Assembly: GCA_963703345.1 (NCBI GenBank)
Contig: OY969814.1
Coordinates: 32,001 to 96,000 of the forward strand
Source of the DNA: an uncultured Chloroflexia bacterium
GTDB taxonomy: Bacteria > Chloroflexota > Dehalococcoidia > DSTF01 > JALHUB01
Length of the DNA stretch: 64,000 bases
Direction of reading: 5' to 3'
The translations under genes were made by a program, and so were the position numbers. Below, piece by piece: positions 1 through 64,000 of this stretch. Within the stretch, counting starts at the first letter, position 1. Each line of letters begins with the position of its first letter. The notes under the pieces are model-generated. The model was not told the origin of the DNA. It saw only the letters and a program-made list of their open reading frames with translations, and did no database searches.

Positions 1-667
1 CCGCGACCCAGCCGCTGCGACCCACCGGACGCCACCAGTCGTAGCCGTCGGCGGTCACCGGACCGTCCTCCAGCACTATCACCGTCCCGTCGGCGATGCA
101 GTTGACCGCCGCTTCCTTGATCCCCGGCGCCACGCGCACGTTCAGGCACGTCCCCGTACCGCCGACGACGACCTTCGCGCCTTTCTCCAGCGGCCAGGGC
201 GCTCCCGGCGCGTTCACCGTCTCCGGGTTCACCGGCAGCGTGCTCTCGACGGTCCAGGCGGTGCCCTGCTTGCGCAGGAAGACCCACGTCGTGAACTCGT
301 AGGAGCTGGGCCCGATGAGGAACGCCTTGCGGTCCTGCCGGTCGCCGCGCGCCGCCGAGCATAGCCCGGTACCTTGCGGCACTATCGCCGTCGTGCAATC
401 GCCGGCGTAGTCCTGCTTGAGCTGCGTCTTTATGTAGTCCGACAGCGCCTGCTCGACGCTGACCGTCTCGGCGGGCGTGCCGGTGACGCCGGCTTGCGGC
501 GTGCCGGCGCTGCTCTTGTCGTCGCCGCCGTTGCCGCCGCCGCCCTTCAACGACATGCCGAGGAAGACGGCGCCGCCCGCAATGGCGACGATTATGATGA
601 GGGCACCGACCCACTTGACGGGACCAAGCCGGGAGCCGCTCCCCAGCGGTGGTAGATTCTCAGTCAT
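1..667 (-). CDS. Membrane-anchored SH3-domain protein (partial, runs off window start)
   Basis: ATG at 667 overlaps the suhB stop. Translation MTENLPPLGSGSRLGPVKWVGALIIIVAIAGGAVFLGM (TM) ... CLNVRVAPG...VLEDGPVTADGYDWW..GWVA resembles a bacterial SH3 domain. Not in the ORF track because no stop falls in the window. Confidence 0.7.
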   Translation of the reverse strand, partial: MTENLPPLGSGSRLGPVKWVGALIIIVAIAGGAVFLGMSLKGGGGNGGDDKSSAGTPQAGVTGTPAETVSVEQALSDYIKTQLKQDYAGDCTTAIVPQGTGLCSAARGDRQDRKAFLIGPSSYEFTTWVFLRKQGTAWTVESTLPVNPETVNAPGAPWPLEKGAKVVVGGTGTCLNVRVAPGIKEAAVNCIADGTVIVLEDGPVTADGYDWWRPVGRSGWVA

Positions 668-1520
668 GTTGTCCGCCCTCCCTCTTGATTGACTTCTCGT
701 CGCGCCACGGCTTGCCCGCGGCCAGGCGCAGGAAATCCTCGTGCACCAGCGCTCCGCCGGCTATAGCGCCCTCGCTGTAGAGGCCTATCGGGCCGCCTTC
801 GCGATCGGTTATGACGCCGCCGGCCTCCCGCAGGAGGAGGATGCCGGCCGCCAGGTCCCAGGGGTAGAGAAGGTTGTGCACGAACAGGTCGTAGCGACCG
901 CACGCGGCGTAGGCGAGGCCCAGCGCCGCGCTTCCCGGAATACGAATCGCCTGCATGCCGGGCCAGAGCTCGCACATCAAGTTGAGCATGAGGTTGGCGC
1001 GCCCGTCGTCGTAGCCCATGTCGAAGCCCATGACCGACGATTGCAACGAATCCCTCTTCGAAACGTGCAGCGGCTGTTCGCCGAGCCAAGCGCCCTGGCC
1101 CTTCAGCGCGCGAAAAAGCTCGTCGTGCACGGGGTCGAACGTCCAGCCGGCAAGCGGCTCGCCGGCGAAGCAGAGGGCGATGTTGATGCAGAAGAAGGGG
1201 ATGCCGCTGACGTAGTTGCGCGTGCCGTCGAGGGGGTCGACGACCCAGGTCCAGCCGCGGCGGGCGTTCACGGAGGGACTGGTCTCCTCCGAAAGCAGGG
1301 CATGGTCAGGGAACTCCTCGGCGAGCGTCCGCTGGATGTGCGTTTCGATGGCCAGGTCCACCTGGGTGACGAGGTTGCCGCGGCCCTTCACGGTCACGGC
1401 CTGGGGCTGGTGAAAGCGCTCCATCGCCAGACGCCCGCCCTCGGCGAGACAGCGGCGGGCCACTGACTCCGCGTTGTCGCCGCTTCGGGCGACCGGCAGT
1501 TCGAGCGACCGGCTAGACAT
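660..1520 (-). CDS. suhB: Inositol monophosphatase family protein
   Basis: Motifs LVTQVD, SEE, WVVDPLDGTRNY, GSAAL, PWDLAAG. Start placed at MSSRSLEL (1520). Confidence 0.9.
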   Translation of the reverse strand: MSSRSLELPVARSGDNAESVARRCLAEGGRLAMERFHQPQAVTVKGRGNLVTQVDLAIETHIQRTLAEEFPDHALLSEETSPSVNARRGWTWVVDPLDGTRNYVSGIPFFCINIALCFAGEPLAGWTFDPVHDELFRALKGQGAWLGEQPLHVSKRDSLQSSVMGFDMGYDDGRANLMLNLMCELWPGMQAIRIPGSAALGLAYAACGRYDLFVHNLLYPWDLAAGILLLREAGGVITDREGGPIGLYSEGAIAGGALVHEDFLRLAAGKPWRDEKSIKREGGQHD

Positions 1521-1640
1521 GCGACAGCCTATCTCTGGGCGAAGCGCGAAGCCCCCGCGCCAGGTAGGGAAATCGTAGCACGCGACACATAGCGGCGGCA
1601 AGGAGAGCGGGACTTTCGCGCGACGGCGGTGCGCCATCCC

Positions 1641-1667
1641 CGGGCCGCTCGGGTTGCCGAGCGGCCC
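1641..1667. repeat. REP-like GC-rich hairpin, copy 1
   Basis: GGGCCGCTCGG-GTTG-CCGAGCGGCCC; 26 nt identical to 32785-32810. Confidence 0.7.
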
Positions 1668-1759
1668 CGCGTGCGACAGTAACGTCGCAGCGTCGAGAAT
1701 GGCGTCGTTGAGTATGCTCGACCTCCCGCAACCGGCTCGAGGAGCCTTCTAATCACAGC

Positions 1760-1788
1760 TTGACTTTCTGGGGAAAGCCTGCTAGAGT
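1760..1788 (+). promoter_or_regulatory. Sigma70-type promoter of the nad operon
   Basis: TTGACT (1760-1765), 17-nt spacer, TGc-TAGAGT extended -10 (1783-1788). Confidence 0.7.
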
Positions 1789-1808
1789 TAGTGTACGTTT
1801 GACACTAA
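1788..1808. promoter_or_regulatory. NrtR-type operator upstream of nadA
   Basis: 21-bp palindrome TTAGTGT-ACGTTTG-ACACTAA with the GT-N7-AC core typical of NrtR boxes; overlaps the -10/TSS region. Confidence 0.75.
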
Positions 1809-1858
1809 GTCCCACCTCCGGGATGTGCGGACGCCCCAGCCGAGCAGAGGAGGCCGCA

Positions 1859-3049
1859 ATGGTCAAAGAGGCCCTTCTTCCACCGACCGGCCGCCTGCTG
1901 CCGTGCGATCCCGTCGCCACCGTTCCCCTCGACCAGCAGCTTGCGTTCGCTCGCTGGCAGCAGGACATCCCGCTCGACTACCGCTCCCTCGCCGCGCCGG
2001 AACTCATGGACCGTATCGCCGCGGCGAAAGCGACGCTTGGCGAACGGCTCGTCATCCTCGGCCACCACTATCAGCGCGATGACGTCATTCGCTTCGCCGA
2101 CCAGCGCGGCGATTCGCTCAAGCTGGCGCAGTGGGCCGCGGGCAATCGACGCGCCGACTACGTCGTCTTCTGCGGCGTTCATTTCATGGCGGAGAGCGCC
2201 GACATCCTCTGCGCCGCGCATCAGCAGGTCGTCCTGCCCAACATGACCGCCGGCTGCTCTATGGCCGACATGGCCTCCGCCGCCGACGTCCGCTCCTGCT
2301 GGCAAGAGCTCGAAGATGCGGGGCTCGCCGCTGACACGCTCCCCGTCACCTACATCAACTCGACGGCGGCGCTCAAGGCCTTCTGCGGCGAGCGCGGCGG
2401 CGTCGTCTGCACCTCGTCGAACGCGCCCGCCGTCTTCCGCTGGGCGCTGGCACAGAGGCGACGCGTCCTCTTCTTCCCCGACGAGCACCTGGGCCGCGTG
2501 ACCGGCCGCTCTCTCAGCCTATCGACGACGGAGATGCCGGTCTGGCGCCGCCGGTCGCCGTGGGGAAACCTAGGCGGAAACGACGCCGCGACGCTGCGCG
2601 ACAGTCGGATCGTCCTCTGGAACGGCTATTGCGGCGTCCACCAGCGCTTCACCGTCGAGCAGGTCCGCCGCGTCCGAGAGCAGCTTCCCAGCGTGCGCGT
2701 CGTCGTCCACCCGGAGTGCCGGCTGGAGGTTGTCGAGGCGGCGGATAGCTACGGTTCGACCGAGCACATCATCCGCGCCGTCGTCGAATCGCCGGCGGGC
2801 AGCCGCTGGGCCGTCGGCACAGAGATAAACCTGGTCAACCGTCTCGGCCGCGAGAACCCCGACAAGACCGTCGTCTCGCTCGACGCCGACCCGTGCCCCT
2901 GCTCGACGATGTACCGCATTCATCCCGCCTATCTTTGCTGGGTGCTCGAGAGCCTGGTGGAAGGCGAAGTGGTGAACCGGGTGATGGTCGAACCGGAGAC
3001 GGCCGGCTACGCCAAGCTCGCCCTCGACCGCATGCTGGCGCTCGGGTAG
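1859..3049 (+). CDS. nadA: Quinolinate synthase
   Basis: HHYQR, FCGVHFMAESA, GCSMADMA, TYINS, CTSSNA, HPEC, CPCSTM; GGAGG SD before ATG 1859. Confidence 0.95.
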   Translation: MVKEALLPPTGRLLPCDPVATVPLDQQLAFARWQQDIPLDYRSLAAPELMDRIAAAKATLGERLVILGHHYQRDDVIRFADQRGDSLKLAQWAAGNRRADYVVFCGVHFMAESADILCAAHQQVVLPNMTAGCSMADMASAADVRSCWQELEDAGLAADTLPVTYINSTAALKAFCGERGGVVCTSSNAPAVFRWALAQRRRVLFFPDEHLGRVTGRSLSLSTTEMPVWRRRSPWGNLGGNDAATLRDSRIVLWNGYCGVHQRFTVEQVRRVREQLPSVRVVVHPECRLEVVEAADSYGSTEHIIRAVVESPAGSRWAVGTEINLVNRLGRENPDKTVVSLDADPCPCSTMYRIHPAYLCWVLESLVEGEVVNRVMVEPETAGYAKLALDRMLALG

Positions 3050-3085
3050 CGGCTCGCGTTCGCAGAGCCTCACAAGAGGACCGTC

Positions 3086-3463
3086 ATGCAAATCGACTTG
3101 GACCACGCTCATCTCTTCGCTTCGGACATCGACGCGACGATCCGCTGGTGGTGTGACATGCTCGGCGCCCGCGTGGTTTTCGATCTCGAGGTCGCGGGTG
3201 CGCGGAACGTTCGGCTGGCCGTTGGTCGCGGCTCCATCAATCTCTACGACCAGCCGCCGCGGGTTGCCGGTTCGGGTAGCGTCCACCATCTGGGCATCCA
3301 GACGGACGACCTCGAAGCGCTCGTCGCCTCCATGGAGGCAAAAGGCTTCCAATTCCGACGCCGGATCACGGACGCTGGGACCGTGAAGTACGTGATGGCT
3401 CGCGCTCCTAGCGATGTCCTGCTAGAGCTGTTCGAGGCGCCGGAACTGAAGGCGACTCAATGA
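3086..3463 (+). CDS. VOC/glyoxalase family protein
   Basis: LDHAHL...VHHLGIQTDDL...LLELFE pattern; GAGGA SD; ATGA overlap with nadB. Confidence 0.8.
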   Translation: MQIDLDHAHLFASDIDATIRWWCDMLGARVVFDLEVAGARNVRLAVGRGSINLYDQPPRVAGSGSVHHLGIQTDDLEALVASMEAKGFQFRRRITDAGTVKYVMARAPSDVLLELFEAPELKATQ

Positions 3464-4998
3464 AACAGTACGACTACGTCATCGTTGGCTCGGGCATCGC
3501 CGGCTTGTTCGCCGCGCTGCTTGCCAAGGACCACGGCCGCGTCCTCATCCTCACGAAGGACTCCATCGACGAGTGCAACACGAAGCACGCCCAGGGCGGC
3601 ATCGCCGCGCCCGTCGGGCCCGACGACTCGCCCGAGCTGCACCTGCGCGATACGCTGGCCGCCGGCGCCGGCCTGGTCGATGAAGAGGCGGCGCGCATTC
3701 TGACCAGCGAGGCGACCGAGCGCATCGCCGACCTCGTGCGCTTCGGCGTCCCCTTCGATAGCAGTGAGGGCCACGTCGAGCTCGGCCGCGAAGGCGCCCA
3801 TAGCCGCGCCCGCGTCCTCCACGCCGGCGGCGACTCCACCGGCGAGCACATCGAGCTCTCGCTCAGCAGCCTCGCGCGCATGTCTTCGGTGACGGTCCGC
3901 GAGTACAGCCTCGTCGAAGAAATTCTGACCGAAGGTGAAGTCACCTGCGGCGTCCAGTCGCTCGACGTTCGCTCCGGCGACCGTGAGCGCGTCGACGCGC
4001 GATTCGTCATCCTGGCAACCGGCGGCGCGGGCCACCTCTACCGCGTCACAACGAATCCGGAGGTGGCCACCGGCGACGGCGTGGCGCTGGCCTATCGCGC
4101 CGGCGCCGAGATCGCGGACATGGAGTTCTTCCAGTTCCACCCGACAGCGCTGCGCCTGCCCGGCGTGCCTGCCTTCCTCATCTCCGAGGCGGTGCGCGGC
4201 GAGGGCGGCGTCCTCCGCGACGAGAAGGGACGCGCCTTCATGACCGAGTACCACCCTCAGAGGGACCTGGCGCCCCGCGACGTCGTCGCCCGCGCCATCG
4301 TCGCCGAGATGACGCGCAGCGGCGCCGACCATGTGGACCTCGACGTGACGCATCTGCCGCCGGAGAAAGTCAGCGCCCGCTTCCCGCAGATCTACCGCTT
4401 CTGCCTGGATCACGGCGTCGACATCACGCGCCAGCCCATTCCCGTCTCACCGGCGGCCCACTATATGATGGGCGGCGTCCGGACGAACACCTGGGGCGAG
4501 ACGAACCTGCGCGGGCTCTACGCTTGCGGTGAGGTCGCCTGCACCGGCGTCCACGGCGCCAACCGTCTGGCGAGCAACTCGCTGCTGGAGACGGTCGTCT
4601 TCGCCCGTCGCGTCGTCGAAAGGACAGTCGACGCTGGCGAGCCGCAACCTCTGCCAAATGTCCAGACGATTCCCCTGCCGGATGCGTCGCCTGGGTCGAA
4701 GGCGAACCCGCCACTCGATAGGCCGGCGCTGCAATCGATCATGTGGGACGACGTCGGTATCATTCGGAGCGGCGAATCGCTCAGCCGCGCACGAGCGACG
4801 CTCTCCGCCTGGCAGAGCAGCCTTCCGCCGGCCCACGACCGCCCTTCGCACGAGCTGGCGAACCTGCTGCTGGTCGGCCGCCTGGTCACAGAAGCGGCGT
4901 TCCTGCGCGAGGAGAGTCGCGGCGCCCACTTCCGCAGCGACTTCCCGGAGCCGCGCGATTCCTGGCGTCGCCACATCGTATTTCGAAGAGATGACTGA
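3460..4998 (+). CDS. nadB: L-aspartate oxidase
   Basis: GSGIAG FAD motif, AQGGIAA, EGAHSRARVLH, QFHPT, SEAVRGEG, GVHGANRLASNSL, ESRGAHFR. Confidence 0.95.
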   Translation: MKQYDYVIVGSGIAGLFAALLAKDHGRVLILTKDSIDECNTKHAQGGIAAPVGPDDSPELHLRDTLAAGAGLVDEEAARILTSEATERIADLVRFGVPFDSSEGHVELGREGAHSRARVLHAGGDSTGEHIELSLSSLARMSSVTVREYSLVEEILTEGEVTCGVQSLDVRSGDRERVDARFVILATGGAGHLYRVTTNPEVATGDGVALAYRAGAEIADMEFFQFHPTALRLPGVPAFLISEAVRGEGGVLRDEKGRAFMTEYHPQRDLAPRDVVARAIVAEMTRSGADHVDLDVTHLPPEKVSARFPQIYRFCLDHGVDITRQPIPVSPAAHYMMGGVRTNTWGETNLRGLYACGEVACTGVHGANRLASNSLLETVVFARRVVERTVDAGEPQPLPNVQTIPLPDASPGSKANPPLDRPALQSIMWDDVGIIRSGESLSRARATLSAWQSSLPPAHDRPSHELANLLLVGRLVTEAAFLREESRGAHFRSDFPEPRDSWRRHIVFRRDD

Positions 4999-5860
4999 AG
5001 AGCAACACGACCTCGACGAAGAATACCTGCGCCGAATCGCGCTGGCCGCGCTGGAGGAAGACGGCGCCTTCGACGACGTAACCACCGCCGCCCTCGTCCC
5101 GGCCGACTTGTCGGGCAAGGCGGTGCTCCTCGCCAAGCAGGCCGGCGTCGTTGCCGGACTGCCCGTTGCCGCCGCCGTCTTCTATGCCGTCGACCCGTCG
5201 CTCTTCTTCCAGGCGCTCATCGCCGAGGGCGCGCGCGTCCAGCCGGGCGATGTCCTCGCGGAGATCGATGGGCCGGTGAACGCCATCCTTCGCGGCGAGC
5301 GCGTCGCTCTGAACCTGCTGCAGCGCCTCTCCGGCATCGCCACGGCCACCACCCGCCTCGTCGACGCCGTCGCCGGCCTGCCGACGCGCATTCTCGATAC
5401 CCGCAAGACGACGCCCGGTCTCCGCGCCCTGGAGCGCTATGCCGTTAGGATGGGCGGCGGGCAGAACCACCGCTGGAACCTGGCGACAGGCATTCTCGTC
5501 AAAGACAACCACTGGCGCGCCGTCGAGGCCGCGGGCGGCAGCATTGAGAGCGCCGTTCGGCGGTTGCGGGAGCGCGCGCCCGCCATGCCCGTCGAAGTGG
5601 AGGTCACGTCGATCGAGGAAGCGCGACAGGCGCTCGCCGCCGGCGTCGACGTCCTGCTGCTCGACAACATGCCCCCGGAGGAGATGCGCCGTGTCGTGAA
5701 GATCGCGCGCGGCCGGGCCACGACCGAGGCGTCGGGCGGGATCACGGAAGCGACGGTGCGGACGGTCGCGGAAACGGGCGTCGATTGCATTTCCGTCGGC
5801 GCCGTCACGCACTCAGCGCCCGCGCTGGACATCAGCCTGGAACTAGAGGCGCTGCCATGA
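4991..5860 (+). CDS. nadC: Nicotinate-nucleotide diphosphorylase (carboxylating)
   Basis: ALEED..DVTT, ERVALN, DTRKTTPG, NHR, KDNH, EVEV, LLDNM, EASGG. Start ATG 4991 overlaps the nadB end. Confidence 0.95.
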   Translation: MTEEQHDLDEEYLRRIALAALEEDGAFDDVTTAALVPADLSGKAVLLAKQAGVVAGLPVAAAVFYAVDPSLFFQALIAEGARVQPGDVLAEIDGPVNAILRGERVALNLLQRLSGIATATTRLVDAVAGLPTRILDTRKTTPGLRALERYAVRMGGGQNHRWNLATGILVKDNHWRAVEAAGGSIESAVRRLRERAPAMPVEVEVTSIEEARQALAAGVDVLLLDNMPPEEMRRVVKIARGRATTEASGGITEATVRTVAETGVDCISVGAVTHSAPALDISLELEALP

Positions 5861-5910
5861 TCCGCGGATCAACTAGACGGGGACAAGCGTGATATTTGTT
5901 CCGTGGTCGG

Positions 5911-6020
5911 TAGAATCAGTTCTGCGGGATGAATCCCGCAGCCTGCACCCGACATCGCTTTGCGAAGGCTGAGGGTTTCCGACCCTCAGAATCGTTCAAA
6001 TACCCGCACGACTGATTCTA
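5911..6020. mobile_element. MITE/REPIN-like 110-bp element with terminal inverted repeats
   Basis: Ends TAGAATCAGT.. / ..ACTGATTCTA with an extended imperfect TGCGGG match; TA at both ends; two internal palindromes. Confidence 0.55.
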
Positions 6021-6740
6021 ACTGTAGACCACCACGCGCGTCCCTATCGTGGCGAAGCCCCAGAACCACTTAGCGTCGTCCTCCAGCATGCCCACGCAGC
6101 CGTGACTCGACGCCGTGTGCCCGAAGACGCTGATCGGCTGCCAGTAGTTGTCGTGCAGCGCAACGGTGGGGTAGAAGTACTGCGTCCAGAGGACGTCCTT
6201 GAGGTAGTAGCCCAGCGGGTCCTCGCGCGGGATGCCGATTGTCTGCGAGTCCATCGTCTCATTCTGCTTGCGGTAGTTGATCCGGTAGTCGCCCGGCTTC
6301 GTCTCGAACCCCGGCATGCCCGTGGTCACCAGCGCCACGTGCACAACCTTATCGCCGATCAGTCCGTAAGCACGCTGTGTCGACACGTCCACCGCTATCC
6401 AGTGCTCCTCCGGCCCATGGGCGATGCCGGGCGGCGCCGTCGCTGTCGGCAGCTCTTCGGCCGCGACATCGTAGGGCGAGGGCCAGGGCGTCGAGGTCGG
6501 CGCCGTCGCCGTCGCGACCCCGACCCACCACTGGAAGACGTCGTTCTGCTCCTTCTGAACGTTCGTGGTGGGTTGTGGCGAAGGCGTCGCTTCGAAGCCT
6601 TCGACGGCATCGACCGCGCCGTCGCCGGGGTCGTTCGAGCCATGGGTCCAGGGCAGGGAGAAGGCGAGCAGGGCGAGGGACAGAGGGATGAGCAGGCCGG
6701 GGACGACTAAGCGGAGGACGGTGCGACGCCTCATGGCCAT
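6018..6740 (-). CDS. L,D-transpeptidase (YkuD family) with N-terminal signal/TM and Pro/Thr linker
   Basis: WIAVDVSTQ..., ALH...SHGCVG catalytic motif, GTRVVV. Confidence 0.85.
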   Translation of the reverse strand: MAMRRRTVLRLVVPGLLIPLSLALLAFSLPWTHGSNDPGDGAVDAVEGFEATPSPQPTTNVQKEQNDVFQWWVGVATATAPTSTPWPSPYDVAAEELPTATAPPGIAHGPEEHWIAVDVSTQRAYGLIGDKVVHVALVTTGMPGFETKPGDYRINYRKQNETMDSQTIGIPREDPLGYYLKDVLWTQYFYPTVALHDNYWQPISVFGHTASSHGCVGMLEDDAKWFWGFATIGTRVVVYS

Positions 6741-6801
6741 AACCCGATCTTTGCTAGAGCGGGCACCCTACGCGATTATATGACGGTTCGAACTGCGGCG
6801 T

Positions 6802-7266
6802 CTATCCTCTTCGCGGACGCTGCAAATCGGCGCTGTCCAGCATTATTGTTACAGGCCCGTCGTTTACCAGCTCGACCTTCATGTGCGCTCCGAAACGCCC
6901 GCTCGCCACGTGCAGGCCCGCCGCCCGCAGCGACTCCTCGAACTCCAGCACCAGCGCTTCCGCCACCTCCGGCGCCGCCGCCTCGGTGAAGCTGGGCCGC
7001 CTTCCCCGACGCGTATCGGCGAGCAGCGTGAACTGGCTGACCACCAGAGCCTCGCCGCCGCCGTCGAGGAGCGACAGATTGAAGTGGCCGTCGGCGTCCT
7101 CGAAGATGCGGAGCTCCGCCGCTTTGCGGGCCAGCCGGCGCGCTTCGTCGATGCCGTCGCCCGCAGCCACGCCCAGCAGGATGAGGCTACCGGCGCCGAT
7201 AGCGCCCACGGCCTCGCCGTCCACTTCGACGGAGGCCCTGCTGACGCGCTGGATGAGGGCCTTCAC
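6802..7266 (-). CDS. dtd: D-aminoacyl-tRNA deacylase
   Basis: [40 protein letters not shown]. Confidence 0.95.
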
Positions 7267-7275
7267 GGCGTCCCT

Positions 7276-7611
7276 CTAGCTTGCGGCGGCCGTCTCTGAC
7301 GTTTTTTCGGGGGTCTTGCTCGCCGGCTTGCTCTCGGCGACAGGAGCGGCTGCTTCGACGCTTTCGACGCTGGAGTCCTTTTCGCCGTTGCCGCCGTTAG
7401 AGCCGGCGCCGGTCGAAGAGCCAACGAGACCGCTCTTTCGGTTGTCGGTCACATAGAAGCCGCTGGTCTTGAAGAGAACGGGAGGCGCGTAAAGGACGCG
7501 TCGCGACTCGCCGCCGCAGCGGGAGCAAGCTTGGGTAGCGGGAGCGTCGAAGCCTTCGCGCGTCTCGTACTGATAGCCGCACTGAGTGCATCGATACTCG
7601 TAGGTTGGCAA
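7276..7611 (-). CDS. FmdB-family zinc-ribbon protein
   Basis: MPTYEYRCTQCG...CSRCGG...FKTSGFYVTD; GGAGG SD before TTG. Confidence 0.85.
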   Translation of the reverse strand: MPTYEYRCTQCGYQYETREGFDAPATQACSRCGGESRRVLYAPPVLFKTSGFYVTDNRKSGLVGSSTGAGSNGGNGEKDSSVESVEAAAPVAESKPASKTPEKTSETAAAS

Positions 7612-7700
7612 TTCCGGGACCTCCGTGAATCCGTGGTAATTCTAATTTACTTAACTTGCGCCCAAACGGCAAGCGCCGAACGCCACGGCCGCAACGACCG

Positions 7701-7729
7701 TTGCCCGCCGTGAAGCTATGTGATATAGT
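7701..7729 (+). promoter_or_regulatory. Promoter of rpsB-tsf
   Basis: TTGCCC-17 nt-TATAGT with TG extension. Confidence 0.6.
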
Positions 7730-7739
7730 GAGTGACGCT

Positions 7740-7806
7740 CGCCCGCGTGCCTCTAGGGGCACAAGCGGGCGGGTTATTGCAGTTGGCATTTCACTAGGCG
7801 GAGGAG
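7740..7806 (+). promoter_or_regulatory. Structured rpsB leader (possible S2 autoregulatory RNA)
   Basis: Hairpin cgcccgc-gtgcc..ggcac-aa-gcgggcg, then GGCGGAGG. Position matches known rpsB leaders; function inferred. Confidence 0.4.
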
Positions 7807-7818
7807 ATTATTCCAGCA

Positions 7819-8679
7819 TTGCTCGCGCCCGTCAGCATGAAGTCGCTCCTCGAGGCCGGAGTTCATTTCGGCCACCAGACGCAGCGTTGGGACCCGCGCA
7901 TGCGTCCTTACATATTCATGGAGCGAAACGGCATCCACATCATCGACCTCCAGCAGACGGTCCAGTACCTGAATCGCGCCTGCGACTACGTGCGCGACCT
8001 CGTCGGCAGCGGCCAGACGATCCTTTTCTGCGGCACGAAACGCCAGGCCCAGGAGTCGGTTGAAGCCGAAGCCAAGCGCTGCATGATGCCTTATGTCAAC
8101 AATCGCTGGCTCGGCGGCACGCTCACGAACTTCGCGACAATCCAGTCGCGGATCGACCACCTCGTCCGCCTGGAGGACAACAAATCCCGCGGCGAGTTCG
8201 ACCGCCTTCCCAAGAAGGAGGTCATGAAGCTCGACAAGGAGACAGAGCGCCTCAACCGTCATTTCGGCGGCGTCAAGGAGATGACGGCCGTCCCCGGCGC
8301 CATCTTCATCGTCGACACCACCGCCGAGCGCATCGCCGTCGCCGAGGCCCAGCGCGTGGGCATCCCCATCGTCGCGATGGTCGATACGAACGGCAACCCG
8401 GACGAGATCGACTACCCGATACCTTCGAACGACGACGCCATTCGCGCCGTCCGGCTCGTCACCAGCCGCATGGCCGACGCCGTCCTCGAAGGCTTGGCGC
8501 TGCGCGAGTACACGCCGGAAGCGGCGGAGGTGCTTGCCGGCCAGACCTACAGCGTCTCGCCCGACGAGGAGGTGGCCGAGCCGGCGGAGGAAGAGGCGGA
8601 AGAGACGGGCGAGCCAAGTGAAACTACATCAGCGGAAGAACCGTCCGCTGCCACGAACGAAACGGAAGGGACCGCATAA
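7819..8679 (+). CDS. rpsB: 30S ribosomal protein S2
   Basis: [37 protein letters not shown]; acidic tail. Confidence 0.97.
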
Positions 8680-9183
8680 GTGGAGGTTACCGCACAAGAA
8701 GTCAAAGAGCTTCGAGAGATGACCGGCGCCGGCGTCATGGACTGCAAGCGCGCACTCCAGGAAGCCGGCGGCGATAAAGCCAAGGCCGCGGAGATACTGC
8801 GCAAGCGCGGCCTCAGCGCGGCGGAAAAGAAATCGCACCGGACGACGGAGCAGGGACTCGTGGAGTGCTACATCCATGCCGGCGGCCGCATCGGCGCCAT
8901 GGTCGAGGTGAACTGCGAAACGGACTTCGTCGCGCGAACACCCGACTTCAAGGCGCTGGCCCGTGACCTGGCGATGCAGGTCGCCGCGACCGGCCCGCTC
9001 TGCGTCGCCGAGGAAGAGCTTCCCGCCGGCGCCCCGGGCGACCCAAAAGAGCTGTGCCTGCTGCGTCAGGATTATATCCGCGATCCTTCGCGCACCGTTC
9101 TCGACATCGTCAACGACGTGATCGCCAAGACCGGCGAGAACGTCAGAGTCCGTCGTTTCGCGAGATTCGAGCTGGGCAGCTAG
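8680..9183 (+). CDS. tsf: Elongation factor Ts (short form)
   Basis: VKELREMTGAGVMDCK, EVNCETDFVA, GENVRVRRFARF. Confidence 0.95.
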   Translation: MEVTAQEVKELREMTGAGVMDCKRALQEAGGDKAKAAEILRKRGLSAAEKKSHRTTEQGLVECYIHAGGRIGAMVEVNCETDFVARTPDFKALARDLAMQVAATGPLCVAEEELPAGAPGDPKELCLLRQDYIRDPSRTVLDIVNDVIAKTGENVRVRRFARFELGS

Positions 9184-9192
9184 GGCCACGCC

Positions 9193-9948
9193 ATGGCCGA
9201 AAGTGGCAAACGGGTCCTCCTCAAGATAAGCGGGGAGGCGCTTGCCGACGAACAGCGCTTCGGGATTGACGCTGCCACCCTCACCAAGATCGCCTCTCAA
9301 ATCAAGGCCGCCCAGGCAAACAACACGCAGATAGGGATCGTCGTCGGCGCCGGCAACATCATACGCGGCAGCGCCATCGGCGGCGAACGCGGCCTCGAGC
9401 GCGTGACCGCCGACTACGCCGGCATGCTCGCGACGATCATTAACTCCCTGGCGCTCCAAAGCGCCCTCGAACGCGAAGGCGTCGACGTCTGCGTCCATTC
9501 CGCCATCGCGGTCCAGGGGGTCGTCGAACCGTTTGCCTGTCGTCGCGCGATTGAGCATTTGGAGGAAGGCGGCGTCGTCATCTTCGCCGGCGGCACCGGC
9601 AACCCTTACTTCACTACCGACACCGCCGCCGCTCTGCGCGCGGTCGAAATCGGCGCCGATCTGGTGCTGATGGCAAAGAACAAGGTCGACGGCGTCTACG
9701 AAGGCAACCCGCGCAAGATGCCGGGCGTGCGTCGCTTCGAGAGGCTGAGCTACCAGGAAGCCCTTGACCGGCGCCTGGAGGTGATGGACAGTACGGCCGT
9801 CACCCTCTGCATGGTCCACCACCTGCCGATAGTCGTCTTCGACCTGATGGCGCCCGACGGAATCGTCCGCGCCGTCCGCGGCGAGCGTATCGGCACGCTC
9901 ATCGCCGACACCAAGACGGTGTACGCCGACGCCGGGGTCGCCGAGTAA
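9193..9948 (+). CDS. pyrH: UMP kinase
   Basis: RVLLKISGEAL, GNIIRG, GTGNPYFTTDTAA, VMDSTA. Confidence 0.95.
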   Translation: MAESGKRVLLKISGEALADEQRFGIDAATLTKIASQIKAAQANNTQIGIVVGAGNIIRGSAIGGERGLERVTADYAGMLATIINSLALQSALEREGVDVCVHSAIAVQGVVEPFACRRAIEHLEEGGVVIFAGGTGNPYFTTDTAAALRAVEIGADLVLMAKNKVDGVYEGNPRKMPGVRRFERLSYQEALDRRLEVMDSTAVTLCMVHHLPIVVFDLMAPDGIVRAVRGERIGTLIADTKTVYADAGVAE

Positions 9949-9979
9949 CGCCGACGCTTGTTCTGGGAGGAGCTACCGC

Positions 9980-10537
9980 ATGATCGACGAGACGATAGAG
10001 AACGCAGAAAGACGCATGAAGAGCGCCGTGTCCGTCCTCCAGCGGGAGCTCGACGGCATACGCAGCGGCCGCGCCCGTCCGGGTCTGGTCGAAGGGCTGA
10101 AGGTGGAAGTGTACGGCAGCACGCTCCCCTTGAACCAACTGGCGACAATCGCCGTCCCCGAAGCGCGCCTCATCACCATCCAGCCCTGGGACCGGCAGTC
10201 GCTCGGCGCGATCGAAAAAGCGATTCAGAAGTCCGACCTGGGCCTGAACCCGACCAACGACGGCCACACGATTCGACTCGCCGTGCCGCAGCTCACGGAG
10301 GAGCGGCGCAAAGACCTGGTGAAGATCGTCCACAAGAAAGTGGAGGAGGGCCGCGTCGCCGTCCGCAACGTGCGACGCCACTCCGTCGACGAGCTGCGCG
10401 CGCTGGACAAGGACAAGGAGATCTCAGACGACGAGGAGAAGCGGGCGGCAGAGCAACTTCAGAAGCTGACCGACCGTTATGTCGAGGAGATCGACAAGCT
10501 CGGCAGGGAGAAGGAAGCGGAGCTGCTGGAGGTCTAG
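9980..10537 (+). CDS. frr: Ribosome recycling factor
   Basis: IRSGRA, YGSTLPLNQLA, DLGLNP, LTEERR, VAVRNVRR. Confidence 0.97.
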   Translation: MIDETIENAERRMKSAVSVLQRELDGIRSGRARPGLVEGLKVEVYGSTLPLNQLATIAVPEARLITIQPWDRQSLGAIEKAIQKSDLGLNPTNDGHTIRLAVPQLTEERRKDLVKIVHKKVEEGRVAVRNVRRHSVDELRALDKDKEISDDEEKRAAEQLQKLTDRYVEEIDKLGREKEAELLEV

Positions 10538-10540
10538 AGG

Positions 10541-11266
10541 ACGTCGAAGAATTCCGTTGCCAACGACGACTCACGGCTCCCCACCCGCATCGCCATCATC
10601 ATGGATGGCAACGGCCGCTGGGCGAAGGAGCGCGGCCTCTCTCGCCAGGCCGGGCACCGCGCCGGCACGGAGAACATCCGCCGCATCATCCGCTACCTCG
10701 GCGAGCGCGGCGTCTCCTACCTGACGCTCTACGCCTTCTCAACCGAGAACTGGTCGCGGCCGGGACCCGAGGTGCGCGCTCTCATGCAGCTCGTCGGGCG
10801 CGTCATCAAGCGCGAGATCAAGGAGCTGCATGAGCGCGGCGTCAGGCTGCGGCATCTTGGCCGCCTCGACAATCTGTCGCCGTCACTTCGCCGCCAGGTC
10901 GTCGACGCCCTTGAGCTGACGAAGGACAACAAGGGAATGACGGTCGCAATCGCCTTCGACTACGGCGGCCGGGCGGAAATCGTCGATGCCGTCCGCCGCA
11001 TCATCGCCGACGGCCTGACGCCGGACAGGGTCGGCGAAGATGTCATGTCATCGTACCTCTACACCGCGGGGATGCCAGACCCCGATCTCGTCATTCGCAC
11101 CGCCGGCGAGATGAGGCTGTCCAACTTCCTCATTTGGCAGGCCGCCTACGCCGAGTACTATTCGACGCTGACCTATTGGCCGGATTTCGGGCCGGAGCAA
11201 CTGGAAGAGGCGCTGCAGGCCTACGCGCGACGGGAGCGTCGCTTCGGCGGGCTGGGCGCCGACTAA
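10541..11266 (+). CDS. uppS: Polyprenyl (undecaprenyl) diphosphate synthase; probable ACG start
   Basis: PTRIAIIMDGNGRWA, YAFSTENW, DLVIRTAGEMRLSNF. The conserved P-x-x-IAII lies upstream of the first ATG (10601); GGAGGT SD sits 7 nt before ACG 10541. Confidence 0.9.
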   Translation, partial: TSKNSVANDDSRLPTRIAIIMDGNGRWAKERGLSRQAGHRAGTENIRRIIRYLGERGVSYLTLYAFSTENWSRPGPEVRALMQLVGRVIKREIKELHERGVRLRHLGRLDNLSPSLRRQVVDALELTKDNKGMTVAIAFDYGGRAEIVDAVRRIIADGLTPDRVGEDVMSSYLYTAGMPDPDLVIRTAGEMRLSNFLIWQAAYAEYYSTLTYWPDFGPEQLEEALQAYARRERRFGGLGAD

Positions 11267-11276
11267 CGGGAGAGGC

Positions 11277-12104
11277 ATGCGAAGACCAGGGCGGGACACC
11301 GGAAAGGGATGGAGCAGCCTGGAGCTGCGCGTCGCCAGCGCGGCTGTCGGCATCCCGCTTATCGTTCTCCTCGTCTGGGCAGGCGCCCGCTGGTATACCG
11401 GCGTCGTCGCGGCGTTGCTGATTGCCGCCACGCTGGAGTTCCAGGCGGCGCGCGGCTCTCGCCTCGACGGTCTGGCGCTCCTCGGCGCCGCTCTATCGGG
11501 AAGCCTGGCCGTCGCCGCCCACGCCGGCAACAACTGGCTCGTCTGGGCGATGACGGGCGTCGTCGTGCTGCCGCTGCTTTGGGCGATGACCGTCCGCCCC
11601 ATCGAGGACGCCCTCTCCGAGTGGCTCTGGACCGTCGGCGGCGTGCTCTACCTCGGCTGGCTGGGCTGCCACCTCGTCCTGCTGCGCGACGTCGGCGACG
11701 GCCGCGACTGGGTTTTCCTGGCGCTCTTCTCCACCTTTGCCACCGACACCGCCGCCTACTTCGTCGGCAGGGCCGTCGGCCGCACGCCGCTGGCGCCGGC
11801 GATAAGCCCGGGCAAGACGGCAGAGGGCGCCGTCGGCGGCTTCGTCTTCGGCGTCGCCGCGGTGCTGCTGCTGAACTACCTGCTCGGCCTGCGTGTCGAA
11901 GCCTCGCAGATCGTCCCTCTCGCCTTCCTGCTGCCGGTCGTCGCTCAGCTCGGCGACCTCATCGAGTCGAAGCTGAAACGCGGCATGCAGGTCAAGGACG
12001 CCGGCCGTCTCATCCCCGGCCACGGCGGCCTCATGGACCGCTTCGACAGCGTGCTCCTCGTAACCGTGGTGGTATACTACTATTTGAAGTGGGTGATTCT
12101 GTAA
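11277..12104 (+). CDS. cdsA: Phosphatidate cytidylyltransferase
   Basis: DTAAYFVG, ISPGKTAEG, GDLIESKLKR, KDAGRLIPGHGGLMDRFDS. Confidence 0.95.
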   Translation: MRRPGRDTGKGWSSLELRVASAAVGIPLIVLLVWAGARWYTGVVAALLIAATLEFQAARGSRLDGLALLGAALSGSLAVAAHAGNNWLVWAMTGVVVLPLLWAMTVRPIEDALSEWLWTVGGVLYLGWLGCHLVLLRDVGDGRDWVFLALFSTFATDTAAYFVGRAVGRTPLAPAISPGKTAEGAVGGFVFGVAAVLLLNYLLGLRVEASQIVPLAFLLPVVAQLGDLIESKLKRGMQVKDAGRLIPGHGGLMDRFDSVLLVTVVVYYYLKWVIL

Positions 12105-13243
12105 GCCGTATCGCCATCCTCGGTTCCACCGGCTCCATCGGGCGTCAGACACTCGACGTGGTGCGCGGACTCCGGCAGCGTTTCCGTGTCATTGGACTCT
12201 GTGCCGGGCGCAACGTCACCCTCCTCGAAGAGCAGGCGCACGAATTCTCGCCGCGACTTGTTTGTTGCGACGGAAACGGATCGACACCTGACGGCGTTAT
12301 ACCTTTCGACGGTTTCGAATGCGCTCCAATGGAAGCCATCGCCGCCGATCCGGAAGTCGACCTCGTCGTCATCGCGACTGCCGGCAAGGCGGGCCTCATC
12401 CCGACGCTGAAGGCGCTGGAGGCGGGCAAGACCGTCGCCCTGGCCAACAAAGAAGTGCTCGTCATGGCGGGCCGGCTGGTGAAGGAAGCAGCCCGTCGCG
12501 GTCACGGCGAGATCCGGCCGATCGACAGCGAGCACAGCGCCATCTGGCAGGTAATGCGCGGCGAGAAGAACGCCAACATCCGGCGGCTGATTCTCACCGC
12601 ATCGGGAGGCGCGTTGCGGGACAAGAGCATCGATGAGCTCCACCGCGTGACGCCGGAGCAGGCGCTCTCCCACCCGACCTGGCAGATGGGGCGCAAGGTG
12701 ACAATCGATTCCGCGACGCTCCTCAACAAGGGGCTCGAAGCAATCGAAGCGCGCTGGCTCTTCGACGTGCCGCTGGACAGGATCGAGATAGTGCTGCACC
12801 GGGAAAGCATCGTCCACTCCGTCGTCGAGTTCTCCGACGGGTCGCTGAAGGCCCAGCTCGGCACACCCGACATGCGCGTGCCCATTCAGGTCGCGCTCTG
12901 CTATCCCGACCGGCCGCACCTGCCGTCCGTCCCACGCCTGGACCTGCGACAGCTTGGAGCGCTTCATTTCGCGGAGCTCAAGCTCGACCGCTACCCCTGC
13001 CTGTCGCTGGCCCTCGAGGCCGGGCATCGCGGCGGCACCTACCCAACCGTTCTCTCCGCTGCCGACGAGGTCGCCGTCGAGGGCTTCCTCAGCGGCCGAA
13101 TAGGCTTCACGCGGATCCCGGAGATCATCGATGAGACGTTAAACGCCCACGAAGGCGGCTCCGACGAGAGCCTGGACGAGATCCTTTCAGCCGATGCCTG
13201 GGCGCGCGAATATGCCGAGATTCTTGTAGGAGCGAAAGCGTGA
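12089..13243 (+). CDS. dxr: 1-deoxy-D-xylulose-5-phosphate reductoisomerase
   Basis: IAILGSTGSIG, LANKE, PIDSEH, LTASGG, HPTWQMG, TIDSAT. Start is GTG 12089 or GTA 12101. Confidence 0.95.
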   Translation: MGDSVSRIAILGSTGSIGRQTLDVVRGLRQRFRVIGLCAGRNVTLLEEQAHEFSPRLVCCDGNGSTPDGVIPFDGFECAPMEAIAADPEVDLVVIATAGKAGLIPTLKALEAGKTVALANKEVLVMAGRLVKEAARRGHGEIRPIDSEHSAIWQVMRGEKNANIRRLILTASGGALRDKSIDELHRVTPEQALSHPTWQMGRKVTIDSATLLNKGLEAIEARWLFDVPLDRIEIVLHRESIVHSVVEFSDGSLKAQLGTPDMRVPIQVALCYPDRPHLPSVPRLDLRQLGALHFAELKLDRYPCLSLALEAGHRGGTYPTVLSAADEVAVEGFLSGRIGFTRIPEIIDETLNAHEGGSDESLDEILSADAWAREYAEILVGAKA

Positions 13244-14303
13244 CCGGTCTCCTTCAGTCCCTGCTGCCTTTCCTCGGAATAATCATCGTTCTCGTGCTCG
13301 TCCACGAGTCGGGGCACTTCATCGCCGCGAAGCTCTCCGGCGTGCGGGTGCTGGAGTTCGGCGTCGGCTTTCCGCCGCGCATCGGCGCTTTCAAGTTCCA
13401 CGACACGGAATACTCGCTTAACGCGCTTCCTCTGGGCGGCTTCGTGCGTATGTTCGGCGAAGAGGACCCGTCGGAGCCGGGCTCCCTCGCCTCCAGACCG
13501 AGACACCTGCGACTCTTCGTCCTCAGCGCCGGCGCGCTCTGCAACTTCCTATTCGCTATTCTCCTCTTCAGCGCCAGCTTCATAATCCCGCGACAAGTTC
13601 CGGTCGGACGCGCCCTCATCACCGAGGTCCTGCCCGGCTCGCCCGCCGCGGCCGCCGGCCTGCAGAGCAACGACGTCATTTACAGCATCGACGGCCGCAA
13701 CGTTCAGAACGTCCCCGACGCCAGCTACAACATCCGTCTTCACCTGGGCGAGACGATAAAGATGACGGTCAAGCGCGGCACTGAGTTCGTCGACGTGAAC
13801 GTGAAGGCGCGCTGGGCGCCGCCGTCCGGGCAAGGGCCCACCGGCATCAGCATCTCTTCTCAATACCCCTTCACCGAAACGCAGTCCTACGCCCCCTGGA
13901 CAGCGCTGGGCCTCGGAACACGCGAGACGTTCGATTCACTGAAGCTGGCCCGCAACGAGGTCATCTCCTGGGTCAAGGGCGCCACTGCGCCCCAGGTCAG
14001 CGGACCGGTAGGAATCGTCCAGGCGACGGGTGAGGTCGTCAAGGAGGCAGGCTGGAAGTCGCTCATCGACTTCATGGGCCTCCTCAGCATCAACCTGGCG
14101 GTGATCAACATCCTGCCGTTCCCCTTCCTGGATGGCGGGCGCATCGTCTTCGTCCTGGTCGAGCTGCTGCGGCGCGGCCGGCGCATCGCTCCGCAGAAGG
14201 AGGCGCTGGTGCACCTGGCCGGGCTGGCTGTTCTCCTGACGTTCGTTGTAGTAATAAGCTACTTCGACATCGCCCGGCTCGTCCGCGGCGAAAACATCTT
14301 CCG

Positions 14304-14307
<4 letters not shown>
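13240..14307 (+). CDS. rseP: RIP metalloprotease RseP (M50 + PDZ)
   Basis: HESGH, PLGGFV, PDZ segment, NILPFPFLDGG. Confidence 0.92.
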
Positions 14308-15386
<1,079 letters not shown>

Positions 15387-15398
15387 CGGGGGCGCTGC

Positions 15399-15689
15399 GT
15401 GAACTTCGACGTCATCGCTCTAACCGTCCTCTGCCTGATCTGGGCGGCGTTCGGCGTCATCCCCTGGCTCGTCGTCGCCTATCGACGCAAAGGACGCGGC
15501 ACGCTGGCGCTGCTTCCGTTAGCGAGTGTCGGCGGTGTCGGCGGCGCTGCGCTGGTGCCGGCGCTCGGCGCGCGAAACCTCCCCGCCGTGTTCGGCAGCC
15601 TCGTCGCCGCCATGGCCGGCGGCCTGGCGCTGATGGTCGTCGGGCCGTACGTCACGCGGGCAGTCCGACGACGGGTGGCATCGTCGTAG
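15399..15689 (+). CDS. Small integral membrane protein (about 3 TM)
   Basis: Hydrophobic 96-aa ORF directly after ispG with host-like codon usage. Confidence 0.6.
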   Translation: MNFDVIALTVLCLIWAAFGVIPWLVVAYRRKGRGTLALLPLASVGGVGGAALVPALGARNLPAVFGSLVAAMAGGLALMVVGPYVTRAVRRRVASS

Positions 15690-15699
15690 GAGTTCCGGT

Positions 15700-15720
15700 C
15701 TGAGGGTTTGAAACCCTCAG
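15700..15720. repeat. Palindrome CTGAGGGTTTGAAACCCTCAG
   Basis: Near-identical to the palindrome at 5969-5989; lies between convergent genes. Confidence 0.55.
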
Positions 15721-15804
15721 CTTCCCTCTCACCCCTCCCAGCAGAAGGCTGCGCCTGCATGCTGGCGGGGAGGAGAATGTAGGTCGGCACAGCGGGGGGC
15801 TGTG

Positions 15805-17067
15805 CTATAGAGAGAAGTCGAGTTGCTCTGCGGCGCTCTCTATCATGAGGATGTACGGTCGCATCAGCGGGTTTCGGAAGCCGTACCGGTATAGCCCTCG
15901 CGAACCCCTTCTCCGCAGAACAGCACCCTTCTGATCAGTCAGCAACTCGCCGAGGGCGACGTTGAGGAAGCCTAGATCCTTGAGTGGATCAATGTGAAAC
16001 CGGCGCCGATATAGGTCCCGCACCTCTGCCGTCGAGAAGTCTCGTTCCTTCGCATGCGCCAGCGCTTGCATGATGTGCTGCCTCGGCCGTACGTTGCCTG
16101 ACCGTTCAATAGCTAGCTCTACACTCCTCTTAAACTCCTCCCGAAACTCCGACACCGCAGACTTCACGGCGGAAAACACGTCGTCAGCGATGACTTCGTC
16201 TCGCTGTGCCCGCTTCGCCAAGCGAGCCGCGTGCAATGCAAGCAGATGCAAGACATATGGGAAACCGTCCGAGAGCTCGACTATGCGGTCCACCTCGCGA
16301 CTGTCAACGGCCAGACCTAGAATTGCCATTCCAGTGTTGAGTATGAACTTGAGTTCCTTGGGGGGCATCCGGGTCACCTCGAAGTCAACTGTACGTCTTG
16401 ACGCGGCGGAGGACATGCTCAGGAGGTCCGCCGCCGTGTCGGCTATGCCCGCAATGATGACTTTGACGTTGGTCGTTTCCTCAGCCCTATCCGAAACGAA
16501 ACCAATGAACTGTGTTACTTTGTCTTTGACGTCCGGTTCAGCGACGTTTTCGAAGTTGTCAAAGAAAATGATGTTTCTCCCGGCCTCGATCAGCTTCTCG
16601 AACAACGCGTCGATCAGCGGCCTCTGGACTACTTGGAATTCGCGTGTTTCTGCAGTCCCTTTTTCGGTTCGCAAACTCCCCTTCAGAAACGCAAGCATAC
16701 CCAACCCGCCCCCGCCAGAAACCTCGCCGCTCCCAGAGTGCGTGGTCGACACCTCGATACGGAGTTCCTGAATCTCAGCGATCGCTGCAAACGCGTCGGA
16801 TAGCAAATCATTGAACGATTTTCCACTGAAGCACTCGATGCGGGCTACACTCAGGTCCATCTCGTGAGCAACGTGAAGCACCAGACTGGTCTTACCGACG
16901 CCTGTGTCGCCGTACAGCATGATTTGGCTGCCCGGCTCGCGCAGAGCATCCTCGAACCGCTGTTGAAGCCTGCCCTCGTCCCGCCTGGCGAACATCTCGC
17001 GGCTGACAGGCGCACGGGGGGTAAAGATGCTCTCCGGAACAGGATTTCGTGGCTTATCGACGGTCAT
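15805..17067 (-). CDS. Solo AAA+/STAND-like P-loop ATPase with probable C-terminal winged helix
   Basis: FTP..P...MFARR, Walker A GDTGVGKTS, Walker B IIFFDNFE, GFPYVLH; visibly lower GC than neighbours. Confidence 0.75.
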   Translation of the reverse strand: MTVDKPRNPVPESIFTPRAPVSREMFARRDEGRLQQRFEDALREPGSQIMLYGDTGVGKTSLVLHVAHEMDLSVARIECFSGKSFNDLLSDAFAAIAEIQELRIEVSTTHSGSGEVSGGGGLGMLAFLKGSLRTEKGTAETREFQVVQRPLIDALFEKLIEAGRNIIFFDNFENVAEPDVKDKVTQFIGFVSDRAEETTNVKVIIAGIADTAADLLSMSSAASRRTVDFEVTRMPPKELKFILNTGMAILGLAVDSREVDRIVELSDGFPYVLHLLALHAARLAKRAQRDEVIADDVFSAVKSAVSEFREEFKRSVELAIERSGNVRPRQHIMQALAHAKERDFSTAEVRDLYRRRFHIDPLKDLGFLNVALGELLTDQKGAVLRRRGSRGLYRYGFRNPLMRPYILMIESAAEQLDFSL

Positions 17068-17275
17068 CGCATTCCCCTTGCCACTTCGGCCGAAAGTAAT
17101 GGGACCCTTGGTTGTCGCCTCGGGGCTGAGCTAGTCCGAATAATACGCCGCGTTCCAGGGCGCGGCAAGGGCGCAGACGGGCCACGCCTGGATCCGCGAA
17201 GGGCCTCATCCTTGACCGGGCCGCCTCCCTCCTCTATCCTCGCCTCTGAACCCATCTTCCGACCCAGGAGACCGC

Positions 17276-18976
17276 ATGCGCCTGACTCATCTCTTCGGCA
17301 AGACGCTGCGTCAAGCCCCCGCCGAGGCCGAGACGCCCAACCACCAGCTACTCCTCCGCGCCCGACTCATCAGCCAGCTCACAGCCGGCGTCTACAGCTA
17401 CCTGCCGCTCGGCTGGCGCGCCCTCCTCAAGCTACGCCAGATCATCCGCGAGGAGATGGACGCCGCCGGAGGCCAGGAGGTCTGGCTGCCCGCCCTCCAG
17501 CCGGTCGAGATGTGGGAGGCGTCGGGACGGCGCAAGGCGTTCGGCGAGACGCTCTTCGTCCTCAAGGACCGACGCGACCGGGAGCTGGCGCTCGGCCCGA
17601 CGCACGAGGAGGTCATCGTCGACCTGTTCAAGCGCCTCGTGCAGAGCTACCGCGAGCTGCCCGTCCTCGTCTACCAGATGCAGACGAAGTTCCGCGACGA
17701 GCCGCGCCCCCGCGGCGGCCTCATGCGCACCCGCGAGTTCACGATGATGGACCTATACAGCTTCGACGCCGACGACGCCGGCCTCGACGCCAGCTACGAC
17801 AAGATGCTCATCGCCTACAAGAACAGCTTCGACCGCTGCGGAGTGCCCAGCATCGCCGTCCTGGCGGACTCCGGGCCCATCGGCGGTCGCGACAGCCAGG
17901 AGTTCATGCACCTGACGGACGTCGGCGAGGACCAGGTGCTCATCTGCCCCAACGGCGACTACGCGGCGAACACCGAGAAGGCGGCGTTCCGCAAACAGGC
18001 CAGCGACGGCCAGGAGCCCCTGCCGGTCGAAGAGGTGGCCACGCCCGGCCAGAAGACCATCGACGACCTCGTCGCTTTTCTCGGCGTTCCGGCCCGGCAG
18101 ACGCTGAAGGCCGTCTTCTACGCCTGCGACGGCGCGCCCGTCTTCGTCGCCATCCGCGGCGACCTGGAGGTGAACGAGATCAAGCTGCGCAACGCCCTCG
18201 GCGGCGGCGACCTGCGGCTCATGGACGACCGCGAAGTCGAGGCGGCGGGCCTGGTGGCGGGCGCGGCGTCGCCCTCCGGTCTACGGGGCGTGCGCGTGGT
18301 CGCCGACGACTCCGTGCTCGACTCCCCGAACCTGGTCGGCGGCGGCAACAGCCCCGACGTCCACCTCCGCAACCTGAACTACGGCCGCGACTGGCAGGCG
18401 GAGATCGTCGCCGACATCGCCCTCGCCCGCGAAGGCGACGCTTGTCCCGAGTGCGGGACGCCGCTACAGATGCGTCGCGCCATCGAGCTCGGCCACGTCT
18501 TCAAGCTCGGCACGATCTACAGCGACAAGCTCGGCGCCACCTACCTCGACGCCGAGGGGAAGGCGCGGCCCGTCGTCATGGGCTGCTACGGCATCGGCGT
18601 GGAGCGGCTGCTGGCCACCGTCATCGAAGCCAACCACGACGAGAAGGGCATCATCTGGCCTGCCAGCGTCGCGCCCTACCAGGCGCACCTCGTCGCGCTC
18701 AACATCGACAACGCGGCGGTGCGTGAGGCGGCCGAGAAGCTGTACGCCGACCTCCAGGCCGCCGGCGTCGACGTGCTCTACGACGACCGCGAGGAGTCGC
18801 CGGGCGTGAAGTTCAACGACGCCGACCTGCTGGGGATGCCGCTGCGGGTGACGGTCAGCCAGCGCACGCTGGAGAAGCAGAGCGTGGAGCTGAAGCTGCG
18901 TCGGGAGAAGGAATCGACGCTGGCGCCGCTGGCGGAGGCCGTGGCCGCCATCACGGCGTCGGCAAAGGCGAGCTAG
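17276..18976 (+). CDS. proS: Proline--tRNA ligase (with editing domain)
   Basis: LGPTHEE, KFRDEPRPRGGLMRTREF, ELGHVFKLG, MGCYGIG, anticodon-binding domain. Confidence 0.97.
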   Translation: MRLTHLFGKTLRQAPAEAETPNHQLLLRARLISQLTAGVYSYLPLGWRALLKLRQIIREEMDAAGGQEVWLPALQPVEMWEASGRRKAFGETLFVLKDRRDRELALGPTHEEVIVDLFKRLVQSYRELPVLVYQMQTKFRDEPRPRGGLMRTREFTMMDLYSFDADDAGLDASYDKMLIAYKNSFDRCGVPSIAVLADSGPIGGRDSQEFMHLTDVGEDQVLICPNGDYAANTEKAAFRKQASDGQEPLPVEEVATPGQKTIDDLVAFLGVPARQTLKAVFYACDGAPVFVAIRGDLEVNEIKLRNALGGGDLRLMDDREVEAAGLVAGAASPSGLRGVRVVADDSVLDSPNLVGGGNSPDVHLRNLNYGRDWQAEIVADIALAREGDACPECGTPLQMRRAIELGHVFKLGTIYSDKLGATYLDAEGKARPVVMGCYGIGVERLLATVIEANHDEKGIIWPASVAPYQAHLVALNIDNAAVREAAEKLYADLQAAGVDVLYDDREESPGVKFNDADLLGMPLRVTVSQRTLEKQSVELKLRREKESTLAPLAEAVAAITASAKAS

Positions 18977-18996
18977 CCGGCCCGGGCAAGAGAGCA

Positions 18997-19251
18997 ATGG
19001 ACTGGGCGCCGGTAGCCACAGCACGCGACGAGATGACCGCGGGCATGTGGGTCGAGCTGCTGCGTAACAACGGCATCCAGGCGTTCACAAGCAGAGGCGA
19101 CGCGCTCGCTTCCAGGCTGGTGCCGTTTGCGCCGACGGCCGTCATGGTGCCCGCCTCGCACCTCGACGAGGCAAAACGCGTCCTGGGCCCTGTTGGCCCG
19201 CAAAAGCGACGTCGCGCCCCTAGAAAGTTCTTCCGAAAAGACGACACCTAG
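18997..19251 (+). CDS. DUF2007-like small protein
   Basis: W..VATARDEMTAGMWVELLRNNGI...VMVP...AKRVL pattern. Confidence 0.65.
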   Translation: MDWAPVATARDEMTAGMWVELLRNNGIQAFTSRGDALASRLVPFAPTAVMVPASHLDEAKRVLGPVGPQKRRRAPRKFFRKDDT

Positions 19252-19394
19252 CTTTTCTACTTTCGCGCGGTGGCGATGGCGGCGGCTTGGAAGGGCCACG
19301 CTGACGTGTCTCCTGACGCTCTGAGCGCCGCCGCGTCGATCCTAACGAGGCTCCAGTCAGGTGGCAGCGTCAGGACGCGTCTGCACGAGCGCCC

Positions 19395-20123
19395 TCACCG
19401 CGTCGTTTGGTCCTTCTTCGCGACGGCGATGATGGCGACCCGCAACGGCGCCAGCATCCCGACTCGGTTCACCAGCCGCTCGTACCCCACCCCCAGCGCA
19501 TACGACAGCGGATGGAACGCCAGATACTCCGGCTCCGTCTCGAAGCGGTCGAGCCGCTCCAGCGTTAGCCCCGCGCCCTCCAGCAGTCGACGCAGCCTGC
19601 CCGCCGTGTTCGCGCGGTACAGCGTCGGGAAGACGTCGCGCTCCTCTACGCCGCGACGCCGGTTAATCGACAGGTGCAGTCGCTGCGGCAGCAGGCCGGC
19701 AGCAAGCGGCACGTAGTGGAAGCGATTCGGCGTCAGCAGCAGAAAGCGCCCGCCCGGCTTGAGAACGCGCGCCACCTCCGCCAGCGCCCGCTCCGGCCGC
19801 GGCAGATGCTCCATCACATGGCTGGCGAGCACCGCGTCGAATGAGGCGGCAGCGAAAGGTAGGCGCTCCAGGTCGCCGCGCACCCGCTCGTCGACGTTCG
19901 GGTTGTCGCGCAGCTCCTCGCCGATATCGACGCCGACGACGCGGCAGCCCGACGCCAGCTCGTAGCGGAAGACGCGACCGCTGCCACAGCCGGCATCGAG
20001 CACCACGGCGCCGGCCGGAATGCACACGCGCAGCGCGTCTTCAAAGCGCTGGTACATGCCGCGAAACTCCGGCGGATAGAACCGCTCGCGCAGCTCTTCC
20101 TTTCGCCAGCCAAATCCAAACAC
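19395..20123 (-). CDS. Class I SAM-dependent methyltransferase
   Basis: VLDAGCGSG, GVD, LPF...SFD, VMEHL, RVLKPGG; GAGGAG SD. Confidence 0.88.
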   Translation of the reverse strand: MFGFGWRKEELRERFYPPEFRGMYQRFEDALRVCIPAGAVVLDAGCGSGRVFRYELASGCRVVGVDIGEELRDNPNVDERVRGDLERLPFAAASFDAVLASHVMEHLPRPERALAEVARVLKPGGRFLLLTPNRFHYVPLAAGLLPQRLHLSINRRRGVEERDVFPTLYRANTAGRLRRLLEGAGLTLERLDRFETEPEYLAFHPLSYALGVGYERLVNRVGMLAPLRVAIIAVAKKDQTTR

Positions 20124-20218
20124 CGTCCATCTCCTCGATCCGGCTTCAACGCCAAGCCGGCCGCGCCCATTCTACCCGACCAGTGGCGCGCGAGGCGACC
20201 TCGCGAGTTCACGCGCCC

Positions 20219-20247
20219 TTGCAATCGCATCCTCGCCGTGCTATATT
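20219..20247 (+). promoter_or_regulatory. Promoter of the nusA operon
   Basis: TTGCAA-17 nt-TATATT with TG extension. Confidence 0.65.
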
Positions 20248-20274
20248 TGAGGGCGAGTTAGGGAACTCTTCGGG

Positions 20275-20296
20275 AGTGGGTTCAGCCCACTTTTTT
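20275..20296 (+). terminator. Leader attenuator hairpin upstream of nusA (rimP-leader-like)
   Basis: AGTGGGT-TCA-GCCCACT followed by a T-tract, between the promoter and the nusA ATG. Confidence 0.7.
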
Positions 20297-20337
20297 GTTG
20301 GCCGGACATTAGTTCGGCTAAGGGGTTGTAAGGAAGA

Positions 20338-21828
20338 ATGAAAAGCGATTTTCTTATGGCGATAACGCAGCTCGCCGCCGAAAAGAACCTGCCGAAAGAG
20401 ATGGTTCTGGAAGCGGTGGAGGCTGCCCTTGCTTCCGCCTATAAGAAAGACACCCTCGCCACCAGCAACGTCGTCGTCCGCATCGACCGCGAGACCGGCG
20501 TGGTGCGTGTCTACACGCGCAAGACGGTCGTCGAAGAGGTCGCCGACGCGCGCATCGAGATGACGCCGCAGGAGGCGCGCAGCCTCAAGCCGGACGCCGT
20601 TCTCGGCGACACGGTGGACATCGAGACCGCCGCCCACGACGGCGGACGCATCGCGGCGCAAACGGCGAAGCAAGTCGTTCTCCAGCGACTGCGCGAGGCT
20701 GAGCGCGAGGTCGTCTATGAAGAGTACTCGGGCAAAGAGGGCGACATCGTCTCCGGCATGGTGCAGCGCTTCGAGGGCAAGAACGTCATCATCGACCTGG
20801 GCAAAGCGGAGGCTGTGCTGCCGCCGTCGGAGCAGGTAAAAACGGAGCACTACCGGCCGGGCCAGCGCCTGAAGCTGTACCTGCTGGAGGTCATCAAGTC
20901 CGCCAAGGGACCGCAGGTGACGCTCTCGCGCACTCATAGAAATCTGCTCCGTCGCCTTTTCGAGCTGGAGGTGCCGGAGATATTCAAGGGCACCGTCGAA
21001 CTGCGGTCCATCGCCCGCGAACCGGGCCATCGCAGCAAGGTCGCGGTCTATTCATCGCAGGAAGGCATCGACCCGGTCGGCGCCTGCGTGGGGCTGCGCG
21101 GCATCCGCATTCAAAACATCGTCAACGAGCTCGGCGGCGAGCGCATCGACGTCGTCCAGTGGGACTCCGACGCCGGACGTTTCGTCGCCAACGCTCTCAG
21201 CCCGGCGCAAGTGCTCGGCGTCAGCGTCGACGCGGGGGAGAACACGGCCTCCGTCGTCGTCCCAGACCGCCAACTCTCCCTGGCCATCGGCAAGGAAGGG
21301 CAGAACGCCCGCCTGGCCGCCAAGCTCACCGGCTGGCGCATCGACATCCGCAGCGAAACGATTGCTCAGCAGGAGCGGGCCGCCGGCGTCGTGGCGGAAG
21401 CGGAGAAAGTCATCGAAGAGAAGCCCGCGCCGAAGGCCGCGTCCAAGTCCAGGGCAAAGGCCAAGGCCCCGCCGGAGGCCGTCGTGGAGAAAGAGACGGT
21501 CTTGCCGCCGGAGGAAGAGGCTGCGCTCGCCTTCGTCGAGGAGGAAGAAGAGGCGCCAGCAGAAGAGGTGACAGCTCAGGCGCCGGAGCCGGCCGTGGCA
21601 ACCGCGCCCGTTGCAGGTGAGCCGCGAAAGCCCAGCATTCGCTTCGCCGAGGAGATACTACCGTCCGCCGTCGTGGAGACGCCGGTCAAGGGCAAGAAGG
21701 CCAAGGCCGGCAAGGGAGCCCGCGTCGCCAAGGAAGAGGTCGATCTGGAGGCGCCGGCGAAGGCCAAGAAGGGAAAGAAGGCGCGACGCCCCGTCATCGA
21801 GGAAGAGGAAGAAGACCTCGATTACTAA
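20338..21828 (+). CDS. nusA: Transcription termination factor NusA with charged C-terminal tail
   Basis: [11 protein letters not shown]1 domain, [36 protein letters not shown]. Confidence 0.97.
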
Positions 21829-21848
21829 TGCAGGGCGCGCGGGACATT

Positions 21849-22142
21849 ATGGCCGAAAGCGTTCAGATCAGGCCCAAGCACGTGCCCCTGCGCACCTGCG
21901 TCGCCTGCAGGACGACGGGCGCCAAGCGTGGCCTCATACGGATCGTGAGGACGCCGGAAGGCGGCGTCGAAGTGGACGCGACAGGCAAGGCCGCTGGACG
22001 CGGCGCCTACCTTTGCCGGCGACGCCACTGCTGGCAGGAGGCGCTGAAGCGAGAGGGCCTCGCGCGCGCCCTTCGCGTCAAGCTGGGCGATATCGATAGA
22101 GATAAGCTCCAGGCTTTCGCCGAAGAGTTGACGGAGGACTAG
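21849..22142 (+). CDS. ylxR: YlxR family protein
   Basis: PLRTCVACR, LIRIVRTP, GRGAYLC; position between nusA and infB. Confidence 0.9.
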   Translation: MAESVQIRPKHVPLRTCVACRTTGAKRGLIRIVRTPEGGVEVDATGKAAGRGAYLCRRRHCWQEALKREGLARALRVKLGDIDRDKLQAFAEELTED

Positions 22143-22146
22143 TAAC

Positions 22147-24027
22147 ATCGTTAGACCAAGACAGCAAAGGCGACCCGCACGGCCGCGAAGGCCGCAAAAC
22201 CGCGACGCCAGCAGCGCCAGAGCAGCGCCTGCGCCGCGGGTCGTTGCCGCGCCAGAAAGCGGCCAGACAGTCAAAATACCAACGACCCTCACGGTCAAGG
22301 AGCTCAGCGAACTGCTGGGGCTGTCGCCGGTTGAGGTCATCAAGGAGCTCATTAAGAGCGGCGTGATGGCCAGCATCAACCAGGTGATCGACTACGACAC
22401 CGCGGCCATCGTTGCGCACGATCTCGACTACGAGCCGGAGCCAGTCGTCACCGCGTCCGTCGCGGCGGTTGCGCCGCAGATCGTGGAGGGCGCCGCGCCG
22501 GCGGAAGAAGAGGCGGAGGAAAATCTTCAGCCCCGACCGCCGGTCGTCACCTTCATGGGCCACGTCGACCACGGCAAGACCAGCCTGCTCGACGTCATTC
22601 GCGAAAGCGACGTTGCGGGCGGCGAGGCCGGCGGCATGACTCAGCACATCGGCGCCTACCAGGTGAAGGTGAACGAGCAGCGCATAACGTTCCTCGACAC
22701 GCCGGGCCACGAAGCGTTCACCGCCATGCGGGCGCGCGGCGGCAAAGTCGCCGACATCGCCGTCCTCGTCGTGGCGGCCGACGACGGCGTCATGCCTCAG
22801 ACCATCGAAGCGATCGACCACGCCAGGGCGGCCGGGGTCCCCATCGTGGTCGCCCTGAACAAGATCGATGTCGCGCAGGCCAACCAGGACCGCGTCAAGC
22901 AACAGCTCGCGGAGCACACCCTCGTTCTGGAAGAGTGGGGCGGCGACGTCATCTGCGTTCCCGTCTCAGCGAAGACGAAGGAGGGCATCGACAACCTCCT
23001 CGCCAACATCCTCGTCGTAGCCGAGGTCGCGGACCTGAAGGCGAACCCCGACCGAGCGGCGCGCGGCGTCGTCGTCGAAGCGGGAATGGACACGACCCGC
23101 GGCCCGATGGCGACGGTGTTGGTGCAGAAAGGCACGCTTCACCAGGGCGACATGGCGGTCGTCGGCGAGACGCTTGGCAGGGTGAAGGCCATGTTCAACG
23201 AACACGGGCGTCGCATCAAGTCGGCAGGACCGTCATCTCCCGCCAAAGTCCTCGGCCTCAGTGCCGTTCCCGGCGCCGGCGAGCCATTAGTCGTCGTGCC
23301 TGACGAGAAGACCGCGCGGACTATCGTGACGGAGAGGCAACGACGGCGAGAGGCCGCAGCTTTCCGCGAGCGCCACACCCTCAGCCTCGATACCCTTTTC
23401 GGCGAGATCAGCGCCGGCAAGGTGAAAGAGCTGAACATCATCCTCAAGACGGACGTGCAGGGCAGCGTGGAACCGATCCGGACGTCGCTGGAGCGCCTGA
23501 GCACCGAAGAGGTACACGTCAAGGTAATCCACTCCGGCTCCGGCAGCATCACCGAGTCGGACATTATGCTGGCGCTGGCCTCGAAGGGGATCATCATCGG
23601 CTTCAACACGCGGCCGGAGCCCGGCGCTCTTCGCCAGGCCGAAATCGAGGGCGTCGAGATCAACCATTACAACGTCATCTACGAGGTCGTGGACGACGTG
23701 GAGAAGGCGCTCAAGGGGATGCATGAGCCCGTCTTCAAAGACGTGATCGACGGCCACATCGAGGTCCGACAGGTCTTCAAGGTTAGCCGCCAGGGCAACA
23801 TAGCCGGTTGTTTCGTCCGCGACGGCACGGTGACCCGCAACTCGCTCGTCAGGGTCACCCGCGGCGACGAAGTCATCGCGGAAACCACTATCTCCAGCCT
23901 GCGACGCTTCAAGGACGATGTCCGCGAGGTGCAGGCCGGATATGAGTGCGGCATCACGCTCGCCGGCTTCGATGCCTTCCAGGAAGGCGACGTTCTGGAG
24001 TTCTACCACCGCGAGCGCGCCAACTAG
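22147..24027 (+). CDS. infB: Translation initiation factor IF-2; probable ATC start
   Basis: IF2_N ([14 protein letters not shown]...VMASINQ) begins upstream of the first GTG; [21 protein letters not shown]. In-frame TGA at 22129; GGAGG 9 nt before ATC. Confidence 0.93.
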
Positions 24028-24081
24028 CGGCCTCGTTGCCGGGCAGATCCCGCCATAAGCCTTTCCCTCGGAGAACGCCCG

Positions 24082-24444
24082 ATGACCAGCAGACGTATCG
24101 CCCGCCTCAACGATGCCTTCCGCGAAGAGATCAGCGATCTCCTGCTACGCCAGGTGAAGGACCCGCGGCTCACCGGCTTCATAACAATCACCCGCGTCGA
24201 GATCTCCGGCGACCTCAGCCACGCCAAAGTCTTCGTGAGCGTGATGGGCAGTGAGGAGGATAAGGATGAGGCGCTGCGCGGCCTGGTAGCCGCCTCGTCG
24301 TTCCTGCGGCGCGAGATCGGCCACCGCCTTTCCCTGCGGCGCGCGCCCGAGCTCAGCTTTCGCCGCGATGAGTCGATGGAGCAGGGCGCCCACGTGCTGG
24401 ACCTGCTGGACGAGGTCGCGGACCAGGAGAAACCCTCTTCTTGA
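24082..24444 (+). CDS. rbfA: Ribosome-binding factor A
   Basis: KDPRL, ITRVEISGDLSHAKVFVS, PELSF..D. Confidence 0.95.
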   Translation: MTSRRIARLNDAFREEISDLLLRQVKDPRLTGFITITRVEISGDLSHAKVFVSVMGSEEDKDEALRGLVAASSFLRREIGHRLSLRRAPELSFRRDESMEQGAHVLDLLDEVADQEKPSS

Positions 24445-25361
24445 CCTTGGACGGCTTTCTGAATATCAACAAGTCCCCCGGCTGGACCTCCTTCGACATC
24501 GTCGCCTTCGTGCGGCGGGAGAGCGGCGTCCGTCGCGTTGGCCACGGCGGCACGCTCGACCCCTCGGCTGAAGGCGTGCTCGTGGTCGCGCTCGGGCAGG
24601 CGACCCGCTTCCTCGAATACCTTCTCGATGCGCGGAAGCGCTATCGGGCGCAGGTGCGCCTTGGCGCGGTCACCGACACATACGACGGCGAAGGGACGGT
24701 CGTTCGCACCGCTGATCCGTCCTCAGTCACGAGGGAGATGGTCGACAGCGCTCTCCCGGCGTTCCGGGGCGCCATCAGCCAGACGCCGCCGATGTTCAGC
24801 GCCCTCAAGCGCGACGGCGTCCCGCTCTACAAGCACGCGCGCGCCCAGCGAGAGGTGGAGCGGGAGGCGCGGACGGTCCAGGTCTACCGGCTGGAGCTCG
24901 TCGACTTCGCGCCGCCGTCGTTCACCGTCGAAATCGAGTGCGGGCGCGGCTTCTACGTCCGCAGCCTTGCCCACGACCTGGGCGAGCGGCTCGGTTGCGG
25001 CGCCCACCTGGAGAGGCTCACCAGAACGGCGGTCGGTCTCTTTGACCGCGAGTCGTCGGTGGGAACGGAGGCGCTGCGCGAAGCCTTTCGCGACGGCTCC
25101 TGGCAGCGGCTGCTCCTGCCGCTCGACAGCGTCCTCCTTCACTGCTACGCCGCAATCCTGGGCGAACGGAACGAAAGCGAGCTGCGTTTCGGCCGCGCCC
25201 TCAGCCTGACGCCGGCGGATGAAGGGCGAATTCGCTCCCTGCCGGCCGCCGCTCCCTGCCGCGCCTACAGCATCGATGGACGGCTCCTCGGCCTCCTGAC
25301 CTACGGCGAAGACGCGATCTGGCAACCGAAAAAGGTCCTTTCGACGCCGCAAGAGGCTTGA
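24441..25361 (+). CDS. truB: tRNA pseudouridine(55) synthase
   Basis: GHGGTLDP, TDTYDGEG, PPMFSALK, YVRSLAHDLG. Confidence 0.95.
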   Translation: MTLDGFLNINKSPGWTSFDIVAFVRRESGVRRVGHGGTLDPSAEGVLVVALGQATRFLEYLLDARKRYRAQVRLGAVTDTYDGEGTVVRTADPSSVTREMVDSALPAFRGAISQTPPMFSALKRDGVPLYKHARAQREVEREARTVQVYRLELVDFAPPSFTVEIECGRGFYVRSLAHDLGERLGCGAHLERLTRTAVGLFDRESSVGTEALREAFRDGSWQRLLLPLDSVLLHCYAAILGERNESELRFGRALSLTPADEGRIRSLPAAAPCRAYSIDGRLLGLLTYGEDAIWQPKKVLSTPQEA

Positions 25362-25396
25362 AACGGCCGTTTTCGGCCAAATCTACGCCGAATCTC

Positions 25397-25424
25397 TTGA
25401 CATGGAGCCCGAAATGATTATGAT
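25397..25424 (+). promoter_or_regulatory. Sigma70 promoter for the small Zn-finger gene
   Basis: TTGACA-16 nt-TATGAT. Confidence 0.65.
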
Positions 25425-25545
25425 TCAATGCAACGTATGGAAGCGCCGTCGCCTAACCGGCGGCGACATCGGCGTGGAGGGCGCGTAGAGGCGTGCCCCA
25501 CGACTTGTCCGATGAAGGAGCTCTAAGGAAAGGGGTGAAATCAAA

Positions 25546-25686
25546 ATGCAGGCTTACTGCCTAAAGTGCCGAACCGCCAGGGAGATGAAGAACGCCGAAA
25601 AGGTGACGATGAAGAACGGCAAGCCCGCCACCAAGGGCGTTTGCCCGGTCTGCGGCACCAAGATGTACAAGATCGGGAAGGCCTAG
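25546..25686 (+). CDS. 46-aa basic zinc-ribbon protein (DUF5679-like)
   Basis: MQAYCLKCRTAREMKNAEKVTMKNGKPATKGVCPVCGTKMYKIGKA; two CxxC motifs; SD AGGGGTGA. Below the ORF-track length cutoff. Confidence 0.85.
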   Translation: MQAYCLKCRTAREMKNAEKVTMKNGKPATKGVCPVCGTKMYKIGKA

Positions 25687-25940
25687 CCGGACCGACGCGT
25701 CCCCACGCAAGCCTGACAATCCGGCATCTCATTTGAGTTAGAAGGATGGCGGCTTTTGCTGTCATCTTTCTTTTCTTCGGAGAACTGGTTTGCCTTTGAT
25801 TTGACCCAGCCGATATTTGGCGCTTCGAAAAGTGTTGACAAACGGACTGTAATGGACGAGTATGTGTGTGCCGGCCGGTAGGAGCCAAGGTCACTTGGCC
25901 ACCGCCGGGCTTCCGGCGCGCAATCATTGATGACCTCTCC

Positions 25941-26846
25941 TCACCGAGAGGTCATCTTCTTCGCCTCTAGCTTGAGGAGCCAATCGAAACAATGCGGGTC
26001 AAGATGGCAAAGAGCCTTTAGGTGATAGAAGAGAAGTGATCGTGCGTCGTCCCTCGTAGCCTGAGCGTTCTTGCGATTCTGATCGAAGACCCACCTATGC
26101 GCCAGGCTATTCCGGCATTGCCTCGATTTCCGCTTCCATTCGCTCCAGAATGGGGCGTCGTTGAGGCAGGGCAAGCCTAACGGGTGGGCAAAGCCATGTT
26201 CGAGACGGTTCTCGAGGGGCATGCGGACGTGTATCAACTGAACCACGTTTTCTGGCATTCCTCGGCTCGTCAGAATGGGATCGGCAATCGAACTGTAGAA
26301 CGTTTCGAATGCAACGTTGCCGAGTAGCGCCGCCACGTTGTACCGGCCTTCTTCGAAGGCGGCGAATGCTTCTGCCAGCACCTGCCTCCAGCCCGGGAGT
26401 TTGCCAAGATCGGCTGCTCCCACCACTTGGAATTGCAGAGAACCAGTCGAAGGCGGCTGGCCTGCAAAGGGTGGGCGGAACGCGAACACCCGATCGTCGT
26501 GCGCGAAAACTTGAAACAATGTCCCGCGTCCCTTGCTCCAGTGCGATGGCTCACGCCATGACACTTTCGAAGCGTGGAGGTGTTTCGGAAGCTGACGTGT
26601 AGCACCACCCACTTTGATGAGATCGCCTATGGGGATTTCCCCGTCAAAAGCAACGTCAGCGGACATCAAGGCACTTCCGAATGGACTTCGCTCTATTACC
26701 CAGTGGAGGAAACCATCTTCTCTTCTGAACCGGTGCCCATTCGCACATTCAACCGGGTGCTTTGCCTTGAGTTTCGTCCTATCGTCAGGGGAGAGATCTC
26801 GCGTTGTGCCGCAGGTGGGGCAGGACAAACCTAGCCAAACAGTCAT
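25941..26846 (-). CDS. Zn-ribbon + HEPN-like protein
   Basis: N-terminal CPTC...CANGH; C-terminal helical region AFEEGRYNVAALLGNVAFE ... RNSLAH (Rx4H); lower GC. Confidence 0.6.
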   Translation of the reverse strand: MTVWLGLSCPTCGTTRDLSPDDRTKLKAKHPVECANGHRFRREDGFLHWVIERSPFGSALMSADVAFDGEIPIGDLIKVGGATRQLPKHLHASKVSWREPSHWSKGRGTLFQVFAHDDRVFAFRPPFAGQPPSTGSLQFQVVGAADLGKLPGWRQVLAEAFAAFEEGRYNVAALLGNVAFETFYSSIADPILTSRGMPENVVQLIHVRMPLENRLEHGFAHPLGLPCLNDAPFWSEWKRKSRQCRNSLAHRWVFDQNRKNAQATRDDARSLLFYHLKALCHLDPHCFDWLLKLEAKKMTSR

Positions 26847-26872
26847 GGTCCTTGTTTCCTAGCCCGGTCCTG

Positions 26873-28555
26873 CTACATCTGCTCCGGCGCGCTTATCGCC
26901 ATCAGCGAGAGCGTCCGGGCCAGCGTCACCTTCGCAGCCTCCACCAGCTTCAGGCGCGCCTTCGTCAGCGGAACGTCGTCGGTCACGACGCGGCATTTCT
27001 CGTAGAAGTCGTGGAAGACGGTGGCCAGCTCCAGCGCGTAGTGCGTCAAGTGATGCGGCTCCCGCGTGCGCGCCATCAGCTCTACGAGCTCCGGCAGGCG
27101 GAGCATCTTGCGAATCAGCGCCAGCTCCGCCGGATGCGTTAGACGCGCCACATCGCCGTCGGCGTGGTCGACGCCGCGCTCGCGCCCGAGGTTGAGGATG
27201 CCGCAGATGCGGGCGTGAGCGTACTGGACGTAGTAGACGGGGTTCTCGGTGCTCTGCCGCTTGGCCAGATCGAGGTCGAAGTCGACGGTGGCGTCGGCGG
27301 AGCGCGTGAGGAAGAAGAAACGGCAGGCGTCGGCGCCCACCTCGTCCAGCACCTCGCGCAAAGTAATGATGTCGCCGGCGCGCTTTGAGATGCGGACGAC
27401 TTCGCCGCCGCGCCTGAGCGTGACGAGTTGCCCGATGATAACGTCCAGCCGCGCCGGGTCGACGCCCATGGCGGAAAGCGCCGCCTTCAGCCGCGAAACG
27501 TGACCCTGGTGGTCGGCGCCCCAGATGTTGACCACCTGGTCGAAGCCGCGAACCAGGAACTTATCGTAGTGGTAGGCGATGTCAGAGGCGAAGTAGGTGG
27601 GATTGCCGGTGGAGCGGACGAGAACGTTGTCCTTGTCCTCGCCGAGAGCGCTGCTGGTGAACCAGACCGCCCCCTCCTTCTGCGTGACGTAGCCCTTCTC
27701 CCGCAGGAGGGCCATCGCCTTCTCGTAGCGACTGTCCGGGCCGTAGAGGGTCGATTCGCGGAACCAGGCATCGTAGCGGACGCGCATGGCGGCCAGGTCG
27801 GCGGCGATGGCGTCGAGCATCTTGTTGAGGCCGATAGTGCGGAACTCCGGCGGCGGGTCCGGCCCGAACTCCCGCGGCCCGAGAAAGCGGTCGCCGTGCT
27901 CCTTGCGGATCTCCTCCGCCAGCTCGACTACGTATTCACCGGGATAGCCGTCGGGCGGTATTTCCGCGGGGACGCCGAATAGCTGCTGATAGCGGGCGTA
28001 CAGCGTGCGGGCGAAGATCTCCACCTGCGTCAGCATGTCGTTGACAAAGTACTCCTGCAACACGTCGTAGCCGGCGGCCGAGAGGATGTTGGCCAGCGTG
28101 CTGCCGATTGCCGCCCAGCGTCCGTTGCCGACGTGCAGCGGCCCCGTGGGATTAGCGCTGACGTATTCGACCTGGACTCTTCGCCCTTCGCCCAGGGGCA
28201 GCGAGCCGAAGCTGCCGCCGGCGGCGCGTATCTCGTCGACCTGGCGGGCCAGCCAGCCTTCGCTGAGACGGAAGTTGATGAATCCCGGCGGCGCGACGCT
28301 GACGTCGCCGATGGCCTCATGCGGCCTTATGTGGCGGGCGATCTCCGTGGCGAGTTCCAGCGGCTTGGCGCCGGCGGCCCGCGCCAGGCGAAGCGCGATA
28401 CTGGAAGCGTAGTCACCGTGGTCCGGACGCTGCGGGCGCTCTAGCTCCACCTCCGGCAGCGCCACCGACGGTAGCTTGCCCTCTTCCCGCGCCGCATGCG
28501 CCGCTTCCGAGACCAGCCTTTCGATTTCCTGTCGAATCATGGCCTGCTCAGGCAT
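26873..28555 (-). CDS. argS: Arginine--tRNA ligase
   Basis: HGDYA, PGFINF, EYVSANPTGPLHVGN, WGADH, YYVQYAHAR. Confidence 0.97.
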   Translation of the reverse strand: MPEQAMIRQEIERLVSEAAHAAREEGKLPSVALPEVELERPQRPDHGDYASSIALRLARAAGAKPLELATEIARHIRPHEAIGDVSVAPPGFINFRLSEGWLARQVDEIRAAGGSFGSLPLGEGRRVQVEYVSANPTGPLHVGNGRWAAIGSTLANILSAAGYDVLQEYFVNDMLTQVEIFARTLYARYQQLFGVPAEIPPDGYPGEYVVELAEEIRKEHGDRFLGPREFGPDPPPEFRTIGLNKMLDAIAADLAAMRVRYDAWFRESTLYGPDSRYEKAMALLREKGYVTQKEGAVWFTSSALGEDKDNVLVRSTGNPTYFASDIAYHYDKFLVRGFDQVVNIWGADHQGHVSRLKAALSAMGVDPARLDVIIGQLVTLRRGGEVVRISKRAGDIITLREVLDEVGADACRFFFLTRSADATVDFDLDLAKRQSTENPVYYVQYAHARICGILNLGRERGVDHADGDVARLTHPAELALIRKMLRLPELVELMARTREPHHLTHYALELATVFHDFYEKCRVVTDDVPLTKARLKLVEAAKVTLARTLSLMAISAPEQM

Positions 28556-28643
28556 CGGCTCCCCTCTCTCAAGTCGAGTCGCGCCTGCCTACCGGCTGGG
28601 CCCTCTCGACGGCAGGCACGCGCGAACGAACAACAGTGAGGTA

Positions 28644-29567
28644 TTATACTCTGCCGCGCTCGGACTGGCTAACCACCTCGATCGATTCGTCCTGCGTGCG
28701 CGGCTCCCAGAGCGACTCCAGGACGATCCACTGCCCCGGGTCCTGCCGCACGTACTTCTCGATAGCGGCGACGATCTTGAGCGTGTTAGCGCGGACGTCC
28801 TCTTCGTGCTTGCCCGTGGCCACCATCTCCAGCGGCGGCTCGGCGAACACGTCGAAGCAGCCACCTTTCGTCCGGCGACAGAACATCGGTATCACAACGG
28901 CGCCGGTTCGCAGCGCCAGCTCCGCCGCGCCGGTGGGCACGCGCGTCTCTTCGCCGAAGAATGGGAGCATGATGCCGGAGTTCTGGATATCGCGGTCGCA
29001 CAGCAGCGGCAGAACCCCGCCGTCGCGCAACCAGCGGATCGCTTCCCGCACCGCTGACAGGCTCATGGGGCGGTAGACCTGTCCGTGGGCCGCGCGCAGC
29101 CTATGCACCAGGTCGGAAAGGCGCTGCGGCTGCAGCGGCTCCGTAAGGGAGAACGTTGGGATGCCCATCGCGACGGCGCACTGAAGAACGATCTCAGGGT
29201 TCGCGTAATGAGCGCTGACTACGATGACGCCGCGTCCGGTCGCGATCGCCTCCTTCAGCTCATCGAGGGCGGAGACCACACTTATGCGCTCCCGGAAGAA
29301 ACGGCTGATGTCGATGCGCGGGCCGCGGACGAGGTCGGCGTAGTAGCGGGCGGCGTTGCGCATGACGCGTCGCGCGGCGGCCCTCACGTCGCCGGCGGGG
29401 GCATCGGCGCCCATGACGTGGCGCATGTTCCTCTGGACGTTTCGTCGCAGGCCCGGGCGGAGGTAGTACATAGCGGTGCCGACGCAATCGGCGATGAAAT
29501 AGGCGGCGGGCGTGGGCAGCCAGCTCAGGAACCAATACGAGAAGAGCAGGGCGACGTACTTGAACAT
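28644..29567 (-). CDS. Lysophospholipid acyltransferase family (PatA/LpxL-like)
   Basis: SAHYANPE, LLCDRD, PFFG...PTGAAELA, PGQW. Confidence 0.85.
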   Translation of the reverse strand: MFKYVALLFSYWFLSWLPTPAAYFIADCVGTAMYYLRPGLRRNVQRNMRHVMGADAPAGDVRAAARRVMRNAARYYADLVRGPRIDISRFFRERISVVSALDELKEAIATGRGVIVVSAHYANPEIVLQCAVAMGIPTFSLTEPLQPQRLSDLVHRLRAAHGQVYRPMSLSAVREAIRWLRDGGVLPLLCDRDIQNSGIMLPFFGEETRVPTGAAELALRTGAVVIPMFCRRTKGGCFDVFAEPPLEMVATGKHEEDVRANTLKIVAAIEKYVRQDPGQWIVLESLWEPRTQDESIEVVSQSERGRV

Positions 29568-29582
29568 CGGCCTCTCGCCTGC

Positions 29583-30494
29583 TCAGGGCCCGGAGGCCAG
29601 CGCCGTCTCGGTGTGCGCCGCCTTGGAGTTACGGTCCCACATGTCGTGGAAGATGAACCACTGGTTGGGGTCCAGGCGAATGAGCCGCTCCAGGGAGGTC
29701 ATGATGGCCTGCGTCAGGCGGCGGACGTCTTCTTCTTCGTCGCCCGACTTCTCGAAATTGAGGTCGAAGTCGATGATGGGGCGAATCAGCTTCTCTTCTC
29801 CCTTGACGCGCAGCATGATGCCCGGCATGGGGCGGGCGCCGCTCCTCAGGGCGAGGCGCGCCGGACCGACGGGGACTTCCGTCGGCGCGCCGAAGAAGTT
29901 GACCCGAACGGTGCCGCCGGGCTCCGGCACGTCGATGAGCAGCGCCAGGATTTCGCCGCGCCGCAACGCCCTGATTATGCTCGGCCCGACTTTCTCCATC
30001 GGCGTCACCTTCATCCCGAGATGACGGCGGGAGCTCTGCACGAGTGTGTTCATCGCCGGATGGGGGAAGGTCTCAGCGATGACGTTGACGGGGAAGCCGT
30101 AAGCCGAGAGGCCGGCCGCGCCCATGTCCCAGTTGCCGTAGTGCAGGGTGATGAAGATCACGCCTTTCTTCTCAGCCATGACGGCGTTGATGCGGTCCAG
30201 CTCCTCGTCGAAGACGATGCGGCGGCGAACCTCCTCCGGCGTTGAATCAAGGAAGTGGATGAAGTCGATGACGTACTTGCCGAAGTTGCGGAAGGAGCTG
30301 CGGGCGGCCAGGCTTATCGCGTTCTCGTCGTCGGTATCCAGAACGCGGGCCATGGCTGCCTTGAGGGCACGGCGCTTGCCGAAGAAGAAGACGTAGCACA
30401 CATCGGCGATGACGCGGGCGAAGAAGTATCCGACTTCAGGCGGGAGGGGACGCCCCAGCAGGATGATGAGGCGAAACAGCCAGTAAACGATCAT
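29583..30494 (-). CDS. Lysophospholipid acyltransferase family (PatA/LpxL-like), second paralog
   Basis: [16 protein letters not shown]...[12 protein letters not shown]; ATGA overlap with the ino1 stop. Confidence 0.85.
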
Positions 30495-31567
30495 GCCTTG
30501 CTCTTGGCGATGAACTCCTCCACCATTGCCCGCGCGCGGTCGTCCGTGTACTGCTTGGGCGGCGACTTCATGAAGTAGGAAGAGGGACCCACCAGCGCTC
30601 CCGATATCCCGCGGTCGAGCGCGAGCTTGCAACAGCGGATAGCATCGATGACGACGCCGGCGGAGTTGGGGCTGTCCCACACTTCCAGCTTGAGCTCCAG
30701 GTTGAGCGGCACGTTCCCGAACGTCGTCCCTTCCATGCGTATGTGGCACCACTTGCGGTCGAGCAGCCAGGGAATGTAGTCGCTGGGGCCGACGTGGATG
30801 TCGTCGGCCGGCATCTCGTAGTCGAGCTGCGACGTAACGGCGTTAGTCTTGGAGATCTTCTTCGATTCCAGACGCTCGCGCTCCAGCATATTGAGGAAGT
30901 CGGTGTTGCCGCCGAAGTTGAGCTGGTACATTCGGTCGATGCGGACGCCGCGGTCGCGGAAAAGGCGCGTGAGCACGCGGTGAGTGATCGTCGCGCCTAC
31001 CTGCGACTTGACGTCGTCGCCGATAACGGGGAGGTTGCGCTCCTTGAAGCGGCTCTGCCAGTAAGGTTCGCGCGCGATGAACACGGGTATGCAGTTGATG
31101 AGGCCGCAGCCCGCGGTCAGCACCTGCTCGACGTACCACTTCGTCGCTTCCTCGCTGCCGACCGGCAGGTAGTTGAGGACGACGTGCGTCTCAGTGTCAC
31201 GCAGGATGCCGACGATGTCGTCGGTTGGGCCCGGCGCCTTCTTGATGATCTGTGAGAGGTACTTGCCCAGGCCGTCGTGGACCATGCCGCGATGGACGCG
31301 CACGCCCATCGCAGGCACGTCGGCGAACTTGAACGTGTTGTTGGGCGCCGTATAAATGGCCTCCGAGAGGTCCTTGCCGACCTTGTTGGCGTCGATATCG
31401 AAGGCGGCGACGAAGTTGACGTCGCCGATGTGGTAACCGCCGAGGTTGGGGTGCATTATGCCGGGGATCGTCTTGTCGTCACCGGCGTCGCGGTAGAAGT
31501 GGACGCCCTGGACAAGGGAGGAGGCGCAGTTGCCCACGCCGATGATGGCCACGTTTATCTTTCCCAC
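30491..31567 (-). CDS. ino1: myo-inositol-1-phosphate synthase
   Basis: [55 protein letters not shown]. Confidence 0.95.
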
Positions 31568-31772
31568 GTTACACACTCCAGGAATCAGCCGGCGTGCTCA
31601 GGTCCATCTCAGCCCATCCCTCGGCAGTGCCGCTCCCGATCGCCGGCAGTGGGGAAAGCGGGACGGCCCGCTGCATTCTATCAATAGCGGCCGTTCACCG
31701 GCAAGCGAAAGGAAGACGAGGATTGTTCGCGAGAATACCGATGAAAGAGCAGGCCGACGGGCGTGAAGGGCG

Positions 31773-32642
31773 TTAGATGGCCCAGCGCGAACGCGCCATC
31801 TCGCGCTCTTCTCTCGCCAGCGTCAGGTTGTGACGGGCGCGACCGACGAGCGCTTCCGCCCCCTGCTCGTGCTCCATGATGGAGGCGACGCCAATGGAGA
31901 CGCCGATGGGAAAGCTGAGCGGCCGGCCTTCGAGGACCAGCGTCGTGGATGGGCCGTCGAGATACTGCCGTACACGCTCGGCGAAGGCCTCGGCCCCGTC
32001 GCGGTCGCAATCCAAAAGGAGGATGGCGAACTCGTCGTCCGCCAGGCGCACGGCCACGTCCGAGCCGCGCTTAGCCGATTCGATAACTCCGGCGACGCGG
32101 CCGAGGGCGGCGCAACCGGCTGCGTCGCCGTAAGCATGGTTGATCATCCGTAGACTGTTCACGTTCAGGACGGCCACGGAGAAAGCTTCGCCATAGCGAC
32201 GCGCCCGCGAATACTCTTCGCGCAGTCGCAGCCAGAAGTACTGCTCATCAGGCAGCCCGGTGACGGCGTCGCGCGTCAGAGGCAGGCCCGTACGCACCAA
32301 ACCGTTCCTTGCGCTGCGCAATCGCACGAGGGCCGTGACGCACACGACGCAGACGGCAAACGCCAACGGAAACCGCATCGCCGTTATGTAGGGCTGCGAA
32401 TCGGCGCGCTCTGCCAGTCCGAGAAGCAGCGAGGAGGTGACGAGCGCGAGCGCCAGAAAGAGGTAGCGCTCCAGCTCGCGCAGTTCCGGAGGCGTCGCCC
32501 GCACGGCCGCGACTTTGCCGCGCAGGTGCAGAGGATGCAGACTGGGACGGTGCCAGCCGGGCGCTTCCTCCAGGCGAGAGACACGGCGGGCGGCCGCGTC
32601 TTCGCCCGAAAAGGTCTGCTGTTCCCCCAACGAATGCTTCAT
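31773..32642 (-). CDS. Membrane protein with degenerate GGDEF domain (ADDEF; RxxD I-site present)
   Basis: Two TM helices, then RDAVTGLP...RGSDVAVRLADDEF. Start uncertain (ATG 32642 or GTG 32864). Confidence 0.75.
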   Translation of the reverse strand: MKHSLGEQQTFSGEDAAARRVSRLEEAPGWHRPSLHPLHLRGKVAAVRATPPELRELERYLFLALALVTSSLLLGLAERADSQPYITAMRFPLAFAVCVVCVTALVRLRSARNGLVRTGLPLTRDAVTGLPDEQYFWLRLREEYSRARRYGEAFSVAVLNVNSLRMINHAYGDAAGCAALGRVAGVIESAKRGSDVAVRLADDEFAILLLDCDRDGAEAFAERVRQYLDGPSTTLVLEGRPLSFPIGVSIGVASIMEHEQGAEALVGRARHNLTLAREEREMARSRWAI

Positions 32643-32784
32643 TGACCGAACGCTCCCGGGTCTGCCCATCCAGTAGATCATCGGCCGATTGCTGCTTACC
32701 TGATGGGCGTTTGAAGGCGAAATTTGCGAAACGGGCGGCGGCGAGAAGCGGCGAGCGCGGTCTGCGGCAGTTGTAACGCCATCT

Positions 32785-32810
32785 CGGGCCGCTCGGGTTG
32801 CCGAGCGGCC
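32785..32810. repeat. REP-like hairpin, copy 2
   Basis: Identical to 1641-1666; both copies are preceded by CGCCATC. Confidence 0.7.
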
Positions 32811-32860
32811 TCTCCCCTGCGGCGGGACCTCGTCGCTCCTGAGCGTCATCTTCGGCCGGG

Positions 32861-33556
32861 TCACGCCGTCTCTTTACCGCCGATCTCTGCGTATGCCATC
32901 GCGATCTCGTCGCCGTCCTTGCCGAACACGACGACGTAGTCGAGATACGGATCGTCGACCCGGAAGGAGACGGTTACCGGCGAAGGAGACCCGAGCTCGA
33001 AGTCGGCCCGAGGATGGTTGAGGAAGACGCCGTAGCCTCGACTACTGGAGCACGAGGGATTCATCAGTCCCACCGCTGCCGGACAAAGAACGCGCTCCTC
33101 AGCCGACAGCTCGAAGCTTTCGTGGAAGGCGACGCGGCCGCGGGAATCGCGCGAGTAGCCAAGCGGCAGCGACACGAGGCGCGTCGGCGTTACGTCGCCG
33201 ATCTGCTGGACGATGATCTTTCGCCCCGCGAAATCGAAGACGCCGTAGTGGAAGGGACGGCGGACAACCCGTAGCTCGAGCGCCCGGCTGCGCACAACAA
33301 TCCGGCCTTCCCGCGTCTCCACTCTCACCTGCTCCGACGACTCCATCGCATCCACGCGGATCGGGCCATCAGCGACCCGTCGGCAGCGGACGCGGACGGC
33401 CTGCGGCGAGACGAAGCGGACATCCAGCGTCATCGCCTCGCCGTCGTTCGTCAGCACAGCGAAGCGGGCGCCGCCGGGCACACGATGATAGCGCTGCACT
33501 CGCGAGAGGTAGCGGTAGCTGCGCGTCGGGTCGTCGAAGATCGTGACTTCCGGCAT
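32861..33556 (-). CDS. GH31 (YicI-like) N-terminal beta-sandwich-only protein, possibly a remnant
   Basis: SSRGYGVFLNH, FELGS, LDYVVVFG...YAEIGGK match the GH31 N-terminal region; the ORF stops before the catalytic barrel; GGGAGG SD. Confidence 0.6.
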   Translation of the reverse strand: MPEVTIFDDPTRSYRYLSRVQRYHRVPGGARFAVLTNDGEAMTLDVRFVSPQAVRVRCRRVADGPIRVDAMESSEQVRVETREGRIVVRSRALELRVVRRPFHYGVFDFAGRKIIVQQIGDVTPTRLVSLPLGYSRDSRGRVAFHESFELSAEERVLCPAAVGLMNPSCSSSRGYGVFLNHPRADFELGSPSPVTVSFRVDDPYLDYVVVFGKDGDEIAMAYAEIGGKETA

Positions 33557-33769
33557 GGCCTCCCTTCCGCCGTCGCTTCATTCTAGGGCCGCCGCAGCTT
33601 CCAGAGAACGACAGCGTAAGGAAAGCACAGGAAAAGCGCTGGAAAAGCGTCAAGCTCCGGATCTGCGGCAACGCTACGATGGCGGCAGCAACGGCGATTT
33701 GTGGCCGGGGGTTTTCGAGTAGACGGTGGGGCGGTCAAACGGGCGGCGCCTGAGCGGGCCGCCGCTCGT

Positions 33770-36607
33770 TCACAGGTCGAGACGAAATCCCCGGCCTCTT
33801 ATTGTCACAATGAAGAGCTTCGAGGCGCCGGCCGCGCGCAGGCGATCGCGGACACGGTGGACCAGGGCGTCGACCGCCTCATCCGAGACCCCGCCGAACG
33901 CTTCCGGCCAGGCGCGTTGAATGATATCGTCGCGCAGACACAGCTTGCCGGCGTTCTCAAAGAGATAAGCCAGCAGCGAGTACTGCTCGCGGGACAGCGG
34001 CGGCATAATCTCTTTCCCTCTAACGAAGACTTGCTGGGTTCTCGTGTTGACGTAAAGCTCTTGCTCCTCTAACGGCTCCGCGACAAGCACCGGGAGCGCA
34101 CCGACGCCGGTCGTCGCCAGCACCGCCTCTGACGGCACAATTGCAGTAACGCGTCTACGCCGCCGAACGCGCACGAGCACGACGGCGCCGGCGGCAAGCG
34201 CAACCGCGGTCGCCATCGAAATCGACAGGATGAGCGGGAGGACAAGATCCCGGCTGCCCGACCCGCCGGCGGCGAGGTTCTGCACCGTCAGCGGTTCTGC
34301 GGACCAGGCGAGATCGCCGCTCTTGACCGTCAGACCAACGTTGCCCGACTGGTCGATGGTACCCTGGGCGCCTGCAATGCCGTCGATGGCCTGGGCCGCC
34401 ATGTCCTGGATTGTGCCGTCAGGAAGGTTGAGCACAAAGTCCACTTTCGTACCGTTCGGCACGCGATGCCCGTTCTTGGCGACCAGCGTCAACGTCAGCG
34501 CGAGCGTGAACGGCTCGCCGACGAGCAATTGCGGCGGGTCGACGCTAAGGGCCGGCGTTTGTGTCGGGTCCGCAGTGACGCTATCGCTGAGGTCGTTTAC
34601 AACGTAGCCCTCGTAGATGTAGTCGACGGGGAGCTTGCCGCTCGTAACGCCGTCGCGGAGGATCGTCGGGTCCTGGAAGAGGACCTTCAGCGTCGCCTTG
34701 AGCGACGGCTCGATCTTGCTGTACGCGGCGACGAACAAGTTTACGTTGCGCAGCTCGCCGGAGTCGAGATGATAAGGCGAGTTGTAGGCGAAGACGACGA
34801 CCTTCTTCGAACGCAAGTCGAAGAGGGCCGGGCCGCTGCGCAGGAAGTCCTTCAGGACGCCGGACGAAGGGTAGTTGGGGTCGGGCTCGAGGAAGGCGAA
34901 GACGATCCATCCCGCGTCCTCAACCGCCTTCTTGACCGCCGCATCCCCCTTGCCCGCCAGCACGGCGCCAAGCTGCGTGAAGCTGATAGTGTTCAGGTTC
35001 TCCTTCGGCACGCGCCCCGGGAACATCTGGTCAACCAGGCTTGCCAGCTTGCCGCGCGGCCAGAGAGGCGGATAGCTCGTATCGGTCCCGGGCGTGGCGC
35101 AGCCGGCATCGTCCCAGCACTCGACGAAGAGGATGTGGTCGGCAGCGCCGGGAACGGGCATCTGCCGCTGGAGCTCTTCGCTTGTCGTCGGCAGGATGAG
35201 AGTGAGCGCGTCGTCGGCTATCGAGGTCACTTCGCTCAGCCTGTCCGGCTGGCCCACCTTTCCCTGGTACTCCGGCATCTTCGTGATCGTCGCCGCATCG
35301 AAGCCGCCGTACAGCCGCGACTTGAGCGTGAGCACCCGACGGGCGGCGTCGTCTATGCGCGCCTTCACCATCGGGTCGGCGTCGTAGCGGCTGACCAGGT
35401 AGTCAACGGTTGCGGTCAGATCCTCCCACTGCCAGGGACGGATCAGCGGCAGCAGGTCGTTTCCGGCCATCAGCGCTTCCAGCGCCAAGTCCGCCTGACG
35501 GTAGGTGCCAAACTTCAGTTGCGCGTAGGCTTCGACGGCGCCGGTTGCCAGGTCGTCGGCAACAGTCACGCCGCCCGCCTGCCGCCAGGCAGCGAAGTAC
35601 GGCAGCCCGAAGAACGATTGCATGCAGGTGGGGCTGAAGCCGACCGGCGTCCCCGCTTCGCAGCCGGCGACCCCGGAGTAGCTGAGATGCGAGATCATGA
35701 TGCCGTCGGCGGTCCCCTTGTCACCCGGCTTCCCCTGCGAGACGGTGGCGAATGGAAGGAGGTCGACTTGCGCCAGCGCGTCCAGCGTCTTTCCTACGAC
35801 AACCGGCACGTCCACGGACTCCACCGAGCGCGTGCTCTCCCCGTGACCCGGGAAGTGCTTGGCAACCGCGGCCAGCTTCCCGCCGCCGCACTGCTGGATG
35901 CCGCTAACGTAGGCCGCGCCCATCTCGCCGACCCAGCGCGGGTCGCCGCCGAACACCCGTATCCCCTGGTCCCCGGCGCCGCCCGAGCGCGGCAGGTCGA
36001 GCACGTCGAGATCGGGACCGAAGAGCATGTTGACGCCCACCGCCGAAAGCTCCTGGCCGACAATGCAGCCTATCTTCTCCGCCTGGGCCGGATCGAAGGT
36101 GGCGCCGATCGTCATGTTGCTAGGGATGGGCGTGAAGCGATTGAGCAGTCGCGTCGCCGGCCGGTCGTCGCCCTCGTGGTCGATGCTCACCAGCAACGGC
36201 AGGCAGTACGTCACGCCGTTGACGGTAACGCTCATGGAGGAGCAGGCGGTCTTTTGCAGATCGTTCGTCAGGCGGGCTACCTGGGCGGGCGTGTCGGGAT
36301 CAGCTTCAGCGGGAAAGCCGCATCCCTGCGGATCGTGGTTCGTGCCGTTGAAGATGTTGCAGGTCTCGCGGCTGAGGTAGACGCCGCCGAGTTGATGGTC
36401 GTTGATGAACTGGCGCACATCAGGCGTCACCTCGTCGCCCTGGAAGCCGCTGATGAAGAGCTGCTCGACCTTTTGCCGCGCCGTCAGAGCCGCCAGTATC
36501 TTGTCGACGACATCGCTGGTTTGCGGGGTCGAGCGGGCGTACGCCGTCGGCGCGTTAAGGAACACGCCGCAGAGAAGCAGCGCCAATAGGACTCGTCGCG
36601 GTCCCAT
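33770..36607 (-). CDS. Signal peptide-GH3 (NagZ-like)-beta domain-TM-OmpR-type winged-helix fusion protein
   Basis: Signal peptide ...PTAYA; GH3 motifs SIDHEG, GVNMLFGPDLDV, KHFPGHG, ADDL, AGND; TM followed by RRRRR; C-terminal LSREQYSLLAYL...VDALVHRVRDRL...IVTIRGRGFRL. Confidence 0.85.
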   Translation of the reverse strand: MGPRRVLLALLLCGVFLNAPTAYARSTPQTSDVVDKILAALTARQKVEQLFISGFQGDEVTPDVRQFINDHQLGGVYLSRETCNIFNGTNHDPQGCGFPAEADPDTPAQVARLTNDLQKTACSSMSVTVNGVTYCLPLLVSIDHEGDDRPATRLLNRFTPIPSNMTIGATFDPAQAEKIGCIVGQELSAVGVNMLFGPDLDVLDLPRSGGAGDQGIRVFGGDPRWVGEMGAAYVSGIQQCGGGKLAAVAKHFPGHGESTRSVESVDVPVVVGKTLDALAQVDLLPFATVSQGKPGDKGTADGIMISHLSYSGVAGCEAGTPVGFSPTCMQSFFGLPYFAAWRQAGGVTVADDLATGAVEAYAQLKFGTYRQADLALEALMAGNDLLPLIRPWQWEDLTATVDYLVSRYDADPMVKARIDDAARRVLTLKSRLYGGFDAATITKMPEYQGKVGQPDRLSEVTSIADDALTLILPTTSEELQRQMPVPGAADHILFVECWDDAGCATPGTDTSYPPLWPRGKLASLVDQMFPGRVPKENLNTISFTQLGAVLAGKGDAAVKKAVEDAGWIVFAFLEPDPNYPSSGVLKDFLRSGPALFDLRSKKVVVFAYNSPYHLDSGELRNVNLFVAAYSKIEPSLKATLKVLFQDPTILRDGVTSGKLPVDYIYEGYVVNDLSDSVTADPTQTPALSVDPPQLLVGEPFTLALTLTLVAKNGHRVPNGTKVDFVLNLPDGTIQDMAAQAIDGIAGAQGTIDQSGNVGLTVKSGDLAWSAEPLTVQNLAAGGSGSRDLVLPLILSISMATAVALAAGAVVLVRVRRRRRVTAIVPSEAVLATTGVGALPVLVAEPLEEQELYVNTRTQQVFVRGKEIMPPLSREQYSLLAYLFENAGKLCLRDDIIQRAWPEAFGGVSDEAVDALVHRVRDRLRAAGASKLFIVTIRGRGFRLDL

Positions 36608-36665
36608 GCTAGGCAGAGTATAGGCTCCAGCAGCGCTGAAGCATAGGGGTCTAGGGATGCTTTTC

Positions 36666-38162
36666 CTAACGAACCCAGTGCCTGGCGCGATCCACGGCTT
36701 GCTTCCAGCCGGCGTACATCTCCTCGCGCCTGGCTTCGTCCATCTGCGGCTCAAAGACGCGGTCGGCGTGCCAGAGCCGGCCCAACTCGTCGCGACTCGA
36801 CCAGAAGCCAGCGCCCAGTCCGGCCAGGAACGCCGCGCCCAGGGCGGTCGTCTCCAGCACGGCGGAGCGCAGCACGCGACGCCCCAGGATGTCGGCCTGG
36901 ATCTGCATCAGCAGGTTGTTGCGGGCGGCGCCGCCGTCGACGCGCAGCTCCGGCATGCTCACACCCGACTCTCGCTCCATCGCCTCGACGACGTCGCGCG
37001 ACTGGAAAGCGATCGCCTCCAGCGTCGCGCGGGCGATGTGGGCGGCAGTCGTGCCCCGCGTCATGCCGAGGATGGCGCCGCGGGCGTACTGGTCCCAGTA
37101 AGGCGCGCCAAGGCCAACGAAGGCGGGCACCATATAGACGCCATCGCTGGACTCGACGCCGGAAGCGAGCGATTCGACTTCGCTTGACCTGCCGATTACC
37201 CCGAGCCCATCGCGCAGCCAGGCGACAGCCGCGCCGGTGACGAAGATGCTCCCCTCCAGCGCATATCCCAGCTCATCGCCGAGCTGCGAGGCGACGGTCG
37301 CAAGCATCGTCTGCGACGGCGCGACCCGGTCGCCGGTGTGCATGAGGACGAAGGAGCCGGTGCCGTAGGTGTTCTTCGCCATTCCCGGGCTGAAGCAGCC
37401 CTGGCCGAAGAGCGACGCTTGCTGGTCGCCGGCGATGCCCGCCACGGGCGCTTCGATCCCCAGCAGCGACTTCTCGGTGGTGCCGACGGCGCCGCTGGAG
37501 GGCCGGATCTCAGGCAGGACGGCCTCCGGCACATCCAGCTCGCGCAGCAGATCGGGGTCCCAGGCGCCGCGACGCAGATTGTAGAGCATCGTGCGGGAGG
37601 CGTTCGTGGCGTCGGTCACGTGAGCGGCGCCGCCGGTGAGGCGGTAGGTGAGCCAGCTATCAACGGTTCCGAACGCCAGCTCGCCCCGCTCCGCCTTTCG
37701 CCGCGCCCCGTCGACGTTGTCCAATATCCAGCGCAGCTTCGTACCCGAGAAGTAGGCGTCGATGACGAGGCCGGTGCGTTCGCGGACAAACGATTCCATG
37801 CCCCGCGCGCGCATCTCGTCGCACATCGAAGCGGTGCGCCGGCACTGCCAAACGATGGCGTTGTAGACGGGCCGGCCGCTGGCGCGCTCCCAGACGATCG
37901 TCGTCTCCCGCTGGTTCGTTACGCCGACCGCGGCGACGTCCGAGGCGTCGATGCCCGTCTGAGCGGCCTTTCGCAGCACCTGCCTGGCGGCAGCAAGCTG
38001 GGAGGACCAGATCTCCTCGGGGTCGTGCTCCACCCAGCCGGCCTGGGGGTAGATCTGCCGGAAGGACTCGCCGGCCTCAACGACCGGTTTCCCGACTTCG
38101 TCGAAGAGGACGGCGCGGGAGCTGGAGGTCCCCTGGTCAAGCGATAGGATGTAGCGGGCCGT
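36666..38162 (-). CDS. glpK: Glycerol kinase; probable ACG start
   Basis: [52 protein letters not shown]. An ACG start at 38162 gives 498 aa. Confidence 0.93.
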
Positions 38163-38282
38163 CGCCGTTCCCTCGAGCGTTTTGCGTCAGTATAAGCCAG
38201 CCAAGCCGCATGAGGTCAACGCCTATATTCATCGCTCCCCACCTTGGCTCCGAGTGGAGTATCATGCGAACGGAGGCGCAAG

Positions 38283-39710
38283 ATGCCCGTATTCCGAAGG
38301 ACGAAGATCGTCGTTACGCTGGGGCCGGCCACAGACCGCGGCGAAACGCTGCGCCATCTCCTGGAGGCCGGCGCCGACGTCGCCCGCCTCAACTTCTCCC
38401 ACGACACCACCGACTCGCATGCCGCCCGCATCGCCAGCGTCCGGCAACTGGCCCACGAGACGGGGCGGGTGGTCGCCGTCATGCAGGACTTGCAGGGCCC
38501 GCGCATCCGGACCGGCCCCCTCGTCGATGGGCATGCCGTCACGCTGCACGAGGGCGCGCCCTTCGTCCTCACCACCCGGCCCCTGGCGGGCACGGCGGAA
38601 CGCGTCTCGACCAACTTCGCGGCGTTGCCGCAGGCGGTGGCCGCCGGCGACCGCGTCCTCATCAACGACGGCCTCCTTGAGCTGCGCGTCGACCGCGTGG
38701 CCGGCGACGAAGTGCGCTGCACGGTCGTCCACGGCGGCAGGCTGGCGGAGCACAAAGGGATCAATCTGCCCCAGGCGCGAATCGCCATCGCCGGGCTGAC
38801 GGACAAGGACCGCGACGACCTCCGCTTCGGCCTGTCGAAGGGCGTGGACATGGTCGCGCTCAGCTTCGTCAGCGGGCCGGAGGACGCCCGCGAAGCGCGA
38901 CAGATCATCGACGAAAGCGGCCAGAAGGTTCCCCTGCTGGCGAAGATCGAGCGGCCGCAGGCGCTGGAGCGGCTCGATGCCGTGCTGCGCGCTTTCGACG
39001 GCGTGATGGTTGCCCGCGGCGACCTGGCGATCGAGGTGTCGGCGGAAGTGGTGCCGGTCGCCCAGAAGCGCATCATCGAGCGGGCGAACTACTTCGGCAA
39101 GCCGGTCATCACGGCGACGCAGATGCTCGACTCCATGACGCGCAACCCTTCGCCCACGCGGGCGGAAGCCTCGGACGTCGCTAACGCGGTGCTCGACGGC
39201 ACGGACGCGGTGATGCTCAGCGGCGAGACGGCGGTCGGCCGCTACCCCGTGGCGGCGGTGCAGGCGATGGACCGCATCATCTGCGAAGCGGAGACTCTGG
39301 CAACGCCGGTCGTGTCCACGGGCGTGAGATATCGCCGCACGCACGCCCATGCCGTCTGCGACGCCGCGGTCACGCTGGTCAGGGACATCGAAGCCGACGC
39401 TCTCGCCGCGCACACGCGCTCCGGGCGCACCGCGCAGATCCTCTCCAAGCTGCGTCCGCCGTCGCCCATCTTCGCCCTCACCGAGCGGGAGCCGATAGCG
39501 CGAAGGCTGGCGCTCTGGCGCGGCGTCGTGCCGCTGGTGATGAAGCGGCGCAATCGCGGCGAGGAGATGTTCAGTTGCATCGCCCGCGAGCTCGGCGGCC
39601 GCCGGGTCGTCGACGACGGCGGCATCGCGGTCGTCGTCGGCACCGCGCCGCAGGGGCCGCCGGGCCACACGAACTTCATCCGGCTTCTGCACGTCGCGGG
39701 CGGTCGCTAG
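38283..39710 (+). CDS. pyk: Pyruvate kinase
   Basis: RTKIVVTLGP, RLNFSH, DLQGP, AKIE, MVARGDL, ATQML, PTRAE, MLSGETA. Confidence 0.96.
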   Translation: MPVFRRTKIVVTLGPATDRGETLRHLLEAGADVARLNFSHDTTDSHAARIASVRQLAHETGRVVAVMQDLQGPRIRTGPLVDGHAVTLHEGAPFVLTTRPLAGTAERVSTNFAALPQAVAAGDRVLINDGLLELRVDRVAGDEVRCTVVHGGRLAEHKGINLPQARIAIAGLTDKDRDDLRFGLSKGVDMVALSFVSGPEDAREARQIIDESGQKVPLLAKIERPQALERLDAVLRAFDGVMVARGDLAIEVSAEVVPVAQKRIIERANYFGKPVITATQMLDSMTRNPSPTRAEASDVANAVLDGTDAVMLSGETAVGRYPVAAVQAMDRIICEAETLATPVVSTGVRYRRTHAHAVCDAAVTLVRDIEADALAAHTRSGRTAQILSKLRPPSPIFALTEREPIARRLALWRGVVPLVMKRRNRGEEMFSCIARELGGRRVVDDGGIAVVVGTAPQGPPGHTNFIRLLHVAGGR

Positions 39711-39800
39711 GCGGAGATCGCCCAACCCCGCAAAGCCCGCCCGGCGATCCGCTTCGGCCTGCACACATCGCCCGTTCGGCCGATTATTCATTAGAGGCCG

Positions 39801-40250
39801 ATGAAGAAGAGCGAAGCCTACAAGGTCCTCAATATCAGTCCGCCCGCCGGCCGCCGCCAGGTCGAGGACGCGTACTGGCAGCAGGCGCACGACTGCCGCG
39901 AGGGCTTCGGGCATCAGCCGAACGCGCGCGAGCGGCTGCTGGAGTTGAACGAGGCATACTCCATCCTGACGAACCGAGAGCGCCTGGCCCCGCTGGAGAT
40001 AATCGAGAGGCCGCCGGAGCCGGACCCCTGGTCGCTGGGCTGGGAGGCGTTCGTCTCGTGGGTGCGAGGGCTGATTGGAAGCACCGCGGCTCGCTGGCCG
40101 GGACGCGGCGCCGAGATCGCCGCCCTCACCGCCTGCCTGCTTTCCCTGGCGGGACTGGCCATCGCGAACGGCGCCGGCCTGCTCTGGACCCTGCTGCCGC
40201 TGGCGGCGGGCCTCGTCGTCATCCGGGCGCCCTGGCGACGCCTCGGGTAG
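39801..40250 (+). CDS. J-domain-like protein lacking HPD, with C-terminal TM pair
   Basis: AYKVLNI...VEDAY...LNEAYSIL; the HPD position reads HDC. Confidence 0.55.
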   Translation: MKKSEAYKVLNISPPAGRRQVEDAYWQQAHDCREGFGHQPNARERLLELNEAYSILTNRERLAPLEIIERPPEPDPWSLGWEAFVSWVRGLIGSTAARWPGRGAEIAALTACLLSLAGLAIANGAGLLWTLLPLAAGLVVIRAPWRRLG

Positions 40251-40255
40251 CCACG

Positions 40256-40711
40256 TCAGGCCGCCAGGAACCGTCCTCGCCTCAGTTGTCGCCGCAGGAA
40301 GCCGGCGGCGATGAAGTAGACTCCCGACACCACGAGTGACCCCAGCAACGCCGCGGCGAACCCATCAACGTGAAAGCCGATGTTCAGCTTGCCGGATATC
40401 CATGCCGTGAAGGCGAACACAAGCGCGTTGATTACGACGATGAATAGCCCCAGCGTCAGTATCTCGAGAGGACAGGTCAGGAGGATGAGCAGCGGACGGA
40501 GGACGGCGCGCGCTAGCATGAAGATCGCCGCCGCCGGCAATAGCGCCTGCCAGCCGTCGATGTCCACGCCTCTGACGAGGGCGGCCGCCGTCAGCAGCGC
40601 CAACATCGTGATGCCCCAGCGGACCGCGATGCGGAATATCCAGGGGACGTTCGCCCGCTCCCAGCGCGGCTCCGTCTCTCCCCAGTAACGGACGATAATC
40701 ATCCGCCTCAT
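40256..40711 (-). CDS. YvlD-like / phage holin 4_2 family membrane protein
   Basis: LRPLLILLTCPLEILTLGLFIVVINA...GFAAALLGS. Confidence 0.75.
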   Translation of the reverse strand: MRRMIIVRYWGETEPRWERANVPWIFRIAVRWGITMLALLTAAALVRGVDIDGWQALLPAAAIFMLARAVLRPLLILLTCPLEILTLGLFIVVINALVFAFTAWISGKLNIGFHVDGFAAALLGSLVVSGVYFIAAGFLRRQLRRGRFLAA

Positions 40712-40820
40712 GGTCTGAGTATAGCAAACGCCGGCGCCCACCGCCCGACGCACGCCTTCTTGATGGTGACTCCAGCCTCGGCTACCCTTGGGGAAACCGC
40801 CTGGGACAGGGAGACGTTGC

Positions 40821-42362
40821 TTGAGCTACTTCCGAAAGCCGCTGGAGCGGCTGAGTCGAGCGTCCGACGGCCCGAATCACAAGTGGTGGGCCTTCACGGC
40901 CGTGTCGATCGGCATCTTCATGTCCACGCTGGACGTGAGTATCGTCAACATCTCGCTGCCGCGCATCATGACGGGCCTCAACGCCAGCTTCGACGCCATC
41001 CAGTGGGTGGTGCTCGCCTACCTGCTGACGATAACTTCTCTCCTGCTGGCTTTCGGGCGCCTTGCCGACCTGGCGGGCCGAAAGAAGGTGTACATAGCCG
41101 GGTTCGTCGTCTTCGTGCTGGGCAACCTGGCGGCCGGCCTCTCTCGCAACGTGATCGACCTCACGATCGCGCGCGCCGTCGCCGGCATTGGTGGCGCGAT
41201 GATCCAGGCGAACAGCGTGGCCATCACCGCCGCCGTCTTTCCGCCCGAAGAGCGCGGCGCGGCGCTTGGCCTGAATGGCACGATAGTCGCCGCCGGCCTC
41301 GTCGCCGGACCCACCGCCGGCGGCCTGATCACCGACGCCTTCGGCTGGCGCTGGGTGTTCTACATCGCCATTCCGGTGGGCCTGCTCGCCATCCCGTTCG
41401 CTCTAGCGGTCCTGCGGGAGAGCCGCATTTCCGTGGCGTCGCGCGGGCGGCGCGAGCCTTTCGACTGGACGGGATCGGTGCTGTGGGCCGCCTTTCTTTT
41501 CGCCCTGCTTTTCGCGCTGAACCAGGGCTCAGCGATGGGCTGGAGCTCGCCGCTGATCGTTACCCTGTTCGCGGCCAGCGTCGCGCTTGTGCTGGCCTTC
41601 GTCATCGTGGAGCTACGGACGGCCTTCCCGGCGATGCGCCTGGGCCTTTTCCGCGTCTGGGGTTTCTCCGCGGGCTCGACGGCGCTGTTCTGCAGCTTCA
41701 CCAGCCAGCAGGTGCCGGTATTCCTGATGCCTTTCTACTTGCAGCTCGTCCGCGGCTTCAGCGCCGAGAAGGCCGGCGTGCTCCTGACCGCCGTCCCGCT
41801 GGCGATGGCGCTGGCCGCGCCGATCAGCGGCCGCCTCTCCGACCGCTACGGCTCGCGCGGCCTTTCGACGGCCGGCCTTCTCGTCTTCGCCGCCGGTTTC
41901 CTCCTCCTCGCGCGTGCAACCACCGCCGGCCAGACGGACCTTCCGCTCATCGGGACGTTCATAGTGCTTGGCATCGGGCTGGGGCTGTTCCAGTCGCCGA
42001 ACAACAACTTCATATTCGCCTCCGTGCCGCGCCAGCATTACGGCATCGCCTCCGGCTTCATCGCGACCATCCGCAACGCCGGCAGCTCGTTGGGCATCGC
42101 CGTCTGGGGCGCTATCCTGGCGTCCAAGCTCACGAGCCACGGCTTCACCGGCGACCTGGAGGCCGCGGCGAACAATCCGACCCTTACCGGCAAAGTGACG
42201 CCGGTATTCCTGGACGGCCTGCACGTCGCGATCTACGCTGCCGTTGCCGTGCTCGTCATCGGCGTCGTCTTCTCGGCGTTGCGCGGGCCGCGACCGACCC
42301 AAGAGCAGCCGACGGCGCCTACATTCGGAGAAGGGCGGCCGGAAGGAAGAGATGTCCGCTGA
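40821..42362 (+). CDS. MFS transporter, DHA2 (EmrB/QacA) family
   Basis: LDVSIVNISLP, GRLADLAGRK, WRWVF, GRLSDRYG; about 14 TM. Confidence 0.9.
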   Translation: MSYFRKPLERLSRASDGPNHKWWAFTAVSIGIFMSTLDVSIVNISLPRIMTGLNASFDAIQWVVLAYLLTITSLLLAFGRLADLAGRKKVYIAGFVVFVLGNLAAGLSRNVIDLTIARAVAGIGGAMIQANSVAITAAVFPPEERGAALGLNGTIVAAGLVAGPTAGGLITDAFGWRWVFYIAIPVGLLAIPFALAVLRESRISVASRGRREPFDWTGSVLWAAFLFALLFALNQGSAMGWSSPLIVTLFAASVALVLAFVIVELRTAFPAMRLGLFRVWGFSAGSTALFCSFTSQQVPVFLMPFYLQLVRGFSAEKAGVLLTAVPLAMALAAPISGRLSDRYGSRGLSTAGLLVFAAGFLLLARATTAGQTDLPLIGTFIVLGIGLGLFQSPNNNFIFASVPRQHYGIASGFIATIRNAGSSLGIAVWGAILASKLTSHGFTGDLEAAANNPTLTGKVTPVFLDGLHVAIYAAVAVLVIGVVFSALRGPRPTQEQPTAPTFGEGRPEGRDVR

Positions 42363-43194
42363 CCAGTCGATTGGCGTTATCTTCGGCGCTGGCATCCTGG
42401 CGGGACTGATGGGCTCGCTGACCGGCCTGGGCGGCGGCGCGCTCATCGTGCCGCTGCTGACGATCGGCTTCGGCCTGGACATTCGCGTCGCCGTCGGCGC
42501 AAGCATCGTCTCGATAATAGCCACCTCCAGCGGCGCGGCTGCCGCCTACGTCCGCGATCACCTCACGAACATCCGAATCGGTATGCTGCTGGAGCTGGGG
42601 ACGACGCTCGGCGGGTTGAGCGGCGCCTATCTGACGACCTACCTGCCCAGCGGCGCTCTTTTCGTGCTATTCGGCGTCGTGCTGCTCGCTTCGGCCCTGC
42701 CGACGGCGCGACGGCTGGGCGAAGAGCTGCCGCACGGCGTCGTCAATGACCGGTGGGCGGGCGTCCTGAGACTGGCCGGCAGCTATCCGGACCGCGTCAT
42801 CGGCGAAGAGGTCGCCTACCAGGTGCGCGGCGTGCCGGCGGGCTTTTCGATGATGTACTTCGCCGGCGTCTTCTCCGGACTGCTGGGCATCGGCGCCGGC
42901 GCGCTGAAAGTGCTGGCCATGGACACGCTGATGCGCCTGCCGATGAAGGTTTCGACGGCGACGAGCAACTTCATGATCGGCGTGACGGCGGCGGCGAGCG
43001 CGGGCGTCTACTTCTGGCGCGGCGACGTCGTTCCGGCTGTGGCGGCGCCGGTGGCGCTGGGCGTGCTGATCGGCGCCTCGGCCGGGGCGCAGTTGCTGGT
43101 GCGCTTTCCGAACGTCACAGTGCGCCTGATATTCATCCCTGTGCTGGTCGGCGTCGGCATCGAGATGCTCCTGCGCGGCCTGGGGGTGGCGTAA
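42352..43194 (+). CDS. Sulfite exporter TauE/SafE (TSUP) family protein
   Basis: GLGGG..IVP, ATSSG, SGLLGIG, PMKVSTATSNFMIGVT. Confidence 0.88.
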   Translation: MSADQSIGVIFGAGILAGLMGSLTGLGGGALIVPLLTIGFGLDIRVAVGASIVSIIATSSGAAAAYVRDHLTNIRIGMLLELGTTLGGLSGAYLTTYLPSGALFVLFGVVLLASALPTARRLGEELPHGVVNDRWAGVLRLAGSYPDRVIGEEVAYQVRGVPAGFSMMYFAGVFSGLLGIGAGALKVLAMDTLMRLPMKVSTATSNFMIGVTAAASAGVYFWRGDVVPAVAAPVALGVLIGASAGAQLLVRFPNVTVRLIFIPVLVGVGIEMLLRGLGVA

Positions 43195-43596
43195 ATGGAA
43201 GACATGTCATCGACTCCCGTCCGCTACGGCGGCCGCCCGATGGAGCTGTGGATAAGCCGCGTCCTCCTCTTCGGCGTCCTGCTTGCGACGGCTATCATCC
43301 TGGCCGGGCTGACGCTCTTCCTGGCGAAAGGCGGCGGCAGCGGCGAGTCACTGAGCGGACTCGTCGACCAGCAGCGGATGGCAGCGAACCTCGGGTCCAT
43401 CCTGCACGGCATTGCCCGCGCCGACGGCAAGTCGCTCATCCGGCTGGGCTTGCTGGCGCTCATCCTGACGCCCATCGCGCGGGTCGCGATGAGCCTATTC
43501 CTCTTCCTCCGCGAGGGCGACCGCGTCTTCGTGCTGATAACGGCCGCAGTCCTCTTCATTTTGCTGGGCGGCCTCATCGCCAGCGCGCTTACGTAG
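43195..43596 (+). CDS. DUF1634-like membrane protein (TSUP partner)
   Basis: ISRVLLFGV, LGLLALILTPIARV; usual neighbour of this TSUP subfamily. Confidence 0.75.
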   Translation: MEDMSSTPVRYGGRPMELWISRVLLFGVLLATAIILAGLTLFLAKGGGSGESLSGLVDQQRMAANLGSILHGIARADGKSLIRLGLLALILTPIARVAMSLFLFLREGDRVFVLITAAVLFILLGGLIASALT

Positions 43597-43607
43597 AGGT
43601 GCTGAAG

Positions 43608-43645
43608 GCCCTCGTAGGCCAGGCTGCTGGTACCGAGGGCTTTTT
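43608..43645 (+). terminator. Possible intrinsic terminator
   Basis: gccctcg...cgagggc followed by TTTTT. Confidence 0.45.
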
Positions 43646-43735
43646 GACACGCGCTCCGGGCTGCCGGTAGCTAGGCCTCAGACACGCGCTCCGGGCTTTC
43701 CCAGCCTGGCCCGTAACCTGCGTGATTCGCTTGCG

Positions 43736-46006
43736 TTATTTTTCCGGCGTCGCGGGTTGCACCAGCACCTCGAGATCGCCCTCGATCCTCAGGACGTCGA
43801 CGGCCACGCGCGTCTCCGCCGTCCGCTCGAAGCGAAGGTCGGCGCGCGCATCGCCGACGCGCAGGTCGTGCAGCTCAAGGTCGTGAACGAAGTCGGGAAG
43901 CGTGGGCCGGACGATTCGCAGACGCCTTTCGAACGCGTCGGGAACGAGGCCGAGCAACGTCTCCACCAGGTAGGGGACAGATCCCGCCGCCCATGCCTGA
44001 GGATGACAGGCGACAGGGTATTGGACCGGAACTTCGTAGTCCTGGCGAGAGAAGCCGGAGAACAGCTCCGGCAGGCGGTAGTTGTCGAAGTAAGTCGCCG
44101 CTTCGAAGATGCCCTTCATCACCTGTCGCGCCGCCTGATCGAGCCCGTAGCGGCGGAAGCCGGCAGCGATAATCGAGTTGTCGTGCGGCCAGACAGTGCC
44201 CAGGTGATAGCCGACGGGGTTGTAGCGACGTTCCTTCTCGGAAAGGGTGCGGATGCCCCAGCCGCTATACATATCGGGCTGCATGAGGCGCTCGGCAACC
44301 TTCTTCGCCCTCTCCCGGCTCACGATGCCCGTCCACAGCGCCTGACCCATATTGGAAGCGACGACGGCGATGGGGCGCAACCCGTCCTCCAGGGCAAAGG
44401 CGTAGAAGCACTTGTCCTCCAGCCAGAACCTCTCCTCGAAGCGCTTGCGCAGTTCCTCCGCCTCGCGCTCCAGTCGGGCGGCAACGTCGGCCTCGCCGGC
44501 GCGTCGGTACACTTCCGCAATGACCCGCTTGGCGCGGTAGACGTAGCCCTGCACCTCGACGACGGCGATGGGCGGCTTTGCCAGTTCGCCGTCCTCGCGG
44601 ACCAGAGCATCACCGGAGTCCTTCCACCCCTGGTTGACGAGCCCGTTCTCTGAGTCGGACCTGTACTGGACGAAGCCATCGCCCGTGATGTCGCCGTACC
44701 TATCTATCCATTCCAGCGCCCGCTCGACGTTGCTTCGCAACTCGTGGAAGAGGTCCAGCTTCCCCGTCCAGCGGGCGTGCAGGCCCGTCAGGATGAGGAA
44801 GAGCGGCGTCGCGTCGACGGTGCCGTAGTAGCGGGAGTGCGGTATCTCACCCAAATTGGCCAGCTCGCCGACCCGCAGCTCGTGGATGATCTTGCCCGGC
44901 TGCTCGTCGCGCCATTCGTCCACTTCTTTCCCCTGGAACGCCGCGAGGAGGCGGAGCATGTTCTGGGCGATGACGGGGTCGTAGGCGAGCGACTGGATGG
45001 CCGTGATGAGGCTGTCGCGGCCGAAAAGCGTCACGAACCAGGGTATGCCGGCGTCGAAGTACTCGCGTCCTTCGAGCGTATTGCGAAGCATGCGGAGGTC
45101 GCGGAAGGAGCGCTCGATGAGGCGGGTGAGTGCCAGACTGTCGCTTTCGACCACCGTCTGCCGCTTCAGCCAGTCGCCGGCGGAGCGGTGCAGGAGCAAC
45201 TCGATGCGCTTGAGGTCGGGCATCTCCCACGGCCGCGGCTGTATCTCTTCCCTGTTCTCCGATTCGGTGACGACCAGGGAGACCAGAATTTCCTTCGTCT
45301 CTCCGGGCTGGAGGGAGACTTCGAACTGCGCCCGGCTCCCCAGCCTGCGATCAGGCGTCGGCGAGAAGCGAATGTTGACGCCGCGGTAGATGCCGTCGGC
45401 GCCGTCGTAAGAGAAGAAGAGGATGAACTTGTCCCACCGAGGCGGATTGAGCTTGCCCGGCCGCTTCGTCAGCAGGCTGCGAACGACAAACATATCTTCG
45501 AAGCCGGAGCTAAAGCGGAAGGTGAGCGTGAAATCGAGCGGGGCCATGGCGAAGTTCTGCAAAGTGATGACGTCGCGCAAGGCCGAGCGTTCGCTATCGA
45601 TCATGCGCTCCCACTTGATGCCGATGCTTTCTTTCTGGACCTTGCCGCCGTCCTTGGTCTCGAAGTCGGGGTTCGTCAATTCGAAGACGGCTTTGAAGCC
45701 CGCTGCCGCGGTGCCGACTAGGGGCTGCGCATGGGCATCAGCTATTAAGAGCTCGTAGCCGTTTAGGAAGCGACAGTCGTGGTAGTACAGACCGAGGCCG
45801 TGGCCGTCGTTGACAGGGATGTTGCCGTCTGGATTGGTGAGAAGGAAGATGGGGCCGTCTTTGAGGACGATGGCATCGGCAATTGCCGCCGTGGTGGAGG
45901 GCACGGCGTGAGTCAGGACGCGCTGCTTGCGCTCCCGCCTCTCCTTCTCGTCTTGCGGCGTACGTTGGTCCTGAGATTCGGGCGGTTTCACCGGCGACAC
46001 AGCCAT
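43736..46006 (-). CDS. Amylo-alpha-1,6-glucosidase / glycogen-debranching-like glycoside hydrolase
   Basis: GLYYHDCRFL N-terminal domain; AGIPWFVTLFGRD, PGKIIHE, YYGTVDATP, NQGWKDS, YHLGTVWPHDN, LPELF. Confidence 0.88.
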   Translation of the reverse strand: MAVSPVKPPESQDQRTPQDEKERRERKQRVLTHAVPSTTAAIADAIVLKDGPIFLLTNPDGNIPVNDGHGLGLYYHDCRFLNGYELLIADAHAQPLVGTAAAGFKAVFELTNPDFETKDGGKVQKESIGIKWERMIDSERSALRDVITLQNFAMAPLDFTLTFRFSSGFEDMFVVRSLLTKRPGKLNPPRWDKFILFFSYDGADGIYRGVNIRFSPTPDRRLGSRAQFEVSLQPGETKEILVSLVVTESENREEIQPRPWEMPDLKRIELLLHRSAGDWLKRQTVVESDSLALTRLIERSFRDLRMLRNTLEGREYFDAGIPWFVTLFGRDSLITAIQSLAYDPVIAQNMLRLLAAFQGKEVDEWRDEQPGKIIHELRVGELANLGEIPHSRYYGTVDATPLFLILTGLHARWTGKLDLFHELRSNVERALEWIDRYGDITGDGFVQYRSDSENGLVNQGWKDSGDALVREDGELAKPPIAVVEVQGYVYRAKRVIAEVYRRAGEADVAARLEREAEELRKRFEERFWLEDKCFYAFALEDGLRPIAVVASNMGQALWTGIVSRERAKKVAERLMQPDMYSGWGIRTLSEKERRYNPVGYHLGTVWPHDNSIIAAGFRRYGLDQAARQVMKGIFEAATYFDNYRLPELFSGFSRQDYEVPVQYPVACHPQAWAAGSVPYLVETLLGLVPDAFERRLRIVRPTLPDFVHDLELHDLRVGDARADLRFERTAETRVAVDVLRIEGDLEVLVQPATPEK

Positions 46007-46688
46007 GTTCTGGTTCCTCGGCTCCTCAAGAGACTGTTGTCAAAGATCGCCATTGGAGCGAGCGGGCCGTGTGGAGCCGGGATTGGGGATAGACAGGGCG
46101 TCCTTGCCCTGATAACGGCCGTCAACAAGTCCTTCATAAGCCGCGCTGCCGCCGCGTCCGCCTGGCCGATGCACTCTCGCTCCCCGCTTTCGCCTCGATC
46201 AGCACAATCGTTGTCCTGATCCAGGCAAGCGTGCCGTCGGCTTCCGCCGAGACCGCCCCGGACGAATGGCGGCAAGCCCTATCCCTCGATTCGAGCGTCC
46301 TGTCTCGAATCGCTTCCCTGTGAATGGCACGATATTGGATGCGCTTCGTTTGAACAATACCGCCCTTATGTGAAGGACTCATGAATCGCGGTCGCCGGTA
46401 CGTAAACAGGCCGTGAAGGGCGAGCGCTTGAGCAGACGGCGCTGGCACGAGAATTGCCGGGGAACCGAATTCGCGTCGCGATGGTAATTGACAAGAATTG
46501 CGCAGACCTGTTCCACATAGCGTCAAGGAGTGCGATGATGCGTCCGATAATGAATGTAGTGGTTTCTCCGCATATTTCCTTGTGCCCTTCAGGACGCAAG
46601 CTTAGCATTACACAAAGTTCCCATAGGTCGGCGCCGGGAGAAGTACCAACGATCCCGGATAAAAGTGTTACCTGAAAGGAGACCAACT

Positions 46689-48380
46689 ATGCGGAGGAAG
46701 GGATTCTGGTGCCTCACCCTCGTGGCACTCACCGCCACTCTGACTCTAGCGATTGTGGCATGTGGGGGAAGCACAAAGACGAGCTCCACAGCGACACCGG
46801 GCACGGGAGGCGCGGCGCCTGCCGCTCAGCAGAACCTGATCGTCCAGAACAGCGAGCCCGAGTTCTTCGACCCGCAGCGCTCCAACTTCGAGCAGGACAT
46901 CGCCATTGAACGAATGCTGTTCCGCGGCCTCTACGAACTCCAACTCGACTCCAGCGACAACGTGGTGGCTGTGCCTGCCATGGCTGCAGGCGACCCCCAG
47001 GTTAGCGGCAACGTATACACCATAAAGCTGAAGAGCGGCCTCAAATGGTCTGATGGACAGCCGCTGACGGCAAAGGACTTCGAGTACAGCCTCAAGCGCG
47101 AGTGCACTGAAGCCACGGCAGGCCCCTACCAGTACGTCCTCGGTGCCGGCATGCTCGACCTCGTCGGCTGCGACGACCTCTTCACCGGCAAGGGCACCGC
47201 CGACGCCGTCGGCGTCAAGGCCGTCGACGACACGACGCTCCAGATGACGTTGAAGGCGCCCAAGCCCACCTTCGAGACCATCATGTCACTCTGGGCCACC
47301 TTCCCCGTGCGCCAGGACGTCGTCGAGAAGTTCGGCGACAAGTGGACAGACCCGGGCAACATCGTCGTCAACGGGCCGTACACCCTCACCGAGTTCGTGG
47401 CCAAGGACCACGTGACGCTGGCCCCGAACCCGAACTGGGCGCTGGACCCCAAGCCCCAGCTTCAGAAGATCACCGTCAAGTTCATCGACGACCAGGAAGT
47501 GGCGTTCCGCGCCTTCCAGACCGGCGAGCTCGACATGACAACCATCCCGGCGACAGAGATTCCGACCATCCTGAACGATCCCACGCTCAAGTCGGAATAC
47601 CTGCAGGTCGGCTCTCTCCGCATCTGGTCCGTCGAGATGCAGATGAACAACGAAGTCCTCAAGAACCCCAAGGTGCGGCTGGCGCTCTCCCGCGCAATCG
47701 ACAGGACATCGTTGGTCAAGGTCGTCTACAACGACGCTTACCTGCCCGCGACCTACTGGCTCGTCAAGGGCATACCCGGCTACCAGGGCAACGGCCCCTT
47801 TGAGAACATCATCGGCTATGACCCGGCGGCTGCCAAGCAGGCGCTCGCCGACGCCGGCTACCCCAACGGCCAGGGCTTCCCGACGCTGACGATAACCGTC
47901 ACGGACAACCCGGTGCGAAAGGCCGAGGGTGAGTTCTTGCAGCAGGCCTGGAAGCAAACTCTGGGTATCAACACCACCATCCAGGCCGTTGATGCCAAGA
48001 CGCGCTCGGACACCTTCAACTCGAAGAACTTCCAGCTCTTCCCGGGCGGCTGGCAGAATGACTACCCCGACCCCGAGAACTCGCTCATCGGGCTCTTCAA
48101 CACCGGCGGCGGCAACAACGAGTACGACTGCAGCGACCCGGACATCGACGCCAAGCTGTCGGCAGCGGGAGCCGAGACCGACAACGCGACGCGCATCAAA
48201 GACCTCCAGGACGCCGAGACCCTCATAGTCACCAGGCTTTGCGGAGCTGCTCCCCTCTGGCAGGGAGCTTTCCTCTACCTGGTCGACCCCAAGGTCGGCG
48301 GCGTTCGCGCCAACGGCGCCATCGACGCCGCGATGCCCGGCAACTGGTGTCCGGAGTGCTGGTTCATCAAAGCGCAATAA
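46689..48380 (+). CDS. oppA: Peptide ABC transporter substrate-binding lipoprotein
   Basis: Lipobox IVAC; KWSDGQPLTAKDF, NGPY, VRLALSRAIDR, GWQNDYPDP. Confidence 0.88.
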   Translation: MRRKGFWCLTLVALTATLTLAIVACGGSTKTSSTATPGTGGAAPAAQQNLIVQNSEPEFFDPQRSNFEQDIAIERMLFRGLYELQLDSSDNVVAVPAMAAGDPQVSGNVYTIKLKSGLKWSDGQPLTAKDFEYSLKRECTEATAGPYQYVLGAGMLDLVGCDDLFTGKGTADAVGVKAVDDTTLQMTLKAPKPTFETIMSLWATFPVRQDVVEKFGDKWTDPGNIVVNGPYTLTEFVAKDHVTLAPNPNWALDPKPQLQKITVKFIDDQEVAFRAFQTGELDMTTIPATEIPTILNDPTLKSEYLQVGSLRIWSVEMQMNNEVLKNPKVRLALSRAIDRTSLVKVVYNDAYLPATYWLVKGIPGYQGNGPFENIIGYDPAAAKQALADAGYPNGQGFPTLTITVTDNPVRKAEGEFLQQAWKQTLGINTTIQAVDAKTRSDTFNSKNFQLFPGGWQNDYPDPENSLIGLFNTGGGNNEYDCSDPDIDAKLSAAGAETDNATRIKDLQDAETLIVTRLCGAAPLWQGAFLYLVDPKVGGVRANGAIDAAMPGNWCPECWFIKAQ

Positions 48381-48411
48381 TATACGGTAAAGAAAGCGAC
48401 GTGTAACATAA

Positions 48412-48442
48412 GTGTGGGGTCCGGGCAACCCGGGCCCCACAC
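48412..48442 (+). promoter_or_regulatory. Intercistronic stem-loop between oppA and oppB
   Basis: GTGTGGGGTCCGG-GCAAC-CCGGGCCCCACAC; no U-tract; probably an mRNA-stabilising hairpin. Confidence 0.55.
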
Positions 48443-48450
48443 GGCATGAG

Positions 48451-49407
48451 ATGACCAGCTACATCATCAGGAGGATTCTCCAGCTCATCCCGGTCCTCTG
48501 GGCCGTGGCGACGATTACCTTCATCCTGATGCACATGGTCCCGGGCGGACCGTTCACCCAGGACAAAAAGCTGCCGGCGACCATCATGGCGGCCCTGAAC
48601 CGTCGCTACAACCTCGACGAGCCGCTGTGGAAGCAGTACCTGCTCTACCTCTGGAACCTCCTCCACCTGGACCTGGGCCTCTCCTTCCGCGGCGACCGCG
48701 ACGTCTCCCAACTCATACGCGACGGCTTCTTCGTGACGGCGCAGCTTGGCATCATCGCCTTCATCGTCGCTTCGGTCGTCGGGCTGACTCTGGGAGTCCT
48801 CTCGGCGCTAAACCAGAACGGCTTCCTCGACTACGTCGGTGTCTTCTTCGCGACCGTCGGCGCCGCGCTGCCGAGCTTCGTCATGGCGTCGTTCCTGATC
48901 GTCATCTTCGCCGTCAAGCTGGGCTGGTTCGAGATCCTCGGTTGGGGAGGGCCGATCCAGATCAGTCAGACGCTCGATCCTTCCGCCTGGGAGTGGAGGA
49001 AGATGGTGTTGCCCGTCATTGCCCTCAGCACACTGCCGGCGGCGTTTATTGCGCGTGTGACAAGAGCGAGTATGCTGGAGGTCCTCAATCAGGACTACAT
49101 CCGAACCGCCCACGCCAAGGGGCTCTCCAAGCTGACCGTAATCCGACGCCATGGCATCAAGAACGCCATGATTCCGGTGCTCACCGTGATGGGACCTTAT
49201 GCCGCCATCCTGATCACCGGGTCCTTCATCATCGAGAATATCTTCTCCATTCCGGGCGTCGGCCGCGCCTTCGTTGACGCGGTATTGCGGCGCGATTACG
49301 CGATGATCATGGGCTCCACGCTCTTCTATGCCGCCATAATCGCTTTCGCCAACCTGGTCGTCGACGTCTTGTACGCCGCCGTCGACCCCAGGATCCGCTA
49401 CAGGTAG
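48451..49407 (+). CDS. oppB: Peptide ABC transporter permease
   Basis: YIIRRIL, PGGPF, DYIRTAHAKGL, DPRIRY. Confidence 0.9.
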   Translation: MTSYIIRRILQLIPVLWAVATITFILMHMVPGGPFTQDKKLPATIMAALNRRYNLDEPLWKQYLLYLWNLLHLDLGLSFRGDRDVSQLIRDGFFVTAQLGIIAFIVASVVGLTLGVLSALNQNGFLDYVGVFFATVGAALPSFVMASFLIVIFAVKLGWFEILGWGGPIQISQTLDPSAWEWRKMVLPVIALSTLPAAFIARVTRASMLEVLNQDYIRTAHAKGLSKLTVIRRHGIKNAMIPVLTVMGPYAAILITGSFIIENIFSIPGVGRAFVDAVLRRDYAMIMGSTLFYAAIIAFANLVVDVLYAAVDPRIRYR

Positions 49408-49411
49408 AGAC

Positions 49412-50341
49412 ATGGAGGAACTGGAATACCGGGCCGAGCTGATTGAAGAGGCGGACTGGGCGCCCATGCGGCAGCGCGGCCTCTGGAGCGACGCGTTTCG
49501 TGCTCTACGGCGCAACCGCATGTCGATGGCGGCCGTCGTCATTCTGCTGATTCTGGCCGTCCTCACTGTCAGCACCGATTTCACGCAACTCATATCCCGC
49601 TACAGCTATCGCGATCAGGTCTACGCCCACGTCGGGGAAGCGCCGTCCTGGGCGCACTTCTTCGGCACCGACTACCTCGGGCGAGACAACTGGAGCCGCG
49701 TTCTCTGGGGCGTCAAGATATCGCTGGAGATCGGCATAGGAACGCAGATCATCGTCCTGATCGTAGGCATGTCCGTGGGCATCTCCGCCGCGCTGGGAGG
49801 CCGCTGGGGCGACAGCGTGCTGATGCGCCTGACGGACGTAACATACGCCTTCCCCGACCTCCTGTTCATTATCCTCATACGCTCTGTTCTGTCCGGGGTT
49901 CACGCGCCGGTCATCGCTGACCCGCGGCTGCAGGTGATGCTGGCGATCGCAATGGTGAACTGGACGACCATCGCGCGATTGGTGCGCGGCCAGATGCTTT
50001 CGCTGTCGCAGCGCGACTACGTCTTGGCGGCGAGGACGCTTGGGGCCGGCAACTTGCGCATCGTGACGCGACATATGCTGCCGAACACGCTGGGGCCCGT
50101 CACCGTCGCCTTCGCCTTCGGCATACCCTTCGCGATCTTCGCTGAGGCGGCGCTGGGCTTCCTCGGCTTCGGTGTGCCGCTGCCCACCCCCAGCTTGGGA
50201 ACCCTCGTCACCGACGGTTACAACCACATTGCCGACATATGGATCATAGTCTTCCCTGCGGGCGCCATTGCCGTGCTGATGCTCTGCTTCACGTTCCTCG
50301 GCGACGGCCTGCGCGACGCCCTTGACCCGCGCCAGCGCTAG
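49412..50341 (+). CDS. oppC: Peptide ABC transporter permease
   Basis: FGTDYLGRD, ARLVRGQ, DYVLAARTLGA, GDGLRDALDPR. Confidence 0.9.
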   Translation: MEELEYRAELIEEADWAPMRQRGLWSDAFRALRRNRMSMAAVVILLILAVLTVSTDFTQLISRYSYRDQVYAHVGEAPSWAHFFGTDYLGRDNWSRVLWGVKISLEIGIGTQIIVLIVGMSVGISAALGGRWGDSVLMRLTDVTYAFPDLLFIILIRSVLSGVHAPVIADPRLQVMLAIAMVNWTTIARLVRGQMLSLSQRDYVLAARTLGAGNLRIVTRHMLPNTLGPVTVAFAFGIPFAIFAEAALGFLGFGVPLPTPSLGTLVTDGYNHIADIWIIVFPAGAIAVLMLCFTFLGDGLRDALDPRQR

Positions 50342-50384
50342 GGACGTAGGTCCCCGAGGGAGTCGACAGACCACTTTGCAAACC

Positions 50385-50412
50385 TTGACAACCGCCCAGG
50401 CGATGTTATAAT
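50385..50412 (+). promoter_or_regulatory. Consensus sigma70 promoter
   Basis: TTGACA-16 nt-TATAAT with TG extension. Confidence 0.75.
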
Positions 50413-50479
50413 CGCGGCATTGGTGGCTGGCTACTGATTCTCCCCGCTTATTGACCCCCGCCAACAAGGAGGTTGCGCG

Positions 50480-51706
50480 ATGCGTGTCGTCGCTGCTGTA
50501 CAATCGCGAATCCGTCTCCGCAGTATCCTACTAGCCGTCCTCCTATTGCCAATGGTAGCAGTACTTACTGCACGCGACGCCCAGGCGATTCCCACCGTCA
50601 TTGCCACAATCGACACCGGGGCCAATATCTACGCCGTTGACGTCAACCCGATAACGAATCGTATATACGTGACTCATGCCAACGGCCCCGAGCAATGGGG
50701 GTCGTGCAGTGCAGGCTACACGTCAGTCGTCAACGGCGAGACTAACACGGTGGTGTCCACAATAGAACTGCCAAACACCGAGTTTGACATCGCGGTTAAC
50801 CCCAACACGAACCGCATCTACGTGACCAGCCACAATTGCTGCATCCTATCAGTAATCGATGGCGCGACGGACACGAAGATGGCAGATATTCCGCTTGGAG
50901 GTGGGACGTGGGGAGGGTGTTGGGGCGTAACCGTGAACCCTGCGACGAACCGCGTCTACGCCAACAAATGGAGCACGCTGTACGTCATTGACGGCGACAC
51001 GAACGCCATAGTCGGAACCACCGGCGTGGCGTCAAACGCCTACTTCATGGATACCAACCCCCTCACCAACCGCATATACGTGTCGGACTTTGACTACGGC
51101 GTTTCCGTAATCGACGGGTCAACGAACGCTGTGGTCGCCAACATTCCCCTGCCCACTCACCCGCGTGGAGTGGCAGTTGACGCCAGCGCTAACAGAATCT
51201 ATGTGGCGAGTGCCGGCGCGGGGGTCGTGTCAGTCATCGATGGAGTTGCCAACGCAGTTGTGGCCACGATACCGGTAGTAGGGGCCCCAATAGGTGTCGC
51301 ACTGAACTCGGCTACCGGCCGAGTCTACGTTGCCGACGGCTGGAGTGACGATATCACCATCATCGATGTGGCCACCAACACGGTGCTGGGCAGGGTGGCA
51401 GTGGGGGACAATCCTAGCGGTGCTGTTGCCGACGTGGCGGTGAACCCCACCACTGGCCGCATTTACGCGTCCAGCTACAGCGATGGCACGGTGGCCGTAA
51501 TGCAGGATGTACTTCCGCCCACACCAACGCCGCGTACGCACGGAGTCGGCGGCAAGGTCAAGCTTCCGCCAGCCGCCATCGCAGCGGAGTCTGGCGCGTC
51601 GGCCGAGGACTCCGGCTGGACGGCACCAGCCTATGCAGCTTTGGTGGGCGGTGCTCTAGTGCTGGCGGCTGGCGCTTGGTACGTGAGGAGGCGTTGGCTG
51701 ACTTAG
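50480..51706 (+). CDS. Secreted YVTN/YncE-type beta-propeller repeat protein with C-terminal membrane anchor
   Basis: Signal peptide ..AQA; about 7 repeats VNP.TNRIYV...VSVIDG.TN.VV; VGG motif, TM and RRR tail. Confidence 0.85.
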   Translation: MRVVAAVQSRIRLRSILLAVLLLPMVAVLTARDAQAIPTVIATIDTGANIYAVDVNPITNRIYVTHANGPEQWGSCSAGYTSVVNGETNTVVSTIELPNTEFDIAVNPNTNRIYVTSHNCCILSVIDGATDTKMADIPLGGGTWGGCWGVTVNPATNRVYANKWSTLYVIDGDTNAIVGTTGVASNAYFMDTNPLTNRIYVSDFDYGVSVIDGSTNAVVANIPLPTHPRGVAVDASANRIYVASAGAGVVSVIDGVANAVVATIPVVGAPIGVALNSATGRVYVADGWSDDITIIDVATNTVLGRVAVGDNPSGAVADVAVNPTTGRIYASSYSDGTVAVMQDVLPPTPTPRTHGVGGKVKLPPAAIAAESGASAEDSGWTAPAYAALVGGALVLAAGAWYVRRRWLT

Positions 51707-51869
51707 CTCGCGCCGCTTGCCACACCGCTTGCCAGACGACCCGAGACGACGTACAATCCGGTCGTCAGATGTCACGCGGGCAAGACCGCAGGATTCGTCC
51801 TCGTAGAGCGCCATCTGACCCTTCCCGCAGATTCGGCGAATAGCGTCGAGTGTGGGCCGAACGGCAAAC

Positions 51870-51913
51870 GGACTTTTAATCCTCATGTCGGGAGTTCGAG
51901 TCTCCCCTGGCCA
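51870..51913 (+). pseudogene. 3' remnant of tRNA-Lys(UUU), att-like
   Basis: GGA-CTTTTAA-TCC anticodon arm, GGGAG-TTCGAGT-CTCCC T-arm, CTGGCCA; no D-arm upstream. Confidence 0.65.
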
Positions 51914-52130
51914 GAGTGCCATTTCCGGGTGGCAATCGTCGCGACGCTGTGCTCTAATGGATGCGTCCGCACCCGATCGCCACCGGCGACCGGCGGGCCG
52001 GGGATCGCCCCCTCCGACAGTCAATCAAACAGGGGCGCTTTTTCAGATTCACAGACCCGCTGATTTTCCCAAACAAATTCAATCAAAGCCCCCGATAGAG
52101 CCCCAAAAACAATTGAATTCAACCGGTCAA

Positions 52131-52709
52131 TCAAGCGCCTGAGCGCGCCAGCAGAGCCGGCCTGCGACAGCAGTAGGAAAGTCGCGACGACGCCGGTTGA
52201 CTGTCTCCAAAGCTTAGAATCTCGACCGACGGCGCCTCCGGCATGATGCGTACGTCCGGTGGCCGCCCCAGCGCGTCTACCGCCTCCTCCGCTATCTGCG
52301 ACCGGGCGACCAGCAGCACGTCGCGACCGCTGTTCCACGCTTCGACCGCCTCCTGGCAAATGCCGCCCCCTGCCAGCTCCAGCGGCCCGAACTCGTCGAT
52401 TACGATGAGGTCGAAGGGCTGACGGACCGCACGCTCCAGCGCCGCCCGCGCCAGGTCTAGACCCTCGCGACGGATTGTCGTGTTGCGGGCGCGGCGGTCC
52501 CAGGGCACGGGCGCGATCGACCGGGCGATGGGCACGCTCTCCTCGGTCGCGAGATCGACGGCGTCGGCACCGACACGGTTGCCGCCATAGTGCACGGCCG
52601 GAGCGAGCACGCCGCCAACCTTCAGCCCGTCCCGTCGCGCCGAGTCGATCATTCGCCGGCAGAAGCTGGTCTTGCCGCAGCCTGATTCACCGGTTACCAG
52701 AATCCTCAT
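52131..52709 (-). CDS. THEP1/DUF2478-type nucleoside triphosphatase
   Basis: ILVTGESGCGKTS, VGG, LIVIDEFGPLE..GGG. Confidence 0.8.
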   Translation of the reverse strand: MRILVTGESGCGKTSFCRRMIDSARRDGLKVGGVLAPAVHYGGNRVGADAVDLATEESVPIARSIAPVPWDRRARNTTIRREGLDLARAALERAVRQPFDLIVIDEFGPLELAGGGICQEAVEAWNSGRDVLLVARSQIAEEAVDALGRPPDVRIMPEAPSVEILSFGDSQPASSRLSYCCRRPALLARSGA

Positions 52710-52951
52710 CTCACACCATCCTGTCATCATCGCCGCCGTCATGGCGACTGCGAACCCGCGTTTGCGGCGTTCCTAACGACATTACATTTGGAAGGTGCAC
52801 GTAACGTGAAGGCAAGCATCGCTTACATGCAGGAAACATGAAACCAGCGCTCGACGAAACGCGAGCTGCGGCGTTGGAGTCCCTTCACCACGTGTCGGCG
52901 GGAATCGACGTTCTTGCTGCAGCACGGGGGAGGGCCGCTCGGTTGGCGAGA

Positions 52952-54874
52952 CTACGCCTGCTGCTCAGCGAGCTGCGCGCTCATCTGCCGCCACGCCTCC
53001 CGCGCCTCTTCCACCGAGCCCTCGTCCTCGATCGTCGAGACATCGCCCGGGTCTTTGCCGGACACAACCGCCTTCAGCACTCGGCGCATAATCTTGCCGC
53101 TGCGCGTCTTCGGCAGCATCTCCACGAAGTTGAGGTCGCCGACGACGACGAGGGCTCCCAGTTGCTGGCGCACGGTCTGCAAGAGCTCCTTGCGCAGCTC
53201 CTCCGACGGCTTCTGCCCCTGCTTCAGCACGACGAAGGCGGATACGACCTCGCCGCGTAGCTCATCGGGGCGGCCCGTCACGCCCACCTCCGCGCAGGCG
53301 GGATGATGCAGGAAGGCCGTCTCTACTTCAATCGTGCCGATGCGGTGCGCCGCGATCTTTATCACTTCGTCGGCGCGGCCGCTGAACCAGACGTAGCCGT
53401 CATCGTCGATGGATGCGGCGTCGCCGGTCGAGTAGACACTGGCGTTCGCGATGCGCTCCCAGTAGTCCAGGCCATAGCGCTCCGGCTCGCCCCAGAGCGT
53501 CGACGTCAGGCCCGGGAACGGACGCTTGATGACGAAGAGGCCCTTCTCATTCGCCGCGCAAGGCTCGCCCTCCGCCGTCATGATCGCCGCCTCGATGCCG
53601 GGCAGAGGGATGCCGCCGGAGCCGGGCTTTATCGGCAGGAGCCCGAGGCCGTACGGGTTGCCGACGATTGGCCCGCCCGTCTCCGTCGCCCACATGTGGT
53701 CGATGACCGGCACCTCGTCCCGAAGCACCTCCTTTTGCAGCCACTCCCAGGCCGGCGCGTTCAGCACCTCGCCGGCACAGAAGACGCGCTCCAGCGAGCT
53801 CAGGTCGGAGGCGCGCGCGGCGTCGGCGCCGTAGCGCATGAGCAGGCGCACCAGCGTTGGCGACGTGAAGATGCCGCTCACCTTGTTCTCCTCAATGATG
53901 CGATAGAAAGTCTCCGGGCCCGGATGGTCGGGCGCGCCCTCGAAGGCGATGGTGGCGCAGCCGTAGAGCAGCGGCGCGTGCACGATGTACGCATGGCCCA
54001 CAATCCAGCCGATGTCTGAGGTCGACCACCAGACATCGTTGTCCTTCAGCCCGAAGAGCCAGTTGGCCATGCTCCACGTGTGCACCTGATAGCCGCCGTG
54101 CGTGTGCGTTGCCAGCTTCGGCTTGGCCGTCGTGCCGGAGGTAGGGAGAATGTAGGCCGGCTCGTTCGCCTCCATCACCTCGTAGCCGTCGTTCTGGCCT
54201 TCGCCGAGCGCCAGGAAGTCGTCCCAGGTGATGTCGCGACCCGCCTGCATCGGGATGTCGGCGTCGCTGCGACGCAGCACTACGACGCGCTCGACGACCT
54301 GGTCCGCGCCCTCGGCAAGGCAGGCATCGACAATGTCTTTCAGGGAAACGTCCTTGCCCTTGCGGTAGACGATGTCGGAGGCGAAGATTGCCCGCGCGCC
54401 CGTGCGGACGACGCGGTCGGCGAAGGCGGCAGCGCCGAAACCGGCGAAGATGGCGACATGGATGGCCCCAATGCGCACCGCGGCCAGCATGACCATTATC
54501 GCTTCCGGGCAGGTGGGCATGTAGATGGCAATGCGATCGCCGCGCTTGATGCCCATGCCGCGAAGGGCGGCCGCGACGCGTTTCACTTCATAGAGAAGCT
54601 GCGCGTAGGTGTAGACGCGCCGGCCGCCGCGCTCGTCCTCGGCGATGAGCGCCGCGCGCCCGCCGCGTCCGCGCTCGACATGATAGTCGAGGCAGTTGTA
54701 GCAGAGGTTCGTTTTGCCGCCCAGGAACCAGCGAAAAGTGGGCGGCGTCCATTCGAACACGGTGTCCCACTTGCGGAACCAGGGGAGCCGGTCGGCGGCA
54801 TCGGCCCAGAAGCGCTCCGGGTCGTCAACGGCGGAGCGACAGAACTTGCGCACTAGCGGGTTGATCACTTCCAT
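52952..54874 (-). CDS. acs: Acetate--CoA ligase (AMP-forming)
   Basis: TSGTTAKPK, DIGWIVGH, DHMWATETGG, GRADEVI, PKTRSGKIMRR. Confidence 0.88.
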   Translation of the reverse strand: MEVINPLVRKFCRSAVDDPERFWADAADRLPWFRKWDTVFEWTPPTFRWFLGGKTNLCYNCLDYHVERGRGGRAALIAEDERGGRRVYTYAQLLYEVKRVAAALRGMGIKRGDRIAIYMPTCPEAIMVMLAAVRIGAIHVAIFAGFGAAAFADRVVRTGARAIFASDIVYRKGKDVSLKDIVDACLAEGADQVVERVVVLRRSDADIPMQAGRDITWDDFLALGEGQNDGYEVMEANEPAYILPTSGTTAKPKLATHTHGGYQVHTWSMANWLFGLKDNDVWWSTSDIGWIVGHAYIVHAPLLYGCATIAFEGAPDHPGPETFYRIIEENKVSGIFTSPTLVRLLMRYGADAARASDLSSLERVFCAGEVLNAPAWEWLQKEVLRDEVPVIDHMWATETGGPIVGNPYGLGLLPIKPGSGGIPLPGIEAAIMTAEGEPCAANEKGLFVIKRPFPGLTSTLWGEPERYGLDYWERIANASVYSTGDAASIDDDGYVWFSGRADEVIKIAAHRIGTIEVETAFLHHPACAEVGVTGRPDELRGEVVSAFVVLKQGQKPSEELRKELLQTVRQQLGALVVVGDLNFVEMLPKTRSGKIMRRVLKAVVSGKDPGDVSTIEDEGSVEEAREAWRQMSAQLAEQQA

Positions 54875-54913
54875 CGGTCTACCTCCAAGAGCGAGCGGGT
54901 TGCGGTGAGAAGA

Positions 54914-54942
54914 ATGCTACTCGGCAGTCGATCAGTGGTCAA
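54914..54942 (-). promoter_or_regulatory. Promoter of acs
   Basis: TTGACC-17 nt-TAGCAT on the minus strand. Confidence 0.55.
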
Positions 54943-55065
54943 CGGCGGCAAACGGGGGCGTCATCTAGAGGGCCTGCTTGAACCACGTGGTGGGCGCTGA
55001 GACTGGTCGCCGGGGCGCCGGCGCGCATCTTCATCGGACGCGAGACCTTTGCTATGATGCTTCGC

Positions 55066-55803
55066 GTGGAAGTCGAAGGAAAGGTCGCGATAGTTACAGG
55101 CGCGTCGTCGGGCATCGGCCTTGCGACGGCAAGGCTGCTCGCCGAGCGCGGCGCGAAGGTCGGCCTGGTCGCTCGGTCAGTGGACAAGCTGAACGCGCTG
55201 TCGCGGGAGCTGCCCGACTCCTTCGTCGCCGCCGCGGACATGAGCGTCGAGGGCGACGTGAGGGAGATGGTGAGACGCGTGGAGGCGCACTACGGCCGCA
55301 TCGACATCCTGGTCAACTGCGCCGGTCGCGGCTACGATGCCCCCGTGGAACACATCGACACGGACGAGTTCCGGCGCCTGTTCGAGCTGGACGTCGTCGG
55401 CCCGCTGGTCGCCATGCAGTCCGTCATCGCCATAATGCGCCGGCAGGGCGGCGGCGCAATCGTGAACGTCAGCTCCGGGACGTCGCTGATGAACCTGCCG
55501 TACATGGGCCCCTATTCCGCCCTGAAGCGGGCGCTGAACGGCCTAACGCTCGGGGCACGCGAGGAGTTGAAAGACGACGGCATTGTGGTGAGCGTGGTCT
55601 ACCCATACATTACGGCGACCGACTTCGAGGAGAACACGATCGTCGATAGCCACGTGCCGCAGTGGGAAGGCGACGGCGAAGGGCTGCGGCCGCCCGATTC
55701 AGCGGAGCATGTCGCCGAGCGCATCCTGAACGTGATCGCGAGCGGCAAGGCCGAGCAGTTTGCGCACGACTGGATGGCGCGACTCGGCTCGTCGGGCGCC
55801 TGA
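55066..55803 (+). CDS. Short-chain dehydrogenase/reductase
   Basis: TGASSGIG, NCAG, NVSS, YSALK; likely GTG start just after a TGc-TATGAT -10 box. Confidence 0.88.
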   Translation: MEVEGKVAIVTGASSGIGLATARLLAERGAKVGLVARSVDKLNALSRELPDSFVAAADMSVEGDVREMVRRVEAHYGRIDILVNCAGRGYDAPVEHIDTDEFRRLFELDVVGPLVAMQSVIAIMRRQGGGAIVNVSSGTSLMNLPYMGPYSALKRALNGLTLGAREELKDDGIVVSVVYPYITATDFEENTIVDSHVPQWEGDGEGLRPPDSAEHVAERILNVIASGKAEQFAHDWMARLGSSGA

Positions 55804-55828
55804 GTCAGGCGGTCAACGGGAACACTCC

Positions 55829-57271
55829 CTACGCGTCCGGGGACTGGTCCTGCTCCTCCAGCCAGCGGTAGTAGCCGGTGTACTTGTAAAGCGCCCGGCA
55901 GGCCCGCTCGATGGTCTTAAAGACGGGGATTTGCGCCTTGAGGAGGCGCGCGGTTACCTGCAGCCGGTCCTTCTCAGTCTCCAGCCGCTCCGACGTACAG
56001 CGTATCGCGACCACGAACGGCTGACGGTGTGGCTTCTTCGCAAAGCGGACGAAGTACTTCGCCAGGTCGCGGGCCCCGCCCCACCACGGCACGTTGCGCG
56101 GGAAGACCTGCGCCGTCATCAGGATTATGTCGATTACCGGGTCCTTGGCGACGGTCTCGACGACGCGGATGAAATCCTCCGGCCCGCGCAGTTGCATCGC
56201 CACGTCGAGCGGGTTTCGTACGCTCGTGCCGGCGACGCCGATGAAGCCGCGCAGCTCCTTCTGAATGTCCTCCGAGATGTCGGGCACGGATAGGCCCTCG
56301 CGGACGCAGATGTCGGTCGTGATCACGCCGTTACCGCCGGCGCTACCGATGAGCGCGGCGCCCCTGCCCGTACACGGCGGCAGCCGGACGAAAGCCTGAA
56401 GCACATCGACCATCTCTTCGATTGAGTCAACTCGGATGGCGCCAGACTGGGCGAAGAAGGCGTTCCAGACGGCATCCTGCCCGGCGAGCGAGCCGGTGTG
56501 GGAGGCAACCGCCCTGGCGCCCGCCGCCGTGAAGCCGCCCTTGAGAACGACGATCGGCTTCCTGGGCGAGATGCGCTGCACCATTCGCAGCAGCTTGCGG
56601 CCGTCGCGCACGCCCTCGAGGTACATGCCGATGTACTTGGTCTCGGGGTCGTTCTCAAAGTACTCCAGGTAGTCGGTGCAGTCGAGGACGTAGCCGTTGC
56701 CGTAGGAGATGACTTTGCTCATGCGGAGGTTGTAGTCCGGCGCCATGCGCACGAACTCGCTGCCGAGCGCGCCGCTCTGCGTGAGCATCGCTATCGGGCC
56801 GACCTCCGTCGGGAGCGGGCCCCAGGGCGAGATGCGCCCGCGCGGCGAGTAGATGCCCATGCAGTTCGGTCCGACGATGTTCAGCTTGCCGCGGGCGGCT
56901 ATCTCGCGCAGCTTCTCGGCCAGCGCGGCGCCTTCCTCCTCGCCGGTCTCGGCGAAGCCGGCGGTGAACATGTGGATGTTGTGGACGCCGCAGTCGATGC
57001 ACTCCTGCAGCGCGTCCTCGGCCCTCGAGGCGTTCACAGCCATGATGACCAGGTCGGGCTTCTCCGGCAGCGACGCCAGCGAAGGATAGCACTTCAACCC
57101 CATGATCTCTTCGGCGGATGGATTGATAGGGTAGAGGTTGCCTTCGTACCCCATGGACATGATCGACCAGATGAACTGGTTGCCGCCGCCGCGCATTCTG
57201 CTCCTCGAAGCGCCGAGAACAGCGACGGACCGGGGCGTGAAGGCCATCTCCAGCTCGGGATTCCAGGCCAT
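55829..57271 (-). CDS. NDP-forming acyl-CoA synthetase alpha subunit (CoA-binding)
   Basis: SVAVLGAS, YPINP, GPNCMG, QSGA, ASHTGSLAG (phospho-His), NPLD. Confidence 0.85.
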   Translation of the reverse strand: MAWNPELEMAFTPRSVAVLGASRSRMRGGGNQFIWSIMSMGYEGNLYPINPSAEEIMGLKCYPSLASLPEKPDLVIMAVNASRAEDALQECIDCGVHNIHMFTAGFAETGEEEGAALAEKLREIAARGKLNIVGPNCMGIYSPRGRISPWGPLPTEVGPIAMLTQSGALGSEFVRMAPDYNLRMSKVISYGNGYVLDCTDYLEYFENDPETKYIGMYLEGVRDGRKLLRMVQRISPRKPIVVLKGGFTAAGARAVASHTGSLAGQDAVWNAFFAQSGAIRVDSIEEMVDVLQAFVRLPPCTGRGAALIGSAGGNGVITTDICVREGLSVPDISEDIQKELRGFIGVAGTSVRNPLDVAMQLRGPEDFIRVVETVAKDPVIDIILMTAQVFPRNVPWWGGARDLAKYFVRFAKKPHRQPFVVAIRCTSERLETEKDRLQVTARLLKAQIPVFKTIERACRALYKYTGYYRWLEEQDQSPDA

Positions 57272-57277
57272 GCGGCG

Positions 57278-58093
57278 TCAGCTCTCCTTCCCTTTTCGAC
57301 CGTCCGGCACGCCGGCGAGGAAGTCAAAGACGATGCGGCTGAACTCCTGCGGCGCTTCCAGCGCGGGCGTGTGACCGGTCGGCAGGAGCTTGAGGCGGCT
57401 GCCCGTGATGGCCGCCTGCGCTGCCTTCGCCATCTCGACGGACATGAAGGCGTCGCGCTCGCCGGCGATTATCAGGACCGGGCAGGAAAGGCGGCTCACG
57501 TCCGGCGGCGGCGCCTGCATGACGGCGAGCCACACTCGGGCAAAGGCGCGGGGGTCGTTCGCCAGCTTGATTCGCTTGTAGCGCTCGAACAGCGCCGTGT
57601 CGCGCTCGTTGAGGCCGGGTGAGAACGACGACGCCGTCATCTGCTCGGCCACCGTCTCCAGGTCGCCGCGTTCCAGCGCCTCGATGAGCTGCCGCCTTCG
57701 CTCGTCGGCGCCAGCCGGCCGCGGGCCCACGCCGATGCCGCTGCTCGACAGGATGAGCGCCCGCACCATTTCCGGCTGCTCGATGGCGAGCTGCAGAGCG
57801 ATACGCCCGCCCATGGAGTGGCCGAGAGCGAAGGCGTAATCGATATCGAGGGCGCGCAGGAGCTCGCGCAGGTCGGCGGCAAGGAGCGACACGTCTACCT
57901 CCGCCTCGCCGAGTTCCGTCTCGCCGAAGCCGCGTATGTCGTAGGTCAGGACGCGGTAGCAGCGGGAGAACTCCGCGACCTGCGCGTCCCAGAGGCGAAG
58001 GCTGTCGCCGGCGCCGTGGACGAGGACAAGGCATTCGCCCTCGCCGGCCAGCTCGTAGTTCATCAGGATGCCGTTTGCGCGCAGCTTCGACAC
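57278..58093 (-). CDS. Alpha/beta hydrolase
   Basis: LVHG, DIRGFG, GHSMGG nucleophile elbow, GERD, GH. Confidence 0.88.
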   Translation of the reverse strand: MSKLRANGILMNYELAGEGECLVLVHGAGDSLRLWDAQVAEFSRCYRVLTYDIRGFGETELGEAEVDVSLLAADLRELLRALDIDYAFALGHSMGGRIALQLAIEQPEMVRALILSSSGIGVGPRPAGADERRRQLIEALERGDLETVAEQMTASSFSPGLNERDTALFERYKRIKLANDPRAFARVWLAVMQAPPPDVSRLSCPVLIIAGERDAFMSVEMAKAAQAAITGSRLKLLPTGHTPALEAPQEFSRIVFDFLAGVPDGRKGKES

Positions 58094-58220
58094 GTCGTCT
58101 CCGTGTGGAACAGCAAAGGTCGGCCGGAATGGAGCGCGGACAGGGATATTGTGGGTTCAGGTTGCGGATGAAGTCAACCGCGGACGACACGGGGCGGAGA
58201 TGCCGTGGCAGCGGCCGCCC

Positions 58221-59435
58221 CTACAGCAGCAGGGTCACAGGCGATTCCAGCAATCGTTTTATCTCGCTGAGGAACTGCGCGCCCAGCGCACCGTCGGTGA
58301 CGCGGTGGTCGCCGGAGAGGGCGGCGCGCATCACCTCCGCAGTCTCGACAACTCCATCGCGCGCGACCGGCTGCGACTTCACGCGCCCGACACCCAGAAT
58401 CGCGGTCTGCGGCGGCTGGATGATGGCGATAAGCTCGTCGATGCCGTACATGCCCAGGTTGCTAACGGTGAAGGTTCCGGCGCCGTACTCGTCCGGCTTG
58501 AGGCTGCCCGATTTCGCCCGTTCCGCCAGGCTGCGACTCGCCTGGGCGATCTCGACGAGGCTCTTGTGGCCGCAGTCGAGGATGGCCGGGGCGATCAGCC
58601 CTTCCTCTAGCGCAATGCCGATGCAGACGTTTTGCGCTTCCTGCTGCTGGACCTGCTCGTCCACGAACCAGGTGTTGAATATGGGGTAACGCTGGAGCGC
58701 CTTCGCCGACGCTTTGACCAGCAGGTCGTTGACGGAGATATGCGCCTGGTCGCCGAGGGCGGCGTTGAGCTGCGCCCGGAAGCGCCGCGCCTCCGTCATG
58801 TCGATATCCACCGTCACGTAGTAATGGGGTGCCTCGCGCTTGCTCTTCGCCATGCGCCGCGCGATGGCCTGCCGCATCCGGCTCATCGAGGCTGGGGGCG
58901 ACTCCTTTGCCATCTCCAGGGGCTTAGGCGAGGGCTGCGCCATTCGCGTTTGAAGGAAGCCTTCGACATCCTCGCGCGTGATGCGCCCTTCCGGGCCCGT
59001 GCCGTGGACCTGGGCCAGGTCGACTCCCTTCTCCTCAGCCATGCGGCGGGCGACGGGCGAGGCGTGGACGCGTCCGTCACCGCGACCCGGTGGCTCGCGC
59101 GCGGGCGCCTGGGCGGCGGAAGGTCGGGCCACCGTCGCCATCGCCGGCTCGCGCTCGCGGGCGGCGGTAGGCGCCTCGTACTTCGATATGTCCTCGTCGG
59201 GAGCAGCGAGAACGGCGATCACCTGGCCCACGGCAACAACGTCGCCGGGCTGGGCCAGCGCCTTGCGGAACACGCCGCCCTCGAACGCCTCGATCTCGAT
59301 ATTCGCCTTGTCCGTCTCGATCTCCGCTATGGCCTCGCCGCGCTGTACCTCATCGCCCTCTTTCTTCAGCCAGCGAATGAGGGTGCCTTCCTTCATGTCG
59401 GCCCCCATCTGAGGCATCACGACCTCGTAAGCCAT
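58221..59435 (-). CDS. pdhC: Dihydrolipoamide acetyltransferase (E2)
   Basis: Lipoyl domain ETDKA, E3-binding ASPVARR..GTGPEGRI, DHRVTDG. Confidence 0.92.
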   Translation of the reverse strand: MAYEVVMPQMGADMKEGTLIRWLKKEGDEVQRGEAIAEIETDKANIEIEAFEGGVFRKALAQPGDVVAVGQVIAVLAAPDEDISKYEAPTAAREREPAMATVARPSAAQAPAREPPGRGDGRVHASPVARRMAEEKGVDLAQVHGTGPEGRITREDVEGFLQTRMAQPSPKPLEMAKESPPASMSRMRQAIARRMAKSKREAPHYYVTVDIDMTEARRFRAQLNAALGDQAHISVNDLLVKASAKALQRYPIFNTWFVDEQVQQQEAQNVCIGIALEEGLIAPAILDCGHKSLVEIAQASRSLAERAKSGSLKPDEYGAGTFTVSNLGMYGIDELIAIIQPPQTAILGVGRVKSQPVARDGVVETAEVMRAALSGDHRVTDGALGAQFLSEIKRLLESPVTLLL

Positions 59436-59448
59436 GGTCCTCCTCCTC

Positions 59449-60420
59449 TCAGCGCATGGCCAGCGCCGCGTCGACGATCTGTTGCTCGCTGGGCAGGGCG
59501 GCCGTCTCCAGCTCGTGGGCGTAGGGCATGGGCACGTCGGCGCCACAGACGCGGGCGACCGGCGCGTCGAGGTAGTCGAAGGCGCGCTCCTGAATGAGGG
59601 CGACGATCTCGCCCGCAAAGCCGCCGAAGCACCAGTCGTCCTCTACGACAATGGCGCGACCGGTCTTCTTGACCGAGTTGACGATGGTGCCAACGTCCAG
59701 GGGGCGCAGAGTGCGCAGGTTGAGCACTTCGGCGTCCATATCCTGCCCGGCCAGCATATCCGCCGCCCGCAACGCCTGGTGAACGCTGCCCGAATAGCCG
59801 ACAAGCGTGACGTCGGCGCCTTCGCGCATCACCTGCGCCTGACCGAAGGGGACGGAGTAGTCCTCCTCCGGCACTTCGCCGCGCAGGCCGTAGATGGCGG
59901 TGTGCTCGACGAAGATGACGGGATTCTCTTCGCGCAGGGCGGTCTTCAGGAGGCCGCGGGCGTCGAAAGGCGTGGAGGGCGTCGCGACCTTGAGGCCCGG
60001 CACGTGGGCGTACCAGCCGGCCAGGTCGTGTGAGTGCTGCGCGCCGAGCTGGCTGCCGCCGCCGCTGGCCATGCGAATGACCAGCGGAACGTTGATCTGG
60101 CCGCCGGACATGTAGTGCAGCTTCGAGGCGTTGTTGATGATCTGGTCGAAGGCGAGGAAGCTGAAGTTGATGGTCATCAGCTCGATGACGGGGCGAACGC
60201 CTCCCATCGCGGCGCCGATGCCGCAGCCGACGACGACCGACTCCGAGATCGGCGTGTCGTAGACGCGCTCCTCGCCGAACTCCTCCAGCAGGCCGCGCGT
60301 AACGCCGTAGGAGCCGCCGTAGGCGCCGATGTCCTCTCCCATGAGCACCATGCGCTCGTGCTGATGCAGCTCTTCTCTTAGCGTCTGTCGAAGGGCTTCC
60401 CGTATTGTCGTCTCAGGCAT
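59449..60420 (-). CDS. pdhB: Pyruvate dehydrogenase E1 beta
   Basis: GEDIG, DTPISE, GAQHS, LRTLRPLD, DVPMPY. Confidence 0.92.
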   Translation of the reverse strand: MPETTIREALRQTLREELHQHERMVLMGEDIGAYGGSYGVTRGLLEEFGEERVYDTPISESVVVGCGIGAAMGGVRPVIELMTINFSFLAFDQIINNASKLHYMSGGQINVPLVIRMASGGGSQLGAQHSHDLAGWYAHVPGLKVATPSTPFDARGLLKTALREENPVIFVEHTAIYGLRGEVPEEDYSVPFGQAQVMREGADVTLVGYSGSVHQALRAADMLAGQDMDAEVLNLRTLRPLDVGTIVNSVKKTGRAIVVEDDWCFGGFAGEIVALIQERAFDYLDAPVARVCGADVPMPYAHELETAALPSEQQIVDAALAMR

Positions 60421-60424
60421 CGCC

Positions 60425-61417
60425 CTACTCCTTGTAGACGTTCTCGTATAGTGTCAACGGATCGGGCGGCGGACTCTCTTCGGCGAATTGCGCCGCCTCA
60501 TTGACCACGGCCTCGATCTCATCCTGCAGGCGCTTGATGGCCGCGTCGTCGATCAGGCCCCATTCGCGCAGCCGCTGCTCGAACAGGACGATGGGGTCGC
60601 GGGCGTGCCACTGCTGCACCTCCTCCTTCGTCCGGTAGAACTCGGGGTCGGCCATGGAGTGACCGCGGAATCGGTAGGTAACGGACTCCACGAAGTAGGG
60701 GCCCTTTCCTTCACGCGCGTGCTGGGCGGCCTTCCTAACCACGTCGCGGACGGCGAGCACGTCCATGCCGTCGACTTTCTCGGCCGGGATATTGTAGGCG
60801 CAGGCGCGGCGATAGACTTCGCTTTCGGCGGATACGCGGCTAATTTGGGTGCCCATGCCATAGAAGTTGTTCTCGCAGAAGAACACCACAGGCAGTGACC
60901 AGACAGCGGCCAGGTTGAGCGACTCATGAAACTCGCCCTGGTTCACGGCGCCGTCGCCGAAGACGCAGAGGGCGATGCGGCTGGTCTTCAGGTGCTTGGC
61001 GGCGAAGGCGAGGCCGCAGGCGACCGGCAGGTGGCCGCCGACGATGGCGTAGCCGCCCATGAAGTGACGGGATACGTCGAAGAGGTGCATGGAGCCGCCG
61101 CGACCCTTGCTGACGCCGGTTATGCGTCCGAAGAGCTCCGCCATCACGGCTTTGGGATCGAGGCCGCGGGCGAGGGCCTGGCCGTGGTCGCGGTAGTGGC
61201 TGACCACGTAGTCGTCAGAAGCGACGGCGGCGATGGCGCCGACACCGGTCGCCTCCTGGCCGATGTAGAGATGCAGAAAGCCGGCGATACGGCCGCGGGC
61301 GTACATCTCCGCCGATTTCTCCTCGAAGCGACGGATGAGCATCATCTGGCGGAGCAGCTCGACGAGCTGTTCCGGCGAGCCGGCCTGCTCTCGCGTTAGC
61401 GCTTTCGCTGTTGTCAT
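60425..61417 (-). CDS. pdhA: Pyruvate dehydrogenase E1 alpha
   Basis: GFLHLYIGQEA, GRGGSMH, GDGAVNQG...ENN, YRFRGHSMADP. Confidence 0.94.
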   Translation of the reverse strand: MTTAKALTREQAGSPEQLVELLRQMMLIRRFEEKSAEMYARGRIAGFLHLYIGQEATGVGAIAAVASDDYVVSHYRDHGQALARGLDPKAVMAELFGRITGVSKGRGGSMHLFDVSRHFMGGYAIVGGHLPVACGLAFAAKHLKTSRIALCVFGDGAVNQGEFHESLNLAAVWSLPVVFFCENNFYGMGTQISRVSAESEVYRRACAYNIPAEKVDGMDVLAVRDVVRKAAQHAREGKGPYFVESVTYRFRGHSMADPEFYRTKEEVQQWHARDPIVLFEQRLREWGLIDDAAIKRLQDEIEAVVNEAAQFAEESPPPDPLTLYENVYKE

Positions 61418-62826
61418 GTCGTTTCCCCCCTCGAGGGTTCCGACCAGAAGTGGATGGCCTTGCCCCCGGCCGCAAGCGCGGCCTCTTTCACCGCCTCGGA
61501 AAAGGTTGGATGCGCGTGCACCGTCCGCGTCACATCGTCGAGAGTACTCTCCATGGCCAGCGCGAGCGCCGCTTCGGCGATGAGGTCGGTCGCGTCAGCG
61601 CCGATGATGTGGACGCCGAGCAGCTCGCCGTAGTCGGCCTCGGCCACCACCTTGACGAAGCCTTCAACGTCAGCAGCGGCCGTCGCCTTGCCGTTGGCGC
61701 GAAACGGGAAGCGGCCCGTCTTCACCTGATAGCCGCGTTCGCGCGCCTGGGCTTCCGTCAGGCCGCAGGCCGCGACCTGCGGCCGGCAGTAGGTGCAGCG
61801 CGGCATCTTGACGTAGTCGGGCTTCGCGGGCTCCAGGCCGGCGATGCCCTCGACGGCGATGACGCCCTGGTCGGAGGCGACGTGGGCCAGCATGAGCTTA
61901 CCGGTGACGTCGCCGATAGCGTAGACGCCGGGAACGTTCGTCTTCATGCGGTCGTCGACCTGGATGAAGCCGCGCTCGGTCGCCACGCCCAGCGCTTCGG
62001 TTCCAATACCTTCGCTCTTGCCGCCGAAGCCGATGGCGATGAGCGCTTTGTCGGCGGTCACTTCCTTCTCGCCGCCGTCGACGGTCACGGAGAGACGCGC
62101 CCGTCCACTTTCTACGCGCAGCTCTTTCACTGTCGCGCGCGTCATGAAATCGATGCGCTGCTGCTTGAAGGACCGCTCGAGCTGGCGGGAGACGTCCTCA
62201 TCTTCCAGCGGCAGCAGGTGGTCGAGCAGCTCGACGATAGTGACGTGGGCGCCGTAACTGGCGTAGAGATAGGCGAACTCGACGCCGATGGGCCCGCCGC
62301 CGACAATGGCGATGCTCTCCGGCACCTGCCGCAGTTCCAGCGCTTCGCGGCTCGTCATCATCGTCGAACCGTCGATTGCCACGCCTGGAAGCGTCCGCGC
62401 GAAGCCGCCGCTGGCGATGATGACGTTTTTCGCCTGCACGAGGTCGCCGGACGGCTCGACGGCAACTTCGCTTGCGCTCTTGAGAGAGCCCGCGCCCTTG
62501 ATGACGTCCACCTTGTTCTTCTGGAGCAGGAACTCAACGCCGCTGACCATGCGGTCGACGACCTGGCGGCTGCGGTCGACAGCGGCGGCGAAGTCGAAGC
62601 GCGGGTTATCGCAGGCGATGCCGAACTCCTGCGAGCGCTGGATGAGGCTGACGAGCTCGGCGTTAGTGAGGAGCGCTTTGGAGGGAATGCAGCCCCAGTT
62701 GAGGCAGACACCGCCGACCCGGTCTTTTTCGATTAGGGCGGTCTTGAGGCCTAGCTGGGCGGCGCGAATCGCAGCGACATAGCCGCCGGGCCCGCCGCCG
62801 ATGATCGCTACGTCGTACTCCGCCAT
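61414..62826 (-). CDS. lpdA: Dihydrolipoyl dehydrogenase (E3)
   Basis: GGGPGGY, GGVCLNWGCIPSK, GGGPIG, HAHPTFSE. Confidence 0.95.
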   Translation of the reverse strand: MAEYDVAIIGGGPGGYVAAIRAAQLGLKTALIEKDRVGGVCLNWGCIPSKALLTNAELVSLIQRSQEFGIACDNPRFDFAAAVDRSRQVVDRMVSGVEFLLQKNKVDVIKGAGSLKSASEVAVEPSGDLVQAKNVIIASGGFARTLPGVAIDGSTMMTSREALELRQVPESIAIVGGGPIGVEFAYLYASYGAHVTIVELLDHLLPLEDEDVSRQLERSFKQQRIDFMTRATVKELRVESGRARLSVTVDGGEKEVTADKALIAIGFGGKSEGIGTEALGVATERGFIQVDDRMKTNVPGVYAIGDVTGKLMLAHVASDQGVIAVEGIAGLEPAKPDYVKMPRCTYCRPQVAACGLTEAQARERGYQVKTGRFPFRANGKATAAADVEGFVKVVAEADYGELLGVHIIGADATDLIAEAALALAMESTLDDVTRTVHAHPTFSEAVKEAALAAGGKAIHFWSEPSRGETT

Positions 62827-63103
62827 GAAGGTCCTCCCCGGGGTGCTTGACCAGGGACACTGAGAGTCGAGGGAAAAACACTCGGCTCCGCTGCTCTGCA
62901 ATTGCAGGCCTCATTTCCATTGAACCATCGGCCGATCGGGTTGTCAACGCGAAATATCGTGTCGTGAGCGACGGTGCTGCTAGTGGCGCTGCCGCTTCTG
63001 CAAAGCAACGTCCACTTTCCCACCCGCCCGCCCGCGCCTTCCTGGAATCGGAAGATTCCCCGATCCGTCCGACAAGCAAGAGAGGGGCCTCGTTCCGACG
63101 GCT

Positions 63104-63430
63104 TCAGGGCTTGATCATGATGAGCAACATCTTGAAGCGGGACGGCGCTTTGAGGGCATGCGGCTCGTTGGCCGGCATCACAATCATGTCGCCCGCATGC
63201 AGTCGTGAGGGGTTGCCGGAGATCGCGACCTCCGCCTCGCCGTCGAGGACGTAGACGAGGGCGTCGAAGGGCGAGGTGTGCTCCGTCAGCCCTTCGCCCG
63301 CGTCGAAGGCGAAGAGGGTCACGTTACCGCCGCCGGCCTTCATTAGCTGGCGGCTCACAACCGAGCCCTCCTGGTAGTCGATGAGATCCGTCATTCGACT
63401 GACATCCGGGCCGCGGTCCTGTTCTGTCAC
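63104..63430 (-). CDS. Cupin domain protein
   Basis: LFAFDAGEGLTEHTSPFDA...MPANEPHAL. Confidence 0.85.
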   Translation of the reverse strand: MTEQDRGPDVSRMTDLIDYQEGSVVSRQLMKAGGGNVTLFAFDAGEGLTEHTSPFDALVYVLDGEAEVAISGNPSRLHAGDMIVMPANEPHALKAPSRFKMLLIMIKP

Positions 63431-63446
63431 GTCTCGCTCCTTCCGC

Positions 63447-64000
<554 letters not shown>

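Follow-up and report, generated by a model that had tools for sequence, protein, structure and literature searches.

Whether start-codon selection is relaxed in a lineage of Dehalococcoidia, or whether weak starts are put to regulatory use there, is the question raised by a window of 64,000 nucleotides (contig OY969814.1) from an uncultured Chloroflexia bacterium. The original prediction placed near-cognate starts at uppS, infB and glpK, and possibly dxr. The first gene, uppS (10541..11266, forward strand, 241 codons), is predicted to start at ACG (10541-10543) behind the Shine-Dalgarno (SD) sequence GGAGGT (10528..10533, forward strand), which lies at normal spacing within the last codons of frr (9980..10537, forward strand, ATG start, same frame) and pairs with the anti-SD at -10.5 kcal/mol. 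The frr stop is in frame two codons upstream of the ACG, with no ATG, GTG or TTG between, and the next in-frame NTG falls within the IMDGN motif, 20 codons further on; the TIGR00055 match begins at residue 13 and the NCBIfam match at residues 6-13. ACG is also found in the relatives G002 and G003 and in one metagenome contig, and 23 of the other 27 loci have ATG, GTG or TTG within the 36 codons displayed. For infB, encoding IF2 (22147..24027, forward strand, 626 codons), the predicted ATC start (22147-22149) follows GGAGG (22133..22137, forward strand; -9.5 kcal/mol; AGG core kept across the genus) by 9 nt; a stop lies 6 codons upstream, no in-frame ATG, GTG or TTG is present at the N-terminus, the next NTG is at +72 and the TIGR00487 match begins at residue 40. 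ATC is present in all nine genomes of the genus, and ATG or GTG in the 16 rows listed for other genera, one row lacking an anchor. In glpK (36666..38162, reverse strand, 498 codons), ACG (38162-38160) stands 7 nt after GAGGG (38170..38174, reverse strand; -7.0 kcal/mol), with a stop 9 codons upstream, the next NTG at +43 and again no canonical codon at the N-terminus. The homologous codon is ATG or GTG in 29/29 relatives, and the ACG is therefore private to the genome under study (G000); public contigs of run X1 match glpK but end 11 nt short of this codon.

These three starts were upheld, but the GTA proposed for dxr (12089..13243, forward strand) was not. That codon, at 12101, is internal to a reading frame with a canonical GTG at 12089; the start position holds GTG in 15 loci and ATG in one, ATG or GTG is there or nearby in all 24 anchored loci (of 30), and the position of the GTA varies. 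Likewise, the TTG and GTG starts that had been counted as part of the pattern all belong to the canonical class. They comprise rpsB (7819..8679, forward, TTG in 23/30 loci, a conservation on which an ATT start was rejected), tsf (8680..9183, forward, GTG throughout the genus and in several further genera), rseP (13240..14307, forward, GTG, from sequence) and truB (24441..25361, forward, TTG at 24441 or 24447), together with two genes whose names come from the original prediction, dtd (6802..7266, reverse, GTG, outside 10541..38162) and an fmdB-like zinc-ribbon gene (7276..7611, reverse, TTG). In 743 SD-led genes, about 66% of starts are ATG, 22% GTG and 12% TTG, with similar usage in the relatives G008 and G010.

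Across the genome, 16 of the 1,846 called genes (about 1%) have a comparatively supported near-cognate start, well above the rate of about 0.05% in annotated bacteria, a baseline drawn from annotation that under-calls such starts. The codons are ACG, ATC, ATA, ATT and CTG, each behind an SD with pairing energies of -7.0 to -16.4 kcal/mol at normal spacing in 16/16 sites, although several of these came from a screen that required an SD; hflX was tested at a fixed position with no SD filter. The next in-frame NTG lies +15 to +85 codons downstream, and 14/16 sites have no ATG, GTG or TTG between the upstream stop and the rare codon, the exceptions being infC (TTG 27 codons upstream) and bcp (GTG inside the SD). 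The rare codon is common to independent genomes at 14 sites, glpK and bcp being private, and the shared sites are thus not base-call errors; the proposed lineage-level use of such starts is supported. Conservation is nested, extending class-wide for infC, hflX and rsfS, across several families for rplU, gatA, ftsW and dedA, to the genus for infB, to a sub-clade for alr, larC and uppS, and to this genome alone for glpK and bcp. Six of the sites are in translation genes and ten serve other functions, a skew that is partly one of ascertainment, because conserved genes are easier to detect. The three sites among 57 genes of the window exceed the genome rate (Poisson p 0.014-0.043), so that the window overstates the density; the pattern is real but smaller than these 64 kb suggest.

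The identities of ftsW, larC, the sigma factor and the sepIVA-like gene are ones that we presume from motifs or gene order, and the sepIVA-like gene had no NCBIfam match. A first comparison with G008 was discarded after conserved UTRs gave 127 and 144 flags, mostly false, and a homology-free screen flagged 72/1,630 genes, also mostly false, while missing infC and the true infB codon. Six of 13 flags in G000 were dropped on inspection (a prfB frameshift, unaligned N-termini), including an acyltransferase kept solely as an unsupported candidate, and thiL-like, dgt-like and gcvPB-like genes and four others were dropped for a nearby NTG. Starts in rplJ, selA, dnaA, rpsL, coaD, infA, frr and rbfA are NTG in G000. 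Motifs for hslV, phoH and several other genes had no match in the genome, a result that does not imply their absence.

At hflX, ACG, ATA, ATC, ATT and CTG interchange at one aligned position across Dehalococcoidia. An SD at or below -5 is present in 34/36 near-cognate loci and in 1/27 NTG loci, a contrast (73/80 loci anchored, 10 in neither class) whose p value is overstated by the relatedness of the genomes; the other 26 NTG loci have an SD-less ATG or GTG, and 17 of the 27 have a TANNNT box just upstream. CTG begins rsfS in 13/13 genomes of the family and 5/5 outgroups, ATA begins infC in G000 and in most order loci among those listed, and rplU has ATT or ATC in 13/28 anchored loci. Moreover, gatA has CTG in 11/11 genomes of two families and NTG in 8/8 others, ftsW has ATA in 6/6 and larB ATC or ATA in 7/7. 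The weak start is nevertheless dispensable, since family f2 has ATG or GTG at rsfS (6/6) and TTG or GTG at gatA. A recent gain can be followed at alr, where ATC is an internal Ile codon four codons after TTG or GTG in G004-G006. In G000, G003, G007 and G008, members of a clade with support of 1.0, it has become the sole start and a new SD precedes it.

Bulk tests do not bear out the general relaxation of start-codon selection that had been proposed. In an SD profile of 1,630 genes, only ATG (0.31), TTG (0.19) and GTG (0.18) rise above background, and ACG (0.089), ATC (0.070) and CTG (0.054) do not. SD-led near-cognate codons are not enriched in genes without a good NTG (Fisher p 0.49 in G000, 0.11 in G008 and 0.57 in G010), nor significantly so in permutations that compare them with alternative sets of codons (11 vs 8.5, p 0.26, 818 pairs; 4 vs 1.4, p 0.06, 546 pairs), in which the null also counts codons adjoining true sites. 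Between G008 and G000, 224/231 SD-led ATG starts stay ATG, GTG or TTG and two are clear switches from ATG to ACG, T-to-C change at four-fold sites being 48%. Start discrimination is thus largely intact, and the oldest sites recur in outgroups with normal IF3. The companion proposal of a regulatory use of weak starts fits better.

A divergent IF3 had also been suggested and is present. Residue 25 is Leu rather than Arg in all 31 order members read (G000 and 30/30 order loci), Gln33 is replaced by Lys or Arg, and Arg66 and Tyr75 are kept; Arg occupies position 25 in 128/137 covered cluster representatives. The elbow of the initiator tRNA differs too (G57, a D-loop 2 nt shorter); its three G-C pairs, the anti-SD and IF1 look normal. 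In E. coli, loss of Arg25 raises AUU and AUA initiation. PMC9723500 terms Arg25 invariant and reports that E. coli is not sustainable on the single alanine mutant, that fidelity at start codons is not rescued by R25A and that AUU initiation goes up about 5-fold with an R25A/Q33A/R66A triple mutant. Near-cognate use is not confined to the altered lineage, however. Five outgroups with Arg25 have CTG at rsfS (5/5) and ATC or ATT at hflX (3/5), and family f2 combines Leu25 with canonical starts at rsfS, gatA and the sepIVA-like gene. Leu25 is therefore neither necessary nor sufficient for rare starts.

The best reading is of a set of weak starts throttled by IF3, together with a few tolerated recent ones, and not of global relaxation. 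The roughly 1% of genes that join a rare codon to a strong SD would then be weak starts likely repressed by IF3, as at infC, a claim to which a probability of about 0.5 is given. Initiation at these codons would use fMet-tRNA, and the output of the oldest set (infC, hflX, rsfS), later joined by rplU, infB and gatA, would be tied to the ratio of IF3 to 30S subunits. Synthesis of subunit-splitting, anti-association and initiation factors would accordingly rise when IF3 is scarce. At the younger sites (alr, larC, uppS, the sigma factor, glpK and bcp), a deletion or point mutation probably removed the canonical start, and the strong SD would have kept output sufficient. Replacement of Arg25 by Leu in the order may ease tolerance of rare starts, but did not create the pattern. 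IF3 feedback at a near-cognate start has been demonstrated for infC in E. coli alone. Doubtful is a bolder version, in which start codons would place several genes of Dehalococcoidia in one IF3 regulon (IF3, IF2, HflX, RsfS, L21, GatA), hflX would alternate between an SD with a near-cognate codon and a leaderless AUG so as to stay sensitive to IF3, and the replacement of Arg25 would lower proofreading so that essential genes keep gaining ACG, ATC and CTG starts.

Constant low output from real near-cognate starts, with no IF3 feedback beyond infC, is unlikely, but would leave the same sequence signature. In E. coli, initiation at near-cognate codons is reported to reach 1-2% of that at AUG (10.1101/063800), and weak starts are reported generally to pair with stronger SDs (PMC5622118). 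Many sites are, in addition, in enzyme or envelope genes (uppS, alr, ftsW, dedA, larB, larC), and E. coli rsfS and hflX begin with TTG, which is weak but canonical. Cells normally contain much IF2 and L21, and a fixed output of 1-2% therefore fits them poorly. A weak SD with ATG would, moreover, be a simpler way to lower output, and hflX almost never has a strong SD with ATG, alternating instead between two states that are reportedly both repressed by IF3, which acts on non-canonical and leaderless initiation alike (PMC9723500, PMC5499595).

Poor proofreading by the IF3 of the order (Leu25, Lys/Arg33), such that near-cognate codons nearly equal AUG and drift in, is judged improbable. The order-wide Leu25, the R25A data and the altered tRNA elbow speak for it, as do the recent gains of rare starts by the normally essential uppS, alr and infB and the private bcp ACG, which a public contig matches without difference. 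Against it stand the Arg25 outgroups, family f2 and the stability of SD-led ATG starts; the basic residue at position 33 may compensate, and Arg66 and Tyr75 are kept. Retention of ATA at infC across the order, moreover, implies working autoregulation. For uppS only, read-through of the frr stop or coupled re-initiation in place of SD-led initiation at ACG is distinctly improbable. A single codon separates stop and ACG in G000, G002 and G003, in the same frame, but the stop is TAG in the first and TAA in the other two, the codon after the ACG varies but the ACG itself does not, GGAGG is at normal spacing and no suppressor tRNA is found among 53 tRNA calls. Assembly error or gene decay is very improbable for the set, 14 of whose 16 sites recur in independent genomes, with intact frames and full-length family matches in the genes scanned, although the run that matches bcp may be the source sample, the earlier remark that core genes lack frameshifts holds for the genes at issue in the window but not for 3/448 tested genes genome-wide, and glpK alone, private and outside public contig coverage, carries a sizeable minority risk.

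A literature search found no match for a CUG start of rsfS or non-canonical starts of rplU, although supplementary annotation tables could list some; nor was there a match for non-AUG starts in Chloroflexota or alternative starts in Dehalococcoides, or, by title and abstract opening, for infB or hflX start codons. So far, a single gene is established as autoregulated through its start codon. If the main reading is true, a conserved set that counts IF2 and two factors of ribosome splitting or anti-association among its members would widen this to feedback control of the balance between ribosomal subunits. In addition, the order has naturally exchanged an "invariant" IF3 residue, and so provides a direct test of the role of the IF3 N-domain in fidelity. 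For annotation, a gene caller limited to ATG, GTG and TTG would shorten these proteins by 15 to 85 residues and place the start of uppS within its catalytic motif.

The closest known system is infC itself, where an AUU, AUC or AUA start serves translational autoregulation by IF3 (PMC5499595, PMC2830850). As there, an SD-led near-cognate codon replaces AUG and is conserved in relatives, infC having ATA here too; the set differs in its at least 15 further genes, at which IF3 repression is putative, and its five codon types, with ACG, CTG and IF2 itself among them. In Deinococcus, likewise, a few core genes begin at non-canonical codons that are conserved in the lineage (dnaA with ATC, rpsL with CTG, infC and Deide_03051), starts proposed to be regulatory (PMC2830850) and backed by proteomic proof, whereas the present set is predicted from sequence, involves other genes (dnaA and rpsL are NTG here), is about four times as large and shows nested gains down to single strains. 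Mycoplasma gallisepticum, reported to have frequent AUU and AUC starts (PMC5499595), shares a species-level near-cognate excess, but the genome under study is GC-rich, of 2.3 Mb, with about 1% of genes involved, and its anti-SD is intact and its initiator tRNA has three G-C pairs. Finally, both Arg25 and Gln33 are replaced in the order, as in the E. coli R25A/Q33A/R66A mutants (PMC9723500); here the residues are the natural Leu25 and Lys/Arg33 with Arg66 kept, the measured effects on initiation are those of the E. coli mutants, and near-cognate starts also occur in outgroups that retain Arg25.

Near-cognate start codons (ACG, ATC, ATA, ATT or CTG behind a Shine-Dalgarno sequence, SD) are a real, lineage-conserved feature of about 1% of genes in this genome, a single 2.28 Mb contig of 64% G+C on which the window lies at 32001-96000; coordinates not marked as window positions are those of the contig. 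The original prediction of such codons at uppS (ACG, contig position 42541), infB (ATC, 54147) and glpK (ACG, 70162) is borne out: in-frame stops lie 2, 6 and 9 codons upstream, respectively, with no ATG, GTG or TTG (NTG) between, and the next NTG, 20, 72 and 43 codons downstream, falls within the family match in each gene. The three start codons have separate histories. The ATC of infB is found in 9/9 genus genomes, with ATG or GTG in the 16 displayed rows from other genera (one further row was unanchored and four were not displayed). The uppS ACG is common to the genome and two relatives, G002 and G003, with NTG in 23/27 other loci; in these three genomes frr and uppS share a frame without a spacer, only a stop and one codon lying between them (window 10535-10543), and the spacer with its ATG/GTG is kept in other genus members. 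The sole metagenome match to this start is identical to G002 over the stretch and is not independent. Four further uppS loci (L011, L019, L023, L029) have no NTG across the 36 codons preceding the catalytic motif, and possibly represent independent non-standard starts or longer N-termini. The glpK ACG aligns with ATG/GTG in 29/29 relatives; public contigs show one difference over eight pieces and end 11 nt before the start codon. A possible GTA start for dxr had also been proposed, and is rejected: relatives conserve an in-frame GTG at window position 12089, but not the GTA position. A TATACT box lies in the last cdsA codons, 10 nt before this GTG (window 12073-12091); many relatives have 'ATAC(T)' at this place too, which suggests an internal promoter whose leader would be very short.

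Gene calling by a dicodon model gave 1,846 genes. These were compared with G008, of which 1.2 Mb (about half the genome) was used, and with G010 (954 kb, about 40%), and a homology-free screen was added. The relatives available numbered 40, with 8 from the genus, 9 more from its family and 23 spread over four further families in the order. Most of the named sequences closest to a same-family HflX and a same-genus IF3 are labelled Dehalococcoidia or Chloroflexota. Among 537 gene pairs with G010, 13 genes were flagged and 7 kept after inspection; adding a sigma factor and infC brings the count to 9/537 (1.7%), with 5 in G010. In all, 16 near-cognate starts have comparative support and roughly eight further candidates lack it, or 0.9-1.4% of genes. 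Annotated ATG, GTG and TTG starts total 99.95% (10.1101/063800), leaving about 0.05%, and annotated rates of 0.004-0.024% per near-cognate codon are given in PMC5499595; both sources caution that such starts are under-called in annotation, and the contrast mixes our screen with annotation, the same-method control lying within the class. The three sites among 57 window genes exceed the genome rate. Frameshifted genes number 3/448 here and 61/847 in G008; the three, a ClpC-like gene and two nearby genes (about 1270765 and 1319327-1323202, against G010), are likely assembly errors. A tRNA-Sec (161712-161809) and a selA-like gene (1803243) are both encoded, and a prfB-like gene (825570, minus strand) has an in-frame stop just before a conserved block, the arrangement usual for programmed frameshifting.

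The codons recur in relatives in nested fashion. The CTG of rsfS (696209) occurs throughout the family (13/13 genomes), in four genomes from two other families and in 5/5 genomes outside the order; three genomes of a fourth family have ACG, and family f2 has ATG/GTG in 6/6. The 30 loci in the order also include one that is unanchored and three that are mixed or ATG. For hflX (ACG, 1618013), 20 relatives' fragments gave ACG 10, ATA 3 and ATC 3. Class-wide, at a fixed position and with no SD filter, 73 of 80 named hflX loci were anchored and proved dichotomous: 36 are near-cognate, 34 of them with an SD at or below -5 kcal/mol, and 27 are NTG, among them one with such an SD and 17 directly preceded by a TANNNT box; ten fall in neither class. 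For rplU (ATT, 1858269) the panel holds ATT 12, ATC 1, NTG 15 and two unanchored. The gatA CTG (24914) occurs in 11/11 genomes of families f1 (that of the genome) and f3, with NTG in 8/8 others. Near-cognate codons are also found at ftsW (ATA, 2058791; 6/6), a sepIVA-like gene after coaD (ATC, 1163759; 8/10), dedA/uptA (CTG, 268523; CTG 6, ACG 1, TTG 1), larB (ATC, 862549; ATC/ATA in 7/7), larC (CTG, 861772; 3/6), an ECF-type sigma factor (CTG, 596601) and infC (ATA, 1515946). At alr (ATC, 500522) the same codon is an internal Ile in G004-G006. In G000 (the genome itself), G003, G007 and G008, which fall within a clade of support 1.0, it is the sole start and a new SD precedes it; these sequences record the birth of a near-cognate start. 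The bcp ACG (2101956) replaces ATG of 6/6 relatives; a public contig (depth 5.4) is identical there, though its run may be the source sample. Further plus-strand candidates at 288312 (ATA), 418811 (CTG), 1192855 (ACG), 1770895 (ATA) and 2167870 (ATC) are SD-led, and none has an NTG between the upstream stop and the codon. Two adjacent acyltransferase-like paralogues (1441831 and 1443870, plus strand) both have CTG 7 nt after GAGGT; a TGA before GAGGT closes the frame and the first NTG is about 90 codons on.

General relaxation of start selection, as first proposed, is not supported: SD excess genome-wide precedes only ATG, GTG and TTG, two further tests for genome-wide near-cognate use were not significant, and of the 231 ATG starts that an SD precedes in G008, 224 are NTG here and 2 are clear ATG-to-ACG switches (four-fold-site T-to-C frequency, 48%). 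Since, in addition, infC keeps its ATA, start-codon discrimination still operates. The TTG/GTG starts drop out of the pattern, being canonical; among 743 SD-led genes GTG (about 22%) and TTG (12%) exceed cross-species means of 11.6-13.8% and 4.4-7.8% (PMC5499595, 10.1101/063800), with similar shares in G008 and G010.

The suggestion of divergent initiation machinery holds for IF3 and may extend to the tRNA elbow; the 16S 3' end (positions by E. coli numbering), IF1 and three initiator-tRNA G-C pairs look normal, and rsmA and fmt motifs are found. Alignment to solved structures through the G008 protein, identical at these positions, shows that Leu replaces E. coli Arg25 in IF3 and Lys replaces Gln33; Arg66 and Tyr75 are retained. 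Leu25 is present here and in 30/30 order loci, Arg25 in 5/5 outgroups and 128/137 covered cluster representatives. The initiator tRNA (1259983-1260057, minus strand), with C1 opposite U72, carries G57, and its D-loop is 2 nt shorter than that of E. coli metZ; G010 has the same two features, which sit at the elbow contacted by IF3 Arg25. The IF3 C-domain (region of 1516195; L055, L057-L060) reads RQVRF in the genus and three sister genera, and REVRF or REIRM in other order members. Arg25 is termed invariant and a contact of that elbow in PMC9723500, where IF3 mutants raise AUU/AUA initiation. Weakened IF3 remains a serious rival account of the near-cognate starts. Leu25 is neither necessary nor sufficient, however, because the oldest sites co-occur with Arg25 and f2 has Leu25 yet canonical rsfS and gatA starts; it may be relevant to younger sites.

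What the sequences show is the codons and their SDs, the lack of any alternative NTG at 14 of the 16 sites, the conservation, the hflX dichotomy and the IF3 substitution; initiation at these codons and its control by IF3 are proposals. Keeping ribosomal subunits apart, or separating them, is common to IF3, RsfS and HflX, and E. coli records describe RsfS as a silencing and HflX as a rescue factor. As all three act on subunit separation, scarce IF3 would yield more IF3, RsfS and HflX, plus IF2 and L21, if fMet-tRNA initiates at near-cognate codons and IF3 represses these sites as at infC (PMC5499595). Constant low output from such starts is also a serious rival. Leaderless initiation, too, is opposed by IF3 (PMC9723500), so both hflX architectures would be IF3-sensitive, which suggests selection for control, not for a particular codon. 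At recent sites the codon would likely be tolerated thanks to a strong SD, which can compensate weak starts (PMC5622118). Our literature search, with subscription journals mostly outside its coverage, found no paper on such starts in these genes or this class. A near-cognate start under IF3 control is already known at infC, and the present sites would extend this arrangement to further genes; likewise, Deinococcus has small conserved sets of near-cognate starts (PMC2830850), which the set described here resembles.

Follow-up and report, generated by a model that had tools for sequence, protein, structure and literature searches.

The analysed window (the whole stretch of 64,000 nt) encodes a 945-aa protein that joins a NagZ-like GH3 domain to an OmpR-type winged helix. 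This fusion is real and conserved, and represents a variant of transmembrane one-component regulators that is tied to an undescribed kinase cassette. On balance, we favour the explanation that the product spans the membrane once, its GH3 part predicted to face outward and its winged helix inward; it would probably bind peptidoglycan fragments ending in GlcNAc at the cell surface and then switch target promoters without leaving the membrane.

The gene is a single open frame without interruption (positions 33770–36607, minus strand, as are all features below). An alternative TTG start at 36754 would produce a longer frame overlapping the upstream kinase gene (FGGY family by Pfam). A TATACT hexamer (36617–36622), located 9 nt before the ATG at 36607, may be the −10 box of a leaderless transcript; boxes resembling it were observed by eye in several fused homologues, and it was not among the boxes listed by a sigma-70 scan.

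The predicted protein starts with a Sec signal peptide (36536–36607; aa 1–24, with an A-Y-A end, judged from sequence and hydropathy), followed by the GH3 N-terminal barrel (35324–36478; aa 44–428, supported by Pfam PF00933, conservation and the NagZ fold). According to the structure model, the next domains are the second domain of GH3, an alpha/beta sandwich (34568–35248; about aa 454–680), and an all-beta Ig/FnIII-like domain (34274–34555; about aa 685–778). These are followed by a single predicted Ala/Gly-rich membrane helix (34172–34246; aa 788–812, from hydropathy), an RRRRR stop-transfer stretch (34151–34165; aa 815–819) and an OmpR/PhoB-type winged helix (33773–34066; about aa 848–945). 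The linker behind RRRRR is Pro/Ala-rich and variable (12–35 aa). A long variable linker below the helix suits rigid signalling poorly, which is a point against the favoured explanation.

Both Pfam domains of this single chain, Glyco_hydro_3 (aa 44–428, E 1e-34) and Trans_reg_C (aa 870–943 of 945, E 3e-15), scored over the cut-off, and the C-terminal ~100 aa do therefore match Trans_reg_C. Matches to Big_1 in the beta domain of homologues were weak and under the cut-off. No receiver domain was found in the 945-aa protein with Pfam or NCBIfam, and no FHA domain with Pfam. Hydropathy analysis indicated hydrophobic stretches at aa 6–24 and 788–806 and, together with the basic stretch and paired cysteines, led to the prediction of type I topology. 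An AlphaFold model (80-row alignment; mean pLDDT 88) contains the barrel, the alpha/beta domain, the all-beta domain and the winged helix, with low confidence at aa 781–846 and lower confidence in the catalytic loop (aa 250–266). In the fold search it matched two-domain Bacillus subtilis NagZ best (4gyj; TM-score by target, 0.77). When the second domain and the beta domain were compared as a unit in Foldseek, GH3 proteins matched only loosely. The uninterrupted frame and the domain order proposed by the sequence-only reading are thus borne out by Pfam, hydropathy and AlphaFold, with the topology as a prediction. The combination of a predicted TM region with a DNA-binding domain, likewise predicted, in one chain is that by which the TTR census (PMC10269533) defines its members.

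A protein search revealed 87 family matches, 49 of them with both Pfam domains, showing that homologues do occur fused. Both domains are present in one chain in 48 further 90%-identity clusters (NCBI, ENA, JGI, Logan), which argues against a stop or chimera between the TM helix and the winged helix; the contigs of one DNA run, possibly that of the source sample, were short, and none spanned this joint. Close homologues are labelled Dehalococcoidia (NCBI names) or Chloroflexia (record titles). In a sample of the class, a full-length family member was identified in 17 of 301 genomes (G221 included, which enters these tallies only; other counts of fusion genomes rest on 16), and 12 other matches were ordinary GH3 proteins. 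The winged helix ends the protein in all 16 fusion genomes. In a sample of the phylum, the family was detected in 35 of 301 genomes, including 20/20 of one family. With a profile covering the second domain and the beta domain, 470 clusters at 50% identity were retrieved (E up to 1e-30); some of the top matches are unrelated repeat proteins caught by the beta domain. Among 11 listed loci, the fused gene has no conserved neighbours beyond its closest relatives. Read by eye, the interval between the kinase and FHA regulator genes of the cassette described below, and the regions upstream of fused genes, contain sigma-70-like boxes, and no direct repeat common to them stands out. Neither an operator nor a target gene was found, which is a further point against the favoured explanation.

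The NagZ-type motif reads KHFPGHGESTRSVES in the 945-aa protein, which lacks the Asp-His catalytic dyad, while the ADDL of the nucleophile region is present and contains D351 (35555–35557), aligned with the GH3 nucleophile and conserved; in both respects the sequence reads as had been claimed. The score against the NCBIfam NagZ model was 72 bits (cut-off 207). The fold of the barrel and alpha/beta domain, the Asp nucleophile and the GlcNAc pocket (Asp, Arg, Lys-His) are all retained, with D143, R153, R217, K250 and H251 as the barrel pocket residues indicated by conservation. The remodelled catalytic loop (35810–35860; aa 250–266) has a near-invariant Arg260 and acidic residues at 263 and 265/266.

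The D[ST]H motif was found in none of 180 family sequences, in which the loop follows the pattern S-x-R-x-x-D/E-x-E. This count is biased, since many of the sequences had been picked up by their KHFPG pattern or their similarity to the query. A less biased set comprised 87 diverse full-length relatives, found via the second domain alone with the barrel disregarded. Among these, the nucleophile is replaced in 23, position 263 is Asp or Glu in 54, and D143, R217, K250, H251 and D351 are all present in only 9, the pocket being eroded in most split forms (those in which the ectodomain and the winged helix are separate proteins). In contrast, Arg260 is kept in 84/87, and Arg260, D201 and D615 all lie at 82–84/87. 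In these alignments, no catalytic residue is as well conserved as Arg260, and loss of the dyad is family-wide rather than peculiar to the fusion. Absence of the Asp-His motif from all 180 sequences and of the nucleophile from 23/87 indicates that catalysis is dispensable in the family, and since the nucleophile is so often replaced, much of the family cannot act as a retaining glycosidase.

The fused forms are more uniform. They carry D143, R217, K250, H251 and D351 in 49/49 and 16/16 cases (overlapping sets), the pocket residues being invariant down to about 36% identity. All have Asp or Glu at 263, and all have Asp or Glu at, or adjacent to, the His position; in the second domain, E/D574 is present in 47/49. 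The lactyl-site Arg153, which by its spacing is the +1-site Arg described in PMC6987092, is kept in 45/49 close homologues versus 4/16 genome-derived ones. In the split forms the loop spacing is that of NagZ, so an acid occupies the His position, while a one-residue insertion in the 945-aa protein makes its loop register uncertain. Since the fused forms keep the pocket, the nucleophile and the acid at 263, the 945-aa protein very likely, to judge from sequence, still binds a GlcNAc-type sugar. Its hydrolysis would be slow or absent, with residual activity possible. The missing dyad is thus confirmed, but it does not show that the protein is dead, since the nucleophile is kept and an acidic residue (Asp/Glu) stands at the His position or beside it. 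Asp/Glu263 or E/D574 could act as the acid/base, an observation that counts against the favoured explanation.

Our best guess for the ligand is muropeptides. The genome from which the window derives encodes PBPs, a transglycosylase and Mur ligases, and the 945-aa protein is its sole GH3, as is the homologue in 3 of 4 other genomes checked. Being the sole GH3 would also fit a needed enzyme, which is not what the favoured explanation proposes. In Dehalococcoidia, peptidoglycan is described as ancestral and lost in later orders (PMC10284905). All 17 carriers in the class sample (301 genomes) are among the 128 PBP-positive genomes, with none among the 173 PBP-negative ones; because the carriers are kin from 5 families, the link with PBPs is weak. 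The retention of Arg153 in only 4/16, together with the erosion of the pocket in most split forms, indicates that the ligand may differ across the family; both observations weigh against the favoured explanation.

The same residues bear on two other explanations. It is conceivable, though in our estimation unlikely, that the protein is an active surface N-acetylglucosaminidase that also signals (a trigger enzyme), in which Asp/Glu263, Glu265/Asp266 or Glu574 takes over from His as acid/base. Such a protein would recycle wall fragments, with its catalytic cycle as the driver of the winged helix. Retention of the nucleophile, pocket and acidic 263 in all fused forms is consistent with such an enzyme, as are the lower model confidence of the catalytic loop, expected of a mobile loop, and the sole-GH3 status in 4/5 genomes; moreover, some fungal Ngs1 orthologues have a Glu acid/base and may stay active (PMC5063960). 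However, the gene has been kept across the diverse relatives although 263 is acidic in only 54/87 and the nucleophile is gone in 23/87, and conservation of Arg260 exceeds that of any catalytic residue. More doubtful still is the idea that the Arg260 loop and the second domain let the ectodomain sense a target other than a soluble GlcNAc sugar, be it the intact wall, an S-layer glycan or some protein, the pocket being left over or diversified. Erosion of the pocket in most split forms, with Arg260, D201 and D615 staying at 82–84/87, would agree with this, but no pocket residue varies among fused forms, even at about 36% identity.

The ectodomain also occurs in a split form. Genome collections contain at least 80 loci of the family. 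Among those listed, the ectodomain is fused to the winged helix in 5 and to a kinase in 1; the other 74 are unfused and mostly from Anaerolineae by title. Where complete, the unfused ectodomain proteins finish with a Pro/Thr linker plus three hydrophobic segments (GH3-3TM). After 24 unfused loci with <2.5 kb downstream had been dropped, 40 of the 50 kept, among those listed, contained a cassette of three genes, encoding GH3-3TM, a Ser/Thr kinase and an FHA-Trans_reg_C regulator. The kinase (330 aa) is encoded convergently with the GH3 gene (≤400 bp away in 38 loci among those listed) and has one membrane helix at its end, i.e. it is tail-anchored; the regulator gene is divergent from the kinase gene, and its product gave no match to BTAD. 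Neither kinase nor FHA regulator was present in 10/50 loci among those listed, an observation that also stands against the favoured explanation. Eight further loci yielded 6 complete cassettes, 1 with the kinase only and 1 cut by a contig end.

Other proteins combine this ectodomain and helix with a different output: they are fused to class III cyclases (P0036, P0044), to kinases (P0038, P0065, L007, P0233), to a kinase plus a hydrolase (P0039), to a kinase plus a cyclase (P0040) and to a cyclase plus a winged helix (P0121). L007's fused kinase is just 35% similar to the kinase of the cassette, and its genome contains the full cassette as well. The ectodomain tree indicated at least three origins for the kinase fusions and at least two for the cyclase fusions (starred branches). 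Repeated wiring to unrelated signalling outputs would be the behaviour of a sensor domain; the swapping of outputs, together with the cassette, therefore provides independent support for a sensor role.

A profile built from the cassette regulators alone gave 107 bits with the winged helix of the window and ≤42 bits with the genome's other winged helices. In a winged-helix tree (82 rows, 100 columns; 31/71 fused, 24/47 cassette, 18/18 other FHA-type and 9 other sequences), the fused and cassette domains form one clade (100/100, branch 1.08), as do the fused ones alone (97/98), and the winged helix of the window groups with FHA-type, not receiver-type, regulators. Since 17/18 other FHA-type regulators lie near a Ser/Thr kinase, the combination of FHA and kinase is likely the ancestral setting of this DNA-binding domain. 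The cassette kinase itself was not found in any of the 16 fusion genomes (best score 152 bits, versus 498–542 in 4/4 controls), 8 of which gave no match to it at 1e-10, and PF00069 (Pkinase) had no match in the genome of the window (one contig, 95.85% complete). A separate FHA-winged helix was detected in 2/16 fusion genomes, in both cases outside the cassette clade. We consider the kinship of the fused and split forms to be firm, and the 945-aa protein is likely the one-protein form of the kinase-cassette pathway. The direction, fusion or fission, is not firm: in the ectodomain tree rooted on NagZ the split forms are nested within the fused ones, and monophyly of the fused ectodomains was not rejected (AU test p 0.125; 28 rows, simpler model). 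This nesting speaks against a simple fusion story.

OmpR-type domains bind direct repeats. In the fused form, ligand would drive dimerisation through the single helix, and the two winged helices could then pair on such a repeat; phosphorylation would play no part. In the cassette, ligand-bound GH3 may cluster the kinase in the membrane, and the kinase, once autophosphorylated, would bring in the FHA regulator and activate it, by analogy with PknH and EmbR.

The sequence-only reading had also considered intramembrane cleavage by an RseP encoded in the window. Regulated proteolysis, by RseP or another protease, that frees the winged helix from the membrane seems improbable to us. The Ala/Gly-rich helix and unstructured linker would suit it, and RseP and other M50 matches are present in the genome; however, RseP is encoded 20 kb away beside ispG, the substrates described in PMC10024687 are type II while type I topology is predicted here, and no rhomboid match was found. 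That the fusion is an artefact of assembly or annotation, or a functionless product of chance, can be dismissed in spite of one carrier genome (G130, one of the 16) with an in-frame TAG within the barrel, as 49 clusters from four sources and 16 genomes in 5 families carry the fusion, and independent assemblies rule out the artefact.

With a membrane-anchored, GlcNAc-binding regulator as the preferred reading, a broader proposal is possible, although we advance it tentatively. Chloroflexota may possess an undescribed wall-surveillance pathway arranged in the manner of a receptor and its co-receptor. Its receptor would be a NagZ-derived pseudo-enzyme that lacks a cytoplasmic domain, acting with a tail-anchored Ser/Thr kinase that has no sensor of its own and with a regulator of the FHA-winged-helix type. 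One lineage would lack the kinase tier, with receptor and DNA-binding domain in one chain, and the ectodomain, rewired several times to other kinases and cyclases, would serve as a portable muropeptide sensor, a counterpart of PASTA.

In ToxR and CadC the winged helix is N-terminal and the periplasmic sensor C-terminal, whereas the 945-aa protein has its signal peptide first and its winged helix last. Like ToxR, CadC and TcpP (census PMC10269533), it combines a membrane helix with a DNA-binding domain in a single chain, and like ToxR and CadC it has a winged helix of the OmpR type. It differs from all three in its 750-aa enzyme-derived sensor and in having no conserved neighbouring co-component among the loci listed. 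The idea of an inverted-topology, glycosidase-derived receptor is thus supported as regards a membrane one-component regulator with a sensor role, but glycosidase-TM types with the DNA-binding domain listed last already appear in the census (GH18-LytTR). HTH_31-GH42 and others are also in it, and a search of 9 of its supplementary files gave no Glyco_hydro_3. As its example of two-component partners that have become a single chain, the census gives Rsp of Neisseria (PMC10269533); for the protein of the window, the related pair is a Ser/Thr-kinase system. An open-access literature search found no paper on the fusion or the cassette.

Other parts of the architecture have separate counterparts, of which Ngs1 and RsgI6 set a precedent for sensors that derive from a glycosidase. 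Ngs1 of Candida albicans, a dyad-less GH3-GNAT protein, binds GlcNAc and signals without hydrolysis (PMC5063960). Like the 945-aa protein it has a NagZ-like GH3 with the GlcNAc pocket kept and the dyad His lost, and it controls transcription; however, it is intracellular, with His replaced by Leu and a histone acetyltransferase output, in contrast to the predicted extracellular GH3, the Asp/Glu at the His position and the winged-helix output found here. PknH-EmbR of Mycobacterium (PMC4601284) resembles the Anaerolineae cassette in pairing a membrane Ser/Thr kinase with a regulator containing FHA and an OmpR-type winged helix. The cassette regulator, though, has the order FHA-wHTH and no BTAD, and the cassette kinase stops at its membrane helix without a sensor domain, a separate GH3 protein being the sensor; the protein of the window lacks both kinase and FHA. 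Two-domain NagZ (Bacillus subtilis YbbD; PDB 3bmx, 4gyj, 6k5j) shares the fold, the pocket residues and export (predicted here), whereas the 945-aa protein is without the Asp-His dyad and is extended by Ig-like and DNA-binding domains and by a membrane helix. Clostridium thermocellum RsgI6 (PMC4711584) likewise uses a glycosidase domain, a GH10 with very low activity, as an extracellular glycan sensor, but it is an anti-sigma factor with a C-terminal sensor and another topology.

If the proposed pathway is correct, a large and poorly cultured phylum gains a specific wall-sensing system, present in 20/20 sampled genomes of one family, and GH3 sugar sensors would have a second origin beside fungal Ngs1. 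A phosphorylation cascade and a one-component regulator would here have been interconverted in nature, and the two forms would provide a natural pair, three proteins versus one, for comparing how a phosphorylation relay and a membrane-tethered transcription factor transmit one and the same signal. Since the cultured Thermanaerothrix daxensis (L063) carries the split form, the pathway is testable. The type I ectodomain, joined in nature to four kinds of output, could serve as a biosensor part.

The genes located downstream of the fusion gene on the same (−) strand are a 231-aa ORF and a gene encoding a membrane GGDEF protein (window 31773–33556). The ORF product gave a weak match to alpha-xylosidase (GH31). 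Among the 11 fused-gene loci listed, similar neighbours occur only at L001, L002 and L082. The window also contains an inositol-3-phosphate synthase gene followed by two acyltransferase genes (28644–31576, − strand). For the one acyltransferase that was compared with NCBIfam, the best match was phosphatidylinositol mannoside acyltransferase, under the cut-off. This gene group may specify an inositol-lipid pathway in a Chloroflexota bacterium.

RseP is encoded next to ispG (window 13240–15386, + strand), 20 kb from the fusion gene, and this adjacency is a housekeeping arrangement. Analysis of the whole genome of the bacterium (2.28 Mb in one contig, 95.85% complete) revealed zero matches to rhomboid and zero to Pkinase.

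Other output fusions of the ectodomain were also identified. The fragment P0121 combines, in a single chain, the ectodomain, the helix, a class III cyclase and the winged helix of the fusion. One Anaerolineae genome (loci L007 and L129) carries the three-gene cassette plus a separate GH3-TM-kinase fusion. Broken copies were detected as well: the gene fused to the winged helix at L094 contains an in-frame TAG within the barrel, and a cassette gene of L064 has a split reading frame.

The cassette is often preceded by glycerophosphodiesterase and AAA ATPase genes and followed by a gene for a CpXC-domain protein (L065:11554–12906 and 12 other loci). The words TATTATA and CTGTCAA recur in the kinase/FHA intergenic regions (e.g. 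Thermanaerothrix daxensis, L063:10752–10906), and may represent sigma-70 boxes that overlap one another in a divergent promoter. Ser/Thr kinases were also found near FHA-winged-helix regulators of other clades, at 17 of 18 loci (L111–L128); this proximity points to a broader kinase/FHA regulator module in Chloroflexota, extending beyond the cassette.
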